Part shown: one piece after another, positions 1 to 64,000 of the stretch | How the letters are laid out: every line of letters begins with the position of its first letter | How positions within the stretch are numbered: the first letter of the stretch is position 1 | DNA from: Mytilus galloprovincialis | Taxonomy: Eukaryota | Assembly: GCF_965363235.1 (NCBI RefSeq) | Contig: NC_134842.1 | Location: 20,093,521-20,157,520, forward strand | Direction: 5' to 3' | Length of the DNA stretch: 64,000 nucleotides | Notes under the pieces: model-generated | Seen by the model: the letters and a program-made list of their open reading frames with translations, nothing else | What the model was told of the DNA's origin: nothing | The model's database searches: none | Position numbers and translations under genes: made by a program

Positions 1-1514
1 ACAAATCACAAAAGCTCAAAGGATTAAAAGGATTAGCATCAGATATGAGTATTCATGGTCCATGCATATCAAGCAAGCATGAGAACTATGATTTTGCAAG
101 CTGTATAAAATGTGATCAGTGGGTATCTCAAGCCCAACCATGGATCTCAAGATCACGTTTGATATGGCCTTCACCTGAACTTATTTCAAACATAACTTCA
201 TGCGGTACTTTATTTGTTCCAATCGGTAATAAGGGATCTACAAATGAGAATCTTCAGTGGCGAATATCATTTTCTGTTGCAGAGAAGATACTGATATATT
301 CTTTCAGTCATACCCAGCTACTATGCTATGCTTTGATAAAGATAGTATTGACAGAAATAGTGAACAGAGAGGAAGATATACAAGGTTTATTGTGTTCATA
401 CTTTCTGAAGACCCTGATGTTTTGGATGTCAGAAGAAATTGAAATATCAGTCTGGAGACCCGACAATATCATTCCCTGTTTTATGGCCTGTTTAAAAAGG
501 TTACTATACTGTATAGAATATTCAACGTTGTTACATTATTTCATTCCTGATAACAACTTGTTCTATTTAAGGTTTAACAGTAAACAGGAGAGCACATTAA
601 TCAACTTCCTAAAACAATCATACCAAAAAGGAATTGAAATTTTCTCATCATCTCAGACTTTACAGGATTACAGAAGATTTCCATGTGAAACTACAAGATC
701 AATGTGTGAAATAACTGTATTAATGCAAATAATTATAGAGAAGATACAGTCACCTTTTCCAAATACCTTACGCATATTGAACACTTTGCTGCATCATTGT
801 AAAACTGATTTATCCAAGGTTATCTTTCAACTGTCAACTGCAAGGGCATATCAAACAGTACCGTTTGGACTACCACATGTAAATAACCCAAGCAATAAGC
901 AGCAATACAAGCTCTACAAACGTGACATGAGCCAGTTGTTGGTTGGTGTACAGTCAGATGCAGTATCAGGATGGCTGCAATTGGCTTCTTTCTTCTATGG
1001 TCACAAAAACTATTTAACATCAACAGATATAATCGATTATACTTTGTCAAAATGTACAGATGAAGCAAGATTGTCAAAGATTTCACTGAAACAGACCAAG
1101 ACACCGAAGCTTATATCACTAGTTAAGAACATACCATCTCGATATTTCGTATTCCACAAGTTTAGATTAAATTCAGTTTTCCCAATGGAACTAAAGTGTC
1201 CTCATGCCTTCAATCCATTGGCCTCAATTAGTTCTCAACCATTTGCACATTTCCTCCGGTTTTTGTGTTGTTACCACCTCCATGACTTTGAATCATGTCA
1301 GTATTGTATAAACAAGTTATTAGAAACAGTTCGTAATTACATTCCATCAAGAGAACGGTATATAGATGTACATGCATATAATTTAATATTACTAGGAATA
1401 GCTTTTCAGATGTTAGGTGACAGAGATTCAGCAAGGAAATATTTTCATATGGCTGCGTATTATGATGAACATAACTTTACATGTGCTGCAATCAGATTGC
1501 ATCAGTTTTGCTGA
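1..1514 (+). CDS. Mab-21 domain / cGAS-like receptor (cGLR) family protein, copy 1. This is the C-terminal roughly 500 aa; the 5' part, presumably the NTase core, lies upstream of the window.
   Basis: The frame is open from window base 3 to the TGA at 1512-1514. The product contains 'LIWPSPE...FVPIGNKGSTNENLQWRISFSVAEKILI', which matches the cGAS/Mab-21 signature recalled from memory ('SWPASTQEGL...YLVPKHAKEG...ETWRLSFSHIEKEIL'). Near the start, 'NYDFASCIKC' resembles the segment around the third catalytic acidic residue ('VDITLALE' in cGAS, 'ITPAFKC' in MAB21L1). The whole copy is collinear with the paralogue at 30239-32907. Confidence 0.75.
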   Translation, partial: KSQKLKGLKGLASDMSIHGPCISSKHENYDFASCIKCDQWVSQAQPWISRSRLIWPSPELISNITSCGTLFVPIGNKGSTNENLQWRISFSVAEKILIYSFSHTQLLCYALIKIVLTEIVNREEDIQGLLCSYFLKTLMFWMSEEIEISVWRPDNIIPCFMACLKRLLYCIEYSTLLHYFIPDNNLFYLRFNSKQESTLINFLKQSYQKGIEIFSSSQTLQDYRRFPCETTRSMCEITVLMQIIIEKIQSPFPNTLRILNTLLHHCKTDLSKVIFQLSTARAYQTVPFGLPHVNNPSNKQQYKLYKRDMSQLLVGVQSDAVSGWLQLASFFYGHKNYLTSTDIIDYTLSKCTDEARLSKISLKQTKTPKLISLVKNIPSRYFVFHKFRLNSVFPMELKCPHAFNPLASISSQPFAHFLRFLCCYHLHDFESCQYCINKLLETVRNYIPSRERYIDVHAYNLILLGIAFQMLGDRDSARKYFHMAAYYDEHNFTCAAIRLHQFC

Positions 1515-2927
1515 GGTCTGAATTAACACAAAACAGAGTCATTGTTAACACAAGACATACAATTGAGTGCATCCCAATATTTTCATAATGTTTCTTATCA
1601 ATAAGATCTAACTGATATGGTGATACAAACTTTTAAAGTAAAACTCCTTGTACTAAAATCTTAAAATGAAATTCAAATATTCCCTGAAATCACACAAAAC
1701 AAGCAATGAATAGTTGAACACTGGTGTTGACAATAGGCTTCATAGTAATAACTTTGTTTGCAATCTTAATAATGCATAACTGATGCCATTAATTGTTCAA
1801 GTCAAATTATTTTACAAATGACAAAATGTTTTGAGGACAAGCTTTTGTACAGTCATTTTCTATGCGGTACATATATGAATTCCCCCTTAAAAAATATTGG
1901 ATTTCCAATTATTTAAGCCTTGCGCCAAATTTGTACGAAAAAGACATTACTTGTTAAAATATCCATCTGTGGCATCCAAATTGATACATGTTGATATAGA
2001 ATGTATAGACTGTTTCGTGAATTAGCAAAATTTAAACATATACTGGATATTCATCTGTATGATAAGAGCTGTAATTATAAAAATAGAAATGTTTAATGCC
2101 TTGTAAAATTCTGTTATTAACAGATATTCATCAATAAACATGCTGCTATAGTCGGGAATCTTTAATGAAGAAAGGTCTACGGTTGTGATGACACTTTGGT
2201 GTCAGTAACATATTGAATTTGACATATTTGACCATTTTGCACCCAAATTTTGGACCAGATAAAATCCAGGGTTTAAGACCGAGAAACATATTTGACAAAT
2301 ATTAACATCTTTGTAAAATGCATCTAGTAGCAAAGTATATGTTAAGCTAAAGCCTTGGTTAATACAATAAGATAAATGAGATTTCAAAACGAGCTAGGCT
2401 ATATTTGAAAATATGACAATTTAAGTTTTGAACCAAAAATACTTTGCGTGACACAATATTATACTTTATAGCAATACTGATGTTTGACAGACTAAAGTTT
2501 AAATAATGTTAAACTAAATCTTTTTTTGGGTGAGTTTTAATACTTCTTAATTTTCGATTTGAAGGGGTAGATAAAGTGGTCATGACCTTCTCATAATTTT
2601 GTTATATAACGAAATAACCATGCTATCGTCATGGTACACAATGATACAGGGAGATAACCTTGTAAAAATCAGCTAAACATTTTAATCCTGTTTTATTGTT
2701 TGTAAAATATCAATCTTCGCAATGATCAGAAATGGTGTTTGTCAAACTCACCATAAATCCAATGAAAATTTTTTCAATAAAGTGTGAGGTTCAATTTTTT
2801 AATTTTATTTTTGTCAAACAGTCCGAGTAAATATTTCGTCAAAATTTTATGATATTAAACAAGCCAAATTATTTGATTCAAGGTGTTCGGTACCAATTTA
2901 AAGTCAATCAATCATTTAACTTTACAG

Positions 2928-3640
2928 TTAATAATTATATTCTACAAAAAGAGGGACGAAAGATACCAAAGGGACAGTCAAACTTATAAATCTAAAACAA
3001 ACTGACAACGCCATGGCTAAAAATGAAAAAGACAAATAGAAAAACAATAGGACACATGACACAACATAGAAAACTAAAGAATAAACAACACGAACCCCAC
3101 CAAAAACTAGGGGTGATCTCAGGTGCCCCGGAAGGGTAAGCGGATTCTGTTCCACATGTGGCACCCGTCGTGTTGCTTATGTGATTACAAATCCGGTAAA
3201 TAGTCTAATTCGGTAGGTAACATTTATGAAAGGGAAGGGGATTGTAGTTACGACGTAAGGAACATATCCGATATCATTTGTGAAACGGTTATTCCATAAC
3301 GATCAACCAACTCGTGATGGCGTCCGTAAAATTTACGAAGGGATGATTTCAACTTCACCATTTGGAACTCTTGGTTTAATAGCTTCCTTGTGAGCAGTAA
3401 CCCTCTATCAAGAAAATCATGATAGGAAATGCAAGCACGGGAATATCGTATCAATTGGGAGATATCTACCCCGTATGCAGGAGCTGCTGGAATGTTGCTA
3501 CTTAGAAATGGGAAGTTCACAATTGGAAAGCTGAAATCATCTCTTTTGTCGTAAAGTTTTGTTTTCAACCGACCCTCATTGTCAATTTCTAGATGTAAGT
3601 CAAGATATGAAGCCAATGATGTACATTGTATAGTTTTATA
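2928..3640 (-). mobile_element. 5'-truncated non-LTR retroelement copy: C-terminal RT region plus ~320-bp 3' UTR, inserted in the 3' flank of cGLR copy 1.
   Basis: ORF 3248-3649(-) reads 'YLDLHLEIDNEGRLKTKLYDKRDDFSFPIVNFPFLSSNIPAAPAYGVDISQLIRYSRAC...', a paralogue of the C-terminal part of the RT ORF at 34952-35620. It is nearly identical to 25483-26235 on the opposite strand. The orthologous empty site is at ~34040 in the paralogous flank. Confidence 0.8.
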
Positions 3641-3769
3641 ATCAATCAATCATTTCACTTCACAGCATGTTTAATATGCCTTTAACTACTGAAATATTTT
3701 AACTACCAAATGAGGAAGTACATGTAATAGTATATAGATGTATTCTGAGAGAATCCATGACAAATGGCC

Positions 3770-6290
3770 CCACTGGCAAATCGCCCCACACCTAATTGTA
3801 ATTGCCCTCATGCTGAGCCGGATATACACAAGCTTGCACACAAGGTAATAGTCTGCACCAAGGCATATCCTGCTACTCTCTTACTCCTAAACGCGGCAGT
3901 AGTTGAGAAGATGCATCAATACCCATGAACTACCGCACTTGATATGAGCAACCTACCACGAGGCCACAGAGGAGGCAGTATGACAATGAAAGTTATATAC
4001 ATTGTCATAAAGACTCCAGAATTGACCTTTATCGGGTTTGCACATGTGATGTATAGTCGTTCTTTAACTTTGTTTCACATTAATAATGGGTTACCTTTAG
4101 TATGATAGATATGTGTTTGTGCTTATTTCAATTACCTTATGCGGATATGATGGTTTCCCTTATTCTTATTCCCTGTATCCCTTTCCTAACCTGTTGTTTA
4201 TTTTTTATTTAATCAACATATGGTTCGATTTATCTCAGTTCTTCATTGGTCAAAATTTTATTATGACGTCTCATAAAAAAAGGCAACCATGTCTGAGACG
4301 TCACGTTAAAAGAACACATCATTTTGCAGGTCGAAAAGAAGGATTAAGATTGTTTGCGTATCGTCTAAAAGCATTAGAGAAACAGATTCCACCACCAAAT
4401 CTCATGTGATATGATACTTATCCAATCTCGACAGTTAAATTTTAAATATTTTTCCTTGATGTTTTGGATGTGTAAAATGAACTGCTGACTCACAAACTCA
4501 ACTGAATTTTGTAGTTTGGTATTTTTGTTACTGGTTTTTGTATTCAATTTAATATTGACCATGAATTAACAAAATACAAAATTCATATTGAATAAAACAA
4601 TAATTTATCGCATATGTTTTTTGAGAGTTTCTGTAAAATTGAGAAAGGAAATGGTGAATATGTCAAAGCGACAACCACCCGACCATAGAGCAAACAACAG
4701 CCGAAGGCAACCAATGGGTCTTCAATGTAGCGAGAATTCCCGCACCCGTAGGTGTCCTTCAGCTGGCCCCTAAAATATGCATAATAGTACAGTGATAATG
4801 GACGTCATACTAAACTCCGAATTATACACAAGAAACTAAAATTTAAAATCATACAAGACTAACAAAGGCCAGAGGCTCCTGACTTGGGACAGGCGCAAAA
4901 TTGCGGCGGGGTTAAACATGTTTATGAGATCTCAACCCTCCCCCTATACCTCTAGCCAATGTAGAAAAGTAAAACAATAACAATACGCACATTAAAATTC
5001 AGTTCAAGAGAAGTCCGAGTCTGATGTCAAAAGATGTAACAAAAGAAAATAAATAAAATGACAATAATACATAAATAACAACAGACTACTAGCAGTTAAC
5101 TGACATGCCAGCTCCAGACCTCAATTAAACTGATTGAAAGATTATGTCTTCATTCTGTACCGGTCTCTGTCTAACGGAGCTATCATTGAAGTTCTGCTTC
5201 AATTCAGTTATGAATAATTTGCAAACAACAAGTGGGTATGTACATAAAACATAAAGTACGTCGAAATCTTACACGACTATTTTTTTTCAAATGTTTTAAA
5301 ATGTAAGGTAAAGTAATTTTGACCAGATTAAGGATTTATAAAAGGAGAGGAGAAAAAAAGTCAAGTGAAATGTTTGTGGTGTGTTCATCTTGTACATGTA
5401 ACTCTGTCTCCTAGATCTTTTTTGGAATATTGACAACTGTTATAGTTGATTAATGTAAAAACTGAAAACTGTGTAGTTATAAACTAGAGCCTGTGTCGCC
5501 CATCTGATATTTTTTTTTACAATTGATGCATGAAATAATGCAACCGCTGTACTTTTGCTTTAGTTTTAGAGATATAAGACACAAACTGCATGTTTCCCCT
5601 ATATTCTATTTTAGTCATGTTGGTAGGCAGACAGGGTCATTGAACACATTTTTCAAACTAGTTACCCTGATGCGTATTGTGGTCAAGTTTGGTTAAACCT
5701 GTCTCAGTTGTAAAAGAATTTGTTACAAACATTTGCGATTTTTTTTTAAATTTGACATTAAAGTGCAGTAACTTCTTATTAGGTCAAATGATCATTTTGG
5801 TAATTTGAACTATTTGAAGATCTTATTTTGCTGAAAATTATTGCTGTTTACAAATCTTCTCTATCTATAATAATATTACAATTACATTGTCATTGTATAA
5901 CCAAACTCTGCAAAATGTTCTTAAAATTACTTGTTTTGGGGCAGCAACCCACGAAAGGGTCGTCCGATTTGTCTGAAATTTCAGGGCAGAAATATCATGA
6001 CCTGACTAACAATTCAACCCTATTCAAATGCTTTGTTTTGAGAGATATAAACCATAATTTTCAATTTAAAAAAAAGTTCTATTTAAAGCCATGGCGGCCA
6101 TCTTAGTTGATTGGCTGGGTCATCGGACATATTTTAAACTAGATACCCAAATGATGATTGTGGCTAAGTTAGGTTAAATATGGCCCAGATGATTCAGAGA
6201 AGAGTTTTTTAAAAGTTGACGACGACGGACGCTGATGAAAAAACCTCAATAAGCCCTTTGGACCGGGAGAGCTAAAAAGAGAGCATTATC
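3770..6290 (+). repeat. Composite dispersed repeat 'Rep-B', copy I (~2 kb after removing the insertion at 4640-5150). It ends in ~540-bp sub-units with a (GACGAC)n tail.
   Basis: Collinear with 39590-40290 plus 43000-44995 (copy II) and with 51230-51540 (partial copy III). Examples: 3840-4100 vs 39790-40000; 4280-4500 vs 40110-40290; 4500-4640 vs 43000-43140; 5150-5700 vs 43140-43900; 5700-6290 vs 44440-44995. Confidence 0.65.
4640..5150 (-). mobile_element. Retroelement 3'-tail fragment (possibly SINE-like), inserted into the composite repeat 3770-6290.
   Basis: Reverse complement of 28540-29000 and 35880-36370. It is absent from the homologous position at 43140 in the other copy of the composite repeat. 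Confidence 0.6.
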
Positions 6291-7379
6291 TTAGTCAAAG
6301 TCTTTGTTAAAATAACATTTGTAAACCAAACACTGTGTATTCCGAATTCCGGTCTAATGATGGGTCCCAATACTCTTAATTACATCAATTATAACCTGTC
6401 AAAACCGGATTGTCTAATTAATTTTAAATAATAACAGTATTGTTTGATATGCAATGAAAACATATTTTTCAGGATAAATAATTAGACAGGGGTTAAACCG
6501 TGAACTTAAACATGGTATTAGTGAGCTGTTCTAGTGAAACAATGTGTCAATTACACTGAAAGGCACGCCGAATATATCTCGGATAGAACTTGCCTTGTAA
6601 CTTGGATAATATTTTTTAAATCGCAAAGTAACAAATGTTCATCGTGTCTTTCGAACTCCTGGTTCTCTGTTGCGAACCCCTCAACCAATTACCTTGATTA
6701 TTGATGAACACCCGTATGACAACAATCGATGTTGTCGTAGTGTACACTGTACGACAATGTTTCGATTGTGATTAAATTTTGTTTGATAAATGTACTGGCT
6801 TTTTAATCGGTCATACCAATGTTGGAAATTATCGATCATGGTGGTAAAACGAAAATCTTGTGTCACAATCCTAACAATGCGAGTATAATGATGCAAATGC
6901 AAACAACGAAAAGCAAAGTGAAAGTGAAATTGACAAGTCGGAAACTGATGCTACCCAGGTCTAATTGATATACAAGGATATGTAAATCAAGATTAAACTA
7001 ATATTTTTTCTTTAATTCGAGGAACAACCAGTTTCTTGAATTTCTATAGCCAATGAATATGAAGATTCAAAGCAACGATCATACGAACTTATTACGTTAT
7101 TGTGTTTTGTATTTACCAGTTTATAATTTACAATCAGACAGAATCTTCATATGCAACATATCGGACGTCACAAGTCATTCACTTCCGGTAAATACGGAAA
7201 TCTGAATAAACTAGCTCAGTGTCCGAAACGGCCTTTTTTATAGTCCCGTTGCCGGCCAGTTTATACAGGTTTTACTGTATATTAAGGGCTTATATTGGTT
7301 GGTTTCACTTTATATAACAAGGAGGTCTCAATAGTCTGAATCGCTCACCTTGATTTTTTGGCATTTATCTTTCGTTTAA

Positions 7380-8440
7380 GAGTCTTAGTGTCCAATTTCA
7401 TATTAGTTTGTTTTTCAAACAAATTGTGTAAATTTGTCCTTTAAAGGGCAATCACTCTTTAAGGAGTCAATTGACAATCTTGGTCATATGAACTTATTTG
7501 TAGATCTAACTTTACTGAACATATTTGCTGTTAACAGCTTATCTTTATCATTAAAACTATTCAAGATAATATCCAAACACTGCAAAATTTCCTAAAAATT
7601 ACCAATTTAGTGGCAGTAACCCAACAATGGGTTATTAAATTCATCTAAAAATTTCAGGGGTGATAGAACTTTACCTCATGCACACTTTAACCTAATGTCA
7701 GATTTGCTCTAACTGCTTTGGTTTTTGAAATATAAGCAAAACTGTTTACCCCTATGAACTATTTTTAGTCATGGCGGCCATATCTATCGACGAAACAAAA
7801 AATAAAACACAAACTATATTCTAGACATCCTAAGGATCATTCAGCTTAAGTTTGGTTGGAATTGTTTCAGTGGTTTCAGAAAAGAAGATTTTTTAAAGTT
7901 GGAAAACATAATAAACAGATTGTGTAAAAATGTCCTAAAAGGGCAATAACTCTTTAAGGGATCAATTGACACGTTTGGTCATATAAAAACTTATTTATAG
8001 ATCTTACTTTGTTGAACATATTTGCTGTTTACAGTTTATCTTTATCATTAGAACTATTCAAGATAATAACCAAAAACTACAAAATTTCCTTAAAATTACC
8101 AATTTAGTGGCAACAACCCAACAATGGGTCATAAGATTCATCTGAAAAGTTCAGGGCTGATAGAACTTTACCTTGTGAACACTTTAACTCATGTAAGATT
8201 TGCTCTAACTGCTTTGTTTTTGAGATATAGGCAAAAACTGCATTTTACCCCTATGTTTTATTCTTAGTCATGGCGGCCATGTTTTTTGACGGAACAGAAA
8301 ATAAAACACAAACTTTATTGTAAATACCCTAAGGATCATTCAGCTTAAGTTTGGTTGGAATTATTCGTTTCAGAGGAGAAGATGTGTCAAATAGTTTACA
8401 CAAGACGGACGACGACGTCGACGACAGACGACGACGGACG
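7380..8440 (+). repeat. Two tandem ~530-bp units of the Rep-B terminal sub-repeat family (includes the palindrome 'atggcggccat' and a (GACGAC)n tail).
   Basis: 7440-7900 is nearly identical in arrangement to 7920-8440. It is homologous to 5700-6290 and to 43900-44440 and 44440-44995. Confidence 0.65.
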
Positions 8441-8529
8441 CCAAGTGATGGCTAAAGCTCACAATTCCTTCGGAACGGTGAACTAAAAATGGGCAGTGGA
8501 GATAAATGTCGCTATCAAATCCGTGGAAG

Positions 8530-11500
8530 GGACAGTTTAACTTGTTACGTGAGGTGTAAGCTATTGTTCGAAGTTGATGACTGTGAAATGAAGAACAATA
8601 AAAGCACTGGTTTAGTTTTCTTTGTTTTATCAAGGACATACATGGATTGTGTGTCATGAATTTGAAACACAATATTCCATTTTTATGATAATTAAATATG
8701 TAATTCTTACCTAATGAATAAAATCCTTGTAACTTAAATATGTTATGTATTCAGTGTATGAAAAACCTAACATATTACACAGATCTGGTGTCAAGTTGTA
8801 AATTAAAATACAATAAAAATAATTTTGAAACCTAATATGTTCGAGGATATGGTGTCAAATTTAAAAATTGTCCCTGGAAAAATAAATACAATATATCAAA
8901 TAAATGTGAAATCAAACATGTAACATAAATAGGATGTCATGTTGTAAAATTGTGCCTGTAAAGTCAATTTGCATCTCCATTTCCTGACCTTTCCAAAAAT
9001 GAATATGCATAATATAAAATGTAGTCTGAGGAAAGTGGCTGGCTTTGAAACTAAATGTTGTCTGAAGAGAGTGTCTGGCTTTGATACTAAATGTAGTCTG
9101 AGGAGAGTGGCTGGCTTTGATACTAAATGTAGTCTGAAGAGAGTGGTTAGCTTTGATACTAAATGTAGTCTGTAGAGAGTGGCTGGCTTTGATACTAAAT
9201 GTAGTCTGAAGAGAGTGGCTGGCTTTGATACTAAATGTAGTCTGAAGAGAGTGGCTGGCTTTGATACTAAATGTAGTCTGAGGAGAGTGGCTGGCTTTGA
9301 TACTAAATGTAGTCTGAGGAGAGTGGCTGGCTTTGATACTTAATGTAGTATGAAGAGAGTGGCTAGCTTTGATACTAAATGTAGTCTAAAGAGAGTGGTT
9401 AGCTTTGATACTAAATGTTCTCTGTAGAGAGTGGCTGGCTTTGATACTAAATGTAGTCTGAAGAGAGTGGCTGGATTTGATACTAAATGTAGTCTGAAGA
9501 GAGTGGCTGGCTTTGATACTAAATGTAGTCTGAGGAGAGTGGCTGGCTTTGATACTAAATGTAGTCTGAAGAGAGTGGCTGGCTTTGATACTAAATGTAG
9601 TCTGAGGAGAGTGTCTGGCTTTGATACTAAATGTAGTCTGAGGAGAGTGGCTGGCTTTGATACTAAATGTAGTCTGAAGAGAGTGGTTAGCTTTGATACT
9701 AAATGTAGTCTGTAGAGAGTGTCTGGCTTTGATACTAAATGTAGTCTGAGGAGAGTGGCTGGCTTTGATACTAAATGTAGTCTGAAGAGAGTGGCTGGCT
9801 TTGATACTAAATGTAGTCTGAGGAGAGTGGCTGGCTTTGATACTAAATGTAGTCTGAAGAAAGTGGCTGGCTTTGATACTAAATGTAGTCTGAAGAGAGT
9901 GGTTAGCTTTGATACAAAATGTAGTCTGAGGAGAGTGGCTGGCTTTGATACTAAATGTAGTCTGAGGAGAGTGGCTGGCTTTGATACTAAATGTAGTCTG
10001 AAGAGAGTGGCTAGCTTTGATAATAAATGTTGTCTGAGGAGAGTGGCTGGCTTTGATACTTAATGTAGTATGAAGAGAGTGGCTAGCTTTGATACTAAAT
10101 GTAGTCTGTAGAGAGTGTCTGGCTTTGATGCTAAATGTAGTCTGAGGAGAGTGGCTGGCTTTGATACTAAATGTAGTCTGAAGAGAGTGGCTGGCTTTGA
10201 TACTAAATGTAGTCTGAGGAGAGTGGCTGGCTTTGATACTAAATGTAGTCTGAAAAGAGTGGCTGGCCTTGATACTAAATGTAGTCTGAAGAGAGTGGTT
10301 AGCTTTGATACAAAATGTAGTCTGAGGAGAGTGGCTGGCTTTGATACTAAATGTAGTCTGAGGATAGTGGCTGGCTTTGATACTAAATGTAGTCTGAAGA
10401 GAGTTGCTAGCTTTGATAATAAATGTTGTCTGAGGAGAGTGGCTGGCTTTGATACTTAATGTAGTATGAAGAGAGTGGCTAGCTTTGATACTAAATGTAG
10501 TCTAAAGAGAGTGGTTAGCTTTGATACTAAATGTAGTCTGTAGAGAGTGGCTGGCTTTGATACTAAATGTAGTCTGAAGAGAGTGGCTGGATTTGATACT
10601 AAATGTAGTCTGAAGAGAGTGGCTGGCTTTGATACTAAATGTAGTCTGAGGAGAGTGGCTGGCTTTGATACTAAATGTAGTCTGAAGAGAGTGGCTGGCT
10701 TTGATACTAAATGTAGTCTGAGGAGAGTGTCTGGCTTTGATACTAAATGTAGTCTGAGGAGAGTGGCTGGCTTTGATACTAAATGTAGTCTGAAGAGAGT
10801 GGTTAGCTTTGATACTAAATGTAGTCTGTAGAGAGTGTCTGGCTTTGATGCTAAATGTAGTCGGACGAGAGTGGCTGGCTTTGATACTAAATGTAGTCTG
10901 AAGAGAGTGGCTGGCTTTGATACTAAATGTAGTCTGAGGAGAGTGGCTGGCTTTGATACTAAATGTAGTCTGAAGAAAGTGGCTGGCTTTGATACTAAAT
11001 GTAGTCTGAAGAGAGTGGTTAGCTTTGATACAAAATGTAGTCTGAGGAGAGTGGCTGGCTTTGATACTAAATGTAGTCTGAGGAGAGTGGCTGGCTTTGA
11101 TACTAAATGTAGTCTGAAGAGAGTGGCTAGCTTTGATAATAAATGTTGTCTGAGGAGAGTGGCTGGCTTTGATACTTAATGTAGTATGAAGAGAGTGGCT
11201 AGCTTTGATACTAAATGTAGTCTGAAGAGAGTGGTTAGCTTTGATACAAAATGTAGTCTGAGGAGAGTGGCTGGCTTTGATACGAAATGTAGTCTGAGGA
11301 GAGTGGCTGGCTTTGATACTAAATGTAGTCTGAAGAGAGTGGCTACCTTTGATAATAAATGTTGTCTGAGGAGAGTGGCTGGCTTTGATACTTAATGTAG
11401 TATGAAGAGAGTGGCTAGCTTTGATACTAAATGTAGTCTGAAGAGAGTGGTTAGCTTTGATACAAAATGTAGTCTGAGGAGAGTGGCTGGCTTTGATACG

Positions 11501-14500
11501 AAATGTAGTCTGAGGAGAGTGGCTGGCTTTGATACTAAATGTAGTCTGAAGAGAGTGGCTACCTTTGATAATAAATGTTGTCTGAGGAGAGTGGCTGGCT
11601 TTGATACTTAATGTAGTATGAAGAGAGTGGCTAGCTTTGATACTAAATGTATTCTAAAGAGAGTGGCTGGCTTTATACTAAATGTAGTCTGAGGAGAGTG
11701 GCTGGCTTTGATACTAAATGTAGTCTGAAGAAAGTGGCTAGCTTTGATACTAAATGTAGTATGAGGAGAGTGGCTGGCTTTGATACTAAATGTAGTCTGA
11801 AGAGAGTGGTTAGCTTTGATACTAAATGTAGTCTGAAGAGAGTTATTGGCTTTGATACTAAATGTAGTCTGAAGGGAGTGGCTGGCTTTGATACTAAATG
11901 TAGTATGAGGAGAGTGGCTGGCTTTGATGCTAAATGTAGTCTGAGGAGAGTGGCTGGCTTTGATACTAAATGTAGTCTGAGGAGAGTGGCTGACTTTGAT
12001 ACTAAATGTAGTCTGAAGGGAGCAGCTGGCTTTGATACTAAATGTAGTCTGAGGAGAGTGGCTAGCTTTGATACTAAATGTAGTCTGAGGAGAGTGGCTG
12101 GCTTTGATACTAAATGTAGTCTGAAGAGAGTGGCTGGCTTTGATACTAAATGTAGTATGAAGAGATTGGCTGGCTTTGATACTAAATGTAGTCTGAGGAG
12201 AGTGACTGACTTTGATACTAATTGTACTATGAAGAGAGTGTCTGGCTTTGATACTAAATGTAGTCTGAGGAGAGTGGTTAGCTTTGATACTAAATGTAGT
12301 CTGAAGGGAGCAGCTGGCTTTGATACTAAATGTAGTATGAGGAGAGTGGCTGGCTTTGATGCTAAATGTAGTCTGAGGAGAGTGGCTAGCTTTGATACTA
12401 AATGTAGTCTGAGGAGAGTGGCTGACTTTGATACTAAATGTAGTCTGAAGGGAGCAGCTGGCTTTGATACTAAATGTAGTCTGAGGAGAGTGGCTAGCTT
12501 TGATACTAAATGTAGTCTGAGGAGAGTGGCTGGCTTTGATACTAATTGTACTATGAAGAGAGTGTCTGGCTTTGATACTAAATGTAGTCTGAGGAGAGTG
12601 GTTAGCTTTGATACTAAATGTAGTCTGAAGGGAGCAGCTGGCTTTGATACTAAATGTAGTCTCAGGAGAGTGGCTAGCTTTGATAATAAATGTAGTCTGA
12701 GGAGCGGGCTAGCTTTAATACTAAATGTAGTATGAAGAGAGTGACTAGCTTTGATACTTAATGTAGTCTGAGAAGAGTGGTTAGCTTTGATACTAAATGT
12801 AGTCTGAAGGGAGAAGCTGGCTTTGATACTAAATGTAGTCTGAGGAGAGTGGCTAGCTTTGATACTAAATGTAGTCTGAGGAGAGTGGCTGGCTTTGATA
12901 CTAAATGTAGTCTGAAGAGAGTGGATGGCTTTGATACTAAATGTAGTATGAAGAGTTTGGCTGGCTTTGATACTAAATGTAGTCTGAGGAGAGTGGCTGG
13001 CTTTGATACTAAATGTAGTATGAGGAAAGTGGTTAGCTTTGATACTAAATGTAGTATGAAGAGAGTGGCTAGCTTTGATACTAAATGTAGTATGAGGAGA
13101 GTGGCTAGCTTTGATACTAAATGTAGTCTGAAGAGAGTGGCTGGCTTTGATACTAAATGTAGTCTGAAGACAGTGTCTAGCTTTTATACTAAATGTAGTA
13201 TGAGGAGTGTGGCTAGCTTTGATAGTAAATGTAGTCTGAGGAGAGTGGCTGGCTTTGATACTAAATGTAGTCTGAAGAGAGTGGTAAGCTTTGATACTAA
13301 ATGTTGTCTGAAGAGAGTTATTGGCTTTGATACTAAATGTAGTCTGAATAGATTGTCTGGCTTTGATACTAAATGTAGTCTGAGGAGAGTGGCTGGCTTT
13401 GATACTAAATGTAGTCTGAGGAGAGTGGCTGGCTTTGATACTAAATGTAGTCTGAATAGATTGTCTGGCTTTGATACTAAATGTAGTCTGAGGAGAGTGG
13501 CTGGCTTTGATACTAAATGTAGTCTGAGGAGAGTGGCTGGCTTTGATACTAAATGTAGTCTGAAGAGAGTGTCTGGCTTTGATACTTAATGTAGTATGAG
13601 GAGAGTGGCTGGCTTTGATACTAAATGTAGTCTGAGGAGAGTGGTTAGCTTTCATACTAAATGTAGTCTGAAGAGATTGTCTGGCTTTGATACTAAATGT
13701 AGTATGAAGAGAAAGGCTGGCATTGATACTAAATGTAGTATGAGGAGAGTGGCTAGCTTTGATAGTAAATGTAGTCTGAAGAGAGTGTCTGGCTTTGATA
13801 CTAAATGTAGTCTGAAGAGAGTGGTAAGCTTTGATACTAAATGTTGTCTGAAGAGAGTTATTGGCTTTGATACTAAATGTAGTCTGAAGGGAGTGGCTGG
13901 CTTTGATACTAAATGTAGTATGAGGAGAGTGGCTGGCTTTGATATTAAATGTAGTCTTAGGAGAGTGGCTGGCTTTGATACTAAATGTAGTCTGAGGAGA
14001 GTGGCTGACTTTGATACTTAATGTAGTCTGAAGGGAGCAGCTGGCTTTGATACTAAATGTAGTCTGAGGAGAGTGGCTAGCTTTGATACTAAATGTAGCC
14101 TGAGGAGAGTGGCTGGCTTAAATACTAAATGTAGTCTGAAGAGAGTTGCTGGCTTTGATACTAAATGTAGTATGAAGAGATTGGCTGGCTTTGATACTAA
14201 ATGTAGTCTGAGGAGAGTGGCTGGCTTTGATACTAAATGTAGTATGAAGAGAGTGTCTGGCTTTGATACTAAATGTAGTCTGAGGAGAGTGGCTGGCTTT
14301 GATACTAAATATAGTCTGAGGAGAATGGTTAGCTTTGATAGTAAATGTAGTCTGAGGAGAGTGGCTGACTTTGATACTAAATGTAGTCTGAAGGGAGCAG
14401 CTGGCTTTGATACTAAATGTAGTCTGAGGAGAGTGGCTAGCTTTTATACTAAATGTAGTCTGAGGAGAGTGGCTAGCTTTAATACTAAATGTAGTATGAA

Positions 14501-17500
14501 GAGAGTGACTAGCTTTGATACTTAATGTAGTCTGAGGAGAGTGGTTAGCTTTGATACTAAATGTAGTCTGTGGAGAGTGGCTAGCTTTGATACTAAATGT
14601 AGTCTGAGGAGACTGGCTGGCTTTGATACTAAATGTAGTCTGAAGAGAGTGGCTGGCTTTGATACTAAATGTAGTATGAAGAGATTGGCTGGCTTTGATA
14701 CTAAATGTAGTATGAAGAGATTGGCTAGGTTTGATACTGAATGTAGTATGAAGAGATTGGCTGGCTTTGATACTCAATGTAGTCTGAGGAGAGTGGTTGA
14801 CTTTGATACTAAATGTAGTCTGAAGGGAGCAGCTGGCTTTGATACTAAATGTAGTCTGAGGAGAGTGGCTAGCTTTGATACTAAATGTAGTCTGAGGAGA
14901 GTGGCTAGCTTTAATACTAAATGTAGTATGAAGAGAGTGACTAGCTTTGATACTTAATGTAGTCTGAGGAGAGTGGTTAGCTTTGATACTAAATGTAGTC
15001 TGAGGAGAGTGGCTAGCTTTGATACTAAATGTAGTCTGAGGAGAGTGGCTGGCTTTGATACTAAATGTAGTCTGAAGAGAGTGGCTGGCTTTGATACTAA
15101 ATGTAGTATGAAGAGATTGGCTGGCTTTGATACTAAATGTAGTCTGAGGAGAGTGGCAGGTTTTGATACTAAATGTAGTATGAGGAGAGTGGCTAGCTTT
15201 GATACTAAATGTAGTCTGAAGAGAGTGGCTGGCTTTGATACTAAATGTAGTCTGAAGACAGTGTCTAGCTTTGATACTAAATGTAGTCTGAGGAGGGTGG
15301 CTGGCTTTGATACTAAATGTAGTCTGAAGAGAGTGGCTGGCTTTGATACTAACTGTAGTATGAAGAGAGTGGCTAGCTCTGATACTAAATGTAGTCTGAA
15401 GAGAGTGGCTGGCTTTGATACTAAATGTAGTATGAAGAGAGTGACTAGCTTTGTTACTAAATGTAGTCTGAAGAGAGTGGCTGGCTTTGATACTAAATGT
15501 AGTCTGAAGAGAGTGGCTAGCTTTGATACTAAATGTAGTCTGAAGAGAGTGACTAGCTTTGATACTAAATGTAGTATGAAGAGAGTGACTAGCTTTGATA
15601 CTAAATGTAGTCTGAAGAGAGTGGCTGGCTTTGATACTAAATGTAGTCTGAAGAGAGTGGCTGGCTTTGATACTAAATGTAGTATGAAGAGAGTGACTAG
15701 CTTTGATACTAAATGTAGTCTGAAGGGAGCAGCTGGCTTTAATACTAAATGTAGTCTGAGGAGAGTGGTTAGCTTTGATACTAAATGTAGTATGAAGAGA
15801 GTGACTAGCTTTGATACTAAATGTAGTCTGAGGAGAGTGGCTGGCTTTGATACTAAATGTAGTCTGAAGAGATTGTCTGGCTTTGATACTAAATGTAGTC
15901 TGAGCAGAGTGGCTGGCTTTGATACTAAATGTAGTCTGAGGAGAGTGGCTGGCTTTGATACTAAATGTAGTCTGAAGAGAGTGTCTGGCTTTGATACTAA
16001 ATGTAGTATGAGGAGAGTGGCTGGCTTTGATACTAAATGTAGTCTGAGGAGAGTGGTAAGCTTTGATACTAAATGTAATATGAAGAGAGTGGCTGGCTTT
16101 GACACTAAATGTAGTCTGAAGAGAGAGGCTGGCATTGATACTAAATGTAGTATGAGGAGAGTGGCTAGCTTTGATAGTAAATGTAGTCTGAAGAGAGTGT
16201 CTGGCTTTGATACTAAATGTAGTCTGAAAAGAGAGGCTGGCATTGATATAAAATGTAGTATGAAGAGAGTGGCTAGCTTTGATACTAAATGTAGTCTGAG
16301 GAGAGTGGCTGGCTTTGATAAAACTAAATGTAGTATGAGGAGAGTGGCTGGCTTTGATACTAAATGTAGTCTGAAGAGAGTGTCTGGCTTTGATACTAAA
16401 TGTAGTCTGAAAAGAAGTGGTTACTTTGATACTTAATGTAGTCTGAAGTGATACTAAATGTAGTCTGAAGTGATACTAAATGTATTTTGAAGAGAGTGGT
16501 AAGCTTTGATACTAAATGTAATCTGAAGAGATTGTCTGGCTTTGATACTAAATGTAGTCTGAGGAGAGTGGCTGGCTCTGATACTAAATGTAGTCTGAGG
16601 AGAGTGGCTGGCTTTGATACTAAATGTAGTCTGAAGAGAGTGGCTGGCTCTGATACTAAATGTAGTCTGAGGAGAGTGGCTGGCTTTGATACTAAATGTA
16701 GTCTGAAGAGAGTGGCTGGCTTTGATACTAAATGTAGTATGAGGAGAGTGGCTTGCTTTGATACTAAATGTAGTCTGAGGAGAGTGCTAAGCTTTGATAC
16801 TAAATGTAGTAATAAGAGAGTGGCTGGCTTTGATACTAAATGTAGTCTGAAGAGAGAGGCTGGCATTGATACTAAATGTAGTATGAGGAGAGTGGCTAGC
16901 TTTAATAGTAAATGTAGTCTGAAGAGAGTGTCTGGCTTTGATACTAAATGTAGTCTGAAGAGAGAGGCTGGCATTGATATAAAATGTAGTATGAAGAGAG
17001 TGGCTAGCTTTGATACTAAATGTAGTCTGAGGAGAGTGGCTGGCTTTGATACTGAATGTAGTACGAGGAGAGTGGCTGGCTTTGATACTAAATTTAGTCT
17101 GAAGAGAGTGGCTGGCTTTGATACTAAATGTAGTATGAGGAGAGTGGCTGGCTTTGATACTAAATGTAGTCTGAAGAGAGTTTCTGGCTTTGATACTAAA
17201 TGTAGTCTGAAAAGAAGTGGTTACTTTGATACTAAATGTAGTCTGAAGTGATACTAAATGTAGTCTGAAGTGATACTAAATGTATTTTGAAGAAAGTGGT
17301 AAGCTTGGATATTAAATGTAGTCTGAAGAGAGTTACTGGCTTTGATACTAATCATAGTCTTAGAGAATGGCTGGCTTTGATACTAAATGTTGTCTGAAGA
17401 GAATGGCTGGCTTTGATACTATATTGAGTCTGAAGAGAGTGGCTGGCTTTGATACTATATTTAGTCTGAAGAGAGTGGCTGGCGATGATACTAAATGTAG

Positions 17501-20400
17501 TCTAAAGAGAGTTTTTGGCTTTGATACTAAATGTAGTCTGAGGAGAGTGACTCGCTTTGATACTAAATTTAGTCTGAAGAGAGTTTTTGGCTTTGATACT
17601 TAATGTAGTCTGAAGAGAGTGGCTGGCTTTGATACTAAATGTAGTCTGAAGAGAGTGGCTGGCTTTGATACTAAATGTAGTCTGAAGAGAATGGCTGGCT
17701 TTGATACTAAATGTAGTCTGAAGAGAGTGGCTGGCTTTGATACTAAATGTAGTCTAAAAAGAGTGGCTGGCTTTGATACTATATGTAGACTGAAGAGAGT
17801 GGCTGGCTTTGATACTAAATGTAGTCTGAGGACAGTGGCTAGCTTTGATACTAAATGTAGTCTGAAGAGAGTGGTTAGCTTTGATACTAAATGTAGTCTG
17901 AAGAGAGTTATTGGCTTTGATACTAAATGTAGTCTAAAGAGAGTGGCTGGCTTTGATACTATATCTAGACTGAAGAGAGTGACTAGCTTTGATACTAAAT
18001 TTAGTCTGAAGAGAGTGTTTGGCTTTGATACTTAATGTAGTCTGAAGAGAGTGGCTGGCTTTGATACTAAATGTAGTCTGAAGAGAGTGGCTGGCTTTGA
18101 TACTAAATGTAGTCTGAAGAGAATGGCTGGCTTTGATACTAAATGTAGTCTGAAGAGAGTGGCTGGCTTTGATACTAAATGTAGTCTAAAAAGAGTGGCT
18201 GGCTTTGATACTATATGTAGACTGAAGAGAGTGGCTGGCTTTGATACTAAATGTTGTCTGAGGTGAGTGGCTAGCTCTGATACTAAAATTTAATGAAGTA
18301 TGAGGAGAGTGGCTGGCTTTGATACTAAATGTAGTCTGAAGAGAGTGGCTGGCTTTGATACTAAATGTAGTCTGAGGAGAGTGGCTGGCTTTGATACTAA
18401 ATGTAGTCTGTAGAGAGTGTCTGGCTTTGATACTAAATGTAGTCTGAGGAGAGTGGCTGGCTTTGATACTAAATGTAGTCTGAAGAGAGTGGCTGGCTTT
18501 GATGCTAAATGTAGTCTGAGGAGAGTGGCTGGCTTTGATACTAAATGTAGTCTGAAGAGAATGGTTAACTTTGATACTTAATGTAGTCTGAGGAGAGTGG
18601 CTGGCTTTGATACTAAATGTAGTATGAAGAGAGTGTCTGGCTTTGATACTAAATGTAGTTGAGGAGAGGGGCTAGCTTTGATACTAAATGTAGTCTGAAG
18701 AGAGTGGCTAGCTTTGATACTAAATGTAGTATGAAGAGAGTGGCTAGTTTTGATACTAAATGTAGTCTGAAGAGAGTGGTTAGCTTTGATACTAAATGTA
18801 GTATGAGGAGAGTGGTTAGCTTTGATACTAAATGTAGTCTGAAGAAAGTTATTGGCTTTGATACTAAATATAGTCTGAAGGGAGCAGCTGGCTTTGATAC
18901 TAAATATAGTCTAAAGAGAGTGGCTGGCTTTGATACTAAATGTTGTCCGAAGAGAGTGCCTGGCTTTGATACTATATTTAGACTGAAGAGAGTGGCTCTC
19001 TTTGATACTTAATGTAGTCTTGAATGTTGAAATAATTTATTATATATCTTCACAAATACTGTTACATCACAAAGTATCCCGAAGTGCTTGCAATTTGTTC
19101 TCACATTTTTCATACAGGTTTTGGCATGTCATGCAAATGAAAACACTAGACACGAGCTAACACCAAGTATAAATATTATACGTGTATATCTTTATTTATT
19201 ATAAACTTCATACAGAGAAGGTTATTTAACTTAGCTTACCTCATATAAGGGAGGTATAACATTCAATGACAAGTCCTTGCCATATTTCTCCTAAGTCTGA
19301 TTGGTCTGTAAATAATGGAAACAATACGTAAAAAATAAGATAAACACATGAATAAAATATCATCAAAACAAAGTTATCTATAAAAGAAGTTCTTTTTTAG
19401 CATTAATTGGATTTTTTTTAGGATTATTAAAACCATGTTATGCCCCACTATCAAAAATTAAGAGCTATATATTTTTTGAGAAAACCTATCCTTGAAAATT
19501 TGATAATACTAAAAACATTGCAATAATTTCTGAATCAACCTAACTAAAATTAAATCTCCACACTCGCTCATTTTCTTATGATTGGTCGCTGCTTGGGAGC
19601 TCCTTACTTTTTAGATTATTTATTCTTTTTATTGACTGTAGGCTTTTTAATGGAAATAAAGTACAAAATGGAAGGAGCTAAAAGTTTTTTGGATGCATTT
19701 TCAATGTGTTTTGAATTTGGAACGTCTTTGACAATGTGTTGACGAAACAAATTGTTGTATGAAATCAAAGATATAAAATTATTTCTTTTTTATTTAAAAG
19801 GAATCTTAATTTGAGTTCATTCATTGCAACATTTGGAATAATGACCATTGGTTTGTTTACTGATTTCTATAAATAAAGAAATTTTTGCATGCATTTATTA
19901 TCACAATTTTTATTGAATAAACAAAAATAAAAGTAAAATCATTGTGATTTTATGAAATAAGCTGACAACAAATATATTCATTTGGTATAAGAATGAGACG
20001 GTGTATTGCAATATTCGAGTATTTGCCTTATAAGCATGATTGATGAAAACCTCAAACTAATTTCCGAACTTATATAACCAATTATTAATATGCTCTGTAC
20101 TGTTCCTGTATATGGAATTCAATTGATTAATCATTAGTACAAAGAACTTCAGTTTGCATTATTGATACACACGTCTACATTCATCATAGTATGACTCTTT
20201 AACATTACTCACAATTCATGTAACTCCATATTAATTGTTATATTATCAATACCTTTGTTTTCTTTATTTTCCGATATTTCTCTTTAAGGTTTCTACAATT
20301 AAAAAGGGCCATAATCATCTAATCAATTATGTATTCAATATGTGGATACATTATCGCTGAGAAGTCATTTTAGTTTCAGGTATAAAAACAAACAATTTTT
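8530..20400 (+). repeat. Duplicated or dispersed element (~2.4 kb without the array) that hosts the satellite. Left arm 8530-9020, right arm 19020-~20400.
   Basis: Both arms have a paralogue at 47505-49950 in which the arms are separated by only ~1.3 monomers. Compare 8950-9060 with 48585-48700, and 19020-19330 with 48700-49020. Confidence 0.7.
9020..19020. repeat. Satellite DNA array with a 36-bp monomer (consensus approximately CTAAATGTAGTCTGARGAGAGTGGCTGGCTTTGATA), about 278 copies, with several higher-order repeat periodicities.
   Basis: The 36-bp periodicity is directly visible. Because 36 is a multiple of 3 and the monomer lacks stops in 4 of 6 frames, the ORF track shows long artefactual ORFs ('FDTKCSLRRVAG'n). 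Identical ORF blocks recur at offsets of 1116 bp (9431 vs 10547; 9719 vs 10835), 216 bp (11186 vs 11402), 432 bp (17619 vs 18051; 14525 vs 14957) and ~796 bp (16410 vs 17205). The 3' part (17300-19015) is more heterogeneous. Confidence 0.95.
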
Positions 20401-22729
20401 CAATGAATAAATATATATATATACTTTTGTACTAGTAAGGTGTATATTTAAATATGCAAGTTATCATTTTACCAATTATTAAACCCAACTAATTTTTAAA
20501 TCAGAACAGTCTCTTCCATGAAGCATTTTTTTATTTACACACTAATGATATGTATTTATGTATGTATCTTGGTTTTTGTTTTGCCAACATATTATTCATA
20601 GTATTCATCTTAAAATGCATAATTAACCTAATATGTTCGTAATCAAATTGATGGCAATTGTGATTACAATTCAATTACGCAGTTTTCAATATTGAACCAG
20701 TATATTAATCCATAGTTAATATTCAAATTGATACAAAACTCTGGAAGTACTAACACATGAACTAAGTTGGTCGAAATATTGATTGAACCGTTCTTAGATA
20801 GAAGACGTTGTAATTCATTACTACAGGCTCCAAACTATAGTTAAATGGGATAATGTTATTCAACTATGGCTTATTTATAATATATAAGAAACAGTGTGTA
20901 ACCATAAAAAAAAAAAAAAAATGAACGATAAAATGAGGTCAAGGTCAAATAAACCCTGCCAAAGTCATATTAGAATTATTCCATACACCAAATAAAGTTG
21001 TCCTGTAACTATTTGAATCATAGAAAAACAGGCACTGCTCATGTACTGATGCTCCTCTAACTTCACACTCATTGAGAGAAAATATTGTTATTTCAAACGT
21101 TCAAAATACAAGTAGAAGTAGGACTGGAAGGACAAACAAAACATATCGAACCATGTTACAATTCAAAATCAGAAACTAGAGTTGTCATTCAAAAACACGA
21201 TGACAAGCAAGGACTATATCCTTAGACATTTTAAAGACTTGAGTTTCAATAGTATCACTCAGATTACAATTCTACCTTGACATCTAAGTTAGTATTTAGC
21301 CTAGAAAATACATATTTAGCCTTGAAAATTGAAAGGTCAGTTTATCCTGTTCATACAATAGAATTTTACCTATGAGGGTCTGAATGGGTTTTACAGAATA
21401 GCTAATAGAAAATAAAAGCAATTAGGTAATGAATTACTGATGAAATAAGTGATCAATGTACTAAACTGACTGAGTAAACGTGACTCCTATTATGTGTATT
21501 CAGCACACTCAGGTATCGTGACTTACACTAAAATATTGTTGACTAAAGTGAATGGCACATGTACCTGGAAAAATGATCATCTGTTCGTTTTTTTGGATTT
21601 TTTCTCTGGCAATCAATTACTATTGTGTTGGTGTGTTCACTAATGAAACTGTTGGTTTTAAAAATTGTAAAGTAAATTAAATGACATAGGGTGAAGGGCT
21701 TGATAGCAATGGAAACAACAACAAAATTCCCTCCTGCCATCCCATCCCCAAGAATATCAAATGGTCTAAACCTTATTGATAAAGTAGGGTTTCATGGGAT
21801 TGAAGCAATATGAATAAAAAATAAGAAAACAAATCAATGATCACGGGTGAAAGAAACTTTGATATGTTCCCCTCAGGTTTTGTTGAATTGAAAACAATCC
21901 TTAAATGGATTTGCTTTTCCAATATACCTTTGTTTCAATTTTCATTGGGAACTATCATCTGTATGAAAATCAAATACTATTTACATAAACAATATAATTT
22001 TGTTAAATGATTTTTTACCAAACTTTCAAATATCAAAATGACCAAACATTATGCAGGTCAAGGATATATCACTCATATTGTTTGGTAACTTGTACATCTA
22101 GTCAAACTGGTTTGGTATCACTGACAGTTTGCTCCTGCCCTGGATGTCTATTTCACAGTGATCTTATGTGTTTGTGCTTTATAGAGTACATTGTACTGAT
22201 ATTCATTGAATTTCTGTTGGGGCATGACCTAAACATGCTAAACAGTGGCATGATATTTCAATTTAATACGAATCAATATAATCTTTAAGCTTATCTTATA
22301 TGAACTAATACTGGTACAAAAAATAAAGTTTAGGATTTTTTTCATCCTGGTTGATGATGCTTTTTTGGGACTTGGATGTTTTCTGATTCTTGTTCACATT
22401 ATTATTATTTTAACCTTCAATGCACATATTGACATTTTTTTAAGATATGTAGTAAACAGTTATATTTTTTTTCAATTTGTTAAATCAATTTCTTAACTTT
22501 GAACAATGGTAATGAAAAATAAAAGACTTATGCCATTCTATTTTCAAACCCTAATGATCAATGCAATTAAAAGGCCTAAAATAACATTAACAGATTTTTA
22601 TCAAGTAATTCAAGATGCACAATGTTTAAGTATAGGTCAGAATATCATAAGGGTTCTTTTGTACTTGAATTATTCCATCAACTCCTATTGTTCAATCTCA
22701 AGGCTAAATGTGTATTTTCTAGGCTAAAT

Positions 22730-23960
22730 ACAAACTTATATGTCAGGTAGAATTGTTATCTGAGTGATACTTGTGAAACTCAAGTAACTATACAAGTCTC
22801 TAGAAAAAAACCAATTGTTACCTTTTATACTTTCTCCAGATTCTAAGTATACATATAAAGGAACGACCATTTCGCTTAAAAGGTGGTTGTGATGGTGGTG
22901 GTTGGAGTATGTTTTTTGAAAAACTAAATAAATTTGCTTTTCGCAAAAAATTATTTCTGACTCAATCAACACCCATACCTCTCTTGAAATTAAATACTTG
23001 GTTCCTAAACCATTTATGGCATACAATAAAAACAAATTTGTCAAGTTTGATAGTATCCTCTTTCTATGCACAGAAGTATTAGTTGCTTATGTCATTAAGT
23101 GCTTTGTGACGTGATGGTTTCATAATGAATGGATATACCACTAGATAATTTGGAAGGAAATATGTATGCAAGCTCAGTGGGCTTATTTTATTTCTGTTCA
23201 TCAATGTCAATGGTTTTTTTTTTTATTAAATAGTCTTTTCATCAACCTAATATTAATGTATACTGGGAAATTGATTTTGTCCGCCTACATCAACAATGAT
23301 TTCAATAGCATTCAAAAACAATGATTACCAAGGACTAAATGCATAGACATTAAATGTCTCTAGAAACAAAAACTGTTATCTCTACTTTCTTCTGTATAAG
23401 TATTCATATTACGAAACGACCATTTAAAGTCAAGGGAGTTGGGTATGAATAAGGAAGGGGGAGGGGGTATTTTGGTTTTCCTATAATAAAAAAAATCGGG
23501 TCAAGCAGATGACCAAACAAAGTTAATTTGAATGCAGATTTCCCATACCTTATAGTGTTTAATTTTGAAAAAAAAAATTTTGGTTGATACCTTTGAAAAA
23601 TTAAATAAATTTGATCGGACTTTGCGCGAAATTTTGTTATTGACTCGAAAAAAAAACATAACCCACTCTTAGTTGCTTCATAAACCATTTTTGAAATATA
23701 CTTAAAACAAATTGAGCAAATTTAATATTATGCTCTTTCTTCACACAAAATTAGTTGTTTATATCATTATTTGCATTGTGACGTGAATGTTTCATTACGA
23801 ATGAAATTTGCACTAGAACAATTCGGAATAAACTATGTACTCACATGCAAGATTAGTGGGTTCATTCTATTATTGTACATCGATGTCAATAGGTTTTTGT
23901 AAATTATCTATTCATCTACCTAATATTATACTGGGAAATTAATTTTGTCCGCCTACATAA
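22730..23960 (+). repeat. Tandem duplication of a ~610-bp unit (~75% identity), with a partial inverted copy at 21190-21340.
   Basis: 22730-23340 matches 23340-23960. The reverse complement of 22700-22790 matches 21235-21335. Confidence 0.6.
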
Positions 23961-24149
23961 ACAATGATTTCATCTTATTAGATTCATTTTCAGTCAGTGT
24001 TGAAAAGATATAGTAGTTACTATTCTAAGACAAAATAAGACAACGACTGCTGTTTAAGTAGAAGGTAAGTAAAGTGTAAATGACAAAATGTTGTGAGTAA
24101 AGACAATAAATAAATATAGTGCTGCCATGATACTTATATGTATAAAAAT

Positions 24150-25075
24150 AAAATGATGTGGTATGATTTCAAATGAAACTACTCTCCACTAGAGACCAAA
24201 CGATGCAGGTGTGGTATAATTGCGAATGAGACAACTCTACACTAAAGGCTAACCCATGTAGATATATAATGTAGTATGATTGCAAATGACACAACTCTCA
24301 ACCATAGACGTGCAAATGATGAAGATTTGGTCTGATTGCCAAAGAGCTCTACATTAGCGACCAAATAATGAAGATGATGTATGATTGCAAATGAGACAAC
24401 TCTCCATCAGAGGTCTCTCATAGAGATGAGGTATGATTACCTATGAGAAAACTCTCCCACAGGAAGCAAATGATATAGATGTGGTATAATTAACAATGAG
24501 ACAACTCTCACCAGGAACCAAATGATATAGATGTGCTATGATTACCAATTAGACAACTCTCACCAGGGACCAAATGATATAGATGTGGTATAATTACCAG
24601 TGAGACAACTCTCCGTCAGAGACCAAATGTAGAAGATGTAGTATTTTACTAATGAGACAAATCGCCATCAGAGACCAAATGGTGTACATATTGTATAATG
24701 ACCAGTTAGACAACATTCCACTTTAGACTAAATGATGAAGATGAGGCTTGATTACCTATGAAAAACTCTCCCCCCAGGGACCAAATGATATAGATGTGGT
24801 ATAATTACCAATAAGACAACTCTTACCAGGGACCAAATGATATAGATGTGGTATTATTACCAGTGAGACAACTCTCCATTAGAGACCAAATGAAGTAGAT
24901 GTAGTTAGTTACTAATGAGACAAATCTCCCAAAGAGACCAAATGGTGCAGATGTGGAATGATGGTCAGTGAGACAACTCTCCACTGTAGACTAAATGGTG
25001 TAGATGAAGTATGATTACCTATGAGAAAATTCTTTTCCAGTGTCCAAATGATGAAGACGGTTTAATTTGTATCAG
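24150..25075. repeat. 52-bp tandem array, about 17 copies, derived from the 5' head of a SINE family ('gatgtggtatgattaccaatgagacaactctccaccagagaccaaat').
   Basis: A 52-bp period is seen (24471 to 24523 to 24575). The same head motif occurs as a single copy at 45000-45045, 47965-48010, 48262-48300(-) and 63020-63060(-). Confidence 0.8.
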
Positions 25076-25221
25076 TATGATTTCATAACATATCAGTTAA
25101 AAACGATAGACTAATTTTGATTGGCAGAAACCAATTGAAAATTCATTTTTAATTTTTGTGGGAACCAATTATCAAACATTGAGAAAAAACTTAAAGTTTG
25201 GTGGTTATATATATATATATA

Positions 25222-27146
25222 TGTTAGCGGCAAAAAGTGAAATTATACAATAAGCTTAAATCCTAGGCAACAAGCTAACGCCTAGGCATTAAGTTATTGC
25301 CTGAAATTTTCAGGCATTAAGCTTATTACCTGAAATCTTATGATGATTATTCATTCTATTGCCGAACATAATTTTAGGCAATAAGTGAAATCTGGAATGA
25401 ATGCTTATTTGGTGATTTATTCTTGATATAAAGGAGTTACTTAATTTATTTATTTCTTATATAATTTCTTATACAATTCAAAATTTGGTGACTATGTGGA
25501 ACGCATATATCCCATCGAATTGGAGATAAAGGATACTACAGATACAGTTAAGTCGGCTTCATATCTTGACTTAGATCTAGAAATTGACAATGAGGGTCGG
25601 TGGAAAACAAAACTTTACGACAAAAGAGATGATTTCAGCTTTCCAATTGTGAACTTTTCATTTCTAAGTAGCAACATTCCAGCAGCACCTGCATACGGAG
25701 TATATATCTCCCAATTGATACGATATTCCCGTGCTTGCATTTCCTATCATGATTTTCTTGATAGAGGGTTACTGCTCACAAGGAAGCTATTAAACCAAGA
25801 GTTCCAAATGGTGAAGTTGAAATCATCCCTACGTAAATTTTACGGACGCCATCATGAGTTGGTTGACTGTTATGGAATAACCGTTTCACAAATGATATCG
25901 GATATGTGTTTCACGCCGTAACTACAATCCCCTTCCCTTCCATGAATGTGACCTACCGAATTAGACTATTTACCGGATTTGTAATCACATAAGCAACACG
26001 ACAGGTGCCACATGTGGAGCAGGATCTGCTTACCCTTCCGGAGCACCTGAGATCACCCCTAGTTTTTGGTGGGGTTCGTGTTATTTTGTAGTTTTCTATG
26101 TTGTGTCATGTGTACTATTGTTTTTCTGTTTGTCTTTTTCATTTTTAGCCATGGCGTTGTCAGTTTGTTTTAGATTTATGAGTTTGACTGTCCCTTTGGT
26201 ATCTTTCGTCCCTCTTTTATATAACATGTGTAAATATACATTCATTTGCCAGATCTTCTAATTTAGTTATTTATGTAGTAATTAGACAAAATTAAAATGT
26301 GATTTTTTTTGCTTACACAATTTTTCAGGTTTTTTTTTTTATAGGATAAGTAAATTTTCTTTATTAACAGTTTCACAACTTGTAATAACAAAATTATTTG
26401 AACACAAATTTTTATCAAGTTTTCATATTTTTAGATTGTTATTTTGATATAGATAACATATCTTATTAGTGATTTTATTTCCAGTCCGTTGTGGAGTGAT
26501 GTGACACTTCCATTTCAGCTCCCTCAACGCATGAGTTTACTGATAACTTTTTGCAGTTAGTTTGTTCAATTCTAATATAAAACGTAGTTATATTTTTACG
26601 AATGTTTTGTTTCATAGAGTTTACCATGTACAAATTATTATAATTCAAAACTAATATTTATTTTCTAATAGTTAGTCGGTTTTTAAATTAAAGTTGTTTG
26701 CTAAATAAGATACAGTATTATTTTTTTTCATTTGCTATTTTTTTTTACGTCAATACGCGGCTATGACATCTAGCTACGATAATCCTTAGATAGCTTCAAT
26801 GTGCATGCTGAGACATGTCGTAAGTCGGTCCTAACTTTATCATAATTTCTGTCTAAGAATATCTTATAGGATCGATCTCGGGACAGTTTCGATAAACAGA
26901 CCCCAGTTCTTATAATGTTATTATTTTACAAATAAATTGTTATTTAAATGAATAAATGTCTTTTATTTACTCGCATTTATATTTTAGGCATTAAGCTTAA
27001 TGCCTGCACACATTTTTCAGGATTTAATCATAAATCCTAGGATTTATTACTAATGCCTATCATTTAGGCAATAGAGTTACTGCCTAGGCGTTAGCTTATT
27101 GCCTAGGATTTGAGCCTAATGCCTAATTTCACTTATTGCCGCTAAC
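25222..27146. mobile_element. Non-autonomous DNA-transposon-like element with ~70-110-bp terminal inverted repeats, flanked by (TA)n. It carries the LINE fragment 25483-26235 internally.
   Basis: The left end 'GTTAGCGGCAAAAAGTGAAATTATACAATAAGCTTAAATCCTAGGCAACAAGCTAACGCCTAGGCATTAAG...' (25222-) is the reverse complement of the right end '...CTTAATGCCTAGGCGTTAGCTTATTGCCTAGGATTTGAGCCTAATGCCTAATTTCACTTATTGCCGCTAAC' (-27146). Both sides are flanked by 'atatatatat'. Internal sub-repeats include 'ggcattaagcttaatgcc'. Confidence 0.6.
25483..26235 (+). mobile_element. 5'-truncated non-LTR retroelement copy from the same family as 2928-3640 (RT C-terminus plus 3' UTR).
   Basis: ORF 25496-25921 'RIYPIELEIKDT..YLDLDLEIDNEGRWKTKLYDKRDDFSFPIVNFSFLSSNIPAAPAYGVYISQLIRYSRAC...'. 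The 3' tail 25922-26235 is the reverse complement of 2928-3247. Confidence 0.8.
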
Positions 27147-27839
27147 ATATATATATAATTTCGTAATTTTGCCAAACTCTGCATATATGTGTTTTTAGAC
27201 AATTTGTTATTTGTTGAACATTTAAATTAAAGGTTCTCCTGTATTCACAAAATCCAGAAAAAAAATTGTTACATATGACCAAGAATGAATCCTTAGTAAA
27301 ATGCAAAATCTATGACTTTACATGTTAAAAATATTGACAGGCTTGACTGGTAATATCATGGCTTTAACATAAAGATGTTATTATAAGAAATAAATGCCTC
27401 TTTTAAAATTTAACAGGGTTGCGTTCTGGCTGCCTGTGTATATATCTCAAGTGTGAAATGCTTTTGTGCTTCATACAGATAGCTTTAGATAGCTCAGACT
27501 CGGGTGTTCATTGCATATGCCGAAATTGTTATTTTTTTTATTTTGAAACCTTACAAAAGGTTAATCAATTTTACAAATTTTTATATGAAGTATTGTTTTA
27601 TGCATACTAGCTGTAAGTGAATTTTTCAATTTGAAAGTACATATAATATCAAGGAATCTGCAATTCTTATATTAGTATTTTTGATTGTTGAATGTCCAGT
27701 AGCAATTATTTAATGCATATGTAGAACCACTAGTATCCAAAGGTTGAAAATAAGATGTTAAGGAGTGTAAACTTTTGAACCTTATTTCTACTTTAATGTC
27801 AATGTATACGTACTATTTATAATGACAACTTCAGTATGT

Positions 27840-29030
27840 ATACTAAAGAAATTTATCCTGTTGAACTTACTTTAAATAAAGCTAATACTAACAATAACCC
27901 CTGTACTTTCCTCGATCTGGATATCTATATTATTAACGGAAAGCCTAATACAAAAATGTATGATAAAGGAGATGATTTTTCATTTCCTATAGTTAACTAT
28001 CCATTTTAGAGGGTGACGTTCCCTTGTCACCATCTTATGGTGTTTATATATATCAACTTGTACGATTCGCTCGTGTACGTAGCACAGTATTAGATTTTAG
28101 CGATATAAATTATTGATATCACAAACTAGTTAAAACATTTACTAAATGTTATCATCGGTAGATGGAAATGATTCGTAAATATAACTCAACATGCAGACAT
28201 CTTATACGTTCAGGTATTTCACATCCAATCTTTTATGGTTATATTCTTTACAAAGCCAAACAATATCAGTATTAACCTCAAAAGCTAACAAAACCTTTAA
28301 ACAGACTTATAAAGAAGTAAAATAGTTACGATGCTGTTGTCAGGTCATTAAAGATAAAATATTTTAGTTTTAATATTGATTCACTTTTAGGGTCTTTGCA
28401 TCGGAATTAAACACATTTATTCTAAAACATGTTGTTGGCATGACACGGGTTATGTTCTTCTCATATATTTCATGATGGTATGATACTAAATCCCTAACAG
28501 GAGGGTTGTGTCTGATATTCATATGATGAAGACATAATCTTTCAATCAGTTTGTTTGAGGTCTGGAGCTGGCATGTCAGTAACTGCTAGTAGTCTGTTGT
28601 TATTTATGTATTATTATCATTTTGTCTATTTTCTTTTGTTTCATATTCTGACATCGGACTCGGTCTCCTCTGAGTTTTACTGTGCGTATTGTTGTGCGTT
28701 TGTTTTCTATATTGGCTAGGGTATAGGGGGTGAGTTGAGATCTCAAAAAACTCCGTCGCAATTTTGCGCCTGTCCCAAGTCAGGAGCATCTGGCCTTTGT
28801 TAGTCTGGTAAGATTTTTGATTTTAGTTTCTTGTGTAAAAATCGGAGGTTAGTATGCCGTTCATTATCACTAAACTTGTATGCATATTTGATTAGGGGCC
28901 AGCTGAAGGACGCCTCCGGGTGAGGGAGTTTCTAGCTACATTGAAGACCCATTAGTTGCCTTCGGTTGTTGTCTGCCCTATCGTCGGGTTGGTGTCGCTT
29001 TGACACATTCCCCATTTTTATTCTCAATTT
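27840..29030 (+). mobile_element. Degenerate copy of the same retroelement (RT C-terminus with stop codons, plus the 3' tail).
   Basis: 'EIYPVELTLNKANTNNNPCTFLDLDIYIINGKPNTKMYDKGDDFSFPIVNYPF*' with in-frame stops. The tail 28540-29000 matches 35880-36370. Confidence 0.55.
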
Positions 29031-30238
29031 TATCTAAAATATTTAGAAAATTAGCTAGATACAACCTTAAGATAGAGTGTGTAATGGTATGTGACTTTAT
29101 GCATATCTAATGCATTAACCAAAGTATGACCAGTGGAAGCAAGCAAAAAAATATTTCCAATGGGGGATAATGAAATAAATAATGTATCATTCAATCTATC
29201 ATACTATGTAAATATGTCATATTTAAATGAATAATTGAATAAATGTAAGATGTGAAACTGAAACTAAGTGATCTTTTTGTTTCAGTCAGGGGAAACATTT
29301 CTTAGTTCAAGCTTCTGTACAAGTAGACATCATTAAGTTGTTTTATAACAAAGTATGGAAAATGTCTATTATGATAAAATTTGTTATAAAAATTTCCTCA
29401 TTTAAAGAAATTATTAAAATAGAATTCTATGAAAAGTAGTACATTAAATACAAAATTTATGAAATAGCAAACAAGGAAAAGTTGTTGAAGAAGACTTTGA
29501 TTGTATCTTAGAATTAAGAGTTATTTCAGTTAACATAGTTAAAACCTTAAACTAAAACATCCTGCCTGATCAAGTTGATATGTCGATAGTAAAATATTTA
29601 AAAAAAACCAAACAGTCAACCTACAAAGCGAAAGGGTGTGGGTGGTTCCAAAAAAACATGTGCCTGCTTCATCAGAAATATACATAAGAAATTAATATCA
29701 AAAACAGAAAGACTACATTCGATAAGTTTTAAATAGAACATTGCTATCTCCAAACTTGATAACACAATTACCATCTCAGACAATATGTAAAATAAACTAT
29801 TTTGTTTATTTTACAGAAAATATTATTAATTTTACAGGAAATATTGTTTATTTTACAGGAAAGTCAAGAAAATCAACATTTATACTATTACAAGGATAAA
29901 CTAATATTTAGACTATGATACAGTACAAGAAACCAAACAACCAGTACAAGGATAAAGAACAATCGAGAAAGTTATACAGTACCAATTAGAAATCATTAAA
30001 AAAAATAGAGGAAAATATTGGACAATTTGACAGGAACATCTAGAAACCATTACAAGGACAGAGAGAATATCTAGACAAATATACAGTACCAATTAGAAAC
30101 CATTACAAGGATAAAGAATAGTAGGACAACTATATACAGGATCGTCAAACAGAAGCCATCAGAAGGAAGAAGAGAAAAAAATCTGGAAAGTAGTGCAGCA
30201 TCATTGTACTATTTATAATCCCTACAAAATTAAGAACA

Positions 30239-32907
30239 ATGTCTCACAGTAAAACGGAATGTTTATATTTTTATAAATATTTGTGTCAGAAAATTGGATC
30301 AGAGAAAGTTGTAAGCGCTAGACGATTGACATCTATAAGTAGATATTTTACAATGTCGGGCAGAATTATCCCTCATATAAGCAGTGGAAGTAAGACAGAA
30401 GGACTGGATCTTAAAGGTAGTGATACTGATATTATGTGTATTGATCCTGCATTTATAGTATATAAATCAGATAAAGATGTTGTCCAGAATAGAAGGATAG
30501 CATTAGTAATGGATACCGAGGACACACCACCGTGTTTTACACAACTACAACCATATACGAATGTAAATAACTTACCAAACGTCTATAAACAACAGCTACA
30601 ATACCACGGAAGAAAAATCCTACTTTCAAGTGAGCTTTACAAGTCACAAGCATTAAAAGAAATACAAGATATATCTCCAAAGACAAAAGGAAAACGCATA
30701 TTCATGTTTCATGCGTATCGGACATTGATGATAATTTTGATTAAGCAATGTGCCTTAAATGTGATTAGTGGTTATGGCAGGCACAACCATGGATATCTAG
30801 ACCACGTTTAATATGGCCTTCACCGGAAATTATTTCAAAAATAACTGCATGCGGTACTCTATTTGTTCCAATTGGTAACAAGGGATCTATACACGAGAAC
30901 CTTCAGTGGCGAATATCCTTTTCTGTCGCTGAGAAGATATTGATATATTCTTTCAGTCATACCCAGCTTCTATGCTATGCTTTGATAAAGAGATTATTGA
31001 AAGAAATAGAAAATGAAAGGGAAGACTTCAAAGATTTATTGTGTTCATACTTTTTGAAGACCCTTATGTTTTGGATGTCAGAAGAAAATGAACCATCAGT
31101 CTGGAGACCAGATAATATCATTCCATGTTTTATGGCCTGTTTAAAAAGGTTACTATACTGTATAGAGTATTCAACGTTATTACATTACTTCATTCCTGAT
31201 AACAACTTGTTCTATTTGAGGTTTAACAATAAACAAAGGAACACATTAATCAACTTCCTAAAACAATCATACCAAAAGGAAATTCAGGTTTTCTCATTAT
31301 CTCAGACTTTACATGATTACAGATGATTTTCATGTAAAACTACAAGATCAATGAGTGAAATAACTACAACAATAAAAACAATGACAGAGTACAAACACTC
31401 ACCTATTTAAAAAATCTTAGGCTTATTGATCACTTTGCTGAATCATTGTAAAACTGAATTATCCAGATGTATCTTTCAGATTTCTTTTGCAAGTGCATAT
31501 CAAATAATACCTTTTGCACTACCACAAATAAAAAAAAACAACCAATAAACAGCAATACAATTCTACAAACATGACCTCAGCCAGTTGTTGGTTGGTTTAC
31601 GGTCAGATTCAAGATCAGGGTGGCTGATATTGGCCTCTTTCTTCTACAGTTACCAAAAGTATTTAACATCAACAGATATAATCAATTACACTTTGTCAAA
31701 AGGTACAGATGAATCATCTTTATCAAAGATTACACTGAAACAGAAAAAGACACTGAAACTAATATCTCTACTACCAGCACCATATGTTTCATTTTACAGG
31801 ATGACATTTATTTCAGTCATCCCACTGGAACTAAAGTCTCCTCATGACTTTGGTATGGCGGTATTTATAAGTTCCATACCATTTGCACATTTCCTCCGTT
31901 TTCTGTGTTGTTACCATATACAGGACTTTGCATCAAGTAGGTATTGTATAAATAAATTGTCAAAGTCAACTTGTTCTATTTAAGATTTAACAATTAAAAG
32001 ATCCTAAAGAAAACATACCAAACAGGTATTCAGATTTTCTCAATTTCTCAGACTTTACAGGATTATAGAAGATTTACATGTGAAACTATAAGATCAGTGT
32101 GTGAACTAGCTATACAATAATGAAAATCATTGAAGAGAAGACAGAGTCACATTTTGTTAACAATTTACTACTCATAGTGAACATTTTAATGCATCATTGT
32201 AAAACTGACTTATCCAGAGTTATATTTAAACGGTCAGTTGCAAGGATATATCACATAAGGCCTATTGTTCTACTACATGTAAATAACCCAAACAATAAAC
32301 ACCATTACAAACTTTACAAACATGACTGCAGCAAGTTGTTGATTGGTGTACAGTCAGATGCAGGTGGCTGATATTGGCATCTTTCTTCTACAGTCACCAA
32401 AATTATGTAACATCAATTGATATAATCAATTATACTTTGTCAAAATGTACCGATGAATCATCTTTGTCAAAGATAACACTAAAACAGACGAATAAACTGA
32501 TATTCATATCACTATGTGAGACGCGTCAAACTTAATTTGTCTCATTAATGAAGTTTTTGATGAAATTAGTCATTCCAATGGAACTAAAGTCTCTTTATGA
32601 CTTTGGTATATTTGTAGTAATAAGTTCCATATCATATTCACATTTCCTACGTTTTCTGTGTTGTTACCATCTCCATGACTTCAAATCAAGTCGGTATTGT
32701 ATAAATATGTTATTAGAAACAGTAAGTGAATACAGTCAGTCGAGAGAACAAAAAGCATTTGAAAATGTATATAATTTAATTCTACTAGGAATAGCTTTAG
32801 AGATGTTAGGTGAGAGAGATTTAGCAAGAAAATATTTCCATATTGCTGCAGATAAAGATCCAGATAACTGTATATGTGCTGCATTCAGACTGTGTCAACA
32901 AAGCTGA
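30239..32907 (+). pseudogene. cGLR / Mab-21-domain nucleotidyltransferase paralogue, copy 2. The N-terminal NTase core is intact; the C-terminal half is disrupted.
   Basis: The N-terminal ORF 30239-30811 carries 'HISSGSKTEGLDLKGSDTDIMCI', the pol-beta NTase motif GS-x10-DxD with the same spacing as cGAS GS212/E225/D227. A nucleotide-level alignment to copy 1 shows three defects: a net +1 frameshift near 30720-30755 (CAG in copy 1 corresponds to TAG here at ~30753), a nonsense codon AGA to TGA at 31324, and further stops at 31407, 31536 and beyond. Segment ~31200-31975 is tandemly duplicated as ~31975-32560. The last ORF (32548-32907) still aligns to the C-terminus of copy 1 ('HFLRFLCCYHLHDF.S..YCIN.LLETV...NLILLGIA..MLG.RD.ARKYFH.AA'). 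Confidence 0.65.
31200..32560 (+). repeat. Internal tandem duplication, two diverged units of ~0.6-0.78 kb, inside cGLR copy 2.
   Basis: The copy-1-like stretch 'NNLFYLRFN...QTLQDYRRF.CET.RS.CE..' appears at 31200-31340 and again at 31975-32100. 'LVG.QSD...GWL.LASFFY...Y.TS.DII.YTLSK.TDESSLSKITLKQ' appears at 31585-31760 and again at 32330-32490. Confidence 0.6.
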
Positions 32908-34839
32908 AGCCTGAGCGAGGACAAAAACACAATCACTGTAAACACTAGACGTAGAATAGAGTGTAGCTCATTTTTTTATAACTTTTCTCAACTTTCAAAT
33001 TACACAAATATTTTGGTCAAAGACAAAAGTTTTTAAAGTAATTTCTATGCCATATATGAATTCACCCATTAAGTATTGGATTTTCACACATATACTTGTT
33101 ATTCACCTGTAATCATATTTAAAAAAGAAGGTATGCTAACAGCCATTATCTGGTCCCTGAAATTCTAAAAATATAAACAATAAACAAGTCTTTCAAAATC
33201 AATGAGCATGCTGTTATAATCAGAAAGCTGTAGTGATGAAAGGACAGTTATGATGTCACTTTGATGTCAGTAACATATTTGACCTAAAAAGGACCAATTG
33301 CACACAGATTTTGGATACAATAGATATGAGCCAAGGTCTTACCAATAAAAATATAGTTGACACACATTAACATCTTTGTAAAATACATCTAGTAGCAAAA
33401 TATCTGTTATGGTAAAGCCTTAGTTAATATAAAAAATAAATGAAATTTCAAAATGAGGCTCTATTTGCAATTTTTGCAACTTAATTTTGAAGCACAAATA
33501 TAAATGTGTATGTCAAAATTCTTAATATCAATACTGATGTTTGACAGATTAAAGTTTTACAAAAGTTAAAGAGAATATTTTTTTTGGTAGAGTTTTAATA
33601 TTTCTTGATTTTCGATTTGAAGGGGTAAAAAAAGTGACCATATATCATTCCTCCTCCTTTCACATTGTTTTAGATAATAATTATCTAATTTTGTCATAAT
33701 GAAATAACCATGTACCTTTAGTAAATGTCATTTAGTTTTTAAGGTGGTACACAACTCTACATGGATATAACTCTGTAAAAAGCAGCTAAACATTTTAATC
33801 CCGTTCTATTGTAAAAAAATTATTTAGCTTGTCTATGATCAAAAATAGTGTTTGTCAAACTGATATAAATCCAAAGAATTTTTTTCAATTAAGTCTGTAG
33901 TTCAAAGTAAATATTTTGTAAATTTTTTTTATTTTTTTTTATTAAAATCAAACCAGCAAAATTAATTTGAGTCAAGGTGTTTGGTACCACCCTAAAGTCA
34001 ATAAATTGTTTAACTTTACAGCATTTATAATTATATGCTTATAATGATGTACATTGTTGTATAGTTTTAGAGTCAATAAATAATTTCTATACACAGTATG
34101 TTCAATATGCCTTTAATAACTGCAATATATTAACTACTGAATAAGGAAGTACATGTAATAGTAAATAGATGTATTCTGCGACTAGTTTAACATAGTAGTC
34201 TCATGTCACGGTGTTAAAGTGAAGTTCATGATAGCATGAAATATAGCAGACAGATTATCACAATTAAGGATGTTTGCTACTACTCTCGTTTATAATAAAA
34301 TGCCTCTGAAGAGACTGTGTTATATTGATAGTTATATAAACAACAGAACCATTAAATGTGCTTGTAAGCACTGAACATAAAGATTGCGTTAATTTATCAG
34401 TTTGAAGTAAAATTAAATATTGCATTATCCATACATCATTGGCTGTAGTTGATGCAGTTAAAATTCTGGACAACAGGAGATAACTCTAATCTTTAAAGAT
34501 GACTTTAACAATGACATCATTTATATCTTTAGAACAGATATTAGATTTACGCACCTTGTTAAAAGTTATTTTCTTGACAAGTGTAACATCGTTTTGTGAC
34601 TTGAATATTTGAGCATATATTACATTGATTCATTTCTAGATAAGTTCATGGCCATGGATATGATGTTTAAAATGTTATGATTAATGCACTGTATTTTGTG
34701 TATTTAAAAGGTAGTCATTACCCTTTGAAGATTTAGATATCAGTCAGTAACATAGTTTTTTTTATTGCGTTTCATGCATTCTTTACCCCAAAAATCAGGA
34801 AAAAAAAGGTCTGTCATTTTTTAGTAGCAATAAACAAAA

Positions 34840-36370
34840 AAACTATGTTAATTGGACATGCTTTGATACTATATATGCCCTCGAATTTTTACTAGATAAC
34901 ATTTTTGTTCGCTTTGGGGATTCCGTATATCGTCAGATTATCGGAATTCCAATGGGGACTAACTGTGCACCACTTATTGCGGACCTCTTTTTGTATTGTT
35001 ATGAGTTACAATTTATGACAAAAATAAGCAAAGAACCATCAAAACAACATCTGATAAACAAATTTAATAATACTTTTAGATATTTGGATGATATTTTGGC
35101 TCTCAATAATGACGACTTCAGTATGTATATTAATGAAATTTATCCTGCTGAACTTACTTTAAATAAAGCTAATACTAACAATGACCACTGCCCTTTCCTC
35201 GATCTTGATATCTATATCACTATTGGAAAGCTGAATACTCAAATTTACGATAAAAGGGATGATTTTTCATTTCCTATCGTTAATTATCCGTTTTTAGATG
35301 GTGACGTTCCCTTGTCACCATCTTACGGTGTTTATATATCTCAACTTGTACGATTCGCTCGTGTATGTAACAATGTTTTAGATTTTAACGAGAGAAATTT
35401 ATGTATTACTGAAAAATTATTACACCAGGGTTTTCGATATCACAAACTAGTCAAAACATTTACTAAATTTTATCATCGGTATAAAGACATCATTCGTAAA
35501 TATAGCTCAACATGCAGACTTCTTATACGTTCAGGTATTTCACATCCATTTTTTATGGAAATATTCTTTATAAAGCACAAAGGTGTCAGTATTCACCTCA
35601 GAAACTTACAAAACCTTTGAATAGACTTATTAAGAAGGGATATAATAACGATACTGTTGTCAAGTCATTAAAGATTGCATATTTTGGCGTTAATATTGAG
35701 TCACTGATAAGGTCTTTGCGTCGGAACTAAACACATTTATTCTAAAAACAGTTGTTGGCATGACACGGGTAATGTTCTTCTCATATATGTTATGATGGTA
35801 TGATACTAAACCCCTAACGGGAAGGATTGTGCCTGATGTTCATATGATGAAATCATAATCTTTCAGTCAGTTTAATGGAAGTCTGGAGCTGGCATGTCAG
35901 TTAACTGCTAGTAGTCTGTTGTTATTTATGAATTATTGTCATTTTGTTTATTTTCTTTGGTTACATCTTCTGACATCAGACTCGGACTTCTCTTGAACTG
36001 AATTTTAATGTGCGTATTGTTATGCGTTTACTTTTCTACATTGGTTAGAGGTATGGGGGAGGGTTGAGATCTCACAAACATGTTTAACCCCGCCGCATTT
36101 TTGCGCCTGTCCCAAGTCAGGAGCCTCTGGCCTTTGTTAGTCTTGTATTATTTTAATTTTAGTTTCTTGTGTACAATTTGGAAATTAGTATGGCGTTCAT
36201 TATCACTGAACTAGTATATATTTGTTTAGGGGCCTGCTGAAGGACGCCTCCGTGTGCAGGAATTTCTCGCTACATTGAAGACCTGTTGGTGACCTTCTGC
36301 TGTTGTTTTTTTATTTGGTCGGGTTGTTGTCTCTTTGACACATTCCCCATTTCCATTCTCAATTTTATGT
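34840..36370 (+). mobile_element. Retroelement copy with the longest surviving RT ORF (34952-35620), followed by the family's 3' tail (35880-36370).
   Basis: RT motifs 'FVRFGDSVYRQIIGIPMGTNCAPLIADLFLYCYE' and 'FRYLDDILALNN' (YxDD-type motif C), then '...YDKRDDFSFPIVNYPFLDGDVPLSPSYGVYISQLVRFARVC'. The 3' tail 'tggagctggcatgtcag...cctgtcccaagtcaggagcctctggcctttgttagtc...' recurs at 28540-29000, 4640-5150(-) and 46470-46745(-). Confidence 0.7.
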
Positions 36371-36539
36371 CATCCTCTTTTTATAAGATATATAAAGCCA
36401 TTGACAATTTAACAGGAATTGATTATCACCAAAATTTTCATACATTTAACATTGGTACCTTTTTTTCTGTCAAAATCTATGAAATAGAAACAAGAGTTTC
36501 ATAAGATTTTCTGAAATGGCTTTTTGGGATATGATTGCT

Positions 36540-39500
36540 TTCAAGCAATCTGTAGACTTTTACCGTTGACTCATGCTACATTCCCTCACGTCATTCGTTT
36601 TATTCTAAACATTCAGCAATATCTCTGATTCTTATGATTGTCTTGCTTTAAAAGGTAAAAACAAGCAAAAGGATTGAACATAAACAACTTTCCTGTAATG
36701 TTCTTCTCATAATCTTCATGTGTGATATTTCCCTTGACTTATATGCGTGTTTTTAACAACACGGAAAATCAGAATTAAACAGTATTTATATTTAGTGTTT
36801 TTATAAATTTAGAAACACGTCAGAGGGAATTCCCCAGTTTTGATAAATGCGAGAGTTCTCTAAATTCCGATAATTCTATTTCTGTCATAAGAACTGAAGT
36901 TGAGTATTTCTATACTTTACCGTTATGAAACTGATATTTGATGTACTCTCATAAATAAATGGAAAACCATCCCTCATATCATTTAATAAACGTTCTTGTT
37001 CCAAATCGCAAGTCGCGGTTTGTTTATGTATTAATGCGCATGCGTATAGTTTTCCTGATTTCAAGGGGTATCAGATTGAGTGGTTGCTCTGGATTCCCCG
37101 CTTCATTGATTAATTTGAAACTCATGGGATTCTTCCTATGTCTGTCTGCTATTGAGGATTATTGTTGTTGCATTATTTTAAATCATATGCATAACTTAAA
37201 TTAAAATAAATGGAGTCTTCCATATTATCGTTTCGAGTTGTCTCCCTTCCGGAAGTATTTTCCGTCAAAATCGAAATACTATATACGACTCGACAAGAAA
37301 AATTAACTCGTTAGATGCCGATAAACGTCGTATTATATTAAGAACGATCTCAATTTAAACAGAGGAGTGTGTACGGAAAGGAGTCATGTCCTCTGACCTA
37401 AAGGAACTTCAATATTTAAAGAGTTAGAAATAGGATTCCTCCTAGAATTACGGTGATAAGTTAACTCGTACCATGGTAGCTTGTACCACTGGGAAGTCGT
37501 ACCATTCAGAACTCGAACAACTGTAAACTCGAACCATTAAAAATATATTAAAAATATGATGTTTTATGGGTTTTTGTTTGTAAACCTAATAAAAATAAAG
37601 TTGAATTACTTGAATTTTATACTGGATTTTAATGAAAACTTAGACAAAAATAAAGAATGTTTTTAAGCATTATTGTTTAAACTGATCTTTCAAACTAGAA
37701 CTGAATCCAGAAGAAAGTTAAAACATTGCTTTAACTGTATATATATTCAATTTAAGTTATAGTGCCTAACAAGATTTTGTGAGGGAATTCGATGTTTGCT
37801 ACACCACTGTTCATTTCAACGCACTTTTTGACAATACTACTATACCAATCAAAATGAAAATTTTTGCAGTGTTTTGAGAAATGATATTACTTTGTAGTCA
37901 CGTATTGTTTGTGAAACAGTTTATGTTTTAAAAAGACGAATTTTCTGTATAAAGTCAATAAATATGTGGACTTTTGAAGCCCAAACTTTGTATTGCCTTA
38001 CATACATAAATGAAAGATCCCAAAACTGTATCAACACAATACGTCATGTTTATGAAATGATGGCAAAACTTTTGGTTGACAAATGTTTACTCGTTATTGC
38101 AAAAAACTGAACTTTTAATAGCTTACATTTTCTCCCTACCCAGTTTACCCCTATTACTTATGATAATGTGGACCGGTCATTGTTATTGAACATAACGCGA
38201 TTTGATTGGATTAAGTTATTATTAGTTTACCTTAAAACTGTTTTTGCTTTTCATTCTCGACTATTGATTAAATTAGAACGTGCATGAATGTGACAATAAC
38301 TAAAATGACCTTCAAACTGGACACTGGATGAGTCCATGTTCTGTTTTATCAATGAAAGTATAGGTATGAAAGGTAAGAATTGCTAATTCTCCTATTTTCA
38401 CAAAATTTCCTAAATACACAGTAGATGGATCATTTTTCGATAGCCAATAGTGGAGAAAACAGACAAAGTTTACAAATAAGACATTTTATTCCAATCAACA
38501 AGTCATTTTTCGAAGGGAAATGCCGAAATAAATTTTACGCACGGCTATGCCAGGTAAAATTATTATTTATTTTACAAAAAACAAAAATTTTCAGTCTCAA
38601 AGGAACATTCTAATTACAATTAATCTCAAATTAAAGAAGTCATCAAATAAAGTCAAAATATGTCCGATCTACCTATTTTTGGACAAAAAAAGTCAATACG
38701 ATCGTTTTAAAGTCAATTTCGTCTACCTCACAAAATCTTGTTAGGCACTATAATTAAAGCTGTAATCCATGTTCACAAATTGAATGCTATGTTTACAATT
38801 TTGTTGAAAGCCATGTGCTTTTTTGGCGGGGAAATTCCGGACCCCTTAACAGGAATCAGTTACATTTCATTGTTATTTATAGACAGTAAAAATCATTTTG
38901 ACTAACTGCTAAGATTTATTCATGAAAAATTAATATTTTCTTCGGGTGAAACTGTTAATACTTTAATAATCTACATCTGCCACAGTATTTTCTATCGAAT
39001 AGACAAGGAACCTTAGCTACAAATTGGTCATTGTACTTTCAAATTATATACATTTTACAGACTTAATAGGTATTGAGTAAAAGTAACGTATATCATGTAT
39101 ATTCATTATTTAACACCATTTAAATGCATTTAAATAAGTTGGTACGAGTTAGCAGTGGTACAAGTTTGCATTGGTACAAGGTTTTTTTAGTGGTACGAGT
39201 TTACAATGGTACGGGATAACTATAATTCAATAAAACACAATAAGTACATGGCTCATACACTTGTAACCAGGATTGGCTATTTTTAAAGTTGCGTGACTAT
39301 TCAGATTATTACATTTTGCATGTGCAGTTGAATTAGTTTTGAAAATAATACTATCCAGCTGTATCAGGGTTGCCAAAAATGCTTGAGACTCACGCAAATG
39401 CGTGAGACTCCCACATGTTCATGCTTTTTTGCGGCAGTATCCTTGGATCTATTTTTTTCCTCTTTGATCTTTTCAATTTTGGCCAAATCTCACGCATTTG

Positions 39501-39590
39501 CTAAATGAAAATTTGGCAGAACTGCTATACATGTGTCAATGAAAACTATGGTAATCGTATCCCTCAGAGCATTCTGCTCTTTGATTAAAC
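36540..39590. mobile_element. ~3-kb insertion into Rep-B copy II. It contains a nested MITE.
   Basis: It is absent between the homologous junction sequences in copy III (51085-51090) and copy I. Internal 'ggtac(g/c)agtt'-type subterminal inverted motifs occur at 37440-37530 and 39130-39230. Confidence 0.5.
37757..38753. mobile_element. MITE-like element (~1 kb) with perfect 28-bp terminal inverted repeats.
   Basis: TIR-L 'TTATAGTGCCTAACAAGATTTTGTGAGG' (37757-37784) is the exact reverse complement of TIR-R at 38726-38753. The flanks read 'tttaag' and 'ttaaag', an imperfect TTAA-like target duplication. Confidence 0.65.
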
Positions 39591-40419
39591 TATATGTATC
39601 ATTTATGAAAAGAAAAGTATGAATCTGTGTGCAACATTTGGAATACGGCTTGTATGATTAATATCGATTAAGATGGATGGGTGGCTGGTTAATATCAAGT
39701 GGAAAATTAAATGCATATTCCGGACAGAAGCATGATAATGAGATATGAATTTAAATCCTGTTGTGTAATTGACTCACATGCTGAGCGAACTATTTACCTT
39801 ATACAAGGTAACAGTCTGCAGGAAGAAATAACACCATAACCGGACTTTTCTCTCAATCCTCAAAACGCGGCATGTGTAGTGGAGAAGTTGTATAAATACA
39901 CATGAACTGCCGCACTTGAAATAAGCATCCTACCACGGGTCCATGGAGGAGCTAGCATGCCAATGAAAGTTATACATTGTTATACAGACTGCAGAATCGA
40001 CCTTTATAGGGTTTACACATGTGTTTGTACTTATTCAAATAATCTATGCAGATACATTGGTTTCTCTAATTCGTATTCCATTTATTCCTATCCTGACCTA
40101 CGTTGTAGAAAGAACACATCATTTTGCAAGTCGAAAAGAATTATTAAGATTGCTTGCATATCGTCTAAAATCATTAGAGAAACAGATTCCACCACTAAAT
40201 CTCGCCCGTGTGATATGATACTCTCGACAGTAAAATTTTAAATATTTTTTCTTGATATTTTGGATGTGTAAAATGACCTGGTAACCCACAAAACACAAAA
40301 ACGTTCAGGAAATGTTCCAGGAACGTTTCTGTTTCGTTGTGAGAACGTTGTGATTTAACATTGTAGGAACGTAAAAGTGTGGACTACCAGTTACGTTGTA
40401 AGAACGTTATGATATAACG

Positions 40420-40605
40420 TTATGGAAAACCAACCTGGAACCTAAATAGAACCTTGTGTAACCAAACTGGAACCTTGATAGAACCTTGTATAACCAATCT
40501 GGAACCTTTATAGAACCTTGTGTAACCAATCAGAAACCTTTATAGAACCTTGTGTAACCAATCTGGAACCTAAATATAATCATTTGTTACCAATCTGAAA
40601 CCCAA
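40420..40605. repeat. ~35-bp tandem repeat, about 5 copies ('ggaacctt(g/t)atagaaccttgtgtaaccaatct').
   Basis: Direct inspection of the sequence. Confidence 0.65.
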
Positions 40606-40974
40606 ATTAATCCTAGTCCCAGACAACATTTGTATGTTCACAACAATGGCCCAACGTATCTACATTCATTGGCTCAACGTTGGTTTTCTCGCCATCTTCC
40701 TGAACATGCATGAACATTTTGCAACTGGACGTTTAAGCAAACAACAATCTTTATCTCCAGGAATTGTACCCATATTTGAATGAATTAAATCAACACATCC
40801 ATGTTACCTATTTTTCTTAAATAATGAAAACAAAGATATGATACCAATACATAATTTATTTTAGCTAGACAAGGAGCAAATTCTTAAAAGTTAAATGTTA
40901 TGTACATGTATCTACACGTTGCAACATCAGATCTAGAATGAAAATTATAAAATATATTCATGATGTTTCATTTC

Positions 40975-41415
40975 TGTAAATGTTATTCACTTCATCAGGT
41001 TCATACAGTTATTTCCTAGTTCTGTAATTCACGTCTGACATCAGGTTCATACAGTTATTTCTTAATCTATAATTTCACTTCATGTTCATACAATCACATC
41101 CTAGTTCTGTAATTCGCTTCATCAGATTCATACAATTATTTCATTGTTCTGTAATTTCACTTCATCAGGTTCATACAGTTATTTCCTAGTTATAAATTCA
41201 CTTCATCAGGTTCATACAGTTATTTCCTAGTTCTGTAATTTCACTTCATTAGGTTCATACAGTTATTTCCTAGTTCTGTAATTTCACTTCATTCGGTTCA
41301 TACAATTATTTCCTAGTTTTGTAATTCACTTCATCATGTTCATACACTTACTTCCTAGTTCTGTTATTTCACTTCATTAGGTTTATACAGTTATTTCCTA
41401 GTTTTGTAATCTAAC
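40975..41415. repeat. 43-bp tandem repeat, about 10 copies (unit approximately GGTTCATACAGTTATTTCCTAGTTCTGTAATTTCACTTCATCA).
   Basis: Direct inspection of the sequence. Confidence 0.85.
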
Positions 41416-44400
41416 ATGGGTTGTATTCACAAGAGTGTTCCTTTTGTTTTCTGCTACACTTTCATTTGGCACTTTTTCTGAATCTGTCTTTTGTTTAATT
41501 CTTATCCAGTGTAGCAAATCTTCATAAAAATTATTTCACTGCCCCTGTAATAAAGAAATGAACAAATGAGTACTCAATGTATACTTCTTGTGAATATAAT
41601 AAATCCTAAAAGACTCTTGTTTAAAACTAGACTATATAAGGCGATGCCATAGGGATAAGGCACTCATTCCACATCTTCCAACATCTATTTAGATTGTTAG
41701 ACTTCACTGTGCTAGCTAAGTTTAGCCGGAAAATTGAGGGTAGATATGGATACAGGAAACAGAACCATGTAAAAAAATGTTCTATATATAACTAAATGAA
41801 TCATTCTAGTGAAAAAATACAAATTCAAATCTAAATACAACAGCATTATCGGTATTATAATATTTAACATTTTAATTATGCATATATATTTGCAAATTTC
41901 GAATACGATGTGGCATTAAGGATTGCTATTGTGTTACTAACTTAAAGTAATTTATTGTGCATTTTGTCCAATTCTTTTAAATTTGTATGACCTAAAAATA
42001 ATTAAACAACATTCTGAAACAGTATGCAACAAGGAAAATTCTAAAATACACTTTTCCATTGATAAGGGTTATAAATGCAATCTTCACATTTTACAAAGAT
42101 TTCAGAAATAAAATAAGTTTTATTTGTGGTTAAAAAAACATGTATTATTTGTCATTCATAATTATTGATAATCATATACGTGTATCAGAATTTTTAAAGT
42201 AACAATCAACTTACATTTTCTTTCTCTTTAGATGATGCAATTTGTCTTTTGTTTTCTTTGTTATCACTGCTTTCTTACAAATACACGACAGGAAATAGTC
42301 TCAAAAGTGACTATCCCATTACACTTATATTTCCTATAACCTTAATTACCATAGCAACTATCTTTGAAATTTGTCTAACATCTGGTCAACATCATTCTAT
42401 AGGTCAACCTTATCAGAATATGCTTGATTAACATAATGGCTGTATGAAATATCATTATGTATATAATTGCTAATTATGTTTCACAAATTAAAGTTGAATG
42501 AAAAAAGTTATAATAAATAATGAGAATAATGAATTTTAACTTTTAATCGAGCAATCTATATGTTTAACGAATAAAAAGTTATTTTGTTCTTAATACAGTG
42601 TCGGCTTTTTAGTTTTAAAAACTATCAACATTCACTTTCTGAAACAAAATCTCGAGCAAAATAAAGGTTTGATTAACATGCAAGACGGCAAACATCTTAC
42701 TTGCATTTTTTGCTATTAATTTGCTAGATATTTTTTCAAAAAAAATGAGGTACATTATTCGAACGTTTTAAGAATGTTAGTAAAATAACGTTAAAAAGTA
42801 ACTAATATTAAACGTTTCTACAACGTATTATTTGTAACATAACCAAACTGAAACTTCCACACAACGTTAAAACAAGACGTTCCTAGAACGTTGAATTGTA
42901 ACGTTTCATTTTAACGTTCTCAAAACGTTCGTCTAACGTTAAGGTCCGAAATAACCTTACAGGAACCAATCCACAACGTTCTTTGAACGTTATGTGTTTA
43001 GTGGGAACTCACAAACTCAACTGAAATTTGAATTGGAGTAAGGTATTTTTCTTATACTTTTTTGTATTCAATCTAACTTTTAGCATGAATTAACAAAATA
43101 CAAAATTCCTATTGAATAAAACAATAATTTATCGAATATGTATTCTGTACAGATCTCTGTCTTACTTTCCATCATTGAAGTACTGCTTAAACTCAGTTAT
43201 AATTAATTTGCCAACAACAAAGTGGGTATGTACATAAAACATAAAGTACGTCGAAGTCTAACACAGCTCACAATGCATGAACGAAGTAAGAAACGAAAAA
43301 CCCTTGAGTAAACATATAATGGATCTCTGTAGACGACCACACATGTAACTTTTTGTCCGTATGTTTGGACACCTTATGTTTCCAATGTTTTAAAATGTAA
43401 GGTATAGTTATTTGGACCAGATCAAGGATTTATTAAAGGAGGGGGAAATAAAATCAAGACAAGTGAAATGTATTATTCAATGTTCGAGCTGTCAAGAATT
43501 AACAATTTTTTGGACAATTTTACATCATAACATATCCATAAGTTTTATGTTTTAATGTGTTCACCCTCTACATCTAGCTATATTTCCAAAATATTTCTAG
43601 GATTATTGACAACAGCTATAGTTGTTTAATATTGAAACTGAAAACTGTGTAGATATAAACTAGAGGCTCCAAGGAGCCTGTGTCGCCCACCTGATATATA
43701 TATATTTTTTACAATTGATGCATGAAATAATGCAACCGTTATACTTTTGCTTTATTTTCAGAGATATAATACAAAAACTGAATGTTTCTCCTAGAATCTA
43801 TTTTAGCCATGTCTGTCATCTTGGTGGACAGACAGGGTAATCTGGCACATTTTTAAACAAGATGCCCTCATGTTTATTGTGTTCAGGTTTGGTTAAACTT
43901 TTCTCAGTTGTTTCAGGAGAAGAATTTTGTAAAAGATTACAAACGTTTACAAAGAAACGTTTAATTTTACTTTAAAGTTGCAATAACTCCTTATGTGGTC
44001 AATCGAGCACTTTGGTAGTTTGACTTATTTGTAGATCTTAATTTGTTGAAGATTATTGCTATTTACTGTTTGTTTATCTCCATCATTTTATAATAATATT
44101 CAAGAAAAATTTAACCCAAAACAGCAAAATTTCCTTAAAATTACTCATTCAATGGCAGCAACCCAACACCAGCTTATCTGATTCGTCTAAATATTTCAGG
44201 ACATATAGATCTTAACCTGATGAATATTTGTACCAATTATAAAATTTGCTTTGAATACTCTAGTTTTATAGATACATTGTACCACTATGTTCTATCTGAA
44301 GCCATATCCGCCATATTGGTTGGCAGGTCGGGTCATCGGACACATTTTGTAAACAAGATAACCTAATAATGATAGTGACCAAGTTTGGTTGTCTCAGAAG

Positions 44401-44999
44401 TTTCAGAGTAGAAAATTTTTGTAAGATTACAAAAGATTACAAAATTTGTTAAAAATTTACTAAAAAGGACCTTAATAACTCCTTAAGGGGTAAATAGACC
44501 ATTTTGGTCAAGTTGAATTATTTGTAGATCTTATTAGACATTATTGCTGCTAACAGTTTATCTCTATCTTTAATAATATTACAAATACATTGTTATTGTA
44601 ATAACCAAAACTGCAAAATTTCCCTACAATTACCAATTCAGGGGCAGCATCCCAACAAAGGATTGTCTGATTTTTCCAAAATTTTTAGAGCAGATATATC
44701 TTGACCTGATCAACAATTTTGCACCTGGCAAATTTGCTCTAAATGATTTGGTTTCAGAGATATAAGCCATAATCTACATTTTACCCCTATGTTCTATTTT
44801 TAGCCATAGCAGCTGTCTTGGTTGGTTGGCTGGGTTATTGGACACATTTTCTAAACTAGATACCCAAATGATGAAATATGACACAGTAGTTTCAGAGAGG
44901 ATTTCTGTAAACGCCTAACGCTGCCAGAGGCTGGACGCCAAGTGATGAGAAAAGCGCACTTGGCCCTTTGAGCAAGTTGAGCTAAAAAGATGATGTGGT

Positions 45000-45295
45000 A
45001 TAATTGCGAATGTGACATCTTTCCACAAGTGTGATCAAATGACACAGAAATTAACAACTATAAGTTACAATACGGCCTACAACAATAAGCAAAGCCCATA
45101 CTGCATAGTCAGCTATAATTGGCTAAAAAATGACAAATGTAAAACAATTCAAACGAGAAAACGGCCTAATTTATGTAGAAAAAATGAACAAAAAATCAAT
45201 TATGTAACACACCAACAAACAACAACCACTGAATTACAGGCTCCTGACTTGGGACATGCACATACATAAATAATGTGGCGAGGTTACACATGTAA
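45000..45295 (+). mobile_element. SINE-like element: the 'gatgtggtataattgcgaatg' head plus 'ggctcctgacttgggaca' tail.
   Basis: A near-identical element is at 47960-48245. The head is the same as the unit of the 52-bp array. Confidence 0.5.
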
Positions 45296-46469
45296 GCGGG
45301 ATCCCAACCCTCCCCTAACCTAAGACAGTGGTGTAACCATTGCAACATAAGAACGAGCTATAAAAATCTGTTTAAAAAGGCTGAACTCATCAGATGGATA
45401 CACATATAAATAATACAGAGTGGACGTGGCCTTTATAAACTTTCCTGTTATCTTTATCCTTTATTAGAAACGCTCAAGGCCAAAAAAATAAAACAGATGG
45501 TTAATATGAACAAAGTTTCGAAAGGTCATAGATTAAGCAAGTACAATGTCTTAATCAGAAACTGAAACTGACAAATGTTCAATTACTTGTGTATTTTATT
45601 AAAAGATTAATGTATAATGTAACACTTATCACATAACTGTTTTTTCATTTAAAGATCATATTTCAATGTATTAATGTATAAATAATATAGAATCACATAT
45701 CACATGTATCATGTACTGTACATATCACAGAATTAAATATAAATCACTCAAAAATGTTACAGTTATTATTACAATACTACAGAAGTAGAAAATATTCAGA
45801 CAAAACATTTATGAAGTTGATTATCTTAAGGATGCAGCAATGTATTTTTATTAACTATTAGTACTCTTTTTGTATGCATCATAACTGCAAATGGCAGCAG
45901 TGTAGCCATTTTGTGCTAAGGTGGCGTAAAACAAACATCAATCAATCAATCATAATTGCACATGTCTTTTAAACTCCTCTGGTCATTTCATTTTTTACTG
46001 CATGGATTACATTTAAATTTTACATGCAAAATACAAATTACGTAAGAAATCTTCCACACTGTTCCCTAGTTCTAAATCCCTGATGAGATTTGAGTGTTCC
46101 TTTTTCATTTGTAACAACCACTTATAAACAATAACAAGTTCTTTCTTTACAAGTTTCACATTTTGAGATTTTCCTTTGTACAGGATTATGAAGTCGACAG
46201 CATGATCAGATGCATCATGGATAATCATGGCATCTGGGATCATAGTCTTGTCTATAATTGCATATTCATTTATTAAGAATATAAAGATTAAGATTGATGC
46301 CAGGACTCTTTCTGCTAGTAACTGCACACTGATACCTGCAAAAAGATATAAAAACTAAATTCAAATCTTAAAAGCAAAGACTAAACTGTTGACACATGTT
46401 ATTATGATAGTATGATCCAAATGCTGAAATGTCAGTAATAAAACCTATTCATATATGACAAGTCTACAA

Positions 46470-46745
46470 TATGTGAGCCTCTGGCCTTTGTTAGTCTTGT
46501 ATGATTTTAATTTTTAATTTTAGTTTCTTGTGTATAATTCGGAGTTTAGTATGACGTCCATAATCACTGAACTAGTAACATATTTGTTTAGGGGCCAGCT
46601 GAAGGACTCCTCCGGGTGCAGGAGTTTATCGCTGCATTGAAGACCCATTGGTGGCCTTTGGCTGTTGTCTGCTCTATGGTCGGGTTGTTGTCTCTTTGAC
46701 TCATTCTCCATTTCCATTTCCATTCTCAATTTTATTCATTGGACA
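46470..46745 (-). mobile_element. Retroelement 3'-tail fragment.
   Basis: 'ctctggcctttgttagtcttgtatgatttta...ggggccagctgaaggactcctccgggtgcaggagttt...' matches 36120-36370 and the reverse complement of 4640-4900. Confidence 0.55.
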
Positions 46746-46948
46746 GCTGGGTCAACACCTAAACTGGGTTTTAATATATATACTTTTAAGAGCTAATATT
46801 GTTTGCTTTAATTCTATATGAAAATGTGCAGAGGACTCACATAACAGGATAGGCTGAACTGAATGTTTGTCCAAACCTACAGTGGACTATTTTCAAATAG
46901 AAAATTTTACAAATATAAAACACAAGAAACCTGAAGTAGATAGTAGGT

Positions 46949-47400
46949 ATGAATATAAGACATGAAAATAATTTAAAACAAGAATGTGTCCATAGTACAC
47001 GGATGCCCCACTCGCACTATCATTTTATATGTTCAGTGGACCGTGAAATTGTGGTCAAACTTATAATTTGGAATTATAATTACAAAGATCATATCATAGG
47101 GAACATGTGTACTAAGTTTCAAGTTGATGTAACTTTAACTTTATCAAAAACTACCTTGACCAAAAACTTTAACCTGAACTTTGCACTATCATTTTCTATG
47201 TTCAGGTGACCATGAAATTGGGGTCAAAACTATAATTTGGCATTAAAATTAGAAAGATCATATCATGGGGAACATGTGTACTAAGTTTCAAGTTGATTGG
47301 ACTTCAACTTCTTCAAAAACTACCTTGACCAAAACTTCAACCTGAAGCGAACGGACGCACAGACGGACGGATGAACGAACGGAGGCACAGACCAGAAAAC
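46949..47400 (+). mobile_element. Two tandem copies of a (GACGGA)n-tailed SINE-like element.
   Basis: '...cactatcattttctatgttcag...gggtcaaaactataatttggcattaaaattagaaagatcatatcatggggaacatgtgtactaagtttcaagttgattggacttcaacttc...cctgaagcgaacggacgcacagacggacggatgaacgaacgg'. Family members also lie at 52440-52740 and 57010-57300. Confidence 0.6.
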
Positions 47401-47504
47401 ATAATGCCCCTCTACTATCGTAGGTGGGGCATACAAATCTATCATGAAAAGATATATGCTCTGTATTTACTTGACATGCAGCAAATCATGATCAAACCAG
47501 TGCT

Positions 47505-49950
47505 AGGGGTAATTTAACTTGTAATGGTGTGTAAGCTATGAATGCTCTTAGTTGTGAGATGAGGAATTATTTAAGCTGTCTGTTTTAGTTTTCTTTCACT
47601 TTGTTTTATCAAGGATATCAAAGGAATTTTATGTCATGAATTTGATTCACAATATTCCATTTTCAGGATAATAAAATGTGTTATTCTTACCTAAGGAATA
47701 AAGTCCTTGTAACTTGAGAATGTCATGTATTCTATTGTATGATAAACCCAACATGTCACATAGATCGGGTGTCAAGTTGTAAAATTGTCCCTGGAAAATT
47801 AAATAAAATGTATATAAGGTGTGAAACTCAACATGTTAATACATAGGTCTGGTCTCTAAGTTTTAAAATTGTTCTTGTAAAATTAAATACATTTATGATT
47901 ATTATATGTGAAACCAAACATGTTTCTGTTGAAGACCATACTTTGACCTATAATGTATAAAAAAGAAGATGTGGTATGATTGCCAATGAGACAACTATTC
48001 ACAAAAGACCAAAATGACACAGACATTAACAACTATAGGTCACCGTACGGCCTTCAACAATGAGCAAAGCCCATACCGCATAGTCAGCTATAATAGGCCC
48101 CTATAAGACAATGTAAAACAATTCAAACGAGAAAACTAACGGCCTTATTTATGTAAAAAAATGAACGAAAAACAAATATGTAACACATAAACAAACGACA
48201 ACCACTGAATTACAGGCTCCTGACTTGGGACAGGCACATTGTTTACTTTTACAAATTGTAACTTGGATGGAGTGTTGTCTCATTGGCACCCATACCACAT
48301 CTACTTATATCTATTATGTTACATAGATCTGGTATCAAGTTGTAAAATTGTCAGCGATGTCACATTATTATCAAACTTCAACTATAATCAAGTGTAAACC
48401 CTATAAAGCAGGAATCAAACCAAGATGAGACCAGAAATAGCACTTTAACAGATTATCTTATTTTTTCTGTGTATTAAAAAAAACATAATAAATATCAGCC
48501 ATAAGACACATGCATGCTGCTAAAAATTTATAATATTAATGTGTATATACAGAAAACCGAAGATATGGTGTCAAGTTGTAAAATTCACCCTGTAAAATCA
48601 ATTTGCATCTCAATTTGCTGACCTTTCCAAAAATGAATGGGTATATTATAAAATGTAGTCAAGAGAGAGTGACTGGCTTTGATACTAATTGTAGTCTTGA
48701 ATGTTGAAATGATTTATTATTAATCATCACAAATACAGTCCCAAAGTATCCTGAAGTTCTTGCAATTTGTTCTCAAATAAGTTTCACACAGGTTCTAAGC
48801 ATTTCATGCAAAAATATACACTAGACACGGGATGACACCAAGCATAAATCTTGTACTTGTAAATCTTTATTTATCAAAAAACTATTCATGCAGGGAAGGT
48901 AATTTAACTTAGCTAACCTCATATAAGGGAGGTAATGCATCCATCAGTGACAATCTCTTCTTCACCCTAACAAGTCCTTGCCATATTCCTCCCAAGTCTG
49001 ATGGGTCTGTAAATAATGGAAAAAAAATGTAAAAAATATAAGATACACAAATGGATTAAATATTATCAAAAATAAAATTATCTATAAAAAATGTTCTTTT
49101 ATGAGCATTGATGGGAACATTTTTAGGATTATTGAAAAATTGTTAATTCCTCATAAAAAATATAAGATACACAAATGGATTAAATATTATCAAAAATAAA
49201 ATTATCTATAAAAAATGTTCTTTTATGAGCATTGATGGGAACATTTTTAGGATTATTGAAAAATTGTTAATTCCTCACTATCAAAATTCAAGAGCTATAT
49301 AATTTTTGAGAAAACCTATCCTGTGAAAATTTGATAATACTAAAAACATTGCAGTAATTTCTGAATAAATCTAACTAAAAATAAATCTCTAAACTCGCTC
49401 ATTTTCTTATGATTGGTCACTGCTTGGGAGCTCCTTACTTTTTGGATCAATTATTCTTTTAATTACATAGGCTTTTTAATGGAAATAAAGTAGAAAATGG
49501 AAGGACCTCAAAGTTTTTCTGACGCATTCTCAATCTGTTTTGAATTTGTAACGTCGTACAACAATGTGTTGACAAAACCAATTGTTGTATGAAATCAAAG
49601 ATACAAAATTATTTATTTTTTTCAATGGAATTCAATACATGGTCATTGGCAAAAAGAAACTCATTGTCAAGACCCTTTTGCATTATTGATACACATGCAA
49701 GTCTACATCCATCATAACAAGTTTCTTTAAGTTATATATTGCGTATAATTCTTGTACCTCTATATTAATTGTTATATTATCAATACCTTTGTTTTCTTTA
49801 TTTTCTGTTATTTCTCTTTTAGTTTCCTACAACGAAAAAGGGCCATAATCATCTGATCAATTATGTATTTGATATGTGAATACATTATCACTGAGAAGTC
49901 ACTTTATATATATATAGTTTCAGGATTAAAAAAACCCCAAATTTTCAATA
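47505..49950 (+). repeat. Paralogous unexpanded copy of the satellite-hosting element. It contains ~1.3 monomers of the 36-bp unit at 48655-48705 and an internal ~120-bp duplication at 49020-49260.
   Basis: Collinear nucleotide similarity to 8530-9020 and 19020-20400. 'aaatgtagtcaagagagagtgactggctttgatactaattgtagtcttgaatgttgaaat' corresponds to the end of the array at 18990-19035. Confidence 0.7.
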
Positions 49951-50414
49951 AATAATTACGGTATAAACTGTTATCACAGAGATATGTCTCGCTTTTTTGT
50001 ATTTTCAATAAAGCAAATGTTGGGAGCTGTATCAATTACATGGTCATTATATGGTCATTTTAATTAATTTGCTGTTGACAAAACTTTAAATTTTTTGAAA
50101 AACTAAGGATTTCTTATCTTAGGAATAGATTACCTTAGTCATATTTGGCACAACTTTTTGGAATTTTGGGTCCTCAATGCTCTTCAACTTTGTACTTGTT
50201 TGGCTTTATAACTATTTTGATCTGAGTGTCACTGATGAGTCTAATAATGTAGACGAAACATGCTCCTGTCATATTAAATTATAATCCTGGTACCTTTGAT
50301 AACTATTTACAACATTTGGTCAATGCCACTGTTGGCGGATGTTTCGTGGGGCGAGTTGGCAGGAGAAAAGATAACAGGATTTAACCCTTTTCACAAGTCA
50401 GGTGAGTTGGTAAA

Positions 50415-50712
50415 AAAGTGGGGCGATTTAGTGTGGGGTGATTTGCCAGTGGGGCGATTTGATGTGGGGCTATTTGCCAGTGGGGCGATTTGATGTGGGG
50501 CTATTTGCCAGTGGGGTGATTTGATGTGGGGCTATTTGCCAGTGGGGCGATTTGATGTGGGGCTATTTGCCAGTGGGGTAATTTGATGTGGGGCTATTTG
50601 CCAGTGGGGCGATTTGATGTGGGGCTATTTGCCAGTGGGGTAATTTGATGTGGGGCTATTTGCCAGTGGGGCGATTTGATGTGGGGCTATTTGCCAGTGG
50701 GGCGATTTGTCC
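50415..50712. repeat. 31-bp G-run-rich minisatellite, about 10 copies (unit TGGGGCGATTTGATGTGGGGCTATTTGCCAG).
   Basis: Direct inspection. GGGG runs alternate every ~15-16 nt on the + strand. Confidence 0.85.
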
Positions 50713-50929
50713 TGCTTCCTTTTGAGACTAGTTTAACATAGTAGTCCCAGGTCACGGTGTTAAAGTGAAGTTAATGATAGGATGAAATATAGATAGCAGA
50801 CAGATTAACTCAAATAAGGATGTTTTGCTCCTCTCTTTCATAATAACATGCTTTTTTTGAGACTGTAATATAGTGATAGTAAAATAAGTAATGTAAATAA
50901 CAGAACTAACAAAAGTTACAAATCTGTCA

Positions 50930-51540
50930 TCCTTGTTTATAAGATATAAACCCATTGAACATTTGGCAGGAATTGATTCTCACTAAATTTTTCAAACATT
51001 TAACATTGGTACCTTTCTTTTTTCAAAAACTATAAAATAGAAACAAGATTTTTATAAGATTTGAGATATGGCTTTTTAAACTATATATATCAAATTTATG
51101 AAAAGAAAAGAAGGGATCTGTGAGTAATATTTGGGATGCTGTTAGTTTGAATAAGATAGATTCATGGCTGGTTAATGTCAAGTGGAAAATTAAATGCATA
51201 TTCAGGACAGGAACATGATGATGAGATATTAATTTAACCCCTCATGCAGAGCCAGATATTAACATGCTTGTACACAAGATAACAGTCTGCAGCAAGACAT
51301 ATCTCAATAACCAGACTTTTCTCTAACTCCTGAACGGCTCTTGTGTAGTGGAGAAGCAGTAAATACCTATGAACTCCTGCATTTGAGGAGATCTAGAGCC
51401 TGCTACCACTAGACCACCAAGGAGGTAGTATAACAATGAAAGTTAAGTTATACATTGTCATAAGGACAGCAGAATTTACCTCCATCTGGTTTACATATGT
51501 AATGTTTAGTTGTTCTTTAGCATGTCACCCATCAATAATA
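50930..51540 (+). repeat. Partial third copy of Rep-B (5' portion only).
   Basis: Matches 36350-36540 followed directly by 39590-40000, with no intervening insertion. Confidence 0.6.
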
Positions 51541-51606
51541 GATTACATTTGGTGGTAAATATGATTCTTATTTAATATGACTGTAATTAAGTTGGCATGT
51601 CATTAC

Positions 51607-51711
51607 CTTAAATTGCCTCAGGAACTGTTCTTTAGCTGGTCCCATAGTACTAGTTACTTTTTCTGGTAGGTTTGCTTCTAGCTTGTCCTCTTTGATGTCA
51701 ACTGACATTAC
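51607..51711 (-). CDS. Clathrin heavy-chain-like gene, exon 7 (the last exon identified; the gene may continue below 51607).
   Basis: Acceptor 'ctttaag|GTAATG', donor 'aag|GTAATG'. Encodes 'VMSVDIKEDKLEANLPEKVTSTMGPAKEQFLRQFK', compared with CLTC '[22 protein letters not shown]...NLAGAEELFARKFN'. Confidence 0.6.
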
Positions 51712-52439
51712 CTTAAAGTAACAAATCAAAAAATTACTTTACGAATGAAGGTACATCTTTTTCAACCAGACCAGATTGACTGATTCGATAGACAAAAAAT
51801 CATTCTTATACATGTAAAAACGATGATTAACATGTATTTTTAATCTATAATAGGAAATTAAATAGACCTAGAAAAATCCAATTGCCCCAGTCAGCTTAAA
51901 CTATTTATATCTATATTTATGTTTATATACCTTATATGGTCATTGGAGGTTTTCAGAGGTTGAATCAATAGTTAATTAGATGACGTCTAGACTAAAATAC
52001 ACAGGAAATGAAGCTACATATTATCGAGACCATACTCTGTAAATTGTTTATTTTTAGACTTTCAATAATTTGGATGAATGTTTTACATTGTTATAAATCA
52101 AACATGAGAATTTGAGTCAAATCAGTGAACATGAATTTGACAGCTAGTGCCCCTTTAACTTTCATTTGAGTATAAAAATTTGCAAACAGCATGGATGTGG
52201 ACAAAATCATTTCCCAGGATTTTCTAGTAATGAACAAAAAGTATTAAAGCCAGTAACCTCAATGAACAGCCCTGTAAAAGGTGTATTTATAAAATTCAAT
52301 TGTTTGACAAAATCTAATGTGTATGAATTGCTACTATTATATTTTTAATTCAACTTCTATTTTAGTCCATTTTTCTAGAAATATGTCACCTTTTTCTACT
52401 TTAATTCATATTTTGTTACACAGTGACATGCCTCCCCCA

Positions 52440-52740
52440 TTGAAATTGGGTTAAATAGTAACAAGAATGTGTTCCAGTACCTGCACTATCATTTTCTATG
52501 TTCAGTGGACTGTGAAAATGGGAAAAATCTCTAATTTGGCATTTAAATTAGAAAGATCATATCATAGGGAACATGTGTACTGAGTTTCAAGTTGATTGGA
52601 CTTCAACTTCATCAAAAACTACCTCGACCAAAAACTTTAACCTGAAGTGGGACAGACGGATGGACTAACGAACGGACGAACGAATAGACGGACGCACAGA
52701 CCAGAAAACAAAATGCCCATAAATGAGGCATAATAAATGG
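52440..52740 (+). mobile_element. (GACGGA)n-tailed SINE-like element.
   Basis: Same family as 47190-47400 and 57010-57300. Located in intron 6 of the clathrin-like gene. Confidence 0.6.
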
Positions 52741-53130
52741 GGCATAAAAAGAATATGATATATACAAGATATGTGTAGGCAAGGGCTAGTAGCACCATTG
52801 TAGTGTGTGGAAATGAAAACATTTGCCATCTTCAAAGTTATAAAGGAGCATAACTCTAGAAATGTAAGTGATTCACTGTCCACATTTGAGCTCTGTCTGT
52901 AAGTTTAGGTTGTTAGCATTGTGTATGAACTTATAAAATTTGAATGAGTAAAACTGAAGTAAGAGTGCGGAAAAGAAAATGGGAAGGAAAGAAAGACAGG
53001 CAAATGGTCAAGGGTGACACTTAATGCTCATTCCTATAGGGGAAGGGTCATACAAAAGTACTTTAGAAGTTAAAATGTTTTTGAATTACCTTTAGTTAGT
53101 ATAATATTTAATATGCCTTATATGACTCAC

Positions 53131-53298
53131 CCATCCAACCTGATTGACAGCCAGAAATCCTTCCCCCCGAGGAGCTGTAACAAACACTGTAGAATCACTT
53201 ATCCTCATTGTATAGAGAAGTCTCCCTGTTTCTATCATGTAAAGATGTACATAACCCATTTTTGTTATCAGGAAGGCCATCCTATGCTTTATGTTAAC
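53131..53298 (-). CDS. Clathrin heavy-chain-like gene, exon 6.
   Basis: Acceptor 'ttattattgtag|GTTAAC', donor 'tgg|GTGAGT'. Encodes 'VNIKHRMAFLITKMGYVHLYMIETGRLLYTMRISDSTVFVTAPRGEGFLAVNQVGW', compared with CLTC '[60 protein letters not shown]'. Confidence 0.7.
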
Positions 53299-53716
53299 CT
53301 ACAATAATAATTATAATTATGTTAATAATTGCAAACATAATAAAATATTTATAACCTATATAATATAAAATAAAACAAGAGACTCAAAGGAGATATCTGA
53401 TAATTTAGGTCCAAAAAGATTGTAGGTAAAGATATGTTGACATATTCATAAAATTTTTCCAATCAGATTTTCTCTATCTATTATATGTTTTTTTCCCATA
53501 ATTTTACAGTTAACAAATTCCAATTGATGGCAAAAACTCATCATTTAATTTTTGACCAGATGATCTCAAATGAAATAATTCTGCATATATTAAATGGTCA
53601 GTTTAATTGCCATACATATTTAGCAAGACATTTTGGCAGCACTCCTTTTTGGATTATTGGTGTCTCTTTCAATGGAAAACAGGACACGTTTCATCAAATA
53701 TATCAGATAGTTTTAC

Positions 53717-53824
53717 CTCTATTGCAATAGGAAAGTCATCTTTGTCTGTGAAATCAACATCAACAATTCTAGTTGTAAAAGGCTGGTTACCATGACAGGG
53801 TTGACCTACTTCTTGTATGTGAAG
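53717..53824 (-). CDS. Clathrin heavy-chain-like gene, exon 5.
   Basis: Acceptor 'ttatttccag|CTTCAC', donor 'gag|GTAAAA'. Encodes 'LHIQEVGQPCHGNQPFTTRIVDVDFTDKDDFPIAIE', compared with CLTC '[38 protein letters not shown]'. Confidence 0.7.
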
Positions 53825-54265
53825 CTGGAAATAAATTTGGAAAATGAAAAATCAGTACAAATCATTTAAAAAAATATATCTTATTTCTTTTCATGATATA
53901 TATCTGAGTTGTAATATAACAAGCATTGTGTTAAAGTTTCATAACATTTGGTTGTGGCAATCTTATGTTAGAGAACAGAAACAAAAAATAAGTAGTTTTT
54001 CCATTTGTAAACAGGCATAACTTTAGAGCGGTAATAGTGACACCACAAAAATTCAAACCTGATCTGTGTTTTGTGATAATGAGTATTGTGTTTAAGTGTC
54101 ATCACATTTGGTTGAGGCAAACATAAGTTTGAGAACAGAAACCAATTTCTGGATATACAAATGGACAAGGGTAAAACTGCATGCCCTCTCAGCTACGACG
54201 GGGGCATCAGAAATAAAAATATGCCTCATTTTATCAGCATGTTCACAAGGTTCTATCATATATAC

Positions 54266-54427
54266 CTTGCCACCATAGTCCTCCCGTACGGCATATAACA
54301 ATAGTATAGAGGGAGCTGGATTATTATCCACTGTCAGCTTAGTAAAGGTTGCTGTGTGACTGTCAAACAGTCGCTTGATGCAGCTCTGTACGGAGTACAG
54401 TTGTGTGAAACCAATCACTCTATCCTC
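54266..54427 (-). CDS. Clathrin heavy-chain-like gene, exon 4.
   Basis: Acceptor 'aattacag|GAGGAT', donor 'aag|GTATAT'. Encodes 'EDRVIGFTQLYSVQSCIKRLFDSHTATFTKLTVDNNPAPSILLLYAVREDYGGK', compared with CLTC '[55 protein letters not shown]' with identical length. Confidence 0.7.
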
Positions 54428-55206
54428 CTGTAATTATAAGGTAAATAATTATACATTGACCTTACATTTCTATAACATTTTTCGGCTAATTTTAAACTAC
54501 ATGAAACATACTGTGGATTCATTATTATTCGTTGGATAACAATTTTTGTGGGTTTTGTGGGTACAGGTGAACCATGAATTTTTTAAAATGTATAACTATA
54601 TCAAATTTTTTATAGGCTTTTGCAAAACCGTTAGATTAAATATTCACAAATATGTAACTTTTCCTTAATCCATGAAAATTGGTACCCACAAAACTATTTG
54701 AATCCATAGTATGTAAAGCAATAATCTTTTTTTTATATGAATATGTCATGACTGCCCTACAAACATTTTGATTTTATTAGATCTACCAAAATGAAAATAA
54801 GAAGATTTGGTATGATTGCAAAATAATTGTGAGTTTTTTTATTATACATGTAATGTGAATAATGCAACTGGATGAGTATTGCAATAATAACAACCTGCAT
54901 TCTGATATTTAATACATTATATCTGTATGTAGCTTCTCCAGAAATCTGATATTTAATACATTTTATCTGTCAGCAGCTTCTCCAGAAATCGCTATAATTA
55001 ATCTCACATTTTTGTTCATTCTTCAAATATTTCAATTGTAAATGCACTCAATAATTTCTGAATTTACAGTAGATAAATGATAAATTATTCAATTGTTTAT
55101 TCATTTTCCTCTATGAATATGTAACATGCATTCCCCCTGTAGCCTACATGGAAGCTTTATTTTTGTCAACACTTCATTTTTTGTTATATCTTCTTTACTT
55201 TATGAC

Positions 55207-55325
55207 CTGTTTCAATATCCATGTTAAGGCTGACCAGTGTCCATCAGGGTCCATCTTATATCCAACCACCTGACAGTTGTTCAACGTTCTATTATGGTCA
55301 TAAAGTTTCTGTGGTTCTCTGCCAT
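55207..55325 (-). CDS. Clathrin heavy-chain-like gene, exon 3.
   Basis: Acceptor 'tttttacag|ATGGC', donor 'aacag|GTCATA' (a weak donor). Encodes 'DGREPQKLYDHNRTLNNCQVVGYKMDPDGHWSALTWILKQ', compared with CLTC '[41 protein letters not shown]'. Confidence 0.65.
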
Positions 55326-55959
55326 CTGTAAAAACAGTGAAGGAATGTTATTCTTTTTTTCAAATTTTGAAGTACTAGGTGCTAAAATTTAAAGCCCGAC
55401 AGGAAGGAACAATTTTCTATATCTGTAATGTCTGCAGTGAGGAACTAAATAGTTTGATACAAATTATGTTATATATGTTAGAAATTTTCAACTTTTTAAT
55501 TATTGAATCACTGTTTACGTTGAACTGATAATAGATTGATAATACATTATTGATATTGGATAAATACAACATTACATGCAGTTTTGTGAGTAAAAACATG
55601 TATTTTCATCTTTCAGAAGATCAATGAGTGATGGATTTTTAAAGATACCATTGAATAAACTATACAGAAAACAATAGCTATTGTATTTATTCAATGGGAC
55701 AATAAAACTTACTAAAGTTTAACTAGATTGACCAATAGGAGATGGTTCTGTGGATAAGATTCATTTGGTTTGCAATAATAAGAATATGATGCAGGAACAG
55801 ACACATTATTTTCATTAGAATCTGGGATTTGGCGTTTATTGTTCTCAATGTTTTCAGGATAAGACCCCATATCTTACCCCTCTCATTTACATATTGAATA
55901 ATGTCTCTCTGTGCTTGCTAAATTAATGTCATAATAAACAAAATTTCATAACTGGCTAC

Positions 55960-56109
55960 CTGAATGATTATACAGACAAACTGATTTATCTGTCACCATG
56001 GCAACTGTATCAGCAGAAATCCAGGTCCAAAACTTGACATCTTCCTCCATCTGATAAGCCTTTATCTCTGAGTTGTTATGTAAATCATATACCAGTATAG
56101 TTTTGCCAC
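55960..56109 (-). CDS. Clathrin heavy-chain-like gene, exon 2.
   Basis: Acceptor 'tatatacag|GTGGC', donor 'tcag|GTAGCC'. Encodes '(C)GKTILVYDLHNNSEIKAYQMEEDVKFWTWISADTVAMVTDKSVCLYNHS', compared with CLTC '[48 protein letters not shown]'. Reading phase is continuous with exon 1. Confidence 0.7.
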
Positions 56110-56261
56110 CTGTATATAAAATTCATTGGTATAATATATATATAAATTTGATGAGAATTGGCATAAAACTCAACAAACAAGTGAAACTGCGAGCTACTGC
56201 TCACTGATGATACCCCCCCGCCACAAGTGGATAATATTAATAGTGTAAAAATATGGAAGTG

Positions 56262-56625
56262 TTCGGTAAACAGGAAGTTGTCGAGTGATGAATCTGAAAA
56301 CGCATCACACGGTATAGCTGACTTATATAAATCCTGAAACCAAATTTCAGAAATCCTTGTATTGTAGTTCCTGAGAAAAATGTGACGAAAATTTTCAACT
56401 TGGCTATCATGTGTAAAATCAGACAAGTGTTCGGTAAACAGGAAGTTGTCAAGTGATGAATCTGAAAACGCATCTCACGGTATGGCTGACATATATAAAT
56501 GTTGATACCAAATTACAGAAAGGGTGGATGTGTAGTTCCTGAGAAAAATGTGACGAAAGTTTCATGGGACGGACTGACTGACGGACGGACGGACTGACAG
56601 ACGGACGGACAGACAGAGGTAAAAC
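56262..56625 (+). mobile_element. Two tandem ~160-bp copies of a different (GGAC)n-tailed short repeat.
   Basis: 56262-56420 is approximately repeated at 56422-56625, which ends in 'ggacggactgactgacggacggacggactgacagacggacggacagacaga'. Confidence 0.55.
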
Positions 56626-56779
56626 AGTATACCCCCCCTTTTTTAAAGCGGGGGTATAATAAAAACTTAGTCAACTATAATAATTATAAATATAAGATAC
56701 ATGTACCAAAGAGGACATGGGATAATACAACTGATATCTACTGACAAGGGAATGAATAACATTGTGTGGCCACCTTAAA

Positions 56780-57000
56780 GCTTTAGTCTAAAGATCTTAA
56801 TGAGAAATACCATGGAATTGACATTCATCTTGGTATTTTTTCAATCTTTAAAGGAAACAGCAAAACTGATGGACTATGTTGTGTTTTGTGTACTGTTGTT
56901 TGTCTTTGGTTGTTTTTTTTCATTTTTTGCCATGGCATGATTAGTTTGTTTTTGGACATATGAGTTTGAATATCCCTTTGGTACCTTTCGCCTCTCTTAT
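56780..57000 (+). mobile_element. Fragment of the retroelement 3' UTR seen at 26040-26235.
   Basis: '...gtttgtctttggttgtttttttt cattttttgccatggcatgattagtttgtttttggacatatgagtttgaatatccctttggtacctttcgcctctctt' compares with 26100-26215. Confidence 0.5.
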
Positions 57001-57009
57001 ACAGTATCT

Positions 57010-57296
57010 AACAAGAATGTGTCCATAGTACATGGATGCCCCACTCACACTATCATTTTCTATGTTCAGTAGACTGTGAAATTTGGGTTAAAACTCTAAT
57101 TTGGTATTAAAATTAGAAAGATCATATCATAGGGAACATGTGTATTAAGTTTCAAGTTAATTGGACTTCAACTTCATCAAAAACTACCTTGACCATAAAC
57201 TATAACCTGAAGTGAGACAGACGGACGGACAAACGGACCCAGAGAACAGAAAACATAATGCCCCTCTACTGTCGTAGGTGGGGCATAAAAACTCAC
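57010..57296 (+). mobile_element. (GACGGA)n-tailed SINE-like element, located in intron 1 of the clathrin-like gene.
   Basis: Same family as the two entries above. The artefactual ORF tail 'GSVCPSVCLTSG' is read from it. Confidence 0.6.
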
Positions 57297-57495
57297 ATCT
57301 TACTGCTACAATATGTTGTTTTCTAGGATTGACAATACAGGAGTCTGCCTGTACTGGTATTCTGTATGGATGTTTGGGATTATCAATGTTAAATATGATC
57401 AGCTGGTTGTCTTCTCTGACACATATATATTTATCAGACTCCATTGTAACTGTATGGAATTTTATAGTATTACTGTCAATTCCTAAAGACTGAAG
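57297..57495 (-). CDS. Clathrin heavy-chain-like N-terminal domain gene, first recognisable coding exon (66 codons plus 1 nt).
   Basis: Acceptor 'ttttctttcag|CTTCAG'. Encodes 'LQSLGIDSNTIKFHTVTMESDKYICVREDNQLIIFNIDNPKHPYRIPVQADSCIVNPRKQHIVAVR', compared with human CLTC '[30 protein letters not shown]...[33 protein letters not shown]'. Donor t|GTGAGT. The exon carrying the initiator Met is not confidently located; a candidate ATG lies at ~57585-57595 (minus strand). Confidence 0.7.
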
Positions 57496-58714
57496 CTGAA
57501 AGAAAAGGAGATTGTCAGTGAAAAATAGAATTCTCAATGTAAAACATTGTTAATTTGTACTTAGATCAGATGTAGGCAAAAATATGGCCCAAGTACATCA
57601 TTTCCTTAAGATAATAAAAAGTTACATAATTTAAGCAGAACTATAATACAAAAGATTTAGAATTCAAACCTTCCCTAGGATATATACTTGGCGGCTCTTT
57701 TTTTCCTTTTTTTGTAGCTTATTATGAAATAATTTGTTGTTAATTCAGTGTTCTCCCCAGGCCCTTAAAGGACCACGGACCCGCGATGTATAATTTTCTA
57801 CCGTGGTGGTATCGTTCTTGCCGTGATGTATAATTTTTCACCGTGGTGCTAAAATTTTCGGTAAAAAAAACTCATATAACGGTAAACCTTTCCGTGGGGT
57901 ATAAAATTTCAGATGAAAATTGACCAGATCAAACCAGTTCAATCCAACTTAATTTTTTGCTTAATTTCAAATGATTCGTTTAAAATGTACTTTTACATCT
58001 GAAAACCAATAAGGAACTAGTTGTCAAATTGTTTTCTGTAATTTGAAGTCACTATCAGGCTTGTTTAAAACCTTCTCTGTCAAGCAGTATTTAATAAGCC
58101 ATATGCCACTTTTTGGCTTCTTGAAATGAAAAATTAAAAAGTATCATAAATCTACTAAATAACATGGAACAGATGTTTATAAAAAAATTGTTAGAACAGA
58201 TATCTGTATTAAAAGTTTTGATTTTTTTCTCATATATATACAGCTGTTTTTCATTTGTTAGATGTGTCTGAGTTTTAGATTTTGCCATTTAATAATTTTA
58301 AGGACAATCCATTTTGAATTTTCCTTGGAGTTCAGTACTTTTTGCATCAATACAGAAATAAGCGCAAAACTGAGAAAAAAAGTGTTATTTTGAGATATTG
58401 TCATTAAAATTAAAATTTGACCAAAGGCTTTACCTAAAATGATATTTTGCTACAAAATTCATTAAATAAACATGGCAATGTGTATAAAATATGTTTTTGG
58501 GTAGGAAAAATCAAAAAGCAACTGTGAGAATTTTAAAGACAGCTGTCTATTAATTGCTGAAGACTGTATATTGTCCTCTAAATGTCTTTGGCTTATATGT
58601 GTCATTATATTAGGTATACAGTCATATTGATTAATGCATATATGCTATATATATATAGTTTTTGTAACAGTACTTTCCTTTATTCTAAATTTTTAACTTT
58701 GATCTTACTTTATT

Positions 58715-60240
58715 GGTTATTGTCATGGTTTAACCATCCCCTGGTGTGCTAGCCATCAAGTGCATACAGGTTGACTGGTAACTTACATTGCTGACAATGG
58801 TCATGGTTTAAGCATCTCTTGGTGTGGTAGCTATAAGGTGTAGACAGCTTTGTTGGTAACTTACATTATAAGTAACAGTCATGGTTTAACCATCCCTTAT
58901 TGTACTAGCTATAAAGTGTGGACAGATTAACTGTTACATACTTTGCTGACAATGTTATTGTTGAATCATCACTTTGGTGGGCTAGCTATAAGGTGGATAC
59001 TGGTTAGCTGGTTACTTACGTTATTCACTATGGTCATGGTTTCACCATCCCTTATTGTGCTAGCTATAAGGTGGATACTGGTTAGCTGGTTACTTACGTT
59101 ATTCACTATGGTCATGGTTTCACCATCCCTTATTGTGCTAGCTATAAGGTGGATACTGGTTAGCTGGTTACTAACTTTATTCACTATGGTCATGGTTTCA
59201 CCATCCCTTATTGTGCTAGCTATAAGGTGGATACTGGTTAGTTGGTTGCTTACGTTATTGACTATGGTCATGGTTTAAGCATCCCTTATTGTGCTAGCTA
59301 TAAAGTGTGGACAGTTTGATTGGTTACTTTCTTTATTGACAATGGTCATGATTGTCATGGTTTAAGCATCCTTTATTGTGCTAGCTATAAAGTGTGGACA
59401 GTTTGATTGGTTACTTTCTTTATTGACAATGGTCATGATTGTCATGGTTTAAGCATCCTTTATTGTGCTAGCTATAAAGTGTGGACAGATTGATTGGTTA
59501 CTTTCTTTATTGACAATGGTCATGATTGTCATGGTTTAAGCATCCTTTATTGTGCTAGCTATAAAGTGTGGACAGTTTGATTGGTTACTTACTTTATTGA
59601 CAATGGTCATGATTGTCATGGTTTAAGCATCCTTTATTGTGCTAGCTATAAAGTGTGGACAGATTGATTGGTTACTTTCTTTATTGACAATGGTCATGAT
59701 TGTCATGGTTTAAGCATCCCTTATTGTGCTACCTATAAAGTGTGGACAGTTTGATTGGTTACTTTCTTTATTGACAATGGTCATGATTGTCATGGTTTAA
59801 GCATCCCTTATTGTGCTAGCTATAAAGTGTGGACAGTTTGATTGGTTACTTTCTTTATTGACAATGGTCATGATTGTCATGGTTTAAGCATCCCTTATTG
59901 TGCTAGCTATAAAGTGTGGACAGTTTGATTGGTTACTTTCTTTATTGACAATGGTCATGATTGTCATGGTTTAAGCATCCCTTATTGTGCTAGCTATAAA
60001 GTGTGGACAGTTTGATTGATTACTTACTTTATTGACAATGGTCATGATTGTCATGGTTTAAGCATCCTTTATTGTGCTAGCTATAAAGTGTGGACAGATT
60101 GATTGGTTACTTTCTTTATTGACAATGGTCATGATTGTCATGGTTTAAGCATCCTTTATTGTGCTAGCTATAAAGTGTGGACAGTTTGATTGGTTACTTA
60201 CTTTATTGACAATGGTCATGGTTTGTGCTAGCTATTGTAA
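58715..60240. repeat. Minisatellite with two sub-families: a ~78-bp unit (58965-59280) and an 87-bp unit (59280-60235, which contains the internal 9-bp duplication 'gtcatgatt').
   Basis: Direct inspection. ORFs 58943-59278 (+ and -) are artefacts of this repeat. Confidence 0.85.
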
Positions 60241-63200
60241 ATTCAGAAATTATTGCGATGTTTTTATTAATGCAAAAAATGCGACTGAGTTACAATCGCA
60301 ATAATTTGAATTGCATTTAAAAAACATTAATATGAATTAAACAGGACTTTTCTTAATAACGCAAAAATTAAAATTGCACTCTAGTCTAAAATGACAAAAT
60401 CGCAATAATAAATGCATGTTATAATTTCTGAATTTACAGTATATTGTTTGAACTTAATTGTTAACGAGTTGCTAATTTGTTGGTTATGGTCATAACTTTT
60501 TGTTACTAACCTTTATAATGATATGTTTCTCCATAGGTGGAGGACAACTGTGCGTTTCTCCTACATTGTCAAGCCTCCAAATCTAAATTTAGAAAATCAT
60601 GATGAAATGAAAGTGTTTACATGTTTAAGGCATCCAAACTATCTCTTAAATGTCTAGATCAGAATGACATAATATATAATATATAAAAGCATTTAGAATT
60701 TTGCTCTAACTCAAGGATATCAAAATATAAGATTTGTTTTTCTTTTGGGGTAAGGTGGTTGTTCATATCTATTATGTAAAAAAATAACTAAATACATCAC
60801 AACAAGTGACCTTTCTGCACAAAAGTTTCCAGATAATATAAACCAGTTCAATTATCAATGCAATTAACACAATTATGTTGTTTATGCAATTTAAGTTCCA
60901 CTGTAAACAAACTTTTTTTATGATTGATTTATTTTTTGCATCTTTTGTAAATGGAAAAATAAAGTCAATATAAAGATGATAAATTGTTGCGAATATGTAA
61001 AATTTTGATCTTTTCTTATGAACTTAAATCAAGTATAAAATTTGAAAAATCGTGAAATTGAATATAGCTGCAAACTAAAATAGAAAGGGTGAATGCAAAA
61101 ATAAGTTGGTTTACAGTAAACAAAATTGACGGACATCAATTGATGCCAGTAGAGCAGTTGATTTTAAATCCAACCAATCTATAGTTACGTATTTCTTTTT
61201 TTTTTATTTATTCAACAACAATATTCCCGTCCCTAGGATTTTCATGGCTTTCAACTCACTCAATTTATTTTGCACAAGCTGTTTCTGTGGATTCATTTAT
61301 TTTTGTCAGTATCCATTTTCATGGATTGAGGAAAACTTGCTTTTTGGTGGATATTTGATTTCATTTTTTGCCAATCTCTACTTACTTAATTTTTAATTCA
61401 TTGTACATTTGAATTTGTGATTAACGTGAACCCATGAAACCCCCCCCCAAAATTGGTATCCAATGAATAATAATGAATTCACAGTAACAGATTTCTTTAC
61501 TGGTAGAGCTATGGTACAAAAGACCAGAGTATCTTTATTTCAGGTATTTCTGTAAAATATACTTCATTGTTTCAATAAAATAAAAATGTACAACAAAGTA
61601 CAGTTACTTTTTATGTAACAGTATTTTAAATTCTTTTCAGGGATATTTAAATCCTGTAAAAATGAATACTTTATGTCCAGTAAGAATTCATTATCTAATG
61701 TGCTAAATGTGCTACATAGGCGACATACAAAACACTTACCGGTACTTTATTTTTTTCCAAAATGTGCCTTGGTGTGTCTGAAAAATAAAGTTAATTGTAA
61801 TATTTGTTTATCTATGAATTTGACAAACTATAAGTGCTCTAATGGCTTCTAGATTAAGGTTTACCTCTTTATACTATCAGACCCCAAAGAAAAAATATTT
61901 TAACAACTATATGTATTAAATCAATAAAGTGTTTTGGTAATTTATCAAAATGGGCTAAGGCCACGCCACACCAATTTAATTCCTTGTTCAACGGACCCGC
62001 CCACACCTATTTTTTTCAAAACAGATTTTTTTTTCGTTTTTTTATATTCCCGCTTCCTGCATCCGGAAATGTAATCATGAGTATTTCCAACACCGTTTTT
62101 TTTGTAAATATTATAAAAAAGATATTAACACTTGTTTTAAAATCACAGTCTTACCTGTATTTAATGATTTCAAACCTATAAAGCACCCCACCACACTTTG
62201 TAAATATCTGTGTAAAAATTTGATTAAACATTAAACCCCATTACCTGGTTACTTACATTCCCCATCAAAAAATGTTCGTTGTTAGAATAAAGTATGCAGA
62301 ACTTCTGAAGGAGAAGAGTTGCCATCAACTGCAATTATATTGTATGCCGGCGGAACAAAACTATTCATACCCGTTGCATGTTTATACACCTGGCTGGATT
62401 GATTAGGAGGCCTGTTGTTCAGTAGTTATCGTTTGTTGATGTGGTATTTTCCGTTTGTATTTATAAATTAGATTGTTGGTTTTCCTCTTTTAATTGTGTA
62501 CACTAGTAATTTTTGGGTCCCTTATAGCTTGCTATTTGGTCTGGGTCAAAGCCCTGTGTAAAAGGCCGAACTATGACCTGATTTTGTTATCATCAGGTTG
62601 GGAACAACCCTCCCTCAGGCAAGGGGTCATTTTACTTTTGTAGAAAAGAAGATAGAAAAAAACAAGGATTTGTATAGTGCTAATATACCAATCCTTGGAA
62701 AAGCATAGAATTTTTACTTAAAAAGAGGAGAAATACATCATATTTGAAACAAATTTTCTAAAAGAGGGGTCCACTTATTTTGAATAATATAAAATTAAAT
62801 GATATATATGTGTTAACACTAAAGTCCAGGAATATTACAAAATTGTTGGACATGTTTTAACCATTAATACCAGATAGATATATAGTTCTTTGGGAAAATA
62901 TGAGCCCTTTTGTACTAAAAAGTGTTTACAAAAAAATATATTATAACTTATATTGACCCCTCATTAAAGGGATATTTTATAACATTGAGGGGTTGTTCCC
63001 AACCTGATGATGACTTGGATGGAGAACTGTCTCATTGGCACACATATACATATACCACATCTAATTATTCATTTATTTCTTGGTGAACAGGGAAAAAACA
63101 CTTCATAAATTAAAGAAATGTCAGAGTACAAGTGATAAATCAAGTTTTAATATTGTCAAAACCTACTATTTTATGTTTACAAAAAAAAAAATTATAATCG

Positions 63201-64000
63201 CTTGCCTTTACTTTTCAAGCTTCGCCTCAAAAAGTTGCAAATTAAATGTTTTTTTATAAATATTTTCTAATCGCTCGCTCACCCAAATTTTTTGGAGTCC
63301 AAAAATCTGTAGAGCATTAAATTGGTGTGGCCTAACATGTCATGAAAAATCCTATGCAGTTAAAGTTGCAGTGTTTCATTATGTTTGTACTGTAATTCTC
63401 TTAGTCTTCCTTGTTGTATATGCAATAATAGTTAGACACTCAAAAATTGAGTTATTTGCACTTTCATGACATAATTTACTCTGAAACCCAATGTTCACAT
63501 TCTAACATGCATATTCTATTAAAATTTAAATTTAAAAGAACTAACATGGTTTGTTTGGAGCGTTTTATGGGGTACACCTCTATTTAGAAACTTGAGAACC
63601 ATAAGATTTAACATAGATAGTACATATAGTCCATGGTCAGCTTTGTCTGAAGGAGTGTTAAAATTAGTTTTTTTTTTTTTATCAAATTACATATCATCCA
63701 ACTTAATTGGTGATACACCCTGCAATTGTAACTAAATGAAAAAAAAAGTTCTTTTTGTTTGTTTACTTATCATTGTCAATATGATGGAATTTTCAGTGAC
63801 TGTCACACTAGTGAGAGGTTTAACTAGCTATAAAACCAGGTTTTATCCACCATTTTCTAAATAAGAAAATGCCTGTACCGTGTCAGGACTATGACAGTTG
63901 TTATCCATTTGTTTGATGTGTATGAGCTGTTGATTTTGTCATTTGATAAGGGAGTCTTTGTTTTGAATTTTCCTCCAAGTTCAGTTGTTTTGTGAGTTTA

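Follow-up and report, generated by a model that had tools for sequence, protein, structure and literature searches.

Diverged same-strand copies of a cGLR/Mab-21 gene and of the DNA downstream of it in Mytilus galloprovincialis, probably part of a decaying tandem array

Introduction

Tandemly arrayed gene clusters, such as immune receptor families, are shaped by unequal crossing-over, birth-and-death and gene conversion. Lineage-specific radiations of cGLR (cGAS-like receptor, Mab-21 family) genes have been described in bivalves (Li et al., PMC9980059), which bears out the context that a preliminary description had proposed for the DNA studied here. We analyzed a stretch of 64,000 nucleotides from Mytilus galloprovincialis (NC_134842.1, positions 20,093,521 to 20,157,520), hereafter the window. 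As in the described radiations, the window carries a gene with a Mab-21 nucleotidyltransferase fold and a Mab-21_C domain from a very large mussel family, with several neighbouring paralogs on one chromosome. The published work gives gene counts rather than locus structure, whereas the window holds one cut copy and one pseudogene; its subfamily also differs in a C-terminal extension of ~250 amino acids with a weak TPR match, and its function is putative. Like ordinary tandem clusters, the window has same-strand paralogs with non-coding flanks in common, both intact and dead copies, partial copies fused together, divergence that varies as a mosaic along the unit, and weak codon-position bias. 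Nothing essential separates it from such clusters; only its spacing is unusual (~30 kb versus ~8–20 kb in Mytilus relatives), because of a 10-kb satellite and TE insertions.

Results

We compared the window with itself by BLAST. Approximately 18 same-strand, same-order matches join 1–20413 to 30239–49958, and both blocks read gene, 3' flank, Rep-B, satellite host, all on the + strand, with best E-values of 1e-128 or lower, which excludes chance. Paired matches are offset by 29.5 to 39.6 kb. The gene is paired at 50–1312 with 30699–31952 (82.9%, 1272 bp) and at 607–1595 with 32002–32988 (76.9%), and the flank at 1812–1907 with 32993–33086, 2031–2943 with 33083–34039 (including the 2160–2600 and 2600–2930 stretches recognized earlier) and 3615–3750 with 34043–34181. 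Within Rep-B, 3797–4048, 4111–4197, 4309–4496, 4488–4634, 5123–5373 and 5363–6280 match 39764–40023, 40019–40106, 40109–40292, 43007–43160, 43115–43471 and 43540–44990, respectively; in the satellite host, 8514–8802, 8929–9066, 18987–19791 and 20153–20428 match 47491–47783, 48563–48701, 48664–49621 and 49677–49972. Thus, every landmark pair listed in the preliminary description was recovered in the same order and orientation, as a collinear chain rather than as isolated TE-sized matches, and matches between the blocks that lie outside the chain can be identified as pieces of TEs. After removal of precise copy-specific insertions, homology runs unbroken from the gene via the flank and Rep-B to the satellite host, and the segments join at identical nucleotides in both copies. 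These are adjacent, same-orientation copies whose collinear homology extends into non-coding DNA, as in a tandem segmental duplication. Because the copy-specific insertions are precise, with empty sites and target site duplications (TSDs), the surrounding DNA is homologous by descent, which supports two blocks related as contiguous DNA rather than transposons that met by chance. Each block spans ~20 kb, of which only ~6 kb (6.0 kb) can be aligned; once copy-specific DNA is taken away, the core amounts to ~7.1 kb in unit I (the part within the window) and ~7.9 kb in unit II, well short of the unit of at least 20 kb suggested before. The window starts inside gene I, so that the DNA upstream of it, and with it the complete unit and the junction of the duplication, lies off-window.

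The window start truncates gene copy I (1–1514, +) at its 5' end; the reading frame stays open across all 504 visible codons, from base 3 through the stop codon (1512–1514). Pfam searches confirmed Mab-21 and Mab-21_C for both gene copies. The match of copy I to the Mab-21 nucleotidyltransferase core domain (PF03281; E 8.6e-7, 29.6 bits, cut-off 24.1) covers the C-terminal part of that domain, the remainder being off-window, and the homologs of copy I also carry PF03281; Mab-21_C (PF20266), the HhH/H2TH-like C-terminal domain, was found in copy I (E 6.7e-15) and in the open reading frame 30940–31326 of copy IIa (E 1.6e-18). The best homologs of copy I are Mytilus proteins (67–71% identity), in mussels the family reaches 546 database proteins (E <= 0.001), and some relatives bear the RefSeq name "cyclic GMP-AMP synthase-like receptor 2". 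The domain matches place the gene copies in the cGLR/Mab-21 family, with ligand-activated cyclic (di)nucleotide synthesis as a putative activity.

In unit II, pseudogene IIa (30239–31966, +) begins at the ATG of the family and lacks approximately the last 60 codons; it has at least one frameshift (30658–30697) and premature stops at 30742, 30766, 31324, 31408 and 31546. It retains the GS...DxD motif, as SGSK.EGLDL.GSD.D[IV]M in IIa and Mytilus homologs, which fits G[S/G]...[D/E]x[D/E], IIa being a pseudogene and the N-terminus of copy I lying off-window. Fragment IIb (31967–32907, +) covers codons ~311 to the stop, with two frameshifts and extra stops. The K2P distance is 0.216 between I and IIa and 0.280 between I and IIb; because IIb stands at 0.28–0.29 from I and IIa alike, as diverged as any other paralog, it is what remains of an old paralog, not the product of a recent internal duplication. 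The gene of unit II is thus a dead composite in which IIa is fused to a 5'-truncated, equally old IIb. Accordingly, the claim of a cGLR gene in each unit holds for the open gene of unit I, whereas unit II carries a frameshifted, prematurely stopped pseudogene with a fused fragment.

The 3' flank of copy I (1515–2946, +) is homologous to 32908–34040, within a unit II flank (32908–34173, +) that continues from IIb; 1812–1907 and 2031–2943 align to 32993–34039 with K2P 0.19–0.32. The same flank adjoins Mytilus paralogs. It is followed by T5, the 5' part of Rep-B: unit I keeps the flank end and a T5 remnant (3615–4112, +) that lacks ~0.5 kb of T5 and contains one inverted monomer of a 31-bp satellite (3759–3796), and T5 of unit II (34174–40035, +) consists of the pieces 34174–34339, 36368–36525 and 39585–40035. 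The flank-to-T5 junction of unit II also occurs in M. edulis (L002, 15598–15943), and in M. trossulus (L007) T5 lies immediately before the upstream spacer. Downstream of unit II (50044–51563, +) are a short dispersed repeat, X (50044–50311), 9.5 copies of the 31-bp satellite (50417–50709) and a third, partial Rep-B copy of T5, copy C (50720–51563), before which no gene or flank was found. The three landmarks can hardly be called independent, as had been proposed: Rep-B is a composite, T5 being spacer material that recurs in Mytilus paralog spacers and as the third copy in the window, and its ~0.5-kb tandem repeat, R490, is found alone, in matching orientation, downstream of a M. californianus paralog (L012, 19544–21655).

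We refer to the Rep-B 3' part plus the satellite host as E (4113–20413 in unit I; 40036–49958, +, in unit II). In unit I, the Rep-B 3' part (4113–8405, +) comprises a unique part (4113–5400) and R490 (5401–8405; shared with unit II at 43561–44990), and the satellite-hosting segment (8406–20413, +) comprises a left arm (8406–9016), 277 copies (10 kb) of a 36-bp satellite (9017–19020) and a right arm (19021–20413). Unit II has a seed of ~1.4 units of the 36-bp motif (48651–48701), and homology between the units stops at approximately 20413–20428. E contains internal tandem repeats and no open reading frames. At its ends (4113/20413 and 40036/49958), we found no terminal inverted or direct repeats, TSD or other termini of a transposable element. 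Neither the remainder of the window nor ~230 kb of Mytilus loci contained a further copy, R490 in L012 excepted; metagenome word scans for E gave chance matches only.

Insertions separate the copies further. A LINE-like fragment (2947–3614, −) occurs in copy I only, is 95% identical to 25555–26218, belongs to a family with 88–98% identical copies in Mytilus loci, and has a precise empty site in unit II (34039/34043). Unit I also has a LINE 3' end (4634–5153) with a 7-bp TSD (TTCTGTA). Unit II has inserts at 36526–39584 (3.06 kb) and 40293–43006 (2.7 kb; imperfect TSD of ~9 bp), together with a 2-kb LINE (34340–36367), TE-rich DNA (44991–47399) and a TE (47882–48562) that the preliminary description lacked. 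The 2-kb LINE and the 3.06-kb insert split T5 of unit II, and their sites are empty in copy C and L007. These inserts, with the 10-kb satellite against ~1.4 units, account for the offset differences, as had been proposed. The ~30-kb period is inflated by the satellite and ~12 kb of TE insertions.

The inter-gene spacer (20414–30238, +), which is the upstream region of gene II, holds a 52-bp satellite (24146–25052), a promoter-proximal 53-bp minisatellite (29939–30134) and LINE fragments (25555–26218, 27819–29033), and is collinear with the upstream regions of paralogs in M. edulis (L002, 18656–21914), M. trossulus (L007, 610–9263) and M. galloprovincialis (L004, 14739–17457). Clusters of the same subfamily, whose genes are single-exon, were found in M. 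edulis (OY782961.1, 75.75–76.07 Mb), M. trossulus (CM071709.1, 10.18–10.48 Mb) and M. galloprovincialis (UYJE01001098.1). They share with the window the upstream spacer (both satellites), the gene, the 3' flank, T5 and TE families at 88–98% identity, but lack the satellite host and the unique part of the Rep-B 3' region. Spacer, gene and flank were common to 10 of 10 Mytilus loci (~230 kb), whereas these two segments of E occurred in 0 of 10. Same-strand neighbours lie ~8–20 kb apart in M. edulis and M. galloprovincialis: 7.8 kb in L004 and 20.3 kb between P0005 and P0007 of M. edulis, where L002 also has a second stretch resembling the upstream spacer, ~8.7 kb downstream of the P0002 gene. 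Because orientations in the M. trossulus cluster are mixed (+ − +), the family probably did not grow by simple tandem duplication alone. The three window copies are not monophyletic: their clade (95–100% bootstrap) also holds Medu_P0002, Mtro_P0004 and Mgal_L004a, and I, IIa and IIb are no nearer to one another than to paralogs of other Mytilus species, which argues against a recent local duplication step. None of the Mytilus copies compared had protein identity above 72% or K2P below ~0.21 to the window genes, and no ortholog was found.

Divergence between the units was not uniform. K2P was 0.290 ± 0.019 in the flank versus 0.164 ± 0.009 in most of E (z = 5.9), and was heterogeneous within E (chi2 24.9 on 10 df), so that the uniform neutral divergence expected along a unit copied in a single event, as first proposed, was not observed. 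This difference argues for more than one event, or gene conversion. Gene third positions gave 0.256–0.287, and codon-position bias was weak (0.225/0.170/0.256). Overall, copies I and II, adjacent and on the same strand, are old: they differ by K2P 0.16–0.32, 3–5 times the divergence of a M. edulis/M. trossulus ortholog pair (0.063–0.07).

Discussion

We consider it likely that the window is part of a decaying tandem array of single-exon cGLR genes, whose units multiplied, diverged and were stretched by insertions. An assembly artefact (a haplotig or a collapsed or expanded repeat) or a chance meeting of unrelated transposons is effectively refuted by the collinear chain, the divergence and the copy-specific insertions: many TE families are common to the window and the compared mussel genomes, and a 124-bp × 2 repeat (49030–49277) is 100% identical, but the copies cannot be alleles, being 16–32% diverged, with many indels, and differing in their TE insertions and gene lesions, and the chain keeps its order and strand where off-chain matches are TE pieces. 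It is also unlikely, though less so than the other alternatives, that only the gene and 3' flank (~3.5 kb) were duplicated, with E as a non-autonomous mobile element or a block acquired later after T5, either by two insertions at a preferred site or by one insertion followed by conversion to the neighbouring unit. Some bivalve non-autonomous elements have internal tandem repeats and no open reading frames, as E does; the E copies are significantly more alike than the flank or the gene third positions, and none of the 10 Mytilus paralog loci contains the unique parts of E. However, both units have the T5|E junction at an identical nucleotide, and homology crosses it with no divergence step (T5 tail 0.245, first E piece 0.231); the lack of termini, and of additional copies in the window and in ~230 kb of Mytilus DNA, also argues against mobility, and R490 beside the M. 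californianus paralog suggests that at least this repeat is old spacer.

We regard as quite improbable a history in which T5-E-T5 was an old LTR-like composite, inserted once in the ancestral spacer, with the T5-only Mytilus loci as solo-LTR derivatives. Direct T5 copies of ~0.85 kb bracket E of unit II (from 34174, and copy C), T5 starts with TG, and L007 and L002 have T5 without E; yet no second T5 follows E of unit I, the 3' edge of T5 is fuzzy with no visible TSD, gag/pol-like open reading frames were not found, X and the 31-bp satellite separate E of unit II from copy C, and T5 of L007 lacks its last ~300 bp, unlike clean solo-LTR formation. Against the array reading itself counts that long-term unit membership has to be assumed for the satellite host and the unique part of the Rep-B 3' region, as none of the 10 Mytilus loci carries them; the divergence heterogeneity, unexpected under a single event, likewise counts against that simple form.

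The observed collinear homology, the insertions, the lesions of the pseudogenes, the measured divergence and the way in which Mytilus paralogs are arranged lead us to infer a mechanism (unequal crossing-over, deletions, conversion) and an order of events for the array. The original repeating unit may have been ~8–12 kb, with an upstream spacer including the 52-bp satellite, a 1.9-kb gene, ~1.5 kb of 3' flank, T5 and further spacer, which in this lineage would have held the Rep-B 3' part, the 0.5-kb repeat and the future satellite host. Well before M. edulis and M. trossulus split, unequal crossing-over or segmental duplication would have multiplied the units; afterwards, the two studied here would have diverged by 16–32% and gained copy-specific TE insertions, at least seven in all. 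The 36-bp motif of unit I would have expanded from ~1.4 to 277 copies (10 kb), so that TE insertions and satellite growth stretched the spacing to ~30 kb. Gene II may have arisen when the two old paralog remnants were joined via a deletion or an old internal duplication. The lone third T5 copy suggests that a further unit was lost after unit II, and a later exchange between units, by unequal crossing or gene conversion, would explain why the Rep-B 3' part and host are less diverged. The two gene copies and their downstream DNA are thus relatives by duplication, although not by one clean 20–30 kb duplication, and the locus is an ordinary, partly dead stretch of a gene array also present in other Mytilus mussels.

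Results and Discussion

We found that this locus belongs to an old tandem array of cGLR genes that is decaying, and is not one duplication of at least 20 kb with a live gene in each unit. When the window was compared with itself by BLAST, with more sensitive runs on sub-regions, all the landmark pairs of the preliminary description were recovered, each on the + strand and with their order preserved. The gene aligned at 50-1312 with 30699-31952 (82.9% identity) and at 607-1595 with 32002-32988 (76.9%), followed by the 3′ flank (1812-2943 with 32993-34039; 3615-3750 with 34043-34181), the repeat Rep-B (3797-6280 with 39764-44990, in seven pieces), and the satellite host (8514-9066 with 47491-48701; 18987-20428 with 48664-49972). 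These matches are not due to chance, since E-values reach 1e-128 and below, and they form an ordered same-strand chain rather than isolated TE-sized matches without collinearity, with block-to-block offsets of 29.5 to 39.6 kb. Matches off this order or strand were few, and all were recognizable TE fragments, such as a LINE 3′ end at 4634-5153 with copies at 28526-29033, 35847-36368, and 46475-46735. Homology between the two blocks, units I and II, ends at ~20413 and ~49958, respectively.

The flanks of each proposed insertion were checked against the empty site of the other copy, and this comparison bore out the proposal that copy-specific insertions account for the differences in offset. Unit II is contiguous at the sites of two insertions found only in unit I, a LINE fragment (2947-3614) and the LINE 3′ end at 4634-5153, which has a 7-bp TSD (TTCTGTA). 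A 2-kb LINE (34340-36367), a 3.06-kb insert (36526-39584), and a 2.7-kb insert (40293-43006, with an imperfect TSD of ~9 bp) interrupt unit II at sites that are uninterrupted in unit I and/or in a third copy of T5, the 5′ part of Rep-B; unit II alone also carries a TE at 47882-48562 and a TE-rich stretch at 44991-47399. Removal of the insertions and the satellite leaves a core of ~7.1 kb in the window part of unit I and ~7.9 kb in unit II (~6.0 kb of it alignable); therefore, the blocks are homologous by descent as one contiguous stretch, but one far shorter than the unit of at least 20 kb that had been proposed. Within the right arm of the unit II satellite host, a 124-bp x 2 tandem duplication with 100% identity (49030-49277) either arose very recently or reflects an error of assembly. 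Identity is 95% between the LINE-like copies at 2947-3614 and 25555-26218, and 88-98% between these and the copies from M. trossulus, M. edulis, and M. galloprovincialis, indicating that this family was recently active across Mytilus. ORFs in LINE-like fragments at 3248-3649 (-), 25496-25921 (+), and 34952-35620 (+) carry the motif ...YDKRDDFSFPIVN[FY]PFL... and had no Pfam match.

The Pfam domain Mab-21_C was detected in both gene copies, and Mab-21 in copy I. The mussel family is huge, with 546 proteins at E <= 0.001 in the protein search; the top hits were all from Mytilus, where the relatives are single-exon genes of 1.9 kb, and some relatives are named cGAS-like receptor by RefSeq. A cGLR gene had been placed at the head of each unit, which holds for unit I, where the frame is open from base 3 to the stop at 1512-1514 (504 codons, with the N-terminus off-window), but not for unit II, where copy II is not a gene. 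Its first piece, IIa (30239-31966), is disrupted by a frameshift at 30658-30697 and by five premature stops and lacks the last ~60 codons, and the adjoining piece, IIb (31967-32907), spans codons ~311 to the stop with two frameshifts and more stops; the 3′ flank, T5, and the remainder of unit II run on from IIb. IIb is not a recent internal duplicate of IIa, because on the same columns K2P is larger for IIa-IIb (0.28-0.29) than for I-IIa (0.20-0.22); the shared-column values were 0.198 for I-IIa, 0.256 for I-IIb, and 0.281 for IIa-IIb. Most simply, IIb is the remnant of another old array member joined to IIa by deletion, with a very old internal duplication as a possible alternative. The closest database protein to the window genes is 67-71% identical, and no ortholog of gene I or copy II was found among Mytilus (protein identity <=72%). 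Over 630 bp (L003 10496-11129; window 90-722), gene I shares 90% identity with the P0008 gene of M. trossulus, but ~79% over the remainder, a mosaic that suggests gene conversion or recombination among paralogs.

We compared the window with ten loci surrounding the closest Mytilus proteins. The gene is common to 10/10 loci, and the upstream spacer and 3′ flank are common to nearly all: common upstream pieces include 23068-24208 and 29041-30238 (with a 53-bp minisatellite), and the flank is common up to ~34143 (unit I equivalent, 3693). The 52-bp satellite itself was found in L002 (M. edulis) and L007 (M. trossulus), and TE families common to the window and these loci are 88-98% identical, which places the window in Mytilus or a very close relative. 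M. galloprovincialis L004 holds two same-strand neighbouring copies 7.8 kb apart, and P0001 (755 aa; UYJE01001098.1, L004 10001-20492) is a chimeric gene model that merges these two single-exon cGLR copies (L004 9505-11561 and 17338-20520, the second with a ~1.3-kb insertion) across the spacer. M. edulis P0005 and P0007 are same-strand neighbours 20.3 kb apart, and in L002 a second upstream-spacer-like stretch begins ~8.7 kb past the gene. The orientation in the M. trossulus cluster is + - +; LOC134727321/LOC134727322 of this species were discarded as a tandem pair, their arrangement being head-to-head.

Repeats also accompany these genes. The 53-bp minisatellite (29939-30134, 3.7 copies) immediately precedes the start codon of gene II, is found before most Mytilus paralogs, and has expanded to ~1.1 kb ahead of the M. 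californianus paralog (L012 8852-9978); it is a promoter-proximal, variable-length repeat conserved across the subfamily. Another repeat associated with the cGLR cluster is a family within 52801-54232 (53902-54232, also 52801-53083), which surrounds the M. californianus paralog with tandem arrays (L012 4863-5339, 14144-14622, and 17708-18531) and lies just upstream of M. edulis P0002 (L002 8726-9468).

Rep-B is composite. T5 comprises 34174-34339, 36368-36525, and 39585-40035, and its third copy, C (50720-51563), is 72-85% identical. In L002 the gene flank runs straight into T5, and in L007 T5 is directly followed by the upstream spacer; the ancestral spacer therefore ran flank, T5, upstream spacer, next gene. 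In unit I, ~0.5 kb of T5 is lost, and exactly at this gap stands a single inverted, degenerate monomer (3759-3796) of a 31-bp satellite whose array (50417-50709, 9.5 copies, 94% match) lies directly upstream of C, a placement that points to rearrangement at the T5 5′ edge. The 3′ part of Rep-B, namely a unique part and the ~0.5-kb tandem repeat R490, forms together with the satellite host block E (E_I, 4113-20413; E_II, 40036-49958). In the same orientation, R490 is also present 7.6 kb downstream of an M. californianus paralog, at a locus that lacks both the unique part and the satellite host; neither of these was found in any of the ten Mytilus loci. The T5/E junction is at the identical nucleotide position in both units, no terminal repeats, TIRs, or TSDs were found at the ends of E, and a 32-mer conserved between E_I and E_II had 0 matches in the metagenome scan. 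T5-E-T5 could possibly be an LTR-like element, but this reading is weak because it predicts a second T5 after E_I and none was found in unit I.

The duplication was justifiably described as ancient. For orthologs of M. edulis and M. trossulus (loci P0005/P0075), K2P is 0.063 over the gene and 0.07 over the 3′ flank. Divergence between the window copies is three to five times as high: K2P is 0.216 for I-IIa and 0.280 for I-IIb, third codon positions give 0.256-0.287, and the pooled flank of unit I vs II gives 0.290 +/- 0.019. An NJ tree with bootstrapping did not join I, IIa, and IIb in a clade of their own; they grouped with Medu_P0002, Mtro_P0004, and Mgal_L004a (95-100% support), their branches being long and unresolved. 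However, a single event is not supported: E without R490 has a K2P of 0.164 +/- 0.009 (z = 5.9 vs the flank; patchy within, 0.09-0.26), and one duplication with neutral drift does not predict this difference. The lower divergence of E fits a later event between units, either unequal exchange or gene conversion, and it also fits acquisition of E at a later time followed by copying between units. K2P differed little by codon position (0.225/0.170/0.256), which suggests weak constraint or diversifying change, as is expected both of a fast-evolving immune family and of a pseudogene.

The satellite host of unit I contains a 36-bp satellite (9017-19020; 10 kb, 277 copies, 88% match by TRF) with a strong G-over-C skew (~0.47-0.50), and the matching position in unit II holds ~1.4 units of the motif (48651-48701). 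This paired view is the most interesting by-product of the analysis. Units II and I may represent the states before and after the birth of the satellite, or the array may instead have collapsed in unit II. The 31-bp satellite shows a similar contrast, with its one inverted monomer in unit I against the 9.5-copy array beside C. If copy II is ancestral, the pair would represent a dated de novo amplification from a near-single-copy seed within duplicated DNA, younger than the divergence of the host copies (~K2P 0.16). The commonest 20-mer of this satellite had 2 matches in the metagenome scan, both isolated chance matches of 22-26 bp.

Unit I is followed by the spacer leading into gene II. Beyond unit II, a short and dispersed repeat, X, comes first, then the 31-bp satellite and the lone T5 copy C; the unrelated DNA past C is rich in repeats and showed no more Mab-21 homology within the window. 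On the simplest reading, the array would once have continued with a further unit, ordered E, spacer, gene, flank, T5, and all DNA between E_II and the T5 of that unit would later have been deleted. In several Mytilus loci, the piece at the window end (63743-64000) comes after the flank, but it was rejected as evidence of a third unit: its presence upstream of genes as well, and in either orientation, marks it as a dispersed repeat. A 117-aa ORF at 57184-57537 (-) matches the clathrin propeller repeat PF01394 (E 2.4e-6, above the curated cut-off) but had no homolog in the protein search; it was discarded as a flanking-gene marker and is probably a pseudo-exon or captured fragment. An 87/174-bp satellite at 58704-60224 (up to 97% match, ~11 copies of the 87-bp unit) lies downstream of the array and is unrelated to the duplication.

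Overall, the observation in the preliminary description was confirmed, and its interpretation was partly supported. Birth-and-death is a well-known mode of evolution for tandem arrays, and the locus reveals no new mechanism and no new kind of element. Radiations of cGLRs in bivalves have already been described (PMC9980059). The locus shows at the nucleotide level the growth and decay of a very large bivalve cGLR family, in which an array unit of ~8-12 kb, common across Mytilus species, would have been remodelled by TE insertions, deletions fusing neighbours, probable inter-unit exchange, and satellite expansion. These results are useful for annotating mussel immune-gene clusters, where chimeric models such as P0001 in M. 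galloprovincialis merge neighbouring copies, and also bear on presence/absence variation.

Follow-up and report, generated by a model that had tools for sequence, protein, structure and literature searches.

The window analysed here, a stretch of 64,000 nucleotides from Mytilus galloprovincialis, contains a tandem segmental duplication of about 20 kb, in which positions 50-20413 (copy A) are collinear with positions 30012-49958 (copy B). About 14 blocks, 68-87% identical, keep their order and orientation from a gene to a pair of arms and are separated from each other by lineage-specific transposon insertions. In copy A the proximal end of the duplicated segment is marked by a Mab-21/cGLR-like gene (Pfam Mab-21_C, 6.7e-15; Mab-21, 8.6e-07), the ORF of which is open up to the window edge. 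This gene has 546 homologues, and all the named ones among the 120 matches listed are from Mytilus. The Mab-21-like gene of copy B is probably a pseudogene, since it is broken into four ORFs and carries an internal partial duplication. At the distal end, the two arms enclose a 36-bp array in copy A and a single unit in copy B (Table 1).

Table 1. Coordinates of the features discussed, in positions of the window
Feature	Positions	Strand	Evidence
Mab-21/cGLR-like gene, copy A	45..1514	+	Pfam domains, homologues, collinear blocks
HINE/Helentron-like non-autonomous element	7417..8489	-	repeat features according to the list in PMC7492417
Left arm, copy A	8514..9016		BLAST, MAFFT alignment
Array, 277 full units	9017..19009	+	TRF, composition profile, wrap-around segmentation, block duplications
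Truncated terminal unit TAATGTAGTCTTGAATG	19010..19026	+	sequence read, alignment
Right arm, copy A	19027..20413		BLAST, MAFFT alignment
Mab-21-like gene, copy B	30239..32907	+	collinear blocks, ORF list, Pfam
Left arm, copy B	47491..48650 (47491-47923 + 48563-48650)		BLAST, alignment
Unexpanded site, one 36-bp unit + second direct repeat	48651..48703	+	sequence read, alignment, monomer search
Right arm, copy B	48704..49958		TRF, BLAST, alignment

By BLAST, the left arm of copy A matches copy B at 8514-8921 (47491-47923; 74%, E = 1e-67) and 8929-9016 (48563-48650; 85%), and the right arm at 19021-19440 (48698-49145; 78%, E = 1e-100), 19330-19791 (49157-49621; 87%, E = 3e-157) and 20153-20413 (49677-49958; 80%). 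In the MAFFT alignments the left arms are 79-85% identical (K2P 0.17-0.24) and the right arms 85-88% (K2P 0.13-0.17). Several differences between the copies are structural. A 640-bp insertion seen only in copy B (47924-48562), which contains a MITE with 40-nt terminal inverted repeats (47956-48313), divides the left arm there; a 124-bp sequence that is single in copy A forms a perfect two-copy tandem duplication in the right arm of copy B (49030-49277); and a 360-bp stretch of the right arm of copy A (19792-20152) is absent from copy B. The left arm of copy A consists of unique non-coding DNA, with three degenerate repeats of about 80 bp in its last 230 bp or so. The initial annotation had described the arms at 8530-20400 and 47505-49950 as paralogous and the duplicated stretch as a segmental duplication. 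Both descriptions agree with the collinear blocks that run from the gene to the arms, and the limits are now 8514-20413 and 47491-49958; the homology of the left arm of copy A may start as early as 8490, directly after the end of a HINE-like element. The arms are the distal part of the collinear duplication, which also includes the Mab-21-like gene.

The array is the only one called by TRF at its position (9017-19020; period 36, 277.3 copies, 88% matches, 0% indels), with the consensus unit AAATGTAGTCTGAAGAGAGTGGCTGGCTTTGATACT. Wrap-around alignment divides 9017-19026 into 277 full 36-bp units and a truncated unit of 17 bp, and only 12 of the 277 full units contain indels. On average the units are 93.8% identical to the consensus and 89.6% identical to each other (a mean pairwise difference of 10.4%), with 130 distinct sequences among the 277. 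The GC skew of the fully internal bins is +0.47 to +0.50 in the composition profile. With a total of 10,010 bp and 277 units, this head-to-tail array reaches the kilobase range and has a unit above microsatellite size, as expected of a satellite.

The array is non-coding. In the open plus-strand frame, variation at the three codon positions is 287/251/85 and thus lowest at third positions, and the plus-strand ORFs across the array are repeatedly interrupted; the variation fits none of the other reading frames either. No function is needed to explain the array, which shows no coding signature. The folding results do not support a hairpin that could stall replication: a dimer of the consensus folds no better than shuffled sequences (z = +1.0), the same is true of the unexpanded site in copy B (z = -0.5), and good folding is limited to a minority variant of the unit.

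In copy B, the homologous position is occupied by AAATGTAGTCAAGAGAGAGTGACTGGCTTTGATACT followed by AATTGTAGTCTTGAATG. The first 36 bp (48651-48686) share 32 of their 36 positions with the array consensus (89% identity); the four differences lie inside the range of the arm divergence. The unit of copy B has AAG at positions 11-13, and a G at position 13 is seen in 0 of the 277 array units. The next 17 bp (AATTGTAGTCTTGAATG, 48687-48703) are a second direct repeat, which has 15 of its 17 positions in common with TAATGTAGTCTTGAATG, the tail at the array end in copy A. The right flanks of the two copies align from the base directly after this 17-bp tail. The short state of 53 bp amounts to 1.47 units if counted by length and to about 1.3-1.4 if only real homology is counted. 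Earlier counts of about 278 monomers in copy A and about 1.3 in copy B are close to these values: copy A has 277 full units plus the 17-bp remnant, and the string quoted for copy B is that at 48651-48703, about 1.4 units.

The unit of copy B is bounded by AAATGTAGTCAAG and AATTGTAGTCTTG, which form a direct repeat, imperfect and 10-14 bp long (AAATGTAGTC(T).GAA). The pattern of the whole site is AAATGTAGTC, 26 nt, AATTGTAGTC, and the repeat core is identical at 9 of 10 positions. We infer that the ancestor had AAATGTAGTC(T) twice, 36 bp apart. In copy A the first array unit begins with AAATGTAGTCTGA, and the truncated unit that closes the array corresponds to the second of the two bounding direct repeats and was never homogenised to the array consensus. 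In the minisatellite birth models of Haber and Louis (1998) and Taylor and Breden (2000), as summarised in PMC3389668, an array arises when short direct repeats, flanking or non-contiguous, misalign; in both models the unit lies between direct repeats of 5-10 bp and the array closes with an incomplete unit. Such a birth predicts a single unit between short direct repeats (about 5-20 bp) in an unexpanded homolog, as present in copy B, and an incomplete terminal unit matching the repeat, as present in copy A, where TAATGTAGTCTTGAATG is followed at once by the flank that aligns with copy B. Taken together, the array ends and the site in copy B carry the signature of both published models.

Tandem repeats in bivalves may also be carried by transposons. 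In principle, a MITE or a Helitron/Helentron non-autonomous element could have supplied the arms as its flanks and the 36-bp units as its central repeats, and copies A and B would then be two insertions with different repeat numbers. The window is indeed rich in such elements, and a HINE-like element, whose end carries a palindrome (8441-8489) and which also has a (GACG)n microsatellite (8404-8440) and central repeats of about 490 bp, adjoins the left arm of copy A, its end being only 24 bp away. Bivalve HINEs are known to have central tandem repeats, and their flanks are well characterised: a 5′ subTIR, a complementary inverted repeat and a microsatellite on the left, and a 3′ subTIR and a palindrome on the right (PMC7492417). 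However, the terminus of the HINE-like element faces away from the array, and the array lies outside this element, which is not part of the array-bearing unit. No terminal inverted repeats were found at 8514/20413 or 47491/49958, and none join the arms; no microsatellite, subTIR or palindrome was found beside the 36-bp array. Moreover, the A/B homology runs on collinearly far past the arms, through another 10 kb or so of unique duplicated DNA, the gene included. For comparison, ten paralogous Mytilus loci (229 kb), reached via protein homologues, were searched. The arms have 0 matches in these loci, a small sample relative to the genome, and the monomer is likewise absent there, whereas true transposons of the window (2947-3614, 4634-5153 and the MITE in copy B) recur in most of the ten. 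A transposon origin is thus very unlikely, and the link to MITEs or Helitrons proposed in the initial annotation is not borne out by arms that have neither terminal inverted repeats nor Helentron/HINE substructures and that form the distal part of the roughly 20-kb collinear duplication. Like Cg_HINE and the pearl/CvA-type Helentron elements, the present case is a satellite-like array in gene-rich DNA of a bivalve genome; unlike Cg_HINE, it lacks a subTIR, inverted repeat, microsatellite and 3′ palindrome, its flanks are not dispersed among the loci searched, it is 10 kb long, and it lies outside the adjoining HINE-like element (PMC7492417).

The monomer is also confined to this locus in the data searched. 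With up to 9 mismatches allowed on both strands, the window yielded no copy beyond those of the array and copy B; a 20-mer of the monomer has 276 matches in the window, compared with 0.02 expected by chance. For the monomer, the JGI metagenomes gave only two chance matches of 22-25 nt, and IMG/VR gave none; the arms did not turn up in the JGI metagenomes either. No predicted proteins were found on such arrays. Neither the monomer nor the arms are mentioned in the literature searched. From the searches of the window, the 229 kb of Mytilus loci, the JGI metagenomes and the literature, we read the array as locus-specific, and "locus-specific large minisatellite" would be a safer name than "satellite" in the genome-wide sense. 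These data also bear on the possibility that a genome-wide 36-bp satellite was inserted into copy A, either during microhomology-mediated repair or as circular DNA that reintegrated. Such spread is documented for Rsp-like repeats in Drosophila (PMC7403614), and the short repeat at the site could have acted as microhomology. Nevertheless, import has an extremely small probability here, given the missing copies elsewhere and the full unit of paralog B, which stands at the homologous position between continuous flanks. Because paralog B has this single copy, the monomer is native to the locus rather than imported.

Within the array, some blocks of 6-21 units are 98-100% identical to each other. 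Such pairs include one of 21 units offset by 31 units (99.3% identity), one of 12 offset by 6 (99.5%), one of 11 offset by 20 (98.2%) and one of 10 offset by 11 (98.6%). Altogether, 131 of the 277 units belong to blocks of at least 6 units with at least 97% identity to another block. No array-wide higher-order period was found: the autocorrelation is flat, at 89.3-90.5% for all lags, the best lags (12, 20, 6, 14, 11 and 49 units) lift the mean identity only from 89.4% to 90.5%, and only local blocks stand out. As in satellite higher-order repeats, multi-unit blocks are far more alike than neighbouring units, but here they form a patchwork of local block duplications instead of a single array-wide period. 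The array has evidently grown by multi-unit block duplications. Euchromatic 1.688 and Rsp-like arrays of Drosophila likewise expand within a locus by unequal exchange and by movement or duplication of multi-unit blocks, and short homologies matter at their boundaries too; in contrast to those satellites, which spread to new loci, the native unit described here gives no evidence of spread (PMC7403614).

The internal blocks, 98-100% identical, can be compared with the arms (K2P 0.13-0.24), and this comparison supports a far younger age for much of the array than for the A/B duplication. The mean pairwise difference between units, 10.4%, also lies below the K2P range of the arms. No transposon insertions were found within the 10 kb of the array; the roughly 10 kb of non-array DNA in the duplication have at least two A-specific and at least four B-specific insertion sites. 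Haplotype duplication is a known problem of mussel assemblies, and tandem arrays are difficult to assemble, so that the array length or the duplication itself could in theory be a product of long-read mis-assembly or haplotig duplication. This is scarcely credible, since the divergence between the two copies, 13-24% together with many transposon insertions, is far above the allelic level, and the array is built of structured, non-identical units (130 distinct of 277) without a collapsed or stuttered consensus.

Overall, this is probably a locus-specific non-coding array that can be classed as a very large minisatellite or as a young, satellite-like array. It lies in the intergenic tail of one copy of an old tandem segmental duplication of a Mab-21/cGLR-like gene region. 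Its start state would be the one still visible in paralog B, a single 36-bp stretch between imperfect direct repeats of 10-14 bp. Judging from the structure of the ends, the first duplication may have arisen by misalignment of the two non-contiguous repeats, through replication slippage or unequal sister-chromatid exchange; such misalignment would make the array start exactly at the first repeat and close in a truncated unit equal to the second. Once at least two units were present, unequal exchange or gene conversion could have raised their number to 277 in copy A, with later growth largely by duplication of multi-unit blocks. The expansion would postdate the A/B duplication.

This order of events is likely on grounds of parsimony (one event instead of two) and of the youth of the array, although ongoing turnover of an old array would make it look just as young. 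Conversely, the array may be older than the A/B duplication and may have shrunk in copy B, by unequal exchange or single-strand annealing, to one unit and a remnant, while copy A kept turning over. A single unit is an absorbing end state of unequal exchange, the same junctions would be expected, and continuous turnover would also leave shallow divergence and no transposon insertions in the array. Such a collapse is nonetheless unlikely: it needs two events, birth and collapse; copy B has no trace of former units; and its unit combines a position-13 G foreign to the array with a distance from the consensus no greater than that of the arms. An outgroup locus was sought by protein search via a neighbouring clathrin-like gene, and none was found.

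Expansion after the duplication would resemble the Haber-Louis and Taylor-Breden models (PMC3389668) in the repeat-bounded unit of the homolog (with imperfect repeats of 10-14 bp here), the incomplete end unit and the later growth by unequal exchange. It differs from the cases described there in that old paralogs (K about 0.17) are compared instead of alleles or orthologs, with polarity assigned by parsimony. With 277 units spanning 10 kb at a single nuclear locus, the array is also clearly larger than typical minisatellites.

The proposed mechanism is decades old and has known parallels, so that current understanding is unchanged; the case is of use as an example and for the repeat annotation of mussel genomes. 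With the proto-site and the expanded array kept as paralogs no more than 40 kb apart, it is a clean sequence-level illustration of array birth. Satellite-like repeats of bivalves are usually traced to Helentrons or MITEs, and at least one large array, the one described here, has no visible transposon parent. It is rather doubtful that the locus is the de novo birthplace, with both states caught, of a satellite family now spreading or abundant in the mussel genome; in the same vein, the array might add to the structural instability of this immune gene cluster or to its presence-absence variation. If the locus were such a birthplace, the unit may have come from unique sequence bounded by direct repeats inside the cGLR/Mab-21 cluster and not from a transposon, and the locus would depart from the transposon-centred view of where bivalve satellites come from.

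In copy A, the upstream of two paralogous segments carrying Mab-21-like genes (genes A and B), Tandem Repeats Finder run on the window reports a single dominant array at 9017-19020, with a period of 36, 277.3 copies, 88% matches, no indels and the consensus unit AAATGTAGTCTGAAGAGAGTGGCTGGCTTTGATACT. Wrap-around alignment to this consensus resolves the array, which opens with AAATGTAGTCTGA, into 277 full units and a truncated 17-bp unit, TAATGTAGTCTTGAATG (19010-19026). Indels are present in 12 of the full units, including two 44-bp variants (at 16434 and 17234). Identity of a unit averages 93.8% with the consensus and 89.6% with the other units. The plus strand is G-rich: in the composition profile the GC skew is +0.47 to +0.50 in fully internal bins of the array and about 0 elsewhere. 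By its length the array is a satellite.

The initial annotation had described a paralog with the same arms around a short string of the unit. When the array flanks were compared by BLAST with the remainder of the window, this paralog, copy B, was recovered with small coordinate changes only, in five matches (E-values from 1e-22 to 3e-157). Aligned pairwise, the arms of the two copies are 79-88% identical (Kimura two-parameter divergence, K, 0.13-0.24). Between its arms copy B reads AAATGTAGTCAAGAGAGAGTGACTGGCTTTGATACT and then AATTGTAGTCTTGAATG (48651-48703). The first 36 bp of this proto-site agree with the array consensus at 32 of 36 positions, and its 17-bp tail corresponds to the one that closes the copy A array; the right flanks are alignable from the base directly after the tail. 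A search of the whole window found no further monomer copies. The same position thus exists in the two states that the annotation had claimed, 277 units plus a remnant in A and one unit plus a 17-bp tail in B, and the sequence observation proves both correct and clean.

The one unit of the copy B proto-site has a short and imperfect direct repeat at its boundaries, AAATGTAGTCAAG ... AATTGTAGTCTTG; in its simplest form, the ancestral site may have been AAATGTAGTC(T) present twice, 36 bp apart. In the model of Haber and Louis, a segment with flanking direct repeats of 5-10 bp is duplicated through slippage or unequal crossing-over, while that of Taylor and Breden invokes slipped-strand mispairing at non-contiguous repeats, the hallmark of which is an incomplete terminal unit (both summarised in PMC3389668). 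Both features required by these models, direct repeats and an incomplete terminal unit, are present here. The initial duplication would have taken place at the direct-repeat-bounded unit, and later growth would have proceeded as segments of several units were repeatedly exchanged unequally. Comparing the array with itself by megablast was uninformative, and an analysis of the diagonals of the unit distance matrix took its place. There, blocks of 6-21 successive units reappear with 98-100% identity at lags of 6, 11, 12, 20 and 31 units, and 131 of the 277 units lie within such blocks. A five-position variant code of the units gives a patchwork of local motifs, and no array-wide higher-order period was found. 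Together, this is the pattern expected of repeated multi-unit unequal exchange. Birth from a direct-repeat-bounded unit followed by unequal-exchange growth is therefore well supported by the anatomy, the birth mechanism being a textbook model that is already known. Hairpin stalling was rejected as a general cause of the first slippage, because neither the consensus dimer nor the proto-site folds better than shuffled sequences do; only a minority C10A/G25A variant folds well (z = -4.2).

Other features of the arms deserve mention. In both copies the 36-bp site is immediately preceded by three to four degenerate repeats of about 80 bp with the core GGTGTCAAGTTGTAAAATTGTCCCTG; it was already in repeat-prone DNA. 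In the right arm of copy B, a 124-bp sequence occurs twice in tandem at 49030-49277 with 100% identity, against a single copy in copy A (19330-19440); this is a first-step tandem duplication of very recent date in that region. The arms are best conserved at 19440-19790 versus 49270-49621 (88% for the stretch as a whole, near 95% in runs). CCAAT-like and TATA-like motifs occur there on the minus strand, and the stretch may be a promoter remnant or a conserved non-coding element.

Coordinates of features in the window and in fetched Mytilus loci
Feature	Copy A, window or locus	Copy B	Remarks
Arm match	8514-8921	47491-47923	BLAST, flanks vs rest of window
Arm match	8929-9016	48563-48650	BLAST, 88-bp block, E = 1e-22
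Arm match	19021-19440	48698-49145	BLAST, flanks vs rest of window
Arm match	19330-19791	49157-49621	BLAST, flanks vs rest of window
Arm match	20153-20413	49677-49958	BLAST, flanks vs rest of window
Collinear block	50-1595	30699-32988	
Collinear block	2130-2943	33198-34039	
Collinear block	3615-3750	34043-34181	
Collinear block	3797-4048	39764-40023	
Collinear block	4309-4496	40109-40292	
Collinear block	4488-4623	43007-43147	
Collinear block	5152-5274	43142-43264	
Collinear block	5370-6203	43547-44412	
Collinear block	7431-8277	43963-44813	
Collinear block	arms	arms	end of series
Lineage-specific insertions	2947-3614, 4634-5153	34182-39763, 40293-43006, 44875-47490, 47924-48562	
Degenerate ~80-bp repeats	8771-9000	47762-47886, 48325-48365, 48561-48601	
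HINE-like family, further copies	5370-6203; L012 19561-21655	43547-44874	
MITE copies		47956-48313, 44984-45263	
52-bp-type arrays	L008 2110-3119; L001 18719-19269		M. trossulus; M. edulis
Tandem array	58704-60224		87/174 bp over ~1.5 kb
Tandem array	50417-50709		31 bp x 9.5, 94%
Tandem array	40986-41410		43 bp x 10
Tandem array	40428-40607		32 bp x 5.6

When the window is compared with itself after masking of the array, the arms turn out to be no discrete element but the closing blocks of a long A/B series, identical in order and orientation and 68-87% in sequence. Two of the blocks, at 5370-8277, belong to a transposon family, and their A/B match may stem from that. In the first block of copy A, the ORF 45-1514, open to the window edge, matches Pfam Mab-21_C (6.7e-15) and Mab-21 (8.6e-07); the array lies 7.5 kb downstream of this gene. 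Gene B (30239-32907) has the same domains in four broken ORFs and an internal partial duplication (31203-31954 / 31967-32707). A partial third copy of the Mab-21-bearing unit is present at 50720-51563. Among the named matches listed, the homologues of the Mab-21 ORF are Mytilus proteins, some named cGAS-like receptors. Over the full query, amino-acid identity is no more than 67-71% for the best of those listed, indicating that the database holds no ortholog of the gene; one partial match reaches 80% over 46% of the query. The Mab-21 genes of the window may be unannotated or dispensable (presence-absence) genes. The alignments thus show that a cGLR/Mab-21 gene and about 8-9 kb of DNA downstream of it were copied together in an old tandem segmental duplication, and the A/B divergence is far beyond allelic.

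The expansion probably took place in copy A after this duplication, a timing that had been asserted from the sequence alone and that we consider likely. It is favoured since it needs one event, whereas an array older than the duplication needs two, birth before the duplication and then collapse in copy B. Divergence is 0-2% for the recent block duplications and averages 10.4% over all pairs of units; K of the arms is 0.13-0.24. No transposon insertions are found in the 10-kb array, while a comparable amount of flanking duplicated DNA has them at six or more sites. Moreover, positions 11-13 of the copy B unit read AAG, and not one of the 277 array units has a G at position 13. On the other hand, ongoing turnover of an old array would produce the same shallow divergence and purge insertions, and a single unit is the natural end state of contraction by unequal exchange. 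We regard a collapse in copy B as unlikely. Clathrin-propeller-like exons (53-57.5 kb), used as a protein anchor to orthologous B loci, gave no matches.

The initial annotation had also linked the array to MITE or Helitron elements, and this association is rejected. First, neither copy has inverted repeats at the arm ends. Second, no microsatellite, subTIR or palindrome lies beside the array; these flanking features define bivalve Helentron non-autonomous elements (HINEs; PMC7492417). Third, ten loci (229 kb) from M. edulis, M. trossulus, M. galloprovincialis and M. californianus were fetched through the closest Mab-21 homologues, and the arms and the monomer are absent from all of them. The true transposons of the window recur in most of these loci, often at 85-98% identity. 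All ten are paralogs, with about 73-84% nucleotide identity within the gene. In the M. trossulus locus L008 (protein P0004), 141-11742 is collinear with window 50788-51237 and 22945-31958 (68-87%): it matches the 7 kb upstream of gene B, and immediately before this it has the segment found after the genes in the window. At the junction, this older paralogous unit lacks the stretch where the window has the arms, and a stretch possibly with arms lies beyond the 10-kb flank fetched. Finally, a HINE-like element on the minus strand (7417-8489) neighbours the array. It has a palindrome-bearing end of about 50 bp (GCTCACA..GGTGA(A/G)C, then TAAAAA), central repeats of about 490 bp and a (GACG)n microsatellite at 8404-8440; its family also occurs in the M. 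californianus locus L012 at 72-76% identity. Synteny of L012 up to window 8495 was rejected, the match being this transposon only. Since the terminus of the element faces the arm and the L012 similarity stops exactly there, the array is outside the element.

The real case of a MITE turning into a tandem repeat in this window is a 52-bp array at 24146-25067, the unit of which is the terminal inverted repeat region (first ~52 bp) of a MITE found elsewhere in the window. A 168/169-bp repeat family (46977-47437, 52482-52718, 57010-57291 and 56243-56614) looks like a second Helentron/pearl-type family; a (GGAC)n microsatellite (56567-56614) comes after one copy, and another copy ends just left of the copy B left arm. 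Tandem repeats are unusually abundant in the window. Scans of its whole length gave neither Rfam families nor tRNA genes. Exon-like minus-strand ORFs at 57184-57537 (Pfam Clathrin_propel, 2.4e-06), 54092-54418 and 53092-53280 resemble the N-terminal propeller of clathrin heavy chain; they are strongly diverged, and a word-based protein database search found no homologues.

Three of the six frames of the array are open because the 36-bp unit contains no stop codons in them, and the plus-strand ORFs are interrupted many times. A coding repeat-protein reading was rejected: variation shows no excess at third codon positions, being lowest there in the open plus frame, and the pattern fits no frame. 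A 660-aa minus-strand open frame (11673-13655) matches Pfam DUF7486 (E = 3.9e-12), most likely as a repeat or composition artefact.

Besides the rest of the window and the 229 kb of Mytilus loci, other collections were also negative for the monomer. A 20-mer of the monomer gave only two chance matches of 22-25 nt in JGI metagenomes and none in IMG/VR viral contigs, and a 487-aa open frame of the array has no homologues in the protein database. In the searchable literature, the monomer string is in no paper text and no Mytilus satellitome with this unit was found. These negatives favour a locus-specific array. Pre-existing satellites have been described as spreading to new sites in Drosophila (PMC7403614). 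In contrast to such import, the unit here is native to the locus, given its single copy in paralog B, which argues against a pre-existing satellite having entered the site. If the locus were the source of a satellite family spreading genome-wide, the case would be worth more.

What the first reader, a model, noticed from the sequence alone, without database searches (positions are those of the whole stretch)
30239..30811. cGAS-like nucleotidyltransferase core with an intact GS-x10-DxD catalytic motif
'SGSKTEGLDLKGSDTDIMCI' has the h[QT]GS...[DE]h[DE]h architecture and the spacing of cGAS/OAS-class NTases. The downstream WP and 'WRISFSVAEKIL' motifs (30812-30960 in copy 2; 150-300 in copy 1) follow cGAS so closely (WPASTQEG...ETWRLSFSHIEKEIL) that family membership is secure. 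These are candidate innate-immune sensors that make cyclic-nucleotide second messengers. The ligand specificity of mollusc and cnidarian cGLRs is largely uncharacterised.
Basis: partly seen in the sequence, partly recalled or inferred. Interest (0 to 1): 0.65.

Follow-up and report, generated by a model that had tools for sequence, protein, structure and literature searches.

The report
Dead mussel cGAS-like receptor gene copy
The flagged reading frame is the front end of a broken, non-functional duplicate of a mussel cGAS-like immune-sensor gene, one of hundreds of such genes already known in mussels, so it is ordinary.

Summary
The ORF at 30239-30811 (+) is real and contains SGSKTEGLDLKGSDTDIMCI (GS-x10-DxD). 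It is homologous from its first ATG to about 640-aa, intronless Mytilus proteins with Mab-21 and Mab-21_C domains, some named 'cyclic GMP-AMP synthase-like receptor 2'. In 62 homologues the GS, both Asp residues and a third Asp (D167) are essentially invariant. An AlphaFold model of a repaired protein matches mouse cGAS, Cv-cGLR1 and Sp-cGLR1 (Foldseek TM 0.70). Assigning it to the cGAS-like receptor (cGLR) family is therefore correct.

The flagged copy is a pseudogene. An 11-bp insertion near 30687-30697 shifts the frame, so the last 38 codons of the ORF are junk. The third catalytic Asp codon (30739-30741) is out of frame with the first two and is followed directly by TAA (30742), then TAG (30766). 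Three more stops follow, invariant G156 and P157 are lost, and a rearranged partial duplicate (31941-32898) carries further frameshifts and stops.

Copy 1 (3-1511) is open and looks intact, but its GS/DxD part lies outside the window. The two copies belong to a tandem segmental duplication of about 20 kb. The mussel cGLR radiation (218 genes in M. galloprovincialis) and cGLR-TPR fusions are already published. Interest is low.

The parts
30239..30694 (+). Copy 2, N-lobe of the cGLR nucleotidyltransferase core (codons 1-152), still in frame from the ancestral start codon
   Evidence: tblastn P0003 aa 1-152 at 67% identity and P0002 aa 1-141 at 66%. 81% nt identity to the M. edulis gene from its ATG.
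30383..30442 (+). SGSKTEGLDLKGSDTDIMCI: the GS loop (G50-S51) and the DxD metal-binding pair (D62, D64)
   Evidence: Read directly. In one search, G50, D62 and D64 are in 89 of 89 homologues and S51 in 88 of 89. In the model, strand 46-49 is followed by a loop and then strand 63-68. HMMER pairs these residues with mouse cGAS TGS...EFDVMF.
30687..30697 (+). 11-bp insertion relative to copy 1, which shifts the reading frame (+2)
   Evidence: DNA alignment A1. Homology switches from frame 2 to frame 1 between 30694 and 30700.
30695..30811 (+). Out-of-frame tail of the flagged ORF (38 codons plus stop), with no homology to the family
   Evidence: the family-homologous reading here is in the other frame.
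30700..31959 (+). Copy 2 remainder in frame 1: rest of the NTase core, the Mab-21_C helical lobe and part of the TPR-like domain. In-frame stops at 30742 (TAA), 30766 (TAG), 31324 (TGA), 31408 (TAA) and 31546 (TAA). The third catalytic Asp codon is at 30739-30741. G156V and P157S substitutions.
   Evidence: tblastn against copy 1, 69% identity over 423 aa with stops shown. Stop list. Lost invariant residues. Pfam Mab-21_C 3.8e-18 on 30790-31323.
31941..32898 (+). Rearranged partial duplicate of the gene's 3' half (aa 176-501), split over three frames with further stops
   Evidence: tblastn pieces in frames +3, +2 and +1 with internal stops. blastn 31203-31954 against 31967-32707 at 75% identity.
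3..1514 (+). Copy 1: open 503-codon 3' part of an apparently intact paralogue, running from just before HGPC and the third Asp, through Mab-21_C and the TPR-like domain, to the stop at 1512-1514. Its 5' end, with GS/DxD, lies outside the window.
   Evidence: Pfam Mab-21_C 7e-15 and Mab-21 8.7e-7. 71% identity to P0002 aa 136-636. Only 1 of the highly conserved positions is changed.
32899..34181 (+). 3' flank of copy 2, paralogous to the 3' flank of copy 1 (1515-3750). This shows the copies arose by segmental duplication.
   Evidence: blastn 554-1595/31967-32988, 2130-2943/33198-34039 and 3615-3750/34043-34181, with colinear blocks continuing to about 20413/49958.

Best explanation
The flagged ORF is the 5' remnant of a pseudogenised paralogue ('copy 2', about 30239-32898) of a mussel-lineage cGAS-like receptor (cGLR) gene.

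The parent family encodes intronless proteins of about 640 aa with two parts. The first is a cGAS/Mab-21-type nucleotidyltransferase cage: an N-lobe carrying GS and DxD, a third Asp on a later strand, and a Mab-21_C helical lobe. The second is a C-terminal TPR-like helical-repeat domain of about 290 aa.

By inference from characterised cGLRs, intact members would bind two NTPs with two metal ions held by D62, D64 and D167, and would make a cyclic or linear oligonucleotide signal for STING-type receptors after an activating ligand binds. The TPR-like domain probably serves as a ligand- or partner-binding module.

Copy 2 arose with copy 1 by a tandem segmental duplication of about 20 kb and then decayed. 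It acquired an 11-bp insertion, five stop codons, loss of invariant G156 and P157, and a rearranged 3' half. It now encodes at most a 190-aa fragment that lacks the third catalytic Asp and the whole C-lobe, so it cannot act as a nucleotidyltransferase.

Shown here: homology, fold, motif conservation in the family, the lesions and the duplication. Inferred only: enzymatic activity and immune role of the intact paralogues, and the role of the TPR-like domain.
For: Homology: 475 hits, and the 120 listed are from Mytilus spp. or unnamed sequence-archive records (none names another genus).

Intronless gene: the M. edulis gene is one uninterrupted 1914-nt ORF, colinear with copy 2 from the ATG at 81% nt identity.

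Family conservation: G50, E54, G55, S61, D62, D64, M66, G156, P157, C158, D167, W177, W184 and R187 are invariant in the 63-sequence alignment.

Domains: Pfam Mab-21_C in 63 of 63 members and Mab-21 in 59 of 63.

Solved structures: the profile hits Sp-cGLR1 at 1.4e-18 and cGAS at about 1e-15. hhalign against human cGAS gives 97-98% probability and pairs D167 with the cGAS SVDIT Asp.

Model: AlphaFold pLDDT 84.9, pTM 0.82. The top Foldseek hits are mouse cGAS, Cv-cGLR1 and Sp-cGLR1, with target TM 0.70 over about 385 columns.

Lesions: 11-bp insertion; stops at 30742, 30766, 31324, 31408 and 31546; 7 of 90 highly conserved positions lost in copy 2 against 1 in copy 1; internal duplicate with frameshifts.

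Duplication: colinear blocks 1-20413 against 30239-49958.

Literature: 218 cGLRs in M. galloprovincialis and 119 in M. coruscus, and cGLR-TPR fusions are described (PMC9980059).
Against: - The N-lobe, which is the flagged interval itself, has no significant sequence match to Pfam Mab-21 or to any PDB chain. Its assignment rests on contiguity with the C-lobe in intact paralogues, the motif, and the predicted fold.
A forced global hhalign misregistered this stretch at low confidence.
- No member of this clade has been assayed, so activity is inferred.
- dN/dS between the copies is 0.24 in the Mab-21 part. Most of that divergence therefore accrued under constraint, and inactivation is relatively recent or the signal comes mainly from copy 1.
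- No expression data are available, and assembly error cannot be formally excluded.
Confidence: 0.88

Rival explanations
1. Copy 2 is a functional cGLR gene. The apparent lesions would be bypassed by splicing, programmed frameshifting or stop-codon read-through.
For: The first 152 codons are open and retain GS and DxD. dN/dS in the Mab-21 part is 0.24.
Against: Homology on the two sides of the frameshift abuts within a few nucleotides (30694 and 30691-30700), which leaves no room for an intron, and the family CDS is intronless. Two stops fall within 30 codons of the frameshift, one of them directly after the third Asp. G156 and P157, invariant in 62 of 62 homologues, are replaced. Three more stops and a scrambled 3' half follow.
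Confidence: 0.03
2. The lesions are assembly or sequencing artefacts, or belong to one haplotype only, and the animal carries an intact allele.
For: Mussel genomes are highly heterozygous with extensive presence/absence variation (my own background knowledge, not tested here). The locus lies in repeat-rich DNA next to a 10-kb satellite.
Against: All five stops are base substitutions, not homopolymer indels. TTT to TAA needs two changes. The copy is about 18% diverged from copy 1 and carries many non-conservative changes at conserved sites. The rearranged 3' duplicate is itself diverged (75%), so it is old rather than a recent mis-join.
Confidence: 0.05
3. The 190-aa ORF is expressed as a truncated N-lobe protein with a new role, such as a decoy or regulator of intact cGLRs.
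For: The ORF keeps its ancestral ATG, and ORFs this long do not arise by chance in this DNA.
Against: There is no evidence of expression. A Pol-beta-type N-lobe without its C-lobe is unlikely to fold. The 38-residue frameshifted tail is unconserved. No protein with this exact sequence is on record.
Confidence: 0.03
4. The whole family consists of non-enzymatic Mab21L-like proteins, so even the intact paralogues are not second-messenger synthases.
For: Pfam Mab-21 and Mab-21_C are shared with the non-catalytic MAB21L1/2 proteins. The residue before GS is Ser rather than Gln or Thr, and the spacing to the third Asp (91-103) exceeds the published X50-90.
Against: GS, D62, D64 and D167 are invariant or nearly so across 62-89 paralogues that are otherwise only 35-70% identical. 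That pattern is what an active site under selection would show. According to Li et al., Mab21L1/2/3 lack a predicted functional active site. The PDB profile scores cGLR and cGAS far above MAB21L1 (1e-18 against 0.012).
Confidence: 0.12

Closest known systems
Bivalve and cnidarian cGAS-like receptors (cGLRs) of Li et al. 2023 (PMC9980059), e.g. Cv-cGLR1 (PDB 8gjw) and Sp-cGLR1 (PDB 8gjy)
   Same: Same Mab-21/cGAS cage fold (Foldseek probability 1.00, target TM 0.64-0.70). Best PDB sequence hit (8gjy, 1.4e-18). GS, DxD and third-Asp triad conserved in the family. Belongs to a lineage-specific radiation in a bivalve. TPR-fused cGLRs are a described architecture.
   Different: Only 16-21% identity to the solved cGLRs. 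The residue before GS is Ser. The spacing between DhDh and hDh is 91-103 rather than 50-90. The N-lobe is not recognised by Pfam Mab-21. There is a 290-aa TPR-like C-terminal domain. The flagged copy is a pseudogene.
Vertebrate cGAS (e.g. human cGAS, PDB 5v8o; mouse cGAS, 4o6a)
   Same: Overall fold. WRxSFSxxEK, the (S/C)SY..KT helix and the YFIP..NLF motifs align. The third Asp pairs with the Asp of cGAS SVDIT.
   Different: No zinc-thumb insertion: the cGAS segment HGKSKTCCENKEEKCCRKDC aligns to a gap. No disordered basic N-terminus. The family core pI has a median of 7.5, against 9.1 for the cGAS catalytic domain. It is not an orthologue.
MAB21L1/MAB21L2 (PDB 5eog/5eom) and MB21D2 (7lt1)
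   Same: Shared Pfam Mab-21 and Mab-21_C domains and the same fold (ranks 25 and 48).
   Different: Much weaker sequence relationship (E=0.012 for MAB21L1 and 1.9e-5 for MB21D2). Mab21L proteins lack a predicted functional active site, whereas this family keeps it invariant.
Annotated Mytilus proteins such as XP_071139011.1 'cyclic GMP-AMP synthase-like receptor 2' (P0011) and the M. edulis gene encoding P0003
   Same: Same length, same two-domain architecture, intronless CDS and the same motifs.
   Different: Those are intact ORFs. The flagged copy is disrupted. No database protein is closer than about 71%.

Membership tests
cGLR (criteria of Li et al. 2023, PMC9980059) | Active-site motif h[QT]GS [X8-20] [DE]h[DE]h [X50-90] h[DE]h in one reading frame | tested here: not met
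   Copy 2 has I-S-S-G-S, then x10, then D-T-D-I. The third Asp codon (30739-30741) lies in a different frame after an 11-bp insertion and is followed immediately by TAA. In intact family members the three acidic residues and GS are invariant, but the residue before GS is Ser and the second spacing is 91-103, slightly outside X50-90.
cGLR (criteria of Li et al. 2023) | Sequence homology across both the NTase core and the C-terminal helix bundle | tested here: met
   Pfam Mab-21 (profile positions 120-196) and Mab-21_C in copy 1, in copy 2 (conceptual translation) and in 59-63 of 63 homologues. The PDB profile hits Sp-cGLR1 at 1.4e-18 and cGAS at 1e-15. The N-lobe itself is below sequence-detection thresholds.
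cGLR (criteria of Li et al. 2023) | Predicted structural homology to known cGLR/CD-NTase enzymes (AlphaFold model) | tested here: met
   Model of the repaired chimera (copy 2 aa 1-153 plus copy 1): pLDDT 84.9, pTM 0.82. Foldseek top hits are 4o6a, 8gjw and 8gjy, at E about 1e-10, target TM 0.64-0.70 and about 385 aligned columns. This applies to the ancestral or repaired protein, not to the product of copy 2 as it now stands.
cGLR | GS and DxD superimpose on the cGAS catalytic residues in three dimensions | tested here: inconclusive
Indirect support: the order of strand, GS loop and DxD strand in the model, and the HMMER pairing of sGskgEGLdlkgSDlDvm with mouse cGAS TGSYYEHVKISApNEFDVMF (a sub-threshold segment). 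A forced global hhalign put this stretch in a different, low-confidence register. The third Asp pairing is consistent.
cGLR | Uninterrupted open reading frame encoding the whole catalytic domain | tested here: not met
   Copy 2 has a frameshift, 5 stops in 30700-31959, and further frameshifts and stops in 31941-32898. Copy 1 is open over the 503 codons visible, but its 5' end is outside the window.
cGLR | Ligand-activated synthesis of a nucleotide second messenger that signals to STING | not testable with these tools
   This needs biochemistry. No member of this Mytilus clade was found to have been assayed in the literature searched.
Pfam Mab-21 NTase domain (PF03281) | Score above the gathering threshold (24.1 bits) | tested here: not met
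   The flagged ORF alone has no hit at E<=1. Copy 2's downstream frame alone scores 19.5 bits, below the cut-off. Copy 1 scores 29.6 bits and the repaired chimera 30.2 bits, both above it.
Vertebrate-type cGAS (orthologue) | Zinc-thumb insertion H(X5)CC(X6)C in the C-lobe | tested here: not met
   The cGAS zinc-thumb segment aligns to a gap in the family.
TPR-fused cGLR architecture | C-terminal tetratricopeptide-like helical repeat domain | tested here: met

The most novel reading that the evidence does not exclude
The most novel reading not excluded concerns the intact relatives of this pseudogene, including copy 1. They may form a distinct mussel cGLR clade. Its N-lobe is too divergent for Pfam Mab-21. 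Its active-site spacing falls outside the published cGLR motif. Its fast-evolving TPR-like domain (dN/dS about 0.85) may gate the enzyme in response to a ligand that is not a nucleic acid, possibly yielding a new nucleotide signal. For the flagged locus itself, the only novel reading is that the 190-aa N-lobe fragment is expressed as a regulator.
Probability: 0.1. Interest if true: 0.55.

Novelty: new member of a known kind. Interest (0 to 1): 0.15.

Why it matters
As it stands this matters little. It is one decayed duplicate in a gene family already reported to have hundreds of members in mussels.

It does give a clean local example of birth-and-death evolution in an immune-receptor radiation: a tandem segmental duplication in which one copy stays open and the other decays.

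It also carries two practical warnings for cGLR censuses. A motif scan of an ORF fragment would miscount this pseudogene as a receptor with an intact active site. And a strict motif regex (X50-90) or the Pfam Mab-21 profile may under-detect this clade's N-lobe.

The intact cGLR-TPR paralogues remain untested biochemically and would be reasonable targets for discovering their ligand and product.

Tried and rejected
- Pfam on the flagged ORF alone gave no Mab-21 hit.
- phmmer of the N-lobe against PDB sequences gave only a chance hit to an endoglucanase at E=1.2.
- Exact-sequence look-ups of the 190-aa ORF and of the 489-aa ATG-initiated ORF of copy 1 found nothing on record, so the source assembly and species could not be identified.
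- Local hhalign against human cGAS aligned only the C-lobe. The forced global alignment recovered the third Asp pairing but misregistered the GS region at low confidence.
- The AFDB Foldseek library was unavailable, so the taxonomic spread of the two-domain architecture was not tested.
- Accessions of family members (VDI14514, VDI11583, VDI23866, CAC5423065, VDH99095, VDI50423) were not found in the stored supplements of Li et al. One supplementary table is truncated, so whether this exact clade is among their 218 M. galloprovincialis cGLRs is unresolved.
- Literature searches for Mytilus cGLR or pseudogene papers found nothing specific beyond Li et al..
- The TE-like ORFs have no Pfam hit, and there are no tRNAs in the window.
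- Rescue by an intron, by read-through or as an assembly artefact was considered and rejected (see the rival explanations).
- An OAS relationship was considered. The only support is a sub-threshold hit to OAS2 at E=0.39.
Full report
**Observation**

The window is AT-rich (about 32% GC) metazoan-like DNA. An ATG-to-stop ORF of 190 codons lies at 30239-30811 on the + strand. It reads MSHSKTECLYFYKYLCQKIGSEKVV...ISSGSKTEGLDLKGSDTDIMCI..., so the quoted peptide and the GS-x10-DxD spacing are real (nt 30383-30442).

The ORF is not a chance product. Outside the satellite only three stop-to-stop segments of 190 codons or more exist in six frames, and none arose in 50 shuffles.

**What the locus is**

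A tblastn with the long ORF at the window's left edge ('copy 1', 3-1511, 503 codons, stop at 1512-1514) shows how 'copy 2' is built.
- The flagged ORF comes first, in one frame.
- From 30700 to 31959 there is a 423-aa match (69% identity) in a different frame.
- From 31941 to 32898 there is a second, partial copy of residues 176-501, split over three frames.

A DNA alignment places an 11-bp insertion in copy 2 at about 30687-30697. The last 38 codons of the flagged ORF (30695-30811) are therefore a frameshifted read-through. The homologous reading continues in the other frame as IHVSCVSDIDDNFD*AMCLKCD*WLWQAQPWISRPRLIWPSPE...

In-frame stops sit at 30742 (TAA), 30766 (TAG), 31324 (TGA), 31408 (TAA) and 31546 (TAA). 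The 3' partial duplicate carries at least two further frameshifts and four stops.

**Relatives**

I built a repaired chimera from copy 2 residues 1-153 and copy 1 from IHGPC onward. It finds 475 proteins, and the 120 listed are from Mytilus species or unnamed sequence-archive records, none naming another genus. Most are 630-660 aa, and full-length hits are 64-70% identical at best. They carry precomputed Mab-21 and Mab-21_C domains, and a few are named 'cyclic GMP-AMP synthase-like receptor 2'.

The Met1 of the flagged ORF aligns with Met1 of the intact proteins (P0003: MYHSKTESLYFYKYLCQKIGSEE...). The M. edulis gene for P0003 is a single uninterrupted 1914-nt ORF. It is colinear with copy 2 from the ATG at 81% nt identity. 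The family CDS is therefore intronless, and splicing cannot rescue copy 2.

A transposon-like repeat near that M. edulis gene is 90-92% identical to copies in the window. This is consistent with a Mytilus or closely related source. The exact species could not be determined.

**Is it a cGAS-like nucleotidyltransferase?**

At family level, yes.
- In alignments of 62-89 full-length homologues that are otherwise only 35-70% identical, G50, E54, G55, S61, D62, D64, M66, S130, G156, P157, C158, D167, W177, W184, R187 and W192 are invariant. S51 is present in 88 of 89.
- Pfam finds Mab-21_C in 63 of 63 members and Mab-21 in 59 of 63.
- A family profile hits Sp-cGLR1 (8gjy, 1.4e-18), many cGAS chains (about 1e-15 to 1e-11), Cv-cGLR1 (8gjw, 1.4e-7), MB21D2 (1.9e-5) and MAB21L1 (0.012).
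- hhalign against human cGAS gives 97-98% probability. The alignment pairs WRISFSVAEK with WRLSFSHIEK. In global mode it also pairs HGPC...YDFA with GSPAV...SVDIT, so D167 matches the third catalytic Asp of cGAS.
- The cGAS zinc-thumb segment aligns to a gap, so this is not a vertebrate-type cGAS.
- An AlphaFold model of the chimera is confident (pLDDT 84.9, pTM 0.82). Its best PDB matches are mouse cGAS, Cv-cGLR1 and Sp-cGLR1, with Foldseek probability 1.00, target TM 0.64-0.70 and about 385 aligned columns.
- In the model, GS follows strand 46-49, DxD lies on strand 63-68 and D167 on strand 166-174. This is the expected Pol-beta-type arrangement.

**Caveats on the flagged interval**

The N-lobe, which is the flagged interval, is not detectable by sequence. 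Pfam Mab-21 matches only profile positions 120-196 in every member tested. The ORF alone has no Mab-21 hit, and phmmer against the PDB finds nothing.

Its identification rests on three things: contiguity with the C-lobe in intact paralogues, the invariant motif, and the predicted fold. I could not compute a residue-level superposition because model coordinates are not exposed. HMMER's sub-threshold segment pairs the GS and DxD with mouse cGAS TGS...EFDVMF, whereas a forced global hhalign misregisters that stretch at low confidence.

The family also departs slightly from the published cGLR motif, h[QT]GS [X8-20] [DE]h[DE]h [X50-90] h[DE]h (quoted). The residue before GS is Ser, and the second spacing is 91-103 residues.

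**The flagged copy is dead**

- The frameshift separates GS/DxD from the third Asp.
- The third Asp codon (30739-30741) is followed immediately by TAA. This is a two-step change from the TTT in copy 1.
- Q176 has become TAG.
- The invariant G156-P157 of the HGPC motif are now V-S.
- In total, 7 of 90 positions that are at least 95% conserved are lost in copy 2, against 1 in the visible part of copy 1.
- dN/dS between the two copies is 0.24 over the Mab-21 part and 0.85 over the C-terminal part, with dS about 0.33. Most of the divergence therefore accumulated under constraint, and decay came later. The C-terminal domain evolves fast in any case.

**Origin**

A self-comparison shows colinear paralogous blocks from 1-20413 to 30239-49958. 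These include the 3' flanks of both genes. Examples are 2130-2943 against 33198-34039, and 19051-19791 against 48728-49621. The two copies thus belong to a tandem segmental duplication of about 20 kb.

Within copy 2, 31203-31954 and 31967-32707 are 75% identical. This points to an old internal duplication or a fusion with the 3' half of another paralogue.

**C-terminal domain**

**Mechanism (inferred)**

By analogy with cGAS and the cGLRs assayed by Li et al., intact members would use D62, D64 and D167 to hold two metal ions, and would join two NTPs into a cyclic dinucleotide that signals through STING. The TPR-like domain is the likely ligand- or partner-binding regulator. The family core pI (median 7.5) is lower than that of the cGAS catalytic domain (9.1). 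This gives no particular support for nucleic-acid sensing. Copy 2 can do none of this.

**Comparison with what is known**

Li et al. (PMC9980059) report more than 3,000 cGLRs and extreme radiations in bivalves. Their table lists 218 cGLRs and 9 STINGs for M. galloprovincialis, and 119 and 8 for M. coruscus. They also describe TPR-fused cGLRs. Whether this exact clade is among those counts could not be verified, because the stored accession table is truncated.

**Verdict**

The sequence observation is real and the family call is right. The locus is an ordinary pseudogene within a known, massively expanded family. Interest is low (0.15). It is classed as a new member of a known kind, because no database protein is closer than about 71% and the flagged copy itself is non-functional.

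Noticed in passing
window 9017-19020: A 10-kb satellite of a 36-bp unit (AAATGTAGTCTGAAGAGAGTGGCTGGCTTTGATACT): about 277 copies, 88% matches, GC skew about +0.48. It generates spurious ORFs of up to 660 aa on both strands.
   Followed up: partly
window 48651 (+), against the satellite at 9017-19020: A single 36-bp unit (7 or fewer mismatches) sits at the position in duplication unit 2 that is paralogous to the satellite in unit 1. Either the array was amplified from a single seed after the segmental duplication, or it collapsed in unit 2.
   Followed up: partly
window 1-20413 and 30239-49958: A tandem segmental duplication of about 20 kb, with colinear blocks at 68-87% identity interrupted by insertions. 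It carries both cGLR copies.
   Followed up: yes
window 2947-3614 (+) and 25555-26218 (-); also 34952-35620; L001 14900-15370: A transposon-like repeat, 95% identical between two inverted copies. Its ORFs of 133-222 aa share the motif YDKRDDFSFPIVN...YGVYISQL(I/V)R(Y/F)(S/A)R(A/V)C. There is no Pfam hit. A copy 90-92% identical lies 3 kb downstream of the M. edulis homologue.
   Followed up: partly
family alignment A2 (homologues of window 30239-30694): In this Mytilus clade the DhDh to hDh spacing is 91-103 residues and the residue before GS is Ser. Both fall outside the published cGLR motif (X50-90, [QT]GS). Pfam Mab-21 never covers the N-lobe. Motif- or Pfam-based censuses may therefore miss or mis-score this clade.
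   Followed up: partly
window 639-1511 (copy 1 C-terminal domain) against 31240-31959: The TPR-like C-terminal domain has dN/dS about 0.85 between the two copies, against 0.24 for the Mab-21 part. This could reflect fast evolution of a putative ligand-binding module, or relaxed constraint in the pseudogene.
   Followed up: no
window 4634-5153, 28526-29032, 35847-36367, 46475-46734; 27819-29033 against 35106-36368: Several further dispersed repeat families at 83-90% identity, in both orientations. They are presumably transposon fragments.
   Followed up: no
window 24264-25057, 40986-41410, 50417-50709, 58704-60224: Additional tandem arrays with periods of 52/105/263, 43/85/127, 31 and 87/174 bp.
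   Followed up: no

Follow-up and report, generated by a model that had tools for sequence, protein, structure and literature searches.

The locus and its gene family

The window, i.e. the whole 64,000-nt stretch of Mytilus galloprovincialis DNA that was analysed (contig NC_134842.1), contains two genes of one mytilid family on the forward strand. Copy 1 lies at its left edge and copy 2 spans 30239-32907. The features discussed below are:

3..1514, forward strand: copy 1, putative Mab-21/cGAS-like receptor gene, 3' 503 codons and TGA (open frame, Pfam, family identity)
29722..30238, forward strand: sequence upstream of copy 2, homologous to that preceding intact Mytilus family members (blastn)
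30239..30692, forward strand: 5' piece of copy 2, an ATG and ~150 open N-terminal codons in frame 2, ending at a frameshift (ORF list, nucleotide alignments, indel catalogue)
30700..31199, forward strand: conserved cGAS-like core of copy 2, frame 1 (alignments, codon analysis)
31200..31966, forward strand: unit A, family codons ~318-575, continuous with the core (alignment, indel catalogue)
31964..31969, forward strand: out-of-register junction (alignment, tblastn frames)
31967..32907, forward strand: unit B (31967-~32719, family codons ~318-575 again), C-terminal TPR-like tail and the family's normal stop (tblastn, alignment, indel catalogue)
32908..34039, forward strand: native 3' flank of the family, aligning with that of copy 1 (alignment)

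Members of the family are encoded by a single exon of ~640 codons. The protein consists of a cGAS-like nucleotidyltransferase core and, after it, a C-terminal extension that is helical and TPR-like. Each of the six homologous CDSs that we examined forms one uninterrupted exon, of 1881-1947 nt. We find 599 homologues carrying PF03281 and PF20266, nearly all from Mytilus. Fragmentary models are common in the family; of the 120 best hits, 21 fall short of 560 aa.

In copy 1, frame 3 stays open from nt 3 until it reaches the TGA at 1512-1514. All 503 of its codons inside the window are uninterrupted, which agrees with the first-pass annotation; the first ~134 codons, including the N-terminus, fall outside. 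Both Mab-21_C (PF20266, 55.4 bits) and Mab-21 (PF03281, 29.6 bits) score above their gathering cut-offs of 24.1 bits each, and the tail contains a weak TPR_2 match. In PF03281 only profile positions 125-196 are matched; the N-terminal half of the mussel nucleotidyltransferase domain is too divergent to match the Mab-21 model. Copy 1 is 67-71% identical to Mytilus proteins of 626-648 aa, it has D165, and it keeps 43 of the 43 family-invariant residues inside the window. It appears to be a separate old paralogue, 30 kb upstream of copy 2, that still looks functional.

Of the intact homologues P0002 is the closest, with 71% identity to copy 1. Its AF2 model (pLDDT 79.5) is predicted to have the bilobed cGAS-like fold, as the top Foldseek hits in the PDB are cGAS, Cv-cGLR1 (8gjw) and Sp-cGLR1 (8gjy), with E about 3e-10, TMt 0.65-0.72 and about 385 columns. 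With phmmer, the match to 8gjy has E=7e-12. Among 60 family sequences G50, S61, D62, D64 and D165 are invariant while S49 and S51 are present in at least 90%; the assignment of these positions to cGAS catalytic residues follows the sequence pattern and, for D165 only, the phmmer alignment. From this homology, the family can be described as putative cGAS-like immune receptors. Extreme cGLR/Mab-21 radiations of more than 200 genes have been reported in other bivalves (Li et al. 2023, PMC9980059). The Mytilus family resembles them both in its very large size and in that copy 1 and the pieces of copy 2 carry Mab-21 NTase and Mab-21_C. Unlike cGAS, however, the mussel proteins carry ~250 additional aa at the C-terminus, a helical extension in which the TPR signal is weak. 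A full-text literature search combining Mab21, Mytilus and cGAS returned no papers.

Structure and lesions of copy 2

Both flanks of copy 2 are those of the family. Upstream, blastn aligns window 29722-30114 to L001 9469-9833 at 71% identity, while L004 9263-9669 corresponds to window 29380-29786 and L004 from 9711 onward to the window from 29940 onward. Downstream, 32908-32988 matches 1515-1595 of the copy 1 flank and 33198-34039 matches 2130-2943; in this long block substitutions are found at 18.7% of the aligned sites, with 27 gap openings in 886 columns.

Between these flanks copy 2 is homologous to copy 1 but broken by a frameshift, nonsense codons and a repeated block, as the first-pass annotation had recognized and as tblastn confirms. 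Residues 17-439 of copy 1 align to 30700-31959 in frame 1 with five in-frame stops. Residues 176-239, 240-329 and 324-501 then match a second time, at 31941-32114, 32117-32389 and 32365-32898, in frames 3, 2 and 1, respectively.

The 5' piece carries the family-invariant SGS...GSDxD motif (here SGS...GSDTD), and D165 is also retained in copy 2. The frameshift is caused by an extra 5 nt (11 nt relative to copy 1) at about 30681-30692, in a length-variable linker. Measured as the distance TCACAA...CATGGTCCATG, copy 1 and P0002 have 42 nt here and P0003 and P0005 have 48 nt, while 53 nt is found in copy 2 only. Past the frameshift the out-of-frame ORF continues to a TAA at 30809-30811, giving 190 aa; an exact-sequence look-up of this N-terminal ORF gave no record.

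The core contains two stops, TAA at 30742-30744 and TAG at 30766-30768, and the invariant HGP motif has become HVS. It had been proposed that a 7-nt length difference between 'gataattttgattaagcaatgtgcc' and 'gattttgcaagctgtat' (30720-30745) shifts the frame and thereby turns a CAG of copy 1 (117-119) into a TAG at ~30753. The CAG does correspond to the TAG, although at 30766-30768. But the stretch from ATTCATG (51 in copy 1, 30700 in copy 2) to CAG/TAG-TGG (117 and 30766) is equally long in both copies and in six Mytilus homologues. As the length change lies upstream of this equal-length stretch, the TAG is not a product of the frameshift but a separate C>T change that creates a stop in the homologous frame.

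In unit A, the change of AGA to TGA was placed correctly in the first-pass annotation (31324-31326). It is followed by TAA 31408-31410, by a +1 in a poly-A run at ~31530 and by a -1 at ~31558, and the TAA at 31546 sits in the shifted stretch between these two indels. At 31966/31967 the family codon jumps back from ~575 to ~318, so that ~770 nt are present twice. The junction joins the equivalents of copy 1 positions ~1326 and ~551 directly, with no DNA between them, and the reading frame changes here. A 28-mer across the junction has no exact match in the metagenome contigs scanned. The unit B piece has its own lesions: two stops (TAA 31995 and TAA 32533), deletions of 18 nt at ~32001 and of 7 nt at ~32362, and a frame change at ~32115. 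Its last ORF, 32548-32904, matches TPR_2 in Pfam at 23 bits and runs to the normal stop of the family, TGA 32905-32907.

In total, copy 2 has six stops by substitution, five or more indels or junctions that change the frame, and an 18-nt deletion. It is homologous to the family over its full length, keeps the native flanks and is disabled several times over in the homologous frame; as judged from its sequence, copy 2 is a real, unprocessed and rearranged pseudogene of the mytilid Mab-21/cGAS-like receptor family. A retrocopy origin of unit B was also considered and rejected, since homology to the copy 1 flank extends for over 1 kb beyond the stop and the family has no introns in any case.

Could copy 2 instead be functional, with introns taking out the frameshift, the stops and the repeated block to leave a continuous ORF? 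The first-pass annotation had left an intron model open for the 5' defect, and an AG does precede TGG at 30767-30768 and at the equivalent place in copy 1. We consider this hardly credible. The six homologous CDSs examined lack any interruption, and in seven intact genes the AG is the end of a CAG/AAG (Gln/Lys) codon inside the conserved CLKCD(Q/K)WVSQAQPW. At least six separate introns would be needed, conserved residues would be deleted, and the change of HGP to HVS would remain.

An assembly or sequencing artefact, with two paralogues or haplotypes wrongly joined at 31966/31967 and homopolymer errors behind the indels, is more conceivable but still quite unlikely. Mussel genomes are highly heterozygous, filled with paralogues and rich in presence-absence variation (PMC7653742), and two of the indels have the typical pattern of long-read errors, with the +1 at ~31530 inside an A homopolymer and an AAA shortened by the -1 at ~31558. 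However, six of the stops are base substitutions and the 5-nt, 7-nt and 18-nt indels lie outside homopolymers. Assembler mis-joins are also expected at homologous, in-register positions, whereas this junction is out of register and joins pieces without shared sequence, each with lesions of its own.

The two units are not a recent duplication

The first-pass annotation described a recent tandem duplication of ~0.7 kb. The head-to-tail repetition is indeed there, covering 31200-31966 and 31967-~32719, as an intragenic tandem duplication would give. What does not fit a recent origin is the distance between the units. A and B are 74.9% identical by BLAST; over 687 ungapped columns the value is 78.6%. 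Their alignment opens 13 gaps, and in no 120-nt window does their identity exceed 0.90. The p-distance between A and B is 0.214, compared with 0.191 from A to copy 1, 0.202 from B to copy 1, and 0.185-0.243 to intact M. edulis and M. trossulus genes. Thus the units, about 21% diverged, stand as far from each other as either does from copy 1 or from intact genes in other Mytilus species, which argues against a recent internal duplication.

Neighbor-joining (NJ) trees of the unit from gap-free alignment columns are star-like and poorly supported. In the 5' half B is placed with copy 1 (69%), while A falls with P0003/5/8 (81%). Support for A with B is only 60% in the 3' half, and over the whole unit the two are not grouped. 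Some motifs are common to A and B, but strictly shared derived sites number only four, the same as the background. Changes unique to B outnumber those unique to A (87 vs 53, p=0.004) with P0002 as outgroup, but not significantly with three other outgroups; the private changes of B lack a third-position excess and their codon-position usage is flat.

The two genes are not a recent pair either. They differ at about 18-19% of nucleotides, and the dS of the core between copy 1 and copy 2 is 0.415, higher than that from copy 1 to four of five M. edulis or M. trossulus genes (0.21-0.31) and below that to P0002 (0.50). By these distances, copy 1 and copy 2 are old paralogues.

The reading of the first-pass annotation, that a recent internal duplication, a frameshift and nonsense codons pseudogenized one member of a recently duplicated pair, is therefore extremely improbable. 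It is right about the lesions, the repeated block and a loss that is late relative to the age of the copies. However, with the distances between the units and between the genes it could be rescued only by massive gene conversion of the units from other paralogues.

Constraint and the timing of the loss

Several measures suggest that the divergence built up while coding constraint still held. Measured against intact genes, the core of copy 2 has an omega of 0.15-0.24, indistinguishable from that of pairs of intact genes, which fits only a short unconstrained period, and 49 of the 53 family-invariant residues are kept. Simulated neutral decay since an in-situ duplication gives 11-14 expected in-frame stops in the two units, compared with four observed (P=0.001-0.012), a test that hinges on the assumed substitution model. 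Judged from its stop count, copy 2 would have diverged neutrally by only about 3-5% after constraint ended. Per kb, A has 2.4 gap openings and B has 7.4, compared with 30 in the alignment of the flanks, which evolve neutrally in both lineages. Disabling lesions, in turn, amount to about 5 per kb in each of the two pieces. Taken at face value, the data support a loss of constraint that would be rather late, given how old copy 1 and copy 2 are. So the earlier claim that one member of a duplicated pair has been lost survives in its timing, but not in the recency of the pair.

Origin of the out-of-register junction

We suggest that copy 2 probably, though by no means surely, is an out-of-register junction of pieces of two old paralogues that decayed afterwards. 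The two ~770-nt units would then come from paralogues that were already ~20% diverged and both still under coding constraint, when a non-homologous event joined the pieces out of register. The simplest such event would be a deletion that removed everything between codon ~575 of one gene and codon ~318 of its downstream neighbour. The fusion, or lesions near it in time, could have inactivated both pieces, each of which would have accumulated ~3-5% neutral change since. Unequal homologous crossing-over is different, as it would give an in-register hybrid, whereas here the junction is out of register and a segment is present twice.

Rearranged members elsewhere in the family argue for such a fusion. 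One of them is P0001, an open M. galloprovincialis model of 755 aa with a different partial internal duplication, in which aa 40-190 correspond to 293-443. As the repeated block differs, P0001 was rejected as an orthologue carrying the duplication of copy 2. A locus with the two parental genes side by side was not found among the loci examined; tblastn of six Mytilus loci (+-10 kb) revealed neither extra family fragments nor a two-gene parental arrangement.

A different history, which we regard as rather unlikely, is an ancient partial tandem duplication in situ, where the ~770-nt block doubled head to tail soon after copy 2 arose. This could have been followed by long decay, or by long survival as a C-terminally truncated protein with B drifting as 3' UTR. 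The geometry is exactly that of a tandem duplication, and the weak grouping of A with B in the 3' half and their common motifs favour it and speak against the fusion. So do the faster change of B relative to A and copy 1 and the absence of a third-position bias, as expected if B was never translated; the longer branch of B would fit a unit unconstrained for longer than A, while a single simultaneous inactivation predicts otherwise. However, as the distance between A and B equals or exceeds those from A and from B to copy 1, the duplication would have to be nearly as old as the whole subfamily, and there is no excess of derived sites uniting A and B. Unit B has only two stops, where neutral evolution from that time on would predict 6-9 (P=0.007-0.057), and its density of indel events is about half of that of one neutral lineage as judged from the flank. 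Finally, the low core omega would be unexplained if the whole gene died at the duplication. The out-of-register fusion followed by decay is for these reasons our preferred explanation.

Gene death and possible reshuffling in the family

The death and rearrangement of copy 2 are an ordinary outcome in a very large gene family with fast turnover. They resemble the unprocessed pseudogenes and chimeric relics of immune clusters under birth-and-death evolution (cf. Gerdol et al. 2020, PMC7653742), as copy 2 is a member of a tandem cluster with both flanks, frameshifts, nonsense codons and a rearrangement. The significance is limited, as this is one gene death in one cluster of a huge and rapidly evolving bivalve innate-immune family, and it opens no long-standing question. 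It can be speculated, although we think it unlikely, that the out-of-register joining of paralogue fragments recurrently reshuffles the C-terminal helical module of the family, a putative ligand- or partner-binding module. If so, copy 2 would be a failed product of this reshuffling, and open 755-aa models of the P0001 type would be its survivors.

For annotation, copy 2 should be flagged as one pseudogene and not as two or three short ORFs. It also gives a reason for caution, as a repeated block within a gene need not be a recent duplication; here the interpretation changed because the units were compared with homologues from outside the window. Elsewhere in the window, three repeat-associated ORFs have no Pfam match, and the interspersed repeats are up to 93% identical to copies in M. 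trossulus.

Gene family and fold

Copy 1, a cGAS-like receptor gene (3-1514, + strand), has an open stretch of 503 codons in frame 3, running from nt 3 up to its TGA stop (1512-1514), and its first ~134 codons lie beyond the window edge. A search with its protein gave 599 proteins with E <= 0.001, in a family almost confined to Mytilus mussels. The best matches (67-71% identity) come from M. edulis, M. trossulus and M. galloprovincialis. All of them contain the Pfam domains Mab-21 (PF03281) and Mab-21_C (PF20266), some bear the NCBI name "cyclic GMP-AMP synthase-like receptor", and six of the eight top matches are 626-648 aa long. Copy 1 itself exceeds both Pfam gathering thresholds, and its tail gives a weak TPR_2 signal.

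By sequence, the nearest solved structures are cGLR1 (8gjy, E=7e-12) and cGAS. In the AlphaFold model of P0002, the closest intact homologue (pLDDT 79.5), the first ~390 residues superpose on solved structures of cGAS, Cv-cGLR1 and Sp-cGLR1 (TMt 0.65-0.72). The C-terminal ~250 residues are predicted to form an extra helical domain. Six homologous coding sequences from M. edulis, M. trossulus and M. californianus are each a single uninterrupted exon of 1881-1947 nt, i.e., the family coding region is intronless.

Disruption of the 5' part of copy 2

Copy 2, the paralogue at 30239-32907 (+ strand), starts at ATG 30239, aligned with the start codons of Mytilus genes. The first-pass annotation described it as broken by a frameshift and nonsense codons while copy 1 stays open; this holds, and the nonsense codons made by substitution lie in the homologous frame. 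However, the frameshift differs in both place and size from the 7-nt length difference that had been proposed. From ATTCATG (51 in copy 1, 30700 in copy 2) to the CAG/TAG-TGG (117 and 30766), the length is the same in both copies and in all six homologues. The length change is instead in the upstream linker, whose length differs between intact genes without loss of frame: the TCACAA-CATGGTCCATG distance is 42 nt in copy 1 and P0002, 48 nt in two further family genes (P0003 and P0005) and 53 nt in copy 2 only, with the extra length at about 30681-30692. The N-terminal ORF therefore continues out of frame to 30811 (190 aa). Homology resumes in frame 1 from 30700, where there are five stops, four of them created by base substitution.

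Lesions in the 5' part and unit A of copy 2
30742, + strand: stop TAA, base substitution (copy 1 has TTT)
30766, + strand: stop TAG, base substitution (copy 1 has CAG)
31324, + strand: stop TGA, base substitution (copy 1 has AGA)
31408, + strand: stop TAA, base substitution
~31530 and ~31558, + strand: +1 in a poly-A run and -1, seen in the alignment of unit A
31546, + strand: stop TAA between these two indels

The TAA at 31546 lies between the +1 and the -1 and is thus a product of the shifted stretch. The reported TAG opposite a CAG of copy 1 is real, but it lies 13 nt from the earlier position (~30753) and does not result from the frameshift: as a substitution in a frame-1 stretch of unchanged length, it is an independent nonsense mutation. 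The AGA to TGA change at 31324 is confirmed. In addition, the family-invariant HGP motif is HVS in copy 2.

An intron ending at the AG before TGG, which had been left open as an alternative, is rejected. This AG is the end of a CAG/AAG codon in the segment CLKCD(Q/K)WVSQAQPW, which is conserved in seven intact genes without introns, and the model needs splicing at six or more places, removing conserved residues.

A gene segment present twice

At 31966/31967 the alignment of copy 2, having reached the equivalent of copy 1 position ~1326, returns to ~551, so family codons ~318-575 are present twice.

Repeated segment and lesions of its second occurrence
31200-31966, + strand: unit A, family codons ~318-575
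31967-~32719, + strand: unit B, family codons ~318-575 for the second time
31995 and 32533, + strand: stops in the unit B region, from the in-frame stop scan
~32001, + strand: 18-nt deletion in unit B, from the alignment
~32115, + strand: frame change in unit B, from alignment/translated homology
~32362, + strand: 7-nt deletion and frame change in unit B, from the alignment

Unit B runs on into the C-terminal tail and the normal stop (32905-32907), and the 3' flank beyond shares homology with the copy 1 flank. The junction at 31966/31967 is out of register and substitution-type stops occur in both pieces, which makes an assembly mis-join unlikely.

The ~0.7-kb tandem block noticed earlier thus exists, but its supposed recency does not fit the distances. 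BLAST aligns A and B at 74.9% identity with 13 gap openings. Over 687 gap-free columns common to A, B, copy 1 and six Mytilus genes, the p-distance is 0.214 for A-B, 0.191 for A-copy 1 and 0.202 for B-copy 1; to five M. edulis/M. trossulus genes it is 0.185-0.199 from A and 0.223-0.243 from B. Neighbour-joining of these columns gives a star-like tree in which A and B do not group over the whole block. In the 5' half B groups with copy 1 (69%) and A with P0003/P0005/P0008 (81%); A groups with B in the 3' half alone (60%). Four sites have a state exclusive to A and B, as many as for arbitrary pairs (e.g. M. californianus and copy 1), and a scan along the units found no 120-nt window with A-B identity > 0.90. 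Judged by these comparisons, the block is not a recent duplication.

Probable divergence in living genes and a proposed origin of copy 2

Several results point to the A-B divergence having accumulated in living genes, not in dead DNA. An out-of-frame duplication of 770 nt would have killed or truncated the gene at once. A neutral simulation (kappa 1-4) in which each unit evolves by 0.126 substitutions per site, half of the JC-corrected distance between A and B, predicts 11-14 in-frame stops in A and B, and four are observed (P=0.001-0.012); if B alone were neutral, 6-9 are expected in it and two are seen (P=0.007-0.057). A random single-base change in the copy 1 ORF yields a stop in 6.65% of cases. 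Judged from the stops actually present, neutral divergence after constraint was lost is only about 3-5%, with similar estimates for the 5'+A piece and for B; each of these two pieces has about 5 disabling lesions per kb overall. Against intact genes, the dN/dS of the conserved core joined to unit A (30700-31199) is 0.15-0.24, indistinguishable from intact-intact pairs (0.14-0.40), and copy 2 keeps 49 of 53 family-invariant residues. With P0002 as outgroup, copy 1 and unit A have 66 private changes each. Indel events relative to copy 1 number 2.4 per kb in A and 7.4 in B, versus 30 between the two homologous 3' flanks, which are neutral in both lineages.

We suggest that copy 2 most likely consists of two already diverged paralogues joined out of register. 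The paralogues would have diverged first, a non-homologous event would then have joined them, in the simplest case a deletion that took out everything between codon ~575 of one gene and codon ~318 of its downstream neighbour, and the composite would have decayed afterwards. The main rival, rather improbable in our view, is a very old partial duplication in situ, possibly with a truncated upstream gene that long survived. It could explain the weak grouping of A with B in the 3' half, the flat codon-position spectrum of B and its longer branch (87 vs 53 private changes, p=0.004, with P0002 as outgroup; not significant with three other outgroups). All three also fit an earlier death of the gene that donated B.

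Copy 2 is an unprocessed, rearranged pseudogene in a birth-and-death cluster of putative immune genes, a finding that is real but ordinary. Extreme cGLR radiations have been described in bivalves (PMC9980059), and a dead, rearranged member is expected there; such a pseudogene is likewise expected in mussels, whose genomes are known for the presence-absence variation of their genes (PMC7653742). The family has many fragmentary and rearranged models: among the 120 best matches, 21 fall short of 560 aa. P0001, an annotated, open M. galloprovincialis gene outside the window (755 aa), contains an internal partial duplication of another segment: aa 40-190 and aa 293-443 are repeats of each other, with about 80% identity to the matching P0002 segment. 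Out-of-register rearrangements therefore recur in the family.

Relationships between the paralogues

The two copies had been taken for a recently duplicated pair. They differ by about 18% across 1270 nt, and their core dS is 0.415. When copy 1 is compared with five M. edulis/M. trossulus genes, core dS is lower for four of them (0.21-0.31; P0003, P0004, P0005 and P0008) and 0.50 for P0002. By these distances they are evidently not a young pair.

At synonymous sites the nearest gene to copy 1 in the core (50-550 of copy 1) is M. trossulus P0003 (dS 0.21), and in the C-terminal unit A (31200-31966) is nearest to P0005/P0008 (dS 0.24-0.28). As the relationships differ by gene segment, recombination or gene conversion among paralogues is suggested. 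Upstream of copy 2, collinearity with the region upstream of M. trossulus P0004 (LOC134681645; locus L004) extends over about 7 kb.

Collinear blocks, window and L004
22945-24823: L004 938-2798
27147-27818: L004 7311-8667
29041-29786: L004 8673-9669
29940-31958: L004 9711-11742

Identity is 84-87% in the non-coding blocks but just 77% in the coding region, which suggests positional orthology with a coding part that may evolve faster or as a mosaic.

Repeats and satellites

The window is AT-rich (G+C ~32%), with abundant satellites and interspersed repeats. Between the two copies lies a ~10 kb satellite (9017-19020, degenerate edges from ~8860) of 277 copies of the 36-bp unit AAATGTAGTCTGAAGAGAGTGGCTGGCTTTGATACT, with 88% matches, no indels and strong strand asymmetry (GC skew about +0.48). 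An unclassified interspersed repeat (27819-29033, 35106-36368, 4634-5153 in reverse, 46475-46735) lies on either side of copy 2 in direct orientation at 83% identity, and its copies in L004 (17862-19416) are up to 93% identical. The copy at 27819-29033 looks like an insertion in the window's lineage, because it splits sequence that is contiguous in L004 (8667/8673). A 289-aa ORF at 34751-35617 has no Pfam match.

The youngest repeat pair in the window is inverted (2947-3614 and 26218-25555; 668 bp, 95% identity). Its ORF fragments (3251-3649, - strand; 25445-25918, + strand) have no Pfam match, and M. edulis and M. trossulus loci contain copies at 88-92% identity.

Tandem arrays
24264-25052: 52/105-bp minisatellite, with similar arrays near an M. 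edulis or M. trossulus homologue
40986-41410: 43/85/127-bp
50417-50709: 31-bp, G-rich, 94% identity
58704-60224: 87/174-bp, about 1.5 kb

What the first reader, a model, noticed from the sequence alone, without database searches (positions are those of the whole stretch)
51607..57600. Divergent but intact paralogue of the clathrin heavy-chain N-terminal beta-propeller (seven exons, minus strand)
Seven exons with canonical AG/GT boundaries and consistent phases reconstruct ~336 aa that align collinearly, largely without gaps, to residues ~13-360 of human CLTC. The aligned residues cover the terminal-domain propeller, the adaptor clathrin-box binding module. Identity is only ~45-50%, whereas canonical metazoan clathrin heavy chains are much more conserved (>80%). 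There is no in-frame stop in any exon. A dead pseudogene would be expected to accumulate stops, so this looks like a fast-evolving functional paralogue. It may be a terminal-domain-only protein, since the repeat-filled region below 51607 gives no clear continuation. I do not know of a described gene of this kind.
Basis: partly seen in the sequence, partly recalled or inferred. Interest (0 to 1): 0.7.

Follow-up and report, generated by a model that had tools for sequence, protein, structure and literature searches.

The report
Clathrin propeller grafted into mussel gene
A mussel (Mytilus) gene carries seven in-frame exons that encode a strongly diverged copy of clathrin's N-terminal propeller, placed between an arginine/serine-rich region and a domain related to the vault-docking domain of PARP4; this is a real, lineage-specific domain-shuffling event, but whether the cassette is expressed has not been tested.

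Summary
Seven minus-strand exons (57495-51607) have AG/GT borders and matching phases and give 337 aa with no stop. These are clearly a clathrin terminal domain (TD): E=3.6e-85 to solved TDs, and an AF2 model with TM 0.86-0.92. Identity to human is 40-43%, not 45-50%.

This is not a TD-only gene or a separate paralogue. The cassette sits inside a larger gene. Two host exons lie upstream in the window, and four more exons lie downstream (49826-46013, then a stop). All 13 exons translate exactly to residues 836-1391 of RefSeq XP_076109027.1, an uncharacterized Mytilus galloprovincialis protein.

The C-terminal 183 aa are homologous to the MVP-interaction (MINT) domain of PARP4. A scallop relative has the RS-rich region plus the MINT-like domain but no TD.

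TD intron positions match a canonical clathrin gene, so the cassette arose by DNA-level partial duplication followed by exon capture.

Against M. coruscus, exons diverge about half as fast as introns and carry almost no indels. dN/dS is 0.46 for the TD and 0.27 for the MINT-like part. However, the M. coruscus assembly has a 1-nt frameshift in TD exon 6, and I found no transcript evidence.

Key clathrin-box residues are lost; W-box residues are kept.

The parts
61740..61777 (-). Host exon H2 (38 nt; ..DTPRHILEKNKVP), = XP_076109027.1 residues 836-848. More 5' exons (residues 1-835: acidic, Pro/Ser-rich, long RS-rich) lie beyond the window end.
   Evidence: tblastn of P0003 N-terminal part; AG/GTAAGT borders; exact translation match
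60511..60582 (-). Host exon H1 (72 nt, phase 0/0; IWRLDNVGETHSCPPPMEKHIIIK). Its last 8 residues are predicted to form the N-terminal beta-strand that canonical clathrin residues ~6-13 supply to the propeller.
   Evidence: AF2 strand E20-27 with block pLDDT 95; the 'KV..W' motif is shared with TD-less relatives P0005 and P0006
57297..57495 (-). TD exon 1 (199 nt; LQSLGIDSNTIKFHTVTMESDKY...), = CLTC residues 15-~83
55960..56109 (-). TD exon 2 (150 nt)
   Evidence: conserved with splice sites in M. coruscus
55207..55325 (-). TD exon 3 (119 nt)
54266..54427 (-). TD exon 4 (162 nt); same borders, phase and length as the canonical Priapulus clathrin exon at L003 974-1135
53717..53824 (-). TD exon 5 (108 nt); same borders as canonical exon L003 8633-8746; 100% nt identity to M. 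coruscus
53131..53298 (-). TD exon 6 (168 nt); same borders as canonical exon L003 11454-11627; the M. coruscus orthologue has a 1-nt deletion here
51607..51711 (-). TD exon 7 (105 nt; start of the clathrin linker). It has the canonical acceptor position but a new, earlier donor (AAG|GTAATG), which marks the 3' breakpoint of the captured segment.
49787..49826 (-). Exon X1 (40 nt; ETKREITENKENK), a non-clathrin spacer
48918..49006 (-). Exon X2 (89 nt; DPSDLGGIWQGLV...), start of the MINT-like domain region
47691..47790 (-). Exon X3 (100 nt; GQFYNLTPDLCDMLGLSYNRIHDILKLQGLYSL), the core match to PARP4 residues 1585-1616
46013..46335 (-). Exon X4 (323 nt including the TAA stop), the rest of the MINT-like domain (...LELGN...LYFACKI*)
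45847..45852 (-). First AATAAA after the stop codon (candidate poly(A) signal)
   Evidence: sequence motif only

Best explanation
The seven exons are a captured clathrin terminal-domain cassette inside a larger Mytilus gene (M. galloprovincialis LOC143077023).

Shown:
- The exons encode a 337-aa seven-bladed propeller plus the first linker helices.
- Their intron positions and phases match those of a canonical clathrin heavy-chain gene.
- They are flanked in frame by host exons on both sides.
- The host's C-terminal 183 aa are homologous to the MVP-interaction (MINT) domain of PARP4.
- A scallop relative and two unplaced transcripts have the MINT-like domain, with an RS-rich N-terminus in two of them, but no propeller.

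Inferred origin: a DNA-level partial duplication of the 5' part of the canonical clathrin gene (coding exons 2-8) landed in a phase-0 intron of the host. This happened before M. coruscus split from the M. edulis complex. The last exon was cut short and gained a new donor, so the block (1011 nt, phase 0 to 0) splices in frame.

Inferred function: the product is a non-coat protein. It has no clathrin legs or trimerisation domain, so it cannot form triskelia or lattices. The propeller would act only as a peptide-docking module. The canonical clathrin-box groove is remodelled (Q89L, F91Y, K96N, K98E, R64I), while the W-box pocket residues are kept (F27, Q152, I170; I154V). The MINT-like domain may tether the protein to vault particles, which are abundant in mussel gill. 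That step is the weakest.
For: TD identity and intactness:
- Exon model and ORF.
- E=3.6e-85 to solved TDs.
- AF2 model with mean pLDDT 85.8; Foldseek TM 0.86-0.92 and rmsd 2.4 A to clathrin TD structures.

Placement inside a larger gene:
- Downstream exons were found with M. coruscus protein P0001 and have AG/GT borders and fitting phases.
- Upstream host exons.
- The 13 window exons translate exactly to XP_076109027.1 residues 836-1391.
- An independent M. edulis annotation (CAG2240014.1) has the same architecture.

MINT homology:
- A profile of 7 family members hits only PARP4 in PDB (residues 1581-1660, E=4.1e-8).
- hhalign gives 97% probability over 119 columns.

Host family without a TD:
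- Pecten XP_033748226.1, P0006 and P0007.

DNA-level origin:
- 4 of 4 comparable intron positions and phases match the Priapulus canonical clathrin gene, and exon 4 has the identical length of 162 nt.

Selection, measured against M. coruscus:
- TD dN/dS 0.46 (Fisher p=0.024); MINT-like part 0.27 (p=0.0003).
- Exon p-distance 0.064 vs intron 0.114 (p=5e-8); 1 gap column in 1324 exonic nt vs 368 in about 5070 intronic columns.
- All TD splice sites are conserved.

Other:
- Binding-site map: with site definitions from PMC5182127.
- Major vault protein is abundant in Mytilus gill: PMC5302490.
Against: - No transcript or protein evidence was available. The gene models are predictions. Spliced-junction probes found nothing in JGI metagenome contigs. 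The two Logan contigs in the cluster carry only the last-exon ORF and look genomic.
- The M. coruscus assembly has a 1-nt deletion in TD exon 6 that creates a stop. Its annotators called only a 244-aa protein starting after that point.
- TD dN/dS of 0.46 is high, and the test against neutrality is only modestly significant.
- Most clathrin-box, arrestin-box and Royle-box contact residues are changed.
- For the vault step, only 1 of 4 experimentally defined MVP-contact residues is kept: S1614 is kept, while K1618S, Q1682E and R1689D are changed. The basic patch is largely lost.
- Pfam's own PARP4_MVP-ID model does not reach E<10 by hmmscan.
- The AF2 model of the MINT-like domain is weak (pLDDT 60.7) and gave no meaningful fold match.
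Confidence: 0.6

Rival explanations
1. The clathrin exons are a slowly decaying partial-duplicate pseudogene that happens to lie in a large intron of the RS-rich/MINT-like host gene. Homology-guided gene predictors stitched them into the models, but the real mRNA skips them (H1 joined to X1, which is also in frame).
For: - Frameshift in M. coruscus TD exon 6.
- Raised dN/dS of 0.46.
- Loss of most peptide-groove residues.
- Relatives of the host work without a TD.
- No transcript evidence found.
- The region is prone to duplication: there is a second, degraded copy of the 3' exons in the window.
Against: - All seven exons keep open frames and all 14 splice sites in M. galloprovincialis. The predicted M. 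edulis protein differs in the TD by only one residue, but no M. edulis DNA was examined. TD exons 2-7 keep their splice sites in M. coruscus, with only one lesion there.
- Exons diverge about half as fast as the surrounding introns.
- Exons have 1 gap column where about 59 would be expected at the intronic rate.
- dN/dS is below 1 (p=0.024).
- The new donor of exon 7 is conserved.
- The block is exactly in frame with both neighbours.
Confidence: 0.3
2. One reading: a stand-alone, fast-evolving, terminal-domain-only clathrin paralogue with its own start and end.
For: If intron 7 were retained, the frame would stop 13 codons after exon 7, so a TD-ending isoform is conceivable. No clathrin leg exons follow.
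Against: - No Met-containing clathrin-like first exon was found in 6.5 kb upstream.
- TD exon 1 starts at an acceptor in phase 0 that fits host exon H1.
- Exon 7 ends at a conserved donor that fits X1.
- Two gene annotations join the TD to the host exons.
Confidence: 0.06
3. It is the species' ordinary clathrin heavy chain, which is simply divergent in this lineage.
For: None beyond the homology itself. Automated annotation named the M. edulis and M. coruscus models 'CLTC'.
Against: - No linker, CHCR or trimerisation exons in the 51 kb downstream.
- The ORF runs into a PARP4-MINT-like domain and then a stop.
- Canonical TDs from priapulid, shrimp, spider, flatworm and rotifer are 66-85% identical to human, whereas this one is 40-43%.
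Confidence: 0.01

Closest known systems
Canonical clathrin heavy chain terminal domain (human CLTC/CHC17 residues 1-363; PDB 1bpo, 1c9i, 5m5r)
   Same: Seven-bladed propeller fold (TM 0.86-0.92). Collinear alignment to residues 15-368. Same intron positions as a canonical gene. W-box residues F27, Q152 and I170 are kept.
   Different: Only 40-43% identical. It lacks clathrin's own first exon, and the N-terminal strand comes from a host exon. Clathrin-box residues are changed (Q89L, F91Y, K96N, K98E). There are no distal or proximal leg repeats, no light-chain site and no trimerisation domain. It is embedded in a non-coat protein.
CHC22 (CLTCL1), the known vertebrate clathrin heavy-chain paralogue
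   Same: It also arose by duplication of the heavy-chain gene, and its TD binding specificity is altered (general knowledge; PMC11445476 listed).
   Different: CHC22 is a full-length heavy chain, about 85% identical to CHC17, that still forms triskelia. The mussel element is a TD-only fragment fused to unrelated domains.
PARP4 MVP-interaction (MINT/INT) domain, human residues 1562-1724 (PDB 9bw6, 9bw7, 11jf; PMC12280208)
   Same: The C-terminal 183 aa of the mussel protein are homologous to it (E=4.1e-8; hhalign 97%). The conserved motifs F[WY]xLTP[DE]L, QGxxSLG and LELGN are shared, and in both proteins the domain sits at the extreme C-terminus.
   Different: No PARP catalytic, BRCT, VIT or VWA domains. 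MVP-contact residues K1618, Q1682 and R1689 are not kept. The model predicts a beta-hairpin insert (residues 113-138) that is not described for MINT. Vault binding is untested.
Pecten maximus XP_033748226.1 ('serine/arginine-rich splicing factor 4-like', 536 aa) and unplaced transcripts P0006 and P0007
   Same: Same host family: an RS-rich N-terminal region plus the MINT-like C-terminal domain, including the 'KV..W' and 'WxG' motifs ahead of it.
   Different: They have no clathrin propeller between the two parts. About 33% identity in the shared domain.
CLHC1 (clathrin heavy chain linker domain containing 1), recalled from memory and not tested here
   Same: A non-coat animal protein annotated with clathrin heavy-chain-derived segments.
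   Different: As far as I recall it is an ancient, very distant relative, not a 40%-identical, lineage-specific copy. It has no MINT-like domain. No comparison was run.

Membership tests
Clathrin heavy chain (coat-forming protein) | N-terminal seven-bladed beta-propeller (Clathrin_propel repeats) | tested here: met
   Pfam PF01394 39.3 bits vs cut-off 21.3; phmmer E=3.6e-85 to PDB TDs; AF2 pLDDT 85.8 and TM 0.86-0.92 to 7zx4, 1c9i, 1bpo
Clathrin heavy chain (coat-forming protein) | Linker plus seven CHCR leg repeats (residues ~330-1550) | tested here: not met
   tblastn of full-length CLTC found nothing beyond residue ~368 in the 51 kb downstream. The ORF continues into unrelated exons and stops at 46013.
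Clathrin heavy chain (coat-forming protein) | C-terminal trimerisation domain / light-chain binding region | tested here: not met
   Absent from the window and from the full RefSeq model XP_076109027.1. Pfam finds only Clathrin_propel in the 1391 aa.
Clathrin heavy chain (coat-forming protein) | Clathrin-box groove residues between blades 1 and 2 (Q89, F91, K96, K98, R64) | tested here: not met
   Q89L, F91Y, K96N, K98E, R64I; T87 kept. Q89 and F91 mutants impair binding per PMC5182127 Table 2. K96, K98 and R64 are taken from general knowledge.
Clathrin heavy chain (coat-forming protein) | W-box pocket residues (F27, Q152, I154, I170) | tested here: met
   F27, Q152 and I170 are identical; I154V. 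This is residue conservation only; binding was not tested.
Clathrin heavy chain (coat-forming protein) | Arrestin-box and Royle-box residues | tested here: inconclusive
   Arrestin box: W164, L183, Y184, S185 and V233 are kept, but R188S, Q192R, I194F, F216L and I231Q. Royle box: the N-terminal strand is replaced by host sequence, with N296M.
Clathrin heavy chain (coat-forming protein) | Descent from the canonical gene (shared intron positions) | tested here: met
   Four of four comparable exon borders and phases equal those of the Priapulus caudatus canonical gene (L003).
PARP4 MVP-interaction (MINT) domain | Significant sequence/profile similarity to PARP4 residues ~1562-1724 | tested here: met
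   hmmsearch of alignment A2 vs PDB: the only hit is PARP4, E=4.1e-8, residues 1581-1660. hhalign 97% probability, E=1.2e-10, 119 columns, against the human sequence recalled from memory; the residue types at 1614, 1618, 1682 and 1689 match the paper. Pfam PF26156 itself is not significant by hmmscan.
PARP4 MVP-interaction (MINT) domain | MVP-contact residues S1614, K1618, Q1682, R1689 and the basic patch between helices 4 and 5 (PMC12280208) | tested here: not met
   S1614 is kept (QGLYSLG); K1618S, Q1682E and R1689D. Of K1608, K1610, K1618 and R1620 only K1608 is kept (alignments; paper). Mussel MVP may have co-varied; this was not examined.
PARP4 MVP-interaction (MINT) domain | All-helical MINT fold | tested here: inconclusive
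   AF2 with a 7-sequence alignment gave pLDDT 60.7, helices plus a three-stranded insert. Foldseek vs PDB gave no hit with E<0.2.
PARP4 MVP-interaction (MINT) domain | Binds the inside of the vault shell | not testable with these tools
   Needs biochemistry. MVP is abundant in Mytilus gill (PMC5302490).
RS-rich + MINT-like host family (Pecten XP_033748226.1) | Long Arg/Ser-rich N-terminal region followed by a C-terminal MINT-like domain | tested here: met
   XP_076109027.1 residues ~480-790 are RS-rich and residues 1209-1391 match the family profile at E=6e-116. P0005 and P0007 have the same layout.
Unprocessed (duplicated) pseudogene | Frame-disrupting lesions, lost splice sites, neutral substitution pattern | tested here: not met
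   No lesion in this window. dN/dS 0.46, p=0.024. Exons are more conserved than introns and nearly indel-free. One frameshift exists in the M. coruscus assembly, so this status applies to M. galloprovincialis only.

The most novel reading that the evidence does not exclude
Mussels may have a vault-resident protein in which a PARP4-type MINT domain anchors an RS-rich, RNA-binding-like region and an exapted clathrin propeller to the inside of the vault, so that the propeller selects peptide-motif cargo for vault loading. More generally, the RS-rich + MINT-like family (scallop, mussel and unplaced transcripts) would be the first natural non-PARP4 users of the vault-targeting domain. That would give a handle on what invertebrate vaults carry.
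Probability: 0.12. Interest if true: 0.75.

Novelty: new variant of a known kind. Interest (0 to 1): 0.45.

Why it matters
The clathrin terminal domain is normally found only at the tip of the clathrin leg, where it is among the most conserved adaptor-docking modules in eukaryotes. In this gene the same propeller has been cut out at the DNA level, spliced into an unrelated gene and then rebuilt at most of its peptide grooves.

If the cassette is expressed, it is a natural experiment on which TD surfaces can change while the fold is kept. It is also a clean, datable example of exon capture in a bivalve genome known for structural turnover.

The by-product may be of wider interest. The MVP-interaction domain of PARP4, used by engineers to load vaults, has homologues in RS-rich invertebrate proteins that are not PARPs. 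That could point to native vault cargo or minor vault proteins outside vertebrates.

If the cassette is not expressed, the finding reduces to an unusually well-preserved partial pseudogene and a warning about 'CLTC' labels in mussel annotations.

Tried and rejected
1. I searched 6.5 kb upstream for a clathrin-type first exon (M..LPIxFxE) by regex in three frames and found none. MAFFT aligns the end of host exon H1 (CPPPMEKHIIIK) to clathrin QILPIRFQEHLQ without a gap, but only the Pro matches. I do not claim it derives from clathrin exon 1.

2. The word-index protein search with the TD returned only the M. coruscus fragment. With human TD it returned 758 hits, all shorter than about 650 aa and none labelled Mytilus in the top 120. 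The canonical mussel heavy chain could therefore not be fetched, and dN/dS against it could not be computed.

3. Pfam hmmscan of the C-terminal part and its relatives gave nothing, even at E<=10. The 'faint' precomputed PF26156 flag was the lead that profile searches then confirmed.

4. Fold search of the low-confidence MINT-like model gave no usable hits.

5. Spliced-junction probes (TD7-X1 and TD5-TD6) against JGI metagenome contigs gave 0 hits.

6. Literature searches for the accession numbers and for TD paralogues or domain shuffling found nothing specific.

7. I considered that the exon-10-like pieces in intron 9 (48598, 48352-48256, 47896-47824) are mutually exclusive alternative exons. 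I rejected this because they are partial and degenerate and lack matching borders.

8. I considered a second TD-bearing copy. The duplicated 3' segment in the window (8.7-20.4 kb) and the M. coruscus tandem copy P0002/L002 have MINT-like exons only, with no TD.

Full report
**1. The observation.** tblastn of human CLTC (sequence recalled from memory; it agrees residue for residue with the PDB chains aligned) against the whole window gave six collinear minus-strand matches between 57498 and 53095. Nothing else in the window was credible.

I read the minus strand and placed the splice sites by hand. This gives seven exons: 57495-57297, 56109-55960, 55325-55207, 54427-54266, 53824-53717, 53298-53131 and 51711-51607. 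Each has an AG acceptor and a GT donor. The phases chain correctly, the total is 1011 nt, and the 337 codons contain no stop.

- The protein scores E=3.6e-85 against solved clathrin terminal domains, aligning to CLTC 15-334.
- It passes Pfam's Clathrin_propel threshold.
- With an alignment of canonical TDs, AlphaFold2 gives a confident model (mean pLDDT 85.8) that superposes on clathrin TD structures at TM 0.86-0.92 and rmsd 2.4 A.

The one correction is identity: 42.7% to human over 344 residues and 38-43% to every canonical TD I could fetch, not 45-50%.

**2. The cassette is not a gene on its own.** The only close database relative found with the TD was a 244-aa Mytilus coruscus protein auto-named 'CLTC'. 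It starts inside TD exon 6 and continues for about 180 residues that are not clathrin.

tblastn of that protein on the window revealed four further minus-strand exons downstream of exon 7: 49826-49787, 49006-48918, 47790-47691 and 46335-46013. They have AG/GT borders and phases that continue the frame from exon 7, and they end in a TAA. An AATAAA lies about 160 nt further on.

An exhaustive HMMER search with this C-terminal part found a 1391-aa protein that contains both the TD and the C-terminal part at 100% identity. It is RefSeq XP_076109027.1, 'uncharacterized protein LOC143077023 [Mytilus galloprovincialis]'. The same 90% cluster holds CAG2240014.1, 'CLTC [Mytilus edulis]', 2016 aa, with the same architecture.

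Two more of its exons lie upstream in the window, at 61777-61740 and 60582-60511. The 13 exons I placed translate exactly to residues 836-1391 of the RefSeq model. The remaining 835 residues (acidic, Pro/Ser-rich, then a long Arg/Ser-rich stretch) are encoded beyond the window end.

The window is therefore from M. galloprovincialis, and the 'paralogue' is an internal module of a larger predicted protein.

**3. What the C-terminal part is.** Pfam hmmscan finds nothing there, but the collection carried a 'faint' precomputed flag for PF26156, PARP4_MVP-ID.

A profile built from seven family members (mussel, scallop and three unplaced contigs) hits exactly one thing in the PDB. That is human PARP4, residues 1581-1660, at E=4.1e-8. 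A profile-sequence comparison with the human C-terminal domain gives 97% probability over 119 columns.

The shared motifs are plain by eye:
- F[WY]xLTP[DE]L
- QGxxSLG
- LELGN

This is the MINT (INT) domain, which docks PARP4 on the inner wall of the vault and is used to load engineered vaults (PMC12280208).

Of the four MVP-contact residues defined there, S1614 is kept. K1618, Q1682 and R1689 are S, E and D in the mussel protein, and most of the basic patch is gone.

The AF2 model of this domain is weak (pLDDT 60.7) and gave no fold match. So homology is established, while conserved vault binding is only a hypothesis. Major vault protein is an abundant mussel gill protein (PMC5302490).

**4. 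How the cassette got there.** The scallop relative (Pecten maximus XP_033748226.1, auto-named 'SRSF4-like') and an unplaced transcript (P0007) have an RS-rich N-terminus followed directly by the MINT-like domain. P0006 has the MINT-like domain with a short leader. None has a propeller. The short motif 'KV..W' encoded by host exon H1 and the 'WxG' motif of exon X2 are adjacent in those proteins. In Mytilus they are separated by the 337-aa TD.

I fetched a canonical clathrin gene fragment from Priapulus caudatus. Its exons have the same borders and phases as TD exons 4, 5 and 6 and the start of exon 7. Exon 4 is 162 nt in both.

TD exon 7 stops about 31 codons earlier than the canonical exon, at a new donor (AAG|GTAATG). 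That donor is conserved in M. coruscus.

The simplest history is a DNA-level partial duplication of the 5' part of the canonical heavy-chain gene, without its first coding exon, into a phase-0 intron of the host. The 3' breakpoint fell inside the canonical exon. The block is 1011 nt and phase 0 at both ends, so both inclusion and skipping keep the frame.

AF2 predicts that the last eight residues of host exon H1 (MEKHIIIK) form the N-terminal strand that clathrin residues ~6-13 normally provide. That prediction leans on the alignment I supplied.

**5. Whether it is maintained.** The orthologous M. coruscus locus (L001) is syntenic across exons and introns. TD exons 2-7 are all present there with their splice sites.

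| Measure (window vs M. coruscus) | TD exons 2-7 | MINT-like exons |
|---|---|---|
| dN | 0.048 | 0.051 |
| dS | 0.104 | 0.188 |
| dN/dS | 0.46 | 0.27 |
| Fisher p vs neutrality | 0.024 | 0.0003 |

- Over the syntenic blocks, exons differ at 6.4% of sites and introns at 11.4% (p=5e-8).
- Exons carry one gap column in 1324 nt, against 368 in about 5070 intronic columns.
- About 59 gap columns would be expected in the 812 nt of TD exons at the intronic rate.

This pattern is not that of a freely decaying pseudogene.

Against that, the single exonic gap is a 1-nt deletion in M. coruscus TD exon 6 that produces a stop. This is why its annotators called only the part downstream. It may be an assembly error, a recent loss in that species, or a sign that the cassette is dispensable.

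I found no transcript evidence:
- The Logan members of the cluster carry only the last-exon ORF from its first internal Met, as genomic DNA would.
- Junction probes found nothing in JGI metagenomes.
- No paper cites the accessions.

**6. What the propeller could still do.** I mapped the experimentally defined peptide sites (PMC5182127) onto the alignment.

| Site | Kept | Changed |
|---|---|---|
| Clathrin box | T87 | Q89L, F91Y, K96N, K98E, R64I |
| W box | F27, Q152, I170 | I154V (conservative) |
| Arrestin box | W164, L183, Y184, S185, V233 | R188S, Q192R, I194F |
| Royle box | (not assessed further) | native N-terminal strand lost; N296M |

The protein has no leg repeats and no trimerisation domain, so it cannot be a coat protein. 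The most likely role, if it is expressed, is a peptide-docking module with shifted specificity inside an RS-rich, possibly vault-tethered protein.

**7. Canonical clathrin elsewhere.** I could not fetch the Mytilus canonical heavy chain. The word-indexed search returned only proteins under about 650 aa, and none in the top 120 was labelled Mytilus.

The same search shows what canonical TDs look like relative to human:
- Priapulus 85%
- Penaeus 81%
- Nephila 75%
- Schistosoma 74%
- rotifers 66-72%
- fungi 55-69%
- plants about 51%

The mussel cassette, at 40-43%, is more diverged than plant TDs. Given its gene context it is plainly not the species' working heavy chain. That a conserved canonical gene exists elsewhere in the genome is inferred from the universality of clathrin, not shown here.

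**8. Comparison and novelty.**
- Closest known for the propeller: the canonical TD, with the same fold and descent but a different context and different grooves. CHC22 is a full-length paralogue and not comparable in architecture.
- Closest known for the C-terminus: the PARP4 MINT domain, homologous but with contact residues not kept.
- Closest known for the whole: the TD-less RS-rich/MINT-like proteins of scallop and others.

The locus is already annotated (uncharacterized in RefSeq; mislabelled 'CLTC' in two other mussels). I found no description of a clathrin TD grafted into a non-clathrin protein, nor of non-PARP4 MINT-domain proteins. I rate it a new variant of a known kind, of moderate interest pending expression data.

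**Verdict.**
- Best explanation: an exon-captured, selectively maintained clathrin TD cassette within LOC143077023. Confidence 0.6.
- Main rival: pseudo-exons in a host intron that predictors merged into the models. Confidence 0.3.

Noticed in passing
window 9017-19020: A 10-kb satellite of a 36-bp unit (277 copies, 88% matches) with very strong GC skew (0.3-0.5). It produces long spurious ORFs on both strands.
   Followed up: partly
window 51-20410 vs 30480-50523: Segmental duplication: both intervals map to the same M. coruscus interval (L001 ~18-36 kb). The lower copy holds degraded MINT-like exons: exon-8-like at 20283-20254, a frameshifted exon-9-like at 19306-19240, and exon-10-like at 8958-8709 with stops. 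No last exon and no clathrin exons are present. M. coruscus also has a tandem MINT-only copy (P0002, L002) about 40 kb away.
   Followed up: partly
window 45-1514 (+) and 30239-31983 (+): A Mab-21/cGAS-like gene, convergent with the studied gene: a 489-aa ORF with Pfam Mab-21_C at 6.7e-15 and Mab-21 NTase at 8.6e-7. Its duplicate at 30.2-32.0 kb is broken into several ORFs and contains a GSDTD NTase-like motif.
   Followed up: partly
window 58704-60224: An 87/174-bp tandem repeat (about 9-11 copies, up to 97% matches) inside the intron between host exon H1 and TD exon 1. It gives repeat-derived ORFs on both strands (58943-59278).
   Followed up: no
window 57011-57207, 52483-52642, 47183-47342, 46978-47174 (also ~56500-56650): Multiple copies of a ~160-200-bp MITE-like repeat with a GTCCGTCCGTCTGTC core, scattered in the introns. 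All hit one element in the M. coruscus locus (L001 21721-21917) at 87-89%.
   Followed up: no
window 47896-47824, 48352-48256, ~48598-48560: Partial, degenerate tandem copies of the 5' half of exon X3 (FYNLTPDLC...) in the preceding intron. M. coruscus has a similar cluster (L001 22848-23063, 23814). They lack matching exon borders.
   Followed up: yes
window 3248-3649 (-), 25496-25921 (+), 34952-35620 (+): Three ORFs share the motif YDKRDDFSFPIVN...YGVYISQL(I/V)R(Y/F). They are probably fragments of one retroelement family. The one scanned had no Pfam hit.
   Followed up: partly
outside the window: XP_076109027.1 residues ~85-105 (P0003): The N-terminal part of the gene model contains a histone-H3-like stretch ([21 protein letters not shown]) next to an acidic tract. 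The M. edulis model adds a further Gln-rich ~600 aa. These 5' parts may be over-merged gene models.
   Followed up: no
L001 ~9940 (M. coruscus orthologue of window ~53270): A 1-nt deletion in TD exon 6 (CATAGGATGGCC -> CATAGGATAG-T) is the only frame-breaking difference between the two species' 11 shared exons. Whether it is real or an assembly error is unresolved.
   Followed up: partly
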